This document shows positions 1 through 13,639 of a DNA stretch of 13,639 nt, piece after piece. The stretch is from the IMG/VR virus record IMGVR_UViG_3300045988_119152, positions 1 to 13,639 of that record. One strand, 5' to 3'. A program made the translations under genes and the position numbers. Position 1 is the stretch's first letter, and every line of letters starts with the position of its first letter. Source of the DNA: a virus. The notes beneath the pieces were generated by a model that was given only the letters and a program-made list of their open reading frames with translations, was not told where the DNA came from and did not search any database.

Positions 1-81
1 CGGTAGATTAACACCGTGGGCGGACATTTGTCTTTCCCCCATGGACACTTCGGCGTCCTTGACTGGCGGACAAGTGTGTGC
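1..81. repeat. Left inverted terminal repeat (ITR), 81 bp perfect
   Basis: Positions 1-81 are the exact reverse complement of 13559-13639, compared base by base. Similarity then decays to about 16/23 matches for 82-104 versus 13558-13536. The repeat reaches the exact window edges, as expected for the ends of a linear protein-primed replicon. Confidence 0.95.
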
Positions 82-146
82 GCACGGTGAACAGTGGCGT
101 TATACAAAATTGTGATAATGGTTATACGAAAATATTATACCAAGGG

Positions 147-179
147 ATAAAGAAAGACTGCGGAAATGCTCCGCAGTCT
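147..179 (-). terminator. Rho-independent terminator closing the minus-strand gene array
   Basis: On the minus-strand RNA, just after the tailspike stop (TAA, 190-188), the sequence is AGACUGCGGA-GCAUU-UCCGCAGUCU. This gives a perfect 10-bp stem (155-164 / 170-179) and a 5-nt loop, followed by UUCUUUAU (154-147). Confidence 0.8.
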
Positions 180-187
180 ATTCTCTA

Positions 188-1993
188 TTAGTTGATCGTG
201 CTTAAATCTTTCCATGTGCCTGGATTTCCTGTTGCAATGCAAACCCAACCGACAGGACTACCACTTGCAGGACTGCTGTTATAAACAACTTCGCCCAAAG
301 TGTGATTTCCGTCCGTTGGAGCGGCGTTACCGGCTTCAAAGGCATACAAGGAAATGCCTTTGAGCAACGACATTTTAGACCTATCAATCACATTTGCCGC
401 AATCAGCACGTTACCCGAGATATTTCCCGCTCCGCTATAAATTAGTGCGCTATTGTATCTTACAGCGGTATTTCCAAAAACGCACAGACCTTTTATATAA
501 CCTAAATTCATAGCAATTTGTGCCGTTGCACCTTCGTTGTTATTCAGATAGCAATTTCTAACTGACAACCCCTCGGTATGTGCACTGTCGCTACCCTCGC
601 AATAAATACACTCGCCGTTCATCCACTCGAAATAACAGGTATCAACGTCAATGTTGTAGCGCACGTTATTCACTGGGTTGATTGTGATGCCCCTCTGGCC
701 CTCAAAGTTACATTTGACAAACTTTATGGCTGCGCCGCTGTACAGAATTACAACATTAGATGCCTGTTTGGTATTGTCCAGAGGCAAAGCGAAATCGCAA
801 GAATCAAACAGCCAACTATTAGCTTGTTCAAGCAGTCTGACATTGGAAGGACTTGCCGAATCATTTTGTCCGAACATGCAATTTCTGACTGTAAAAGTCC
901 ATGCGTGATCTGCAATGATAGAGCTTGTGAAACGTCTGAAAATAATATCAGACAATACCCATTTCTGTGCATATTTGAAATTCATGCACACACCCTCGGT
1001 GTTTACGTTAAAGAGTGTCAGGTTTCTGATATATGATTCTTGAGTTGTTGTAGTGTCCGGCATTACAAAATCGAACAGCGTGTTAGCTTCTGATCTAAGA
1101 ATAGTTGCGTAGATATTCTCACCGAACATTTGAAGTCTGCGCGCTTTAGTTGTATCTAAATGCAAACTCGCCGTGATTCTGTATTCGCCGTTCGGCACAT
1201 AGATAGGCGTTTTATTTGTCTGGAAATTTTCAATCGCCTCCTGAAATGCTGTTGTATCATCGTGCACAGCATCGCCAACGGCGCCGAAATCACGAACGTT
1301 AATTACATGAATAGTGCCGCTTCCAATTTTTGCTTCAAGCGCTGCATCTGCTTCCGCTCTGGCCTGTGCTTCTGCTGCATCTGCTTCCGCTCTGGCCTGT
1401 GCTTCTGCCACAATCTTTTCATCCAGCGTTTTGTCTGCGTTTTTACGGTTCGAGATCTCGTCCTGTAACTCAGCGGACAGCGTGTTTACTTCGTTCGTGA
1501 TCGTCTCGCTCAGCATAGCAAAGAGATCGTGCACGTTGGTTTTCTTGCAGTTGGAGCCTTCAACGTACTTGTCACCGGCGTTGATATTCGTCGTAATCAG
1601 CAGAAGATCATTTTCCAACCACACCCAGTCACCGGCCTTGTGGTCAACGCTGGCCGTGGTGCTGTGCTGCTCGTCATACGGAGTGATCGCAGATCTCACA
1701 CTGTCCCAGAGCGCGGAGAAGTTACCGATCTTCGTCCAGTATTCCGTGCGATCCAGAGACACACCAGCCGGAACAGGCTGCACACTCAAGTAAGCGTTGC
1801 CGCTGCTATCCAAAACAACGGTGTTCGTCTCATACTGGCTTGTGATATCCCATATAATAGGATTTGCGTACTTCACGGAATTGATCGCGACAAAGTTCGT
1901 AATCTCTGTCTCAAGCTCTTTCAGCACGTGAAGGATCCAGTCAAGGTTAAGTTCATGGAAATTCGCATAGGGGAAATTTTCAAACAGACCCAT
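188..1993 (-). CDS. Tailspike / receptor-binding appendage with right-handed beta-helix (pectate-lyase-like) domain, phi29 gp12 position
   Basis: 601-aa ORF. ATG at 1993 has GGAGG (2004-2000) 6 nt upstream; the stop is TAA. The N-terminus MGLFENFPYANFHELNLDWIL resembles an anchor motif I recall from Firmicutes phage tail-fibre proteins. An Ala/Glu coiled coil follows. VINVRDFGAVGDAVHDDTTAFQEAI is the typical opening of pectate_lyase_3-type beta-helix depolymerase domains, and Asn/Gly/Cys-rich beta-helix-like sequence follows it. It is the last gene of the structural module, as gp12 is in phi29. Confidence 0.8.
   Translation of the reverse strand: MGLFENFPYANFHELNLDWILHVLKELETEITNFVAINSVKYANPIIWDITSQYETNTVVLDSSGNAYLSVQPVPAGVSLDRTEYWTKIGNFSALWDSVRSAITPYDEQHSTTASVDHKAGDWVWLENDLLLITTNINAGDKYVEGSNCKKTNVHDLFAMLSETITNEVNTLSAELQDEISNRKNADKTLDEKIVAEAQARAEADAAEAQARAEADAALEAKIGSGTIHVINVRDFGAVGDAVHDDTTAFQEAIENFQTNKTPIYVPNGEYRITASLHLDTTKARRLQMFGENIYATILRSEANTLFDFVMPDTTTTQESYIRNLTLFNVNTEGVCMNFKYAQKWVLSDIIFRRFTSSIIADHAWTFTVRNCMFGQNDSASPSNVRLLEQANSWLFDSCDFALPLDNTKQASNVVILYSGAAIKFVKCNFEGQRGITINPVNNVRYNIDVDTCYFEWMNGECIYCEGSDSAHTEGLSVRNCYLNNNEGATAQIAMNLGYIKGLCVFGNTAVRYNSALIYSGAGNISGNVLIAANVIDRSKMSLLKGISLYAFEAGNAAPTDGNHTLGEVVYNSSPASGSPVGWVCIATGNPGTWKDLSTIN
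1341..1406. repeat. Perfect 33-bp x 2 tandem duplication inside the tailspike coiled coil
   Basis: gctgcatctgcttccgctctggcctgtgcttct occurs at 1341-1373 and again, identical, at 1374-1406. On the minus strand it encodes the in-frame duplicated 11-aa unit seen as AEAQARAEADAAEAQARAEADAA. Confidence 0.9.
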
Positions 1994-2004
1994 ATTAGAC
2001 CTCC

Positions 2005-2697
2005 TTAATAAATTTGCAAGCAGAAACGATTTTTGAAGCTGGTAATAATCACATCGATGATATTATACAGTGAAACTTCGCGTTCACTCTCAAGCATCTG
2101 CTGCGATGTTGTCACGCCGATATTACCATGGGCACGGCCAGACCTCACCAGATCGCGTTTTTCCGTTTCGCTGGTGGTGGTGTCAGCTGCCGTTTTCACC
2201 TTCACGTTTCCTTCCTCGTGCTGCTCTGTGTCGCTGCTGCCGGTCTGCGTGTCCGTGTCCTTCTCCGTTGGCGTGAAGTCCGTCTCGTTGTAAGCACTCA
2301 CAAACTTCTGCCCGGTTGCGCCTGCCGTGGTTGTTCCGCTTGTGTTGGTGCTGCCGGTGCTGTCCGTGGTGCTGCTGCCGGTGGTTTCAGCGTCCACGCT
2401 GCGCGCGCTGTTCTCGCCCTCCGTCCATTCCTCTGTCCGGTCATAGTTCTCAATAGGGTTATAGTCCAGCAGCGTGGTTTTATAAAGTCTCGTCCAGATG
2501 GGAAGCTCTTTATGGCTCCACCGGCCAATCATGGCCTGCATAAAAACCGCATCCGGATAGATAACTTCAAGTTCCGCCGTTTCTGCAAGCAGATTGTCTT
2601 TCACAAGATCCGCGTCCAGCCCATCCGGAAGAACCAGCTCACACAGAATACCGGGGTTAAACCTTGACAGACCCAGCAGGCTTAATGTTGCTGTCAT
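2005..2697 (-). CDS. Virion structural protein, probable lower collar (phi29 gp11 position), with Ser/Thr-rich central region
   Basis: 230-aa ORF. ATG at 2697 is preceded by GAAGGAGGTG with a 6-nt spacer; the stop TAA is at 2005-2007. It lies between the portal and the tailspike, as gp11 does in phi29. The function is assigned by synteny only. I did not recognise a diagnostic motif, apart from a conserved-looking LLDYNPIENYDR segment. Confidence 0.5.
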   Translation of the reverse strand: MTATLSLLGLSRFNPGILCELVLPDGLDADLVKDNLLAETAELEVIYPDAVFMQAMIGRWSHKELPIWTRLYKTTLLDYNPIENYDRTEEWTEGENSARSVDAETTGSSTTDSTGSTNTSGTTTAGATGQKFVSAYNETDFTPTEKDTDTQTGSSDTEQHEEGNVKVKTAADTTTSETEKRDLVRSGRAHGNIGVTTSQQMLESEREVSLYNIIDVIITSFKNRFCLQIY

Positions 2698-3595
2698 TGT
2701 TCACACCTCCTTCAAACGCATCCGGGAAACGCCAATCAACGGAGAGATCCAAGCCAAACATGTTGTTAGTGGCTTTGATGCTTTCTTTCAGTTCTTCCAG
2801 CCACATGGCACATTTGCTCTGTGTTTCAATGTTGTTAGCGTTGACTTCATCCGTCACGAGCCGCTCACGCTTGTCCGTGTTCGCGTTTGGAATGCCGATA
2901 TCCGTATCAAACATTGCTTCAATTTTCCGCATGTCGCTTAGAATGTCGGAGCTGATATAGACATTTTTCAAATTCTGCTCAAACGCTTCCCACGCCTTAC
3001 TGCCATCGTCCCGGTAAAGGCTCTTGTCAATCACGGCGCAAACTTCACCGCTGGCAATGCGATCATACAGCTTTTTGAATGTCTCCGCTGCCGTCTTGTT
3101 ACCAGCAGCGAACACATACGCAAGATGTGTGTTCAATAAGTTCATTCCGACAGATTCAGCACACAAGGCCAGCATATCAGCATAATAGCCGACGATATCC
3201 ATAAGGCCGCCATAGTCCGGCTGTAAGCGGATGATAGTGCACTGACTTCCGATGCGCGGTTGAAGATTTCCGCGCAGCAGGGGATTTGTGATAATTGCGT
3301 TGGTAGGCTGGTAGAAAACGTTGTAACCGGTCAGCGTGCAGCCTTGCGGAATAACGCCGAACTTCGATGTATTGACCACAGCGAGATAGCCCCAGCAGTA
3401 CAGCACATAAAGAAAATAATTCTTGCTCCAGTGCTCCGGCAATTTCCACTTGTACAGCGACATTGCTTTTTGCAGCAGGTAGCGCCGGAAATACTGAGAA
3501 AGTGCTGTGTTTCTGCAATGGACTGTGGACGGACTGACAGCAGCGTTAGCAGCGTTGATATAGTCATAGCAGGCCGGAATGCCGTTACCAATCAT
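2657..3595 (-). CDS. Portal / upper collar (head-tail connector) protein, phi29 gp10 family
   Basis: 312 aa (phi29 gp10 is about 309 aa). ATG at 3595 is preceded by GAAAGGAGA. The segment GIPNANTDKRERLVTDEVNANNIETQSKCAMWLEELKESIKATNNMFGLDLSVDWRF closely parallels the remembered phi29 gp10 segment [57 protein letters not shown]. N-terminal YFRRYLLQKAMSLYKWKLPE resembles gp10 YLNYLQSLAYQLFEWENLP. The 3' end overlaps the next gene by 41 nt. Confidence 0.85.
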   Translation of the reverse strand: MIGNGIPACYDYINAANAAVSPSTVHCRNTALSQYFRRYLLQKAMSLYKWKLPEHWSKNYFLYVLYCWGYLAVVNTSKFGVIPQGCTLTGYNVFYQPTNAIITNPLLRGNLQPRIGSQCTIIRLQPDYGGLMDIVGYYADMLALCAESVGMNLLNTHLAYVFAAGNKTAAETFKKLYDRIASGEVCAVIDKSLYRDDGSKAWEAFEQNLKNVYISSDILSDMRKIEAMFDTDIGIPNANTDKRERLVTDEVNANNIETQSKCAMWLEELKESIKATNNMFGLDLSVDWRFPDAFEGGVNNDSNIKPAGSVKV

Positions 3596-3599
3596 GCAA

Positions 3600-4136
3600 T
3601 CATCTCCTTTCTTTAAGTTTGAATAGCAGCCATATAGGGATTAGCTTCGCCGGTGGATGCCCGGCCAGATACTCATACCAGTATTCAGCTTGTCGGCTTC
3701 GCGCCGGTTGCGGCTTGACCGCTGGCCGCTCATAATTATAAAGGAATGCCTGCGCGAGATATGCAGGCGGCTTGTCAGACTGCGAGAACTCGCGGAACGT
3801 CATAGGGTACAGGCTCGTGCTGATCCATTGCAGATGGTTCTCAAGCTCGTATTGTATGCGCTCCATTTCTTTCTGGCCGTTGTCTTGCCATCCATCCCCG
3901 GCCCATTCTGAATAATGCGTGTACGGCGTCCACTGTACAAGACCATAGCCGCCAACGAACGGATCCAGATTTTCCCAGATTCCGGGATTAAGGGTGCTTT
4001 CCGTTTGCATGTTTCCGAACATGGCCGCGATAGCGTTCACCGTCCAGCCCTGAGCTGTGAAGAATGCATACATAATATCTGCATTGTTTTGCATTTCAGA
4101 TATGGACAGATATCTGTTTCCAGTGATCCATGGCAT
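3600..4136 (-). CDS. Phage tail lysozyme-fold peptidoglycan hydrolase (virion-associated lysin candidate)
   Basis: 178 aa. ATG at 4136 has GAGGT 9 nt upstream. NADIMYAFFTAQGWTVNAIAAMFGNMQTESTLNPGIWENLDPFVGGYGLVQWT matches the remembered signature of the phage tail lysozyme family (GNxxxES...NP...GyGLvQWT). It is embedded among tail and portal genes, which suggests a virion-associated enzyme. Confidence 0.75.
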   Translation of the reverse strand: MPWITGNRYLSISEMQNNADIMYAFFTAQGWTVNAIAAMFGNMQTESTLNPGIWENLDPFVGGYGLVQWTPYTHYSEWAGDGWQDNGQKEMERIQYELENHLQWISTSLYPMTFREFSQSDKPPAYLAQAFLYNYERPAVKPQPARSRQAEYWYEYLAGHPPAKLIPIWLLFKLKERR

Positions 4137-4147
4137 AGCAGCTTACC

Positions 4148-5554
4148 TCATTCATAGAAATAGCCGGATTCCAGATAGCTTTTAACCATTCGATTTTCTT
4201 CACTCGTTCCGGATAGTGCAAGATCCGGATCTGCAATCACCTGATATCCGGGCATGGTGGACAGCTTCACCTTTTTACAATAGGGTCTGCCGCGATCCTC
4301 GTTATCATCAGAGACCACCGGAAGAAACTTTGCGTAAAGCGTGGGCGCGCTGGTGAAGTTGGCAACTGTGCCATTGCTGCCGCTGGTGGCGAAATCCGGC
4401 ATGGACGCATTGACCATATCGCCTATCATGTTCGCGCCCGCCGTAATCGCTCCGACAGGATTGAACCAGTTTTTAGCAACGTTCGCCGCGCCATTCACGG
4501 CGGTTAGTGCCATATTCAAATAGTTCTGGCCGATCTGCGCGATCTGAACCGGCACGCCGTACTGACCGCGCCGGACGGCAATCGCATAGTCTTTCATTCC
4601 GGCTTTGAGATGCATGTCTGCAATGCCGGTGGTATAGTCCACCGTGTAAGACATGTTCAGCGCTTCTTCATTGATGATCGACGTGGTATCAATCGGAATA
4701 ACACCCCAAACGCGGCTGTCTAACGTGTACTGGGAGAATGGTGCAGCGTTTAGATATTTCCCTCGTGTAGCTGCTTGCGGATGTTTTGGGATTGTGATAA
4801 TGGCAGCGGAAGGCAGCACACCAGATGCTTTCAGCTTCGCGGCGCTCACCGGCACGTTCCACCAGCCGAACGGGATAGAAGTTACCTTTGTTCCAGACGG
4901 GGCATTGTCCGGATACCACATGACGCCTGTGACATATTGCATGGGATTGAACAGGACTTTAAGAAGATCCGCGGAGATCTCTGTAATTTCACCCGTCCAC
5001 GAAACATCACCCATCAGATAGGCCATAAATGCCCGGAACTGGACTTCACTGAAAACATAGTAAGCAACTGCGCCGATTGCATCAGCGCTGTTATTTACAA
5101 TGCCGACAACATAGGATCCGCCTGAGATCGCCGGTACCGTGGGCCATGTAGATGTAGATTCCGCGCTCAAAGTGGCATCGCCCTTAGCCGGGTACAGTCC
5201 GTCAATCACGCTTCCGTCAGAAGAAAAGGCGCTGCGTGTCACATACTGAAAACTTTCTCCGATGCTGTTCTTCCAGCTGGCCAGCACGTCCACTTCCATG
5301 TGCGCCGTCCATAGGTGGCCTTCCTTGACCGTCCAATCGGTGATAAAGTAGTATCGGCCGCCAAGATCCGAAATGTGCGCATAATTATAATAGGATGGAT
5401 TTCCTTTTAGTCCAAAGTCAAAAGTTAGCTCTGGCCTAATCAGGCTTGTAGGCATTTTCAAAATTGCAGTGTGCTGCTTCTGAGTAACGGCGGCGTCCGG
5501 ACGCTTCGTGCTGTTCTCGCGCTTCTTAAATTCATACAGCGTGACATTTAACAT
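4148..5554 (-). CDS. Tail knob / distal tail protein, phi29 gp9-like
   Basis: 468 aa. ATG at 5554 has a strong RBS, AAGGAGG, 4 nt upstream. NYAHISDLGGRYYFITDWTVKEGHLWTAHMEVDVLASWKNSI parallels the remembered phi29 gp9 segment [46 protein letters not shown]. It lies directly after the capsid gene, as gp9 does apart from the head fibre. Confidence 0.65.
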   Translation of the reverse strand: MLNVTLYEFKKRENSTKRPDAAVTQKQHTAILKMPTSLIRPELTFDFGLKGNPSYYNYAHISDLGGRYYFITDWTVKEGHLWTAHMEVDVLASWKNSIGESFQYVTRSAFSSDGSVIDGLYPAKGDATLSAESTSTWPTVPAISGGSYVVGIVNNSADAIGAVAYYVFSEVQFRAFMAYLMGDVSWTGEITEISADLLKVLFNPMQYVTGVMWYPDNAPSGTKVTSIPFGWWNVPVSAAKLKASGVLPSAAIITIPKHPQAATRGKYLNAAPFSQYTLDSRVWGVIPIDTTSIINEEALNMSYTVDYTTGIADMHLKAGMKDYAIAVRRGQYGVPVQIAQIGQNYLNMALTAVNGAANVAKNWFNPVGAITAGANMIGDMVNASMPDFATSGSNGTVANFTSAPTLYAKFLPVVSDDNEDRGRPYCKKVKLSTMPGYQVIADPDLALSGTSEENRMVKSYLESGYFYE

Positions 5555-5565
5555 ATAGCCTCCTT

Positions 5566-5596
5566 AAAATTGGGCGGACACAAGGAAGTGCCCGCC
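5566..5596 (-). terminator. Hairpin plus U-tract after the capsid gene (candidate partial terminator/attenuator)
   Basis: In the minus-strand RNA between the MCP stop (5605-5607) and the next RBS, the sequence is GGCGGGCAC-UUCCUU-GUGUCCGCC. This is a 9-bp stem with one G-U pair (5573-5581 / 5588-5596), followed by CAAUUUU (5572-5566) and then AAGGAGG. Confidence 0.5.
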
Positions 5597-5604
5597 TCCG
5601 CTTG

Positions 5605-6819
5605 TTAATCCAGCAACAGCAGCACGCCCTTTTCCGTCATATCCATGATCGCGCGGAAATTGACGTGATCGAACGTGTTCCAGTAACCACCCTTCGCGTT
5701 GAACGGGGTGACAGCTGCCCAGCTGTTTACCTGCGCGTAACCCAGCGCGTCCTCGTCAAAGATAACGCCGAAAATACCGGCATGTTCCACAGCTTCACCG
5801 GTCTTGATCGCGCCGGTGGTGTCGGTATAGATGGGTGTCACATTGATGCTGTCAGGCGTTTCGATGGACTGCCAGAAGTTCACGCCCTCGTAATCAGTAT
5901 ATTTCAGGTAGTTGTCATGGAAGCTATTAGTCTTGACCATTGCATCAAACTGATCCAAGACTTTTGCATAAAGGTAGACCTTCTGCCGGTTAGCAGGCGT
6001 GTGACGCAATACATGCTTCTCGCCGATGACCGTCTGAAACATTTCGGTTCGTTCAGTCATCAGTCTGGAAATTGTAGAGATTCGCGCATAAACCCACTGC
6101 ATGAAGCTAATATAGTTATCCGGCTGGTAAACGGTCTGCGCATTCAACTTCAATCCGGTTTCGGTATTATACTCGGACAGCAGGTGCACCACACGCGCGT
6201 TCTGATTCTCGCTCAGCAGAGCGCCGATATAGTTCGCCAGCTGGCCGCGCGCGATATTCTCGCGGTACTGTTCCAGCTTATCAGAGCGGTTGCCGGTGAT
6301 GAGAGAGTTGAACCGCATGAATTCTTCCGGGCTGGTGAAGGCCACATCATAGCTATCCTTATGAATAGTGTAACAATTCTCATAGACGCTCTGTCCGTAG
6401 AAGTTCACCTGCAAAATATCAGGCTTGTTCAACCCGTACATGTCCACGCTCTGACCCTCGCCCAGCGCATTGGGCGCTTTACTTACATCATAGCCAGCTG
6501 GCCATGTAAAGCGCGCATCGTCCTCGATGGGTTTATCAGCAATGGACAGCTTACGGACGGCGTTACCCCATCGCTCCATGGACATTTCAAGTCCACCGAA
6601 CTTCCGGGTATAGGGCCGGATGCTGAAAATTGTCTTTCCCCACATCTGGGATAGCGCGTTGATAATGGGATCATAGCCGGTTTTCAGCGCAGTCTGGGCC
6701 ACGCTCACGAATTCGCCGGGCGTTGTGGCCGTGATGACCGTCTGGCCGGTGGCCTGCTGCACGATGCTTTTCAGGATCGTTCCGGCCTGAAAAACCATCA
6801 TATCATTTACGTTTGCCAT
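5605..6819 (-). CDS. Major capsid protein (phi29 gp8-like, HK97-fold expected)
   Basis: 404 aa. ATG at 6819 follows AAAGGGGAAAAA. It lies directly downstream of the scaffold-like gene. C-terminal FGVIFDEDALGY and FNAKGGYWNTFDHVNF resemble the remembered phi29 gp8 segments AVLVDKDWFMVY and RNPRGLYWNYYYHVW. A hairpin attenuator follows the gene, which is typical for a highly expressed capsid gene. Confidence 0.8.
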   Translation of the reverse strand: MANVNDMMVFQAGTILKSIVQQATGQTVITATTPGEFVSVAQTALKTGYDPIINALSQMWGKTIFSIRPYTRKFGGLEMSMERWGNAVRKLSIADKPIEDDARFTWPAGYDVSKAPNALGEGQSVDMYGLNKPDILQVNFYGQSVYENCYTIHKDSYDVAFTSPEEFMRFNSLITGNRSDKLEQYRENIARGQLANYIGALLSENQNARVVHLLSEYNTETGLKLNAQTVYQPDNYISFMQWVYARISTISRLMTERTEMFQTVIGEKHVLRHTPANRQKVYLYAKVLDQFDAMVKTNSFHDNYLKYTDYEGVNFWQSIETPDSINVTPIYTDTTGAIKTGEAVEHAGIFGVIFDEDALGYAQVNSWAAVTPFNAKGGYWNTFDHVNFRAIMDMTEKGVLLLLD

Positions 6820-6822
6820 ATT

Positions 6823-7182
6823 TTATTTTTCCCCTTTCGGTGCCGGATTGATGATCTCGGCAAGAATTTCCTCGGCGGTTTGCACTTTGGGCTGATTCAC
6901 ATTCATGATGTTGCTGCCCTGCACAAGCCCGGTCAACTTTTGCAGCTCCGCAAGCACGGGATCAGCAGGCTGCGGAACAGGGGCAGGCTGCGGAACAGGG
7001 GCAGGCTGCGGAACAGGGGCAGGCTGCGGAACAGGGGCAGGCTGCGGAACAGGGGCAGGCTGCGGAACAGGGGCAGGCTGCGGAACAGGGGCATGCTGTC
7101 CGGCCAGCATGGAAAGACCCGCAATCTGCTGGGCGGTAAACCCTGCTTTTGCAAGGGTCAGGATTTCGTCAGGTTTAAACAT
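6823..7182 (-). CDS. Scaffolding protein candidate with (PAPVPQ)7 proline-rich repeat
   Basis: 119 aa. The ATG at 7182 directly abuts the upstream stop (TGAATG), with AAAGGAAG upstream. It lies immediately upstream of the capsid gene. The N-terminal motif ILTLAKAGFTAQQIAGL is helix-extension-helix-like, as in many phage scaffold proteins. The C-terminal tail (QTAEEILAEII) is helical and acidic. The function is assigned by position and composition. Confidence 0.55.
   Translation of the reverse strand: MFKPDEILTLAKAGFTAQQIAGLSMLAGQHAPVPQPAPVPQPAPVPQPAPVPQPAPVPQPAPVPQPAPVPQPADPVLAELQKLTGLVQGSNIMNVNQPKVQTAEEILAEIINPAPKGEK
6966..7091. repeat. Perfect tandem repeat, 18 bp x 7 (caggctgcggaacagggg)
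   Basis: I counted seven contiguous identical units: 6966-6983, 6984-7001, 7002-7019, 7020-7037, 7038-7055, 7056-7073 and 7074-7091. Partial similarity continues on both flanks. The repeat encodes PAPVPQ repeats in the minus-strand gene and is open in all six frames. Confidence 0.97.
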
Positions 7183-7839
7183 TCATATTCTTCCTTTCTT
7201 TAAATAAATCAGAATGACGTGCGCCACGCTGCGGCTTGAGCAGACCTGCCGCCGCTCGTGGTCAAGGTATACCTGTGAACTGCCGCCGCAGTCAAGCATA
7301 ACGGCATTTTCCCAGCCGTAGCTTTGAAGTAGCTTTGCAAGCTGTTCCGGCGTTTTCTTTGCTCGTGATCCGTCCTTAGACGCATAGAGACAAAGCCGCT
7401 TCTGCCCGTTGACGTACTTTGTGCCGATAGCCGTTCTTCCACGCTTGCCGCCTTGGGCGGCGTTGTAGATCGGCTTCTTGATTGCTTTCCCGTCCATCAG
7501 GATATGACTGCAAGCAATGAAATTTCCCCACGCTTCATTGGGGACTAAATCAAAATGAAAGCTGTTTGCGGTGTAGTTGTCCCAGAGATAACCACGATAC
7601 AGGTCTTTCCCATGGTACAGCGTTACACCGTTCCGGCGCAGAGGGCAAACAGGGTTGCCGTTCCTCATATTATATAAGGTGCCGTTAATTGCATAGTCTG
7701 CGCCGGTTGCGCTGATAATGGCTGATAGGGATTTCCGCTTTCGTGTTCGGTGGTTTGGTTTGTTCAGGTAAATTTCAATTTTTTCAATATCATCCAAAGG
7801 AATTGAAACCGCAACCTCATTCTCTTTCTTCGCTGCCAT
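7183..7839 (-). CDS. Phosphodiester glycosidase family protein (NAGPA / DUF2233-like); candidate cell-wall lytic enzyme
   Basis: Three motifs match the remembered NAGPA-domain pattern (AINGGFF ... RTAIG ... LDGGGSS): GADYAINGTLYN, GNPVCPLRRNGV and GRTAIGTKYVNGQKRLCLYASKDG...TPEQLAKLLQSYGWENAVMLDCGGSSQVY. The start was moved from the track GTG (7848) to ATG 7839, which is 10 nt after AAGGAG, giving 218 aa. It lies directly after the holin candidate, with a 23-nt overlap. Confidence 0.65.
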   Translation of the reverse strand: MAAKKENEVAVSIPLDDIEKIEIYLNKPNHRTRKRKSLSAIISATGADYAINGTLYNMRNGNPVCPLRRNGVTLYHGKDLYRGYLWDNYTANSFHFDLVPNEAWGNFIACSHILMDGKAIKKPIYNAAQGGKRGRTAIGTKYVNGQKRLCLYASKDGSRAKKTPEQLAKLLQSYGWENAVMLDCGGSSQVYLDHERRQVCSSRSVAHVILIYLKKGRI

Positions 7840-8041
7840 GGCCAACACGCTCCTTTAGAAGTGATACAACCTCCTTCAAATCTCGCAGTGCTTCGGTGTT
7901 TTCCTTGACAACTTCCGTCCAGCGCTCACTTTCTGCCGCGTGGCTTTCGCGCTCCTTGTTCTGCATCCAGAACATGACACCGACACAAACGATAGGGAAG
8001 CCCAGATTGCTTACAAGCTGGCTAATGGTACCAACGTCCAT
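7817..8041 (-). CDS. Small single-pass membrane protein, YvrJ-like; putative holin
   Basis: The start was moved to ATG 8041 (MDVGTISQLVSNLGFPIVCVGVMFWM...), which has AAAGGAA about 7 nt upstream, giving 74 aa. The track start at 8089 has no RBS. It has one hydrophobic helix with the GFPI motif of YvrJ-type proteins, then a charged coiled-coil tail. It lies immediately upstream of the lytic enzyme candidate. Confidence 0.5.
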   Translation of the reverse strand: MDVGTISQLVSNLGFPIVCVGVMFWMQNKERESHAAESERWTEVVKENTEALRDLKEVVSLLKERVGHGSEERE

Positions 8042-8160
8042 TCGCATTTCCTTTCTGCCGGATATTATAATAATGAGCAAGGGCATCATGCGTTAGTCAG
8101 ACGCGTGCACCAGCTTCCGGCTGTGACTTTGTGCGGCCCTTGCTCACCTCAAATATACCA
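8042..8160 (-). other. Largest internal non-coding gap, with nested inverted repeats and a TATAAT box (module boundary: terminator, late promoter or structured RNA)
   Basis: A perfect 11-bp inverted repeat (8074-8084, tgagcaagggc, with 8136-8146, gcccttgctca) encloses 51 nt. The enclosed sequence can form two small hairpins: CAGC-loop-GCTG at 8111-8123, and GCGU-cugacua-ACGC on the minus-strand RNA. A minus-strand TATAAT lies at 8069-8064, about 23 nt before ATG 8041. Confidence 0.6.
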
Positions 8161-9198
8161 TCATTTGAGATATTTTGTCAACAGGTGCTCCGCTAAGTAT
8201 TCCTCAAATACAATTTTTTTCTTCATGTGCGCATCCCATAACCAGCCGAATGTGCGCTTGAAGCGCTGCACGTCCGCTTCGCTGTCGCTAAATTCCGGTG
8301 GACTGCCGGACTTATGCAGCGAAACATAATATGTGCCGTCTGACTTGTGCCGGTAGCAGCAGATCTTCCCGATTGCGCATATTGGAACGAACTCGCGTAG
8401 GGGCCTGCTCCGGATGTTGCTGAAATCATTGAATGAAAATTTATTATCCAGCGCCATTTCGGAAAAGCGCGTGCCCTCGGTGGCCTTATACAATACGGTG
8501 TTTCGCTTCTCCTCGGAGATCGGCGATTTTTGAAGCATGTAGAGACACAAACCTCGTGCATTGTCCTGATACACTTCGCGGCCCTTTGCTAACATGGCGT
8601 TTGCCGTCTTGACAAGGTTGAAACCTACAAAAATAGGATTGGCAACATCGTTGGCGTTTGCAAGACAGAGAAGCTGCACGGGCTTCCGGCCTTGAAGCTC
8701 CCTGTTTCGGTTGACCGTTTCATAACAGTTCATAAGCGCTTCAAACTCGTTCTTAATAGGGCGCTCGTGCCGCTCTGGGACGAATTCATCAAAGATCATG
8801 AGATCCACATCTGACGCGTCAAAACCTCGGATATTTGAAAATGTGGAGAGTGCAGCTGAATAGCCGATTGGCCCACCGTCCGGAACCTGCTTGCCTTCTT
8901 CCGTTTCCTTATAATAGTAAAACGCGCTGTTATACTTCGTGATCGGAGCGCATGAGATATTTAGCTCGTGATCTTCGCAGATCCGCTTGAATGGTGAAAA
9001 TTCCGGACGTGTCACGATATCGGCTTGGGCCTGCGTTCTGCGCAGAAATAGGAATGTGCGCTTTTCGTTCAGCGTCTCCAGCAGGCTTCCGTAGGTCTTG
9101 CCGGTGGCCCGCCCTCCAACAGCAAAGTTGAAGGGCAGGCCCTTAGCCAGCAGGCCATGCACATCTAAATAACCACTATCCAGATATACACGGCTCAT
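8161..9198 (-). CDS. DNA encapsidation (packaging) ATPase, phi29 gp16-like
   Basis: 345 aa (phi29 gp16 is about 332 aa). Walker A is AVGGRATGKTYGS near the N-terminus. Walker B is DVDLMIFDEF. There is no separate nuclease or large-terminase C-domain, which is consistent with packaging of terminal-protein-capped unit-length DNA. Confidence 0.9.
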   Translation of the reverse strand: MSRVYLDSGYLDVHGLLAKGLPFNFAVGGRATGKTYGSLLETLNEKRTFLFLRRTQAQADIVTRPEFSPFKRICEDHELNISCAPITKYNSAFYYYKETEEGKQVPDGGPIGYSAALSTFSNIRGFDASDVDLMIFDEFVPERHERPIKNEFEALMNCYETVNRNRELQGRKPVQLLCLANANDVANPIFVGFNLVKTANAMLAKGREVYQDNARGLCLYMLQKSPISEEKRNTVLYKATEGTRFSEMALDNKFSFNDFSNIRSRPLREFVPICAIGKICCYRHKSDGTYYVSLHKSGSPPEFSDSEADVQRFKRTFGWLWDAHMKKKIVFEEYLAEHLLTKYLK

Positions 9199-9200
9199 AG

Positions 9201-9536
9201 TTACACCAAAGTGCAGGTGATGAACTCACGGCCTGCCTTGCTCTGTCCGCTGATAACTTCGATTGTGTAGTCATCGCCGTCCATCAGATCCGCAATGTTC
9301 ATGAAATCGCGCTTGAAGGTGTCGCTGTTGGTTGCGCAAACGCCGCCGTCCTTGTCCATGACGGACAGCACTTCAACTTCCTTGCCGTCCTTGTTTACGT
9401 CCTTGTACAAGCAGTACGCGGCCACATCGATCTGAACGCCGATGAAGTCCTTCATCTTCTTGATAGCCGGATCCAGAGTGAGCTTGTAGCTTTCGCGCTT
9501 GTTCAGTTCCTTGTTGCTCTTAATGATAGTAGCCAT
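9201..9536 (-). CDS. Hypothetical protein of the replication module (possible ssDNA-binding protein, unproven)
   Basis: 111 aa. ATG at 9536 has a good RBS, AAAGGAGA, 8 nt upstream. It lies between the DNA polymerase and the packaging ATPase. I recognised no diagnostic motif. The SSB idea rests only on size and neighbourhood. Confidence 0.55.
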   Translation of the reverse strand: MATIIKSNKELNKRESYKLTLDPAIKKMKDFIGVQIDVAAYCLYKDVNKDGKEVEVLSVMDKDGGVCATNSDTFKRDFMNIADLMDGDDYTIEVISGQSKAGREFITCTLV

Positions 9537-9562
9537 AGTGATAATCTCCTTTAAAATTAATG

Positions 9563-11587
9563 TTATTCGTATTCGTAGCGAATTTCGGTTAGCAGCCGCT
9601 TATAATCAGCGGCAAGGCCCAATGTGTAAGTGCTGCGACGTAGAGAGACGTTAGAAGTTATTCTAAGGGCGCGGCCCTCGGCCTGATACTCGCGATACTC
9701 ACCAACCGGCATATCATTGTAGACTGCTTCAAGTCCTCCGGCTTCTTCAAAAGTAAAACCCTCATGAAATGCTGTGATACCTCCGTGTGCTTCAAGCTCT
9801 TCACCCCCTTTCGTTTTCGCCACGCCTGCGATTGTACAAATCAGTTTAGTATCCGGCGTTTCGCGGTAAACATATTTCTTCGCTCCCATCGTGCGAAACT
9901 CACACATGTCATGCTCTTGCTCATACACGCCCATGTAGTGAGTTTCACCGCTGGGATCGGTGGCAAACGCTCCACTTTTACGACTGTCTTTTATACGCGC
10001 GTTGTTAAATTTCTTCAAGTTGATTTCGCCTAAATATTTCACGCTGTCTGTGTCGCAGTAAACAAACTGCGGCGCGTTGGGATCGTCTGGATCTCCGTGG
10101 GCAAGCTGTATACCTTCTTCCAGCCGGTAGCGTGCCCATGCCGTCACCCACACCCCCCATTGATAAGCGAGAAATGCTTTCCTGTTATGCGCAAGCAGCA
10201 GCCCTGCTTCATCCTCGTACTGTTCCTCGAACATATTGTTTATAAATAGGATGGACTGCTTCACCGGATCTTGAGCACACATGCCGTATAGGGAATTCAG
10301 CTTCTTCTTAGATTTTTCATACAGCAGCTCTTGCCCTTCTACGTTTTTCAGCTCTGTTTTATAGTGGTAGTATTGGCAGATCGTTTTTATAAGTGGTCGC
10401 GGAAGATAGCCATATCGCGCACACGCAACGTCATAAAATTTGATATCTGTCCAGTCATACTCGGAAATCAAAATCTTGAGATCAATGTCTGTTATGGTGG
10501 TTTCTAAGTAGTCAGCGGAAATGATTCTTCCGTTGTCCACCAGCGCGTTCTCTGTGTGTCGGCATTTCGATAGGCTTAGATAGGGACAGCCCCAATCAAT
10601 ACGCCGCAGATGTGGCCCAGTCAACGCTACGCGCATGATGCAGGCTTTCTCACGGACGCCCAGCATTTTTATAACTTCTTCATAGGGCAGATCGCCCAGC
10701 CGGTAAAATTCGCTGATTGGAAATTTACAGTTGCACATCACGTCCGGGTAGCTGCTGGATCTGTCGGCGCTGTGGACGTTATGCAGCGTGTATTTAGTGT
10801 AGTAGCGGTTCGCGTGGGTGTTACCACCCCGAAACGCTTCGCGGAGCATCTTGTAAATCTCGTAATCTGGCAGCTGTGACTTTACAAAGCTGTATGACAC
10901 ATCCGACATTGCTTTCTTGGCATCCCGCCGAACGTATCCCGTTGACGTTAGAGGGAAAGTATAGATCGTATCGCCGTCATGCTCCATTTCTATCTGGATG
11001 GCTTCCACAAGGCCCTGCACATCATGCACGCAATAGGCTAGCTCTGATTCGCTCAGTTCCGTCCATGGGTAGCGGATCTTGTCATAATCAAATGTGCCGG
11101 ACAGCTTCGCATGCTGCACGCCCATTTTCTTGGTGTATGTGTCCAGATTCATGTTGCTGTGGAGATATGAGCAGCGAAACTCAAAGCAATCCCACATATC
11201 ACACTTTAGGACTTTACGCGATTTAATGGCAAATACATCATCTTGATCAAAGTAATAGATACCCTTTAAAAATTGGAATTCATAGGACAAGTTGTGAACG
11301 AATACAGGCAGGAACACATCATCAAGAACGCTTCGCAGGTGGTTCTGGAATTCTAAGAATTCTTCCCACGTCCGGCCTACAACTGTGTATTTAGTGCCAA
11401 ATTGCCACTGCCACACATACATAAAGGATTGCTCAATGTCCGGAAGTCTGGTTGTCTCAATGTCAAAGGCTGTAATCAGATCCTTGTATTTTCGTCTTTT
11501 CTTCGTGCGCTGGTTGCCCGGTTTGCGCTTCACCAGAGGAATGTTTGCAAGCCAATCATAAGGAAATTCAGCTGCACTGATAATCAC
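9563..11587 (-). CDS. Protein-primed family-B DNA polymerase
   Basis: 674 aa.
- Exo I: FDIETT (aa 41-46).
- Exo II-like: HNLSYEFQF (aa 98-106).
- Exo III: YCVHD (aa 185-189).
- Motif A: DRSSSYPDV (aa 275-283).
- Motif B: KLNSLYGMCAQ (aa 429-439).
- Motif C: YCDTDS (aa 510-515; verified at 10060-10043).
- KxY: AKKYVY (aa 569-574).
The start is GTG at 11587, overlapping the upstream stop as GTGA. The first in-frame ATG is only at codon 56. Confidence 0.95.
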   Translation of the reverse strand: MIISAAEFPYDWLANIPLVKRKPGNQRTKKRRKYKDLITAFDIETTRLPDIEQSFMYVWQWQFGTKYTVVGRTWEEFLEFQNHLRSVLDDVFLPVFVHNLSYEFQFLKGIYYFDQDDVFAIKSRKVLKCDMWDCFEFRCSYLHSNMNLDTYTKKMGVQHAKLSGTFDYDKIRYPWTELSESELAYCVHDVQGLVEAIQIEMEHDGDTIYTFPLTSTGYVRRDAKKAMSDVSYSFVKSQLPDYEIYKMLREAFRGGNTHANRYYTKYTLHNVHSADRSSSYPDVMCNCKFPISEFYRLGDLPYEEVIKMLGVREKACIMRVALTGPHLRRIDWGCPYLSLSKCRHTENALVDNGRIISADYLETTITDIDLKILISEYDWTDIKFYDVACARYGYLPRPLIKTICQYYHYKTELKNVEGQELLYEKSKKKLNSLYGMCAQDPVKQSILFINNMFEEQYEDEAGLLLAHNRKAFLAYQWGVWVTAWARYRLEEGIQLAHGDPDDPNAPQFVYCDTDSVKYLGEINLKKFNNARIKDSRKSGAFATDPSGETHYMGVYEQEHDMCEFRTMGAKKYVYRETPDTKLICTIAGVAKTKGGEELEAHGGITAFHEGFTFEEAGGLEAVYNDMPVGEYREYQAEGRALRITSNVSLRRSTYTLGLAADYKRLLTEIRYEYE

Positions 11588-12243
11588 AAGAAGTCTTTCA
11601 GCTCCTTGTATAGATCGTCGGAGCTTTTCTCAATAACATTCCGCTCTTGCTTGTATGGCTTGTTCTTTTCCTCCTGCCACGCCTCGAAATCGCGTAGGAC
11701 CTGCGCTGTTTTGTCTTTGCGTTCAGCAGCTTTCTCAAAGGCTTCGCTATTCCGGATTGTCTCGTAAAAATCCAGCGCAACCGTGGATCCATAGCCGCGC
11801 ATCATACCATTTTTCCACTGCCGGAAAAACTCGCCCAGATCGACAAAGTTAGATTCATTTACAAAGGTGTAACCGTGCTTGTTGAAAGTCTTAATTACTT
11901 TGTCTCTGGCTCTCTTAATGCCGCGCAGCGTTCCGGTTCGCGCGGTCATCATCTTCGCAAGTTCTGCAAGCAGCAGCTTCATTTCATATGGTTTCAGTTC
12001 AGAGGATGGCTTATAACGATCCTTATTATAATAGTATGTTTTGCTGGATCTGCCGATTTCCTCGGCTTCGATTCGCTTTAGGCGCTTCTGTGCGATTGCG
12101 CGCAAGCGTTGGTACTCGCTCTTGATGTTTTCTGGTGTCCATACATCCGCATGCCGGATCGCGTCCAGTGTGTAGAGGTCAGGCGTGTCCTTGGGGTCAA
12201 TCATTTCACCGGTTGCAGGGTCTGCTATTCTCACAAATTTCAT
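11584..12243 (-). CDS. Candidate terminal protein (TP) for protein-primed replication
   Basis: It lies immediately upstream of the DNA polymerase and is translationally coupled to it (GTGA overlap), which is the conserved TP-polymerase arrangement of phi29-like phages. It is 219 aa from ATG 12243, with AAGGAGA 8 nt upstream; the track GTG at 12273 was rejected. It is basic and helical, with KSEYQRLRAIAQKRLKRIEAEEIG loosely recalling phi29 TP KAEYARLVKNTKAKIARTKKKYG. The assignment is positional and compositional. Confidence 0.55.
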   Translation of the reverse strand: MKFVRIADPATGEMIDPKDTPDLYTLDAIRHADVWTPENIKSEYQRLRAIAQKRLKRIEAEEIGRSSKTYYYNKDRYKPSSELKPYEMKLLLAELAKMMTARTGTLRGIKRARDKVIKTFNKHGYTFVNESNFVDLGEFFRQWKNGMMRGYGSTVALDFYETIRNSEAFEKAAERKDKTAQVLRDFEAWQEEKNKPYKQERNVIEKSSDDLYKELKDFL

Positions 12244-12358
12244 GCTGTGCGATCTCCTTCCGGAACAGTTCACGGCAAAGGGCGGAAGCGCTCATGTCGT
12301 TCTGCGCTGCGATCTGTTCAATCTGGTGCTTCATCTCTGCCGTGACGGATAGCGTCAT
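12206..12358 (-). CDS. Ribbon-helix-helix (CopG/Arc-like) DNA-binding protein candidate
   Basis: MTLSVTAEMKHQIEQIAAQNDMSASALCRELF fits a beta-strand, helix, helix RHH pattern. ATG 12358 overlaps the upstream stop as ATGA (12358-12355). The alternative start, ATG 12394, adds a basic arm (MRSRFKHGECTH) and has GAAAGGAG 14 nt upstream. The 3' end overlaps the TP gene start by 38 nt. The long N-terminal part of the 112-aa track ORF is out-of-frame overlap with the upstream gene. Confidence 0.5.
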   Translation of the reverse strand: MTLSVTAEMKHQIEQIAAQNDMSASALCRELFRKEIAQHEICENSRPCNR

Positions 12359-12558
12359 GTGGGTGCATTCCCCGTGCTTAAAACGGCTTCGCATTGTTCT
12401 CTGGTCAGCTCCTTTCGTATGAGATTGATGCGGATATCTGGATGCGTTTGCTTGATAATAGCGGCACATTGCAGCGCCGGTGCCATGCCGAAAAATAGAT
12501 ATGTGGTCTTGGGCCGATACGTGTAGTGGACTGTCAGCAACCATCTATTACCGCTCAT
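12355..12558 (-). CDS. Hypothetical early protein (67 aa)
   Basis: ATG at 12558 has a strong RBS, AGGAGG, 9 nt upstream. It overlaps the upstream gene by 11 nt and is coupled to the downstream RHH ORF by ATGA. I recognised no motif. Confidence 0.7.
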   Translation of the reverse strand: MSGNRWLLTVHYTYRPKTTYLFFGMAPALQCAAIIKQTHPDIRINLIRKELTREQCEAVLSTGNAPT

Positions 12559-12745
12559 TTAAATAATCCTCCTGATATTCTTCACCGGTTAGAATTGCAT
12601 ACATGATCTTTGCAGTAGCATATCTTGCCAAACTACGCCGATATACTTCGCTATCCCATCCTTCACGGTTAAGCCAATAACGCACCTTTTCCGCCAGATC
12701 ATTGATATAACGATTAGCATTTTCTTTCCGTAACTGGTTAACCAT
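12548..12745 (-). CDS. Hypothetical early protein (65 aa; 78 aa if the upstream ATG is used)
   Basis: ATG 12745 (MVNQLRKEN...) has GAAAGGAGA 7 nt upstream. The alternative ATG 12784 overlaps the stop of the upstream 41-aa ORF as ATGA. The protein looks helical and charged, with no recognised motif. Confidence 0.7.
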   Translation of the reverse strand: MVNQLRKENANRYINDLAEKVRYWLNREGWDSEVYRRSLARYATAKIMYAILTGEEYQEDYLNER

Positions 12746-12780
12746 TGTATAATCTCCTTTCCAACAAGTGTGATCCCTTC

Positions 12781-12906
12781 TCATTGTATTCCCAGATTTC
12801 CACAGTCATTATATAAATAGAGAGAACGAACAAAAATCCGAGCATAATCATCTGACCAGTAGGAAAATTGTTCGCCATTCTTGTAGTAGATCAAACGGTA
12901 GCGCAT
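12781..12906 (-). CDS. Small hypothetical early protein (41 aa), not in the ORF track
   Basis: Hand translation gives MRYRLIYYKNGEQFSYWSDDYARIFVRSLYLYNDCGNLGIQ. ATG 12906 has GGAAAGGAGG 8 nt upstream. The stop TGA (12783-12781) overlaps the ATG at 12784. Confidence 0.5.
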   Translation of the reverse strand: MRYRLIYYKNGEQFSYWSDDYARIFVRSLYLYNDCGNLGIQ

Positions 12907-13158
12907 TTAATACGCCTCCTTTCCAAAATACCGCCGTGCTAACTGTGCCATGCGGCGATCGTCTTTCATGAGTAGCATTAGCATATTCCAGACTTTCCAT
13001 TCACCTTTGCGAATTGCAACCTCTTGGTCACACTCTCCGTATTTGTCACGCTTGCTTGAGTAGAAATCAAAAGCAATGCTTTACCATTCTTCAACGTGCT
13101 TCACAATGGTTTTATAACGGATTTCATCGTTGATGTTTTTATAATGAATTTCATTCAT
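12907..13158 (-). pseudogene. Early ORF of 83 sense-equivalent codons interrupted by one in-frame TAA (25 aa + stop + 57 aa)
   Basis: ATG 13158 has AAGGAGGG 7 nt upstream and encodes MNEIHYKNINDEIRYKTIVKHVEEW, ending at TAA (13083-13081). The same frame then stays open for 57 more codons (SIAFDFYSSKRDKYGECDQEVAIRKGEWKVWNMLMLLMKDDRRMAQLARRYFGKEAY). It ends at TAA 12909-12907, directly abutting the next gene's ATG. The first in-frame ATG, GTG or TTG comes only 32 codons after the internal stop. Confidence 0.45.
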
Positions 13159-13161
13159 GAT

Positions 13162-13398
13162 TTAACCCTCCTTAATTACTTCACACGCTTCTTCTCTGGT
13201 CTTTCCGAAATGACCGTCTTGTATATTGCTTACAGGTAAGAACAACCAAAGATCTTTATCTTCAACACACCACGTAATAATGCCAACCTTAATAAGATCA
13301 GCAACCGTTCCAACCACGCCGTAAAGAATTGTTTTATCATCGTTGCGGACTTTTCGCAAGGTGGTTTCTTCGTAGCCTTTGTTCTTCATGAATTTCAT
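13162..13398 (-). CDS. Hypothetical early protein (78 aa), first gene of the genome
   Basis: ATG 13398 is preceded by GGAGAAAGGA with an 8-nt spacer; the stop is TAA at 13164-13162. It is the first ORF after the terminal AT-rich region. I recognised no motif. Confidence 0.7.
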   Translation of the reverse strand: MKFMKNKGYEETTLRKVRNDDKTILYGVVGTVADLIKVGIITWCVEDKDLWLFLPVSNIQDGHFGKTREEACEVIKEG

Positions 13399-13461
13399 TT
13401 TAATTATCCTTTCTCCGTTCGGCTATTGTGTTCTGTGTTCTGCTCTTGTTTGATTGTCTAT

Positions 13462-13490
13462 ATCTTATCATAAAAAATACTAAAAAGCAA
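13462..13490 (-). promoter_or_regulatory. Candidate early promoter (sigma-70/sigma-A type, extended -10)
   Basis: The minus-strand reading is TTGCTT (13490-13485), a 17-nt spacer ending in TGA, then TAAGAT (13467-13462). That is a TGn extended -10. It lies in the AT-rich tract between the right ITR and the first gene. It would give a leader of about 55 nt that contains a tandem heptamer (13427-13440). This is a motif match only. Confidence 0.35.
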
Positions 13491-13558
13491 TAACTTTTAT
13501 CATTATATATTCTAATATCAACTATAAGAAAATAATATAGCTCCACTGTCCACCACAT

Positions 13559-13639
13559 GCACACACTTGTCCGCCAGTCAAGGACGCCGAAGTGTCCATG
13601 GGGGAAAGACAAATGTCCGCCCACGGTGTTAATCTACCG
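13559..13639. repeat. Right inverted terminal repeat (ITR), 81 bp perfect
   Basis: It is the exact reverse complement of 1-81. See the left ITR entry. Confidence 0.95.

Follow-up and report, generated by a model that had tools for sequence, protein, structure and literature searches.

A probably complete 13.6-kb phi29-like podophage genome from the human gut, with a conserved 71-nt structured RNA ahead of its late genes

The closest described systems to the DNA studied here are phi29-like genomes from uncultured phages of the human gut, grouped as "MCP cluster 4 / terminase cluster 9" by Evseev et al. (2024, PMC11476376), and include Podoviridae sp. ctFkM10 (BK015145, 13,701 bp), MT835998 and IMG/VR UViG_3300045988_069437; the first two are placed in that cluster together with many 12-14 kb human-gut genomes (PMC11476376). 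None of the cluster 4 genomes is cultured or ICTV-classified. They resemble the window, by which we mean the whole 13,639-nt stretch that was analysed, in gene order, size (12.7-14.3 kb) and habitat, and they carry homologous tips of the inverted terminal repeats (ITRs) and the same 71-nt RNA. The identity of their protein-primed polymerase (PolB) to that of the window is 79-96% in the near group and 56% in MT835998, which has convergent early and late modules, whereas the window is transcribed in one direction only, with all credible genes on the minus strand at a coding density of 95%. A second comparison is provided by the Amedibacillus phages AD70P2 and AD70P3 (12.3 kb), which are cultured and are listed under Guelinviridae at NCBI. 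They share with the window the use of one strand, the order tailspike, collar, portal, knob, MCP, scaffold, ATPase ... PolB, and an ORF of ~200 aa upstream of PolB, and next to their ATPase gene, on its downstream side, a 123-nt gap contains a promoter and a three-way-junction fold similar to that of the RNA in the window. Their proteins, however, are only 29-37% identical to those of the window, their GC content is 27% compared to 49%, and they have no separate tail lysozyme or NAGPA gene; the RNA look-alike was missed by our RNA model, and its resemblance lies in its predicted fold.

phi29 itself (Salasmaviridae) has in common with the window a linear genome with ITRs, the protein-primed PolB, SSB, gp16 ATPase, gp8 capsid, gp9 knob, gp10 portal and gp13 lysozyme domain, and its gene order 7-8-9-10-11-12 is retained. 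It differs in size (19.3 kb, so that the window is much smaller, as originally predicted), in its 6-bp ITR, in its divergent early and late transcription, and in having p6, p4, head fibres and a 174-nt pRNA at the left end, while no homology is detectable between the terminal proteins (TPs) or scaffolds. The Astrithrvirus group (Salmonella phage astrithr and Acinetobacter phage Phanie, ~11.5 kb) and Vibrio phage K58 g2 (10.4 kb) are likewise mini protein-primed podophages with a PolB 31-36% identical to that of the window and related MCP and portal, but they have Gram-negative hosts and the gene order ATPase-portal-MCP, and their tail knob is split or shortened (PMC11476376). The window had also been thought to lie near the lower size limit of tailed phages, a view that is not supported, given smaller cultured relatives of 10.4-12.3 kb, namely these phages and the syntenic Amedibacillus pair.

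The evidence indicates that the window spans the entire linear dsDNA genome, probably minus one G per end, of an uncultured phi29-like podophage of the human gut, and we put the probability of this reading at about 0.88. The original prediction of an entire, self-sufficient protein-primed genome bounded by perfect 81-bp inverted repeats at both edges is supported by the repeats and the gene set: the first 81 bases are the reverse complement of the last 81 with zero mismatches, a repeat which is, as foreseen, far longer than that of phi29, and beyond it a weaker similarity (~65%) reaches to about base 138. Completeness is well supported, at the level of sequence, by an assembly of the same strain that stops at the repeats, by the size ceiling of the relatives, and by homologous termini that abut adapters. 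The same strain was found in two ENA gut assemblies; one contig (L001, 13,405 bp) differs from the window in lacking precisely the two 81-bp ITRs and in a 72-bp repeat deletion, its cut at the ITR boundaries being explained by the behaviour of de Bruijn assemblers at a repeat, and another (L002) terminates 5 nt from the window end. Every one of 49 IMG/VR relatives is at most 14.3 kb long, and no contig exceeds 14.3 kb among the 120 listed of 737 tail-knob homologues or the 120 listed of 183 endolysin homologues; a search of 185,579 bacterial and archaeal species genomes returned five matches, all of them short MAG contigs of at most 12.5 kb.

Terminal repeats of 26-193 bp with homologous tips are present in many of the ~50 IMG/VR relatives. 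The Illumina adapter ...CCGATCT is joined directly to G[C/T]GATAGATTAACC in three of these (L018, L030 and L031) and to GCGAAAACC in a fourth (L046), and this fusion of adapter to terminus in four relatives marks a physical DNA end. The ends of the relatives read 5'-GCG, GTG or GGG, and where they begin GCGATAG... the window starts CGGTAG...; this comparison suggests that the true ends have one further base (G) each, which would make the repeat 82 bp, although the difference in the first bases leaves the exact terminus uncertain. A prophage piece, a linear phage-plasmid or an assembly artefact with assembler-made inverted ends could in principle resemble such a genome: fold-back chimeras can generate inverted ends, in MT835998 a copy of the genome end lies, oddly, at an internal position, and Enterococcus has phi29-like phage-plasmids. 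These explanations are nevertheless very improbable in view of the many independent assemblies with homologous, adapter-fused ITR tips, the independent contig that stops exactly at the ITR boundaries, and the failure of any relative, among the matches listed, to occur in a chromosome or on a contig above 14.3 kb. Pfam and PHROG searches of the window proteins also found no integrase, partition, ParA or toxin-antitoxin genes, and no tRNA was found in the window. The phage is presumably lytic.

The features of the genome are collected in Table 1. Most of the gene set originally listed is confirmed by profile or fold, while the lower collar and holin are weaker matches and the TP and scaffold are placed by position alone. 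PolB has intact motifs (Exo I-III, Pol A, B, C and KxY) and segments at the sites of phi29 TPR1 and TPR2; the Pfam match of the SSB is weak, lying under the Pfam cut-off; and the ATPase is of the nuclease-less gp16 type. The tail knob model (AF2, pLDDT 82) matches phi29 gp9 (PDB 5fb5) in Foldseek with E=4e-13, and also C1 gp12 and the Andhra knob. The tail lysozyme resembles the N-terminal domain of phi29 gp13, and the tailspike has a weak match to the start of phi29 gp12. The probable lower collar is matched to phi29 gp11 at 81% by hhalign over 52 columns only, to the PHROG "adaptor Ad4" with E=1e-4, and by synteny with phi29 and AD70P2. The endolysin candidate shares 39% identity with the protein annotated as endolysin in Flavonifractor phage Chenonceau; the neighbouring holin-family match was given for a protein of 74-90 aa. 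The scaffold candidate, whose gene contains an 18-bp repeat (x7.4), lies directly upstream of the MCP like phi29 gp7, with no sequence or fold match to gp7. The TP candidate has counterparts of ~200 aa in the same position in AD70P2 and Phanie, and its AF2 model is all-alpha, with an invariant Y151-G-S153 in the least confident loop; neither in sequence nor in fold does the candidate match phi29 gp3. The small early ORFs are conserved in one relative (L004) and have no Pfam or PHROG family matches.

Table 1. Features of the window, with strand and basis of assignment
Feature	Position	Strand	Basis
Left ITR (replication origin)	1..81	.	Perfect reverse complement of 13559-13639
Degenerate inner repeat extension	82..138	.	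Partner 13502-13558; 12-13/20 bases identical per 20-nt bin
Intrinsic terminator of late operon	155..179	-	11-bp stem then T-rich run, just past tailspike stop
Tailspike/appendage, 601 aa, pectate-lyase-like beta-helix	188..1993	-	PF12708 E=2e-14
Probable lower collar / tail tube (gp11-like), 230 aa	2005..2697	-	Weak gp11/adaptor match
Portal / upper collar (gp10-like), 312 aa	2657..3595	-	PF05352 E=1e-17; hhalign 99.6%
Tail-associated lysozyme, 178 aa	3600..4136	-	PF18013 E=9e-32; 48% identity to phi29 gp13
Tail knob (gp9-like), 468 aa	4148..5554	-	Fold
Major capsid protein (MCP), 404 aa	5605..6819	-	Phi29_MCP PF25622 E=2e-13; hhalign 94% to phi29 gp8
Scaffold candidate, 119 aa, PAPVPQ tandem repeat	6823..7182	-	Position only
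Endolysin candidate (NAGPA / phosphodiester glycosidase domain)	7183..7848	-	PF09992 E=6e-13
Holin candidate, 74 aa, one hydrophobic segment	7817..8041	-	PHROG 4898 holin E=6e-6; hydropathy profile
71-nt three-way-junction RNA, conserved, covarying loop-loop pairing	8075..8145	-	Between ATPase and late genes
Presumed late promoter	8152..8181	-	TTGACA, 18 nt, TG-n-TATATT; 11/12 consensus positions
DNA packaging ATPase (gp16-like), 345 aa	8161..9198	-	PF05894 E=9e-22; 30% identity to phi29 gp16
ssDNA-binding protein (SSB, gp5-like), 111 aa	9201..9536	-	PF17427 E=1e-4; hhalign 94% to phi29 gp5
Protein-primed family B DNA polymerase (PolB), 674 aa	9563..11587	-	PF03175, E=3e-14
TP candidate, 219 aa	11584..12243	-	Position only; overlaps PolB start by 4 nt
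Ribbon-helix-helix (RHH; Arc/CopG-like) DNA-binding protein, 62 aa	12206..12394	-	PHROG 3431 E=1.5e-5; Pfam RHH_1 weak
Early small ORFs, 67, 65, 41, 83 (interrupted), 78 codons	12355..13398	-	Gene calls on identical ENA contig
Right ITR (replication origin)	13559..13639	.	Partner of 1..81; homologous termini in relatives

On the paradigm of phi29, PRD1 and Bam35, a complex of polymerase and TP would recognise the ITR ends and attach the first nucleotide to the TP at a Tyr or Ser, and each strand would be copied from both ends by strand displacement with the help of the SSB. The first TP-linked nucleotide is probably dGMP, since the ends of the relatives all begin with G, and the sequence of those ends would make sliding or jumping back possible. 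The left ITR contains GGACA iterons at 22, 43 and 68 and a TTTCCCCC motif, and a fourth GGACA lies just inside the right ITR, at position 89 counted from the right end; the spacing is 21-25 bp, and the Poisson probability of four in 100 nt is ~2e-5. These iterons, about two helical turns apart, are likely bound by a protein that acts at the origin or at an early promoter, for which the RHH protein is one candidate. The ATPase, seated on the portal, would package the TP-DNA at unit length.

The suggestion that the window represents an undescribed lineage is contradicted by genus-level relatives already present in IMG/VR and GenBank, where some are entered as "Caudoviricetes sp." or "Podoviridae sp. 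ctFkM10". The best IMG/VR genome, one of dozens of relatives there, has ~83% intergenomic similarity, which is about genus level and too low for the same species, so that by genome comparison the phage is a new species in a catalogued but still unclassified clade. A Bacillota host (Clostridia-like) is probable: most genes are preceded by AGGAGG-type Shine-Dalgarno sequences, the endolysin is closest to endolysins of Flavonifractor phages, and the genome that represents MCP cluster 4 was suggested to have a Bacillota host (PMC11476376), a hint that extends to the window because this cluster contains relatives of the present clade.

The 71-nt RNA, which was absent from the original prediction, is not in Rfam and is new. 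It consists of a closing helix, an arm with a 7-nt 5'-sided internal loop, a 4-bp helix with a 5-nt loop, and a second hairpin with a 7-nt loop to which the internal loop is complementary over 4-6 nt. In the alignment 99.2% of cells are paired and 24 of the 28 pairs show compensatory changes, RNAalifold independently yields the same fold, and the loop-loop helix, which was outside the search model, occurs in at least nine covarying versions, 98% paired. The CGGAA loop and a GCAC/GUGC helix are invariant. Each full-length relative has a single copy of the RNA (50 loci). When 2.9 million viral contigs were scanned for the exact pattern, 50 stretches matched, most of them in relatives already collected and a few new, all on contigs of at most 14.2 kb, and MT836587 has a weak match at the same place. 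The RNA model found no match in the Astrithrvirus group or K58 g2, and an Rfam scan found no match to any family, including Phage_pRNA, even when the latter was sought by a targeted scan of 181 nt.

The location of this RNA makes a cis-regulatory role a serious rival to a packaging role. The presumed late promoter is the strongest promoter-like site of the window, and its -10 element ends 6 nt before the RNA; in the 41 distinct instances the RNA follows a -10 element and nearly always TTGACA, a few distant instances having TTTACA or no such hexamer. The first late gene invariably comes next, its ribosome site being 15-40 nt downstream of the RNA (72 nt in a single instance), and no clear terminator was seen. 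The RNA keeps this place even in MT835998, whose ATPase gene is distant and on the opposite strand. In every clade the closing helix has a pyrimidine-rich 3' strand that resembles an anti-Shine-Dalgarno sequence, and both arms extend 4 bp from the junction, so that the loops could also pair intramolecularly. As a late-operon leader without a packaging role, the RNA would form a pseudoknotted fold that is bound by a phage or host factor, or that acts on RNA polymerase or the ribosome; its control over the lysis and structural genes would act at elongation, stability or translation. We regard this as a tentative possibility, a little short of even odds: it is set against the lack of any Rfam family match, the argument that a stabiliser or simple operator would need neither the invariant elements nor a covarying kissing pair, and the coincidence of the topology with that of pRNA in a phage with the pRNA-dependent type of motor.

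That coincidence is part of the argument that the RNA is a miniature prohead RNA, for which the odds likewise fall slightly below even. It shares with the phi29-family prohead RNA (Rfam RF00044) the three-way junction, an identical helix order, CE-like, E-like and D-like loop sizes, a covarying CE/D-type complementarity, and an encoding phage with the gp10 portal and gp16 ATPase that need pRNA in phi29. A generic descriptor of pRNA topology gave one match in phi29, inside the annotated pRNA gene, and one in the window, the 71-nt RNA, both outscoring all 20 shuffles. The look-alike in cultured AD70P2 points the same way. The differences are that RF00044 RNAs are 120-174 nt long and form an early gene of their own rather than part of a late mRNA leader, that the C-like helix is 4 bp compared to ~9 bp, and that there is no covariance-model similarity, a model built on the 71-nt RNA not finding phi29 pRNA. 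The closing (A-like) helix has only 10-13 bp, compared to ~25 bp for helix A of phi29, which binds the ATPase; with arms this short a pentamer would seem, by rough geometry, too small to surround a portal stem; and the portal N-terminus has no basic RKR motif of the kind used by phi29 gp10. As a packaging RNA it would be released by cleavage of the late transcript near its 5' end, copies of it would pair with one another, internal loop to hairpin loop, to give a ring on the portal, and the ring would then dock the gp16-type ATPase in the manner of phi29 pRNA. The fold of the 71-nt RNA resembles that of the packaging RNA which is so far known, to our knowledge, only from phi29-type Bacillus phages.

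The original prediction that the window is an entire miniature phi29-like genome bounded by 81-bp inverted terminal repeats (ITRs) is well supported by the perfection of the repeats, the presence of the hallmark genes, a ceiling on contig size among relatives and the sequences at the relatives' tips. Bases 1-81 are the exact reverse complement of the last 81, and the similarity of the inner flanks decays (12-13 of 20 bases) until approximately base 138. A polymerase identical to that of the window is encoded on two further human-gut assemblies, ENA contigs of the same strain. One of these (L001, 13,405 bp) corresponds to window positions 82-13558 minus 72 bp in the scaffold-gene repeat, with both cuts precisely at the inner ITR edges, which is the expected behaviour of an assembler that meets a repeat there; the other starts 5 nt from the window end. 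A scan of IMG/VR for the polymerase found 49 loci, every one on a contig of at most 14.3 kb, and the longest contigs carrying homologues of the tail knob (all 120 listed of 737) or of the endolysin (all 120 listed of 183) likewise do not exceed 14.3 kb. Prokaryotic genomes, with one representative for each of 185,579 species, gave only five matches, all on short contigs of metagenome-assembled genomes.

Many relatives also end in inverted repeats (26-193 bp) whose tip is conserved, and in the public IMG/VR contigs of four of them an Illumina adapter (...GTGCTCTTCCGATCT) is fused directly to the phage tip, which reads G[C/T]GATAGATTAACC... in L018, L030 and L031 and GCGAAAACC... in L046. A tip joined to an adapter in this way indicates a natural DNA end to which the adapter was ligated; the adapter remnants are contamination in these four records, yet they are a useful marker of the physical end of the genome. 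The window accordingly appears to have the linear form with inverted terminal repeats by which phi29-like podophages are recognized, its physical ends being placed by the adapter-fused termini of its relatives. Since the window starts with CGGTAGATTAAC and the relatives start with G[C/T]GATAGATTAACC, it is probably short of one terminal 5' G at each end. The termini in all clades start with GCG, GTG or GGG, which would be compatible with sliding-back or jumping-back initiation like that of PRD1 and Bam35. The GGACA repeats in the ITRs, which are conserved in relatives and of which a fourth copy is found at the right end only (position 89 from that end), may be iterons for an origin-binding or promoter-binding protein. 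Some 35 nt from the tip, all clades share a TTTCCCCC-like motif, including those whose ITRs are otherwise different.

Every plausible gene is encoded by the minus strand, at a coding density of 95%, and most are preceded by a ribosome site of the AGGAGG type; no tRNA was found in the window, and a consensus scan near the right end gave no confident call for the two early promoters. The hallmark set for phi29-like protein-primed podophages consists of p2, p8, p9, p10, p11 and p16 (PMC11476376). The Pfam matches listed in the table are at the curated threshold. The polymerase (PolB) motifs Exo I-III, A, B, C and KxY are intact (DIETT, HNLSYEFQF, YCVHD, DRSSSYP, KKKLNSLYG, YCDTDS and KKY), and the protein has inserts that align to the TPR1 and TPR2 regions of phi29. 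In its Exo II motif (residues ~95-103) a Glu takes the place of the phi29 catalytic Asp66, and this substitution can be regarded as a feature of the clade and not an error because AD70P2, a cultured Amedibacillus phage, and Phanie have the same Glu in their polymerases. The 111-aa single-stranded DNA-binding protein matches its phi29 counterpart below the Pfam threshold, and a profile of its family aligns with gp5 (hhalign 94%). The tail knob gave no sequence-level match in Pfam, PHROG or phmmer searches of PDB sequences and was identified by fold search alone, its predicted structure matching the knobs of phi29, C1 and Andhra with E=4e-13 to 1e-8. The only low-confidence stretch of that model is a 53-residue loop (residues 340-392), which might correspond to the long membrane-active loops of phi29 gp9. 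The 230-aa protein encoded after the portal, in the position of the gp11 lower collar, has a weak match overall (hhalign 81% over only 52 columns, tblastn E=0.002, PHROG adaptor E=1e-4).

Other identifications are more dependent on position. The 219-aa candidate terminal protein (11584-12243) overlaps the start of the polymerase gene by 4 nt; no relation to phi29 gp3 could be detected (hhalign 0.3%), neither a profile search of PDB sequences nor a Foldseek search of PDB folds gave a match, and its BFVD matches are exclusively uncharacterised proteins of similar small podophages. Its predicted all-alpha structure places an invariant Tyr151-Gly-Ser153 in the loop of lowest confidence. As no relation to gp3 or to any solved structure is detectable, its identification as the terminal protein is positional and that of a candidate. 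The same applies to the scaffold candidate, a PAPVPQ-repeat protein with no match to gp7. The PAPVPQ segment is encoded by an 18-bp tandem repeat (7.4 copies, 6965-7098), and L001, which is otherwise identical, has four copies (72 bp) fewer, so that the copy number of the repeat varies between samples. A perfect 33-bp tandem duplication (1341-1408) is located in the AEAQARAEADAA coiled-coil segment of the tailspike gene. The holin candidate (74-90 aa) matches a holin family. An early ORF of 83 codons (12907-13158) contains an in-frame TAA at 13081-13083 (minus strand), where relatives have GAA (Glu); the TAA is also present in both other assemblies of the strain, and it would be either a nonsense mutation that the phage tolerates, the early gene being dispensable, or a site of read-through.

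Features of the window and of the three-way-junction RNA encoded in it
Feature	Position	Strand	Details
Major capsid protein, phi29-type		minus	PF25622 E=2e-13; hhalign 94%; hallmark present
gp10-type portal/connector		minus	PF05352 E=1e-17; hhalign 99.6%; hallmark present
gp9-type tail knob, 468 aa	4148-5554	minus	AlphaFold pLDDT 82; Foldseek E=4e-13 to 5fb5, TM ~0.55; hallmark present
Tail lysozyme		minus	PF18013 E=9e-32
NAGPA-domain enzyme		minus	PF09992 E=6e-13
Pectate-lyase-type tailspike		minus	PF12708 E=2e-14
gp16-type encapsidation ATPase		minus	PF05894 E=9e-22; hallmark present
Protein-primed PolB	9563-11587	minus	PF03175 E=3e-14; hallmark present
RNA core	8145 to 8075	minus	71 nt
Promoter upstream of RNA	8152-8181	minus	
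RNA closing helix			10-13 bp
RNA arm			invariant 4-bp helix GCAC/GUGC; 7-nt internal loop on the 5' side only; 4-bp helix; invariant CGGAA loop
RNA second hairpin			4-5 bp, 7-nt loop
GGACA repeats (putative iterons)	22-26, 43-47, 68-72 and mirror positions; 13547-13551		one orientation within each ITR; spacing 21-25 bp

The suggestion that the genome represents an undescribed lineage was not borne out. Megablast against 50,697 GenBank phage records gave no nucleotide match, but the lineage is already catalogued, though uncultured and unclassified: it forms a genus-level group in IMG/VR, and its relatives are included in a 2024 survey of more than 2,000 phi29-like genomes, which places MT835998 and ctFkM10 (BK015145) in capsid-protein cluster 4 and terminase cluster 9 among many human-gut entries of 12-14 kb (PMC11476376). 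The closest IMG/VR genome has a polymerase of 96% identity and an intergenomic similarity of ~83%, and about five more exceed 70%. Taking as the species criterion a product of identity and aligned fraction of at least 95% relative to a named or deposited genome, no such genome reaches this value, and identical sequence occurs only in ENA metagenome contigs; a best similarity of ~83% makes the phage a distinct species of an existing genus-level group. The nearest relatives by protein are unannotated human-faecal contigs such as MT835998 (PolB 56%, capsid protein 57%), followed by AD70P2 and its sister AD70P3 (12.3 kb, PolB 37%), Astrithrvirus (~11.5 kb) and Vibrio phage K58 g2 (10.4 kb), so smaller tailed phages, some of them cultured, are known. 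AD70P2 shares the single-strand gene order of the window, whereas MT835998 has convergent modules, with late genes running rightward and replication and packaging genes leftward; the latter record also repeats its own end sequence internally (175-251), perhaps through mis-assembly. With regard to Guelinviridae, the NCBI family of AD70P2, the PolB of the window shares 37% identity with that of AD70P2 and 33% with that of Clostridium phage HM2, and the survey separates AD70P2 from the Clostridium members (PMC11476376). The genome itself is an ordinary one, one more species of a large surveyed group of 12-14 kb gut phages, and its value is that of a clean reference that runs from end to end and includes defined ITR tips, iterons and a candidate terminal protein whose Tyr/Ser loop is conserved.

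A Bacteroidota host is argued against by the strength of the Shine-Dalgarno sites, and the closest cultured-phage matches of the NAGPA protein are endolysins of Flavonifractor plautii phages; the endolysin homologues retrieved as a lead to the host proved to be orthologues from the phage clade itself and carried no bacterial names. Genes for an integrase, for partition or for a toxin-antitoxin system were not found. These observations suggest, with low to moderate confidence, that the host is likely a Bacillota (Clostridia-like) bacterium and that the phage is probably virulent.

Because the phage has a phi29-type motor, the window was also searched for a packaging RNA (pRNA). Rfam scans of the whole window and of positions 8020-8200 gave no match to Phage_pRNA (RF00044) at E<=10, and the matches to CRISPR-DR21 (E=0.25) and HOXB13-AS1 (E=9.9) were judged to be due to chance. 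The largest apparent gap, 255 nt near the right end (12907-13161), was considered as a pRNA site and is accounted for by the early ORF with the in-frame TAA. The 119-nt gap between the ATPase and holin genes is conserved in sequence across relatives, with obvious compensatory changes, and encodes a previously unreported RNA that deserves follow-up. Across 16 diverse sequences its fold, a three-way junction, is paired in 96.8% of cells, with double changes at 19 of the 27 pairs, compared to 32-42% for slid controls, and RNAalifold predicted the same junction independently. A covariance model built from these 16 sequences finds exactly one same-strand match in each of 50 loci, including clades outside the seed, for which the scores are 70-85 bits (a clade with 53% PolB identity), 51 bits (MT835998) and 33-47 bits (the most distant); MT836587 has a weak match at the equivalent place. 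In the 41 distinct RNA sequences 99.2% of cells are paired and 24 of 28 pairs covary. A scan of 2.9 million IMG/VR contigs with the exact pattern of invariant positions matched 50 stretches; none is on a contig longer than 14.2 kb, and most come from relatives already included in the comparison. Hammerhead and other self-cleaving ribozymes were rejected, since their conserved cores are missing from the junction strands (0-1, 2 and 5 nt) and Rfam gave no match.

A further interaction is present that was not part of the search model: the internal loop has five bases that are complementary to the loop of the second hairpin, and the helix that they would form is 98% paired, in at least nine versions (AGUCA/UGACU, GGUCA/UGACC, GACCA/UGGUC, UGUCA/UGACA, UGUGC/GCACA and GCUAUA/UGUAGC, among others). 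The prohead-binding domain of phi29 pRNA consists of helix A, helix C, a 5'-sided CE loop, a 4-bp helix E with a 6-nt loop, and a D hairpin, with complementarity between the CE and D loops (PMC5066667), and its layout is that of the RNA, element for element. In two structural respects, a three-way junction with A, C-CE-E and D in that order and complementary, covarying loops of the CE and D types, the RNA agrees with pRNA. A generic descriptor of the pRNA layout, written for this comparison, has one match in phi29, inside the annotated pRNA gene, and one in the window, which is the RNA; both outscore every match in 20 shuffled genomes. These likenesses favour a miniature pRNA processed from a longer transcript, to which we assign a probability of roughly 40%. 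Against it, covariance-model similarity to phi29 pRNA is absent in either direction, and the RNA is half the size of pRNA with a short closing helix.

Its context is also what would be expected if it were instead a cis-acting leader of the late operon. The RNA is constantly located in the 5' leader of that operon, without an evident terminator: nearly all of the 41 distinct instances are preceded by a promoter, with a -35 that is mostly TTGACA (a few distant sequences have TTTACA or no -35) and a -10 that ends 6-9 nt upstream of the RNA, and the RNA is followed after 15-40 nt by the ribosome site of the first late gene. In MT835998, where the ATPase gene is located elsewhere, the RNA is still found with the late operon. 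An intramolecular pseudoknot is also sterically conceivable, since each of the two pairing loops sits 4 bp away from the junction; the corresponding pairing in phi29 was itself initially interpreted as a pseudoknot before it proved to be intermolecular. The miniature pRNA and the cis-acting leader are weighted about equally because sequence alone cannot decide between them.

A possible counterpart is found in AD70P2 at 6384-6506 (minus strand), where the ATPase gene is directly followed by a promoter close to consensus and by a three-way-junction fold resembling that of the window. The internal loop of this look-alike, AUAUCCA, faces a hairpin loop containing GGGAU; its score is not above background and its fold has no covariation support, the counterpart in AD70P3 differing by 1 nt and the sole IMG/VR relative having an identical ATPase.

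A putative pRNA has reportedly been noted in Lactococcus phage asccphi28, a member of Salasmaviridae. In the literature pRNA is described as unique to phi29-type Bacillus phages, its origin and necessity being unresolved (PMC5066667, PMC11476376), and of the 12 pRNAs added by a structure-based search in 2025, those that are named are from Bacillus phages (PMC12670572). If the RNA is a genuine miniature pRNA, the RNA-bridged packaging motor, in a minimal form whose RNA is processed from the leader of the late mRNA, would extend beyond the Bacillus phi29-type phages (Salasmaviridae) to the smallest gut phi29-like phages and probably to AD70P2, which is cultured. If the RNA is a cis-acting leader, it would represent a new class of phage regulatory RNA absent from Rfam. 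Since these phages possess the same motor proteins, carry a covariation-supported RNA with the topology of pRNA at half its size and have a cultured relative, it becomes directly testable whether the RNA component of the motor is ancestral and what constitutes a minimal functional pRNA.
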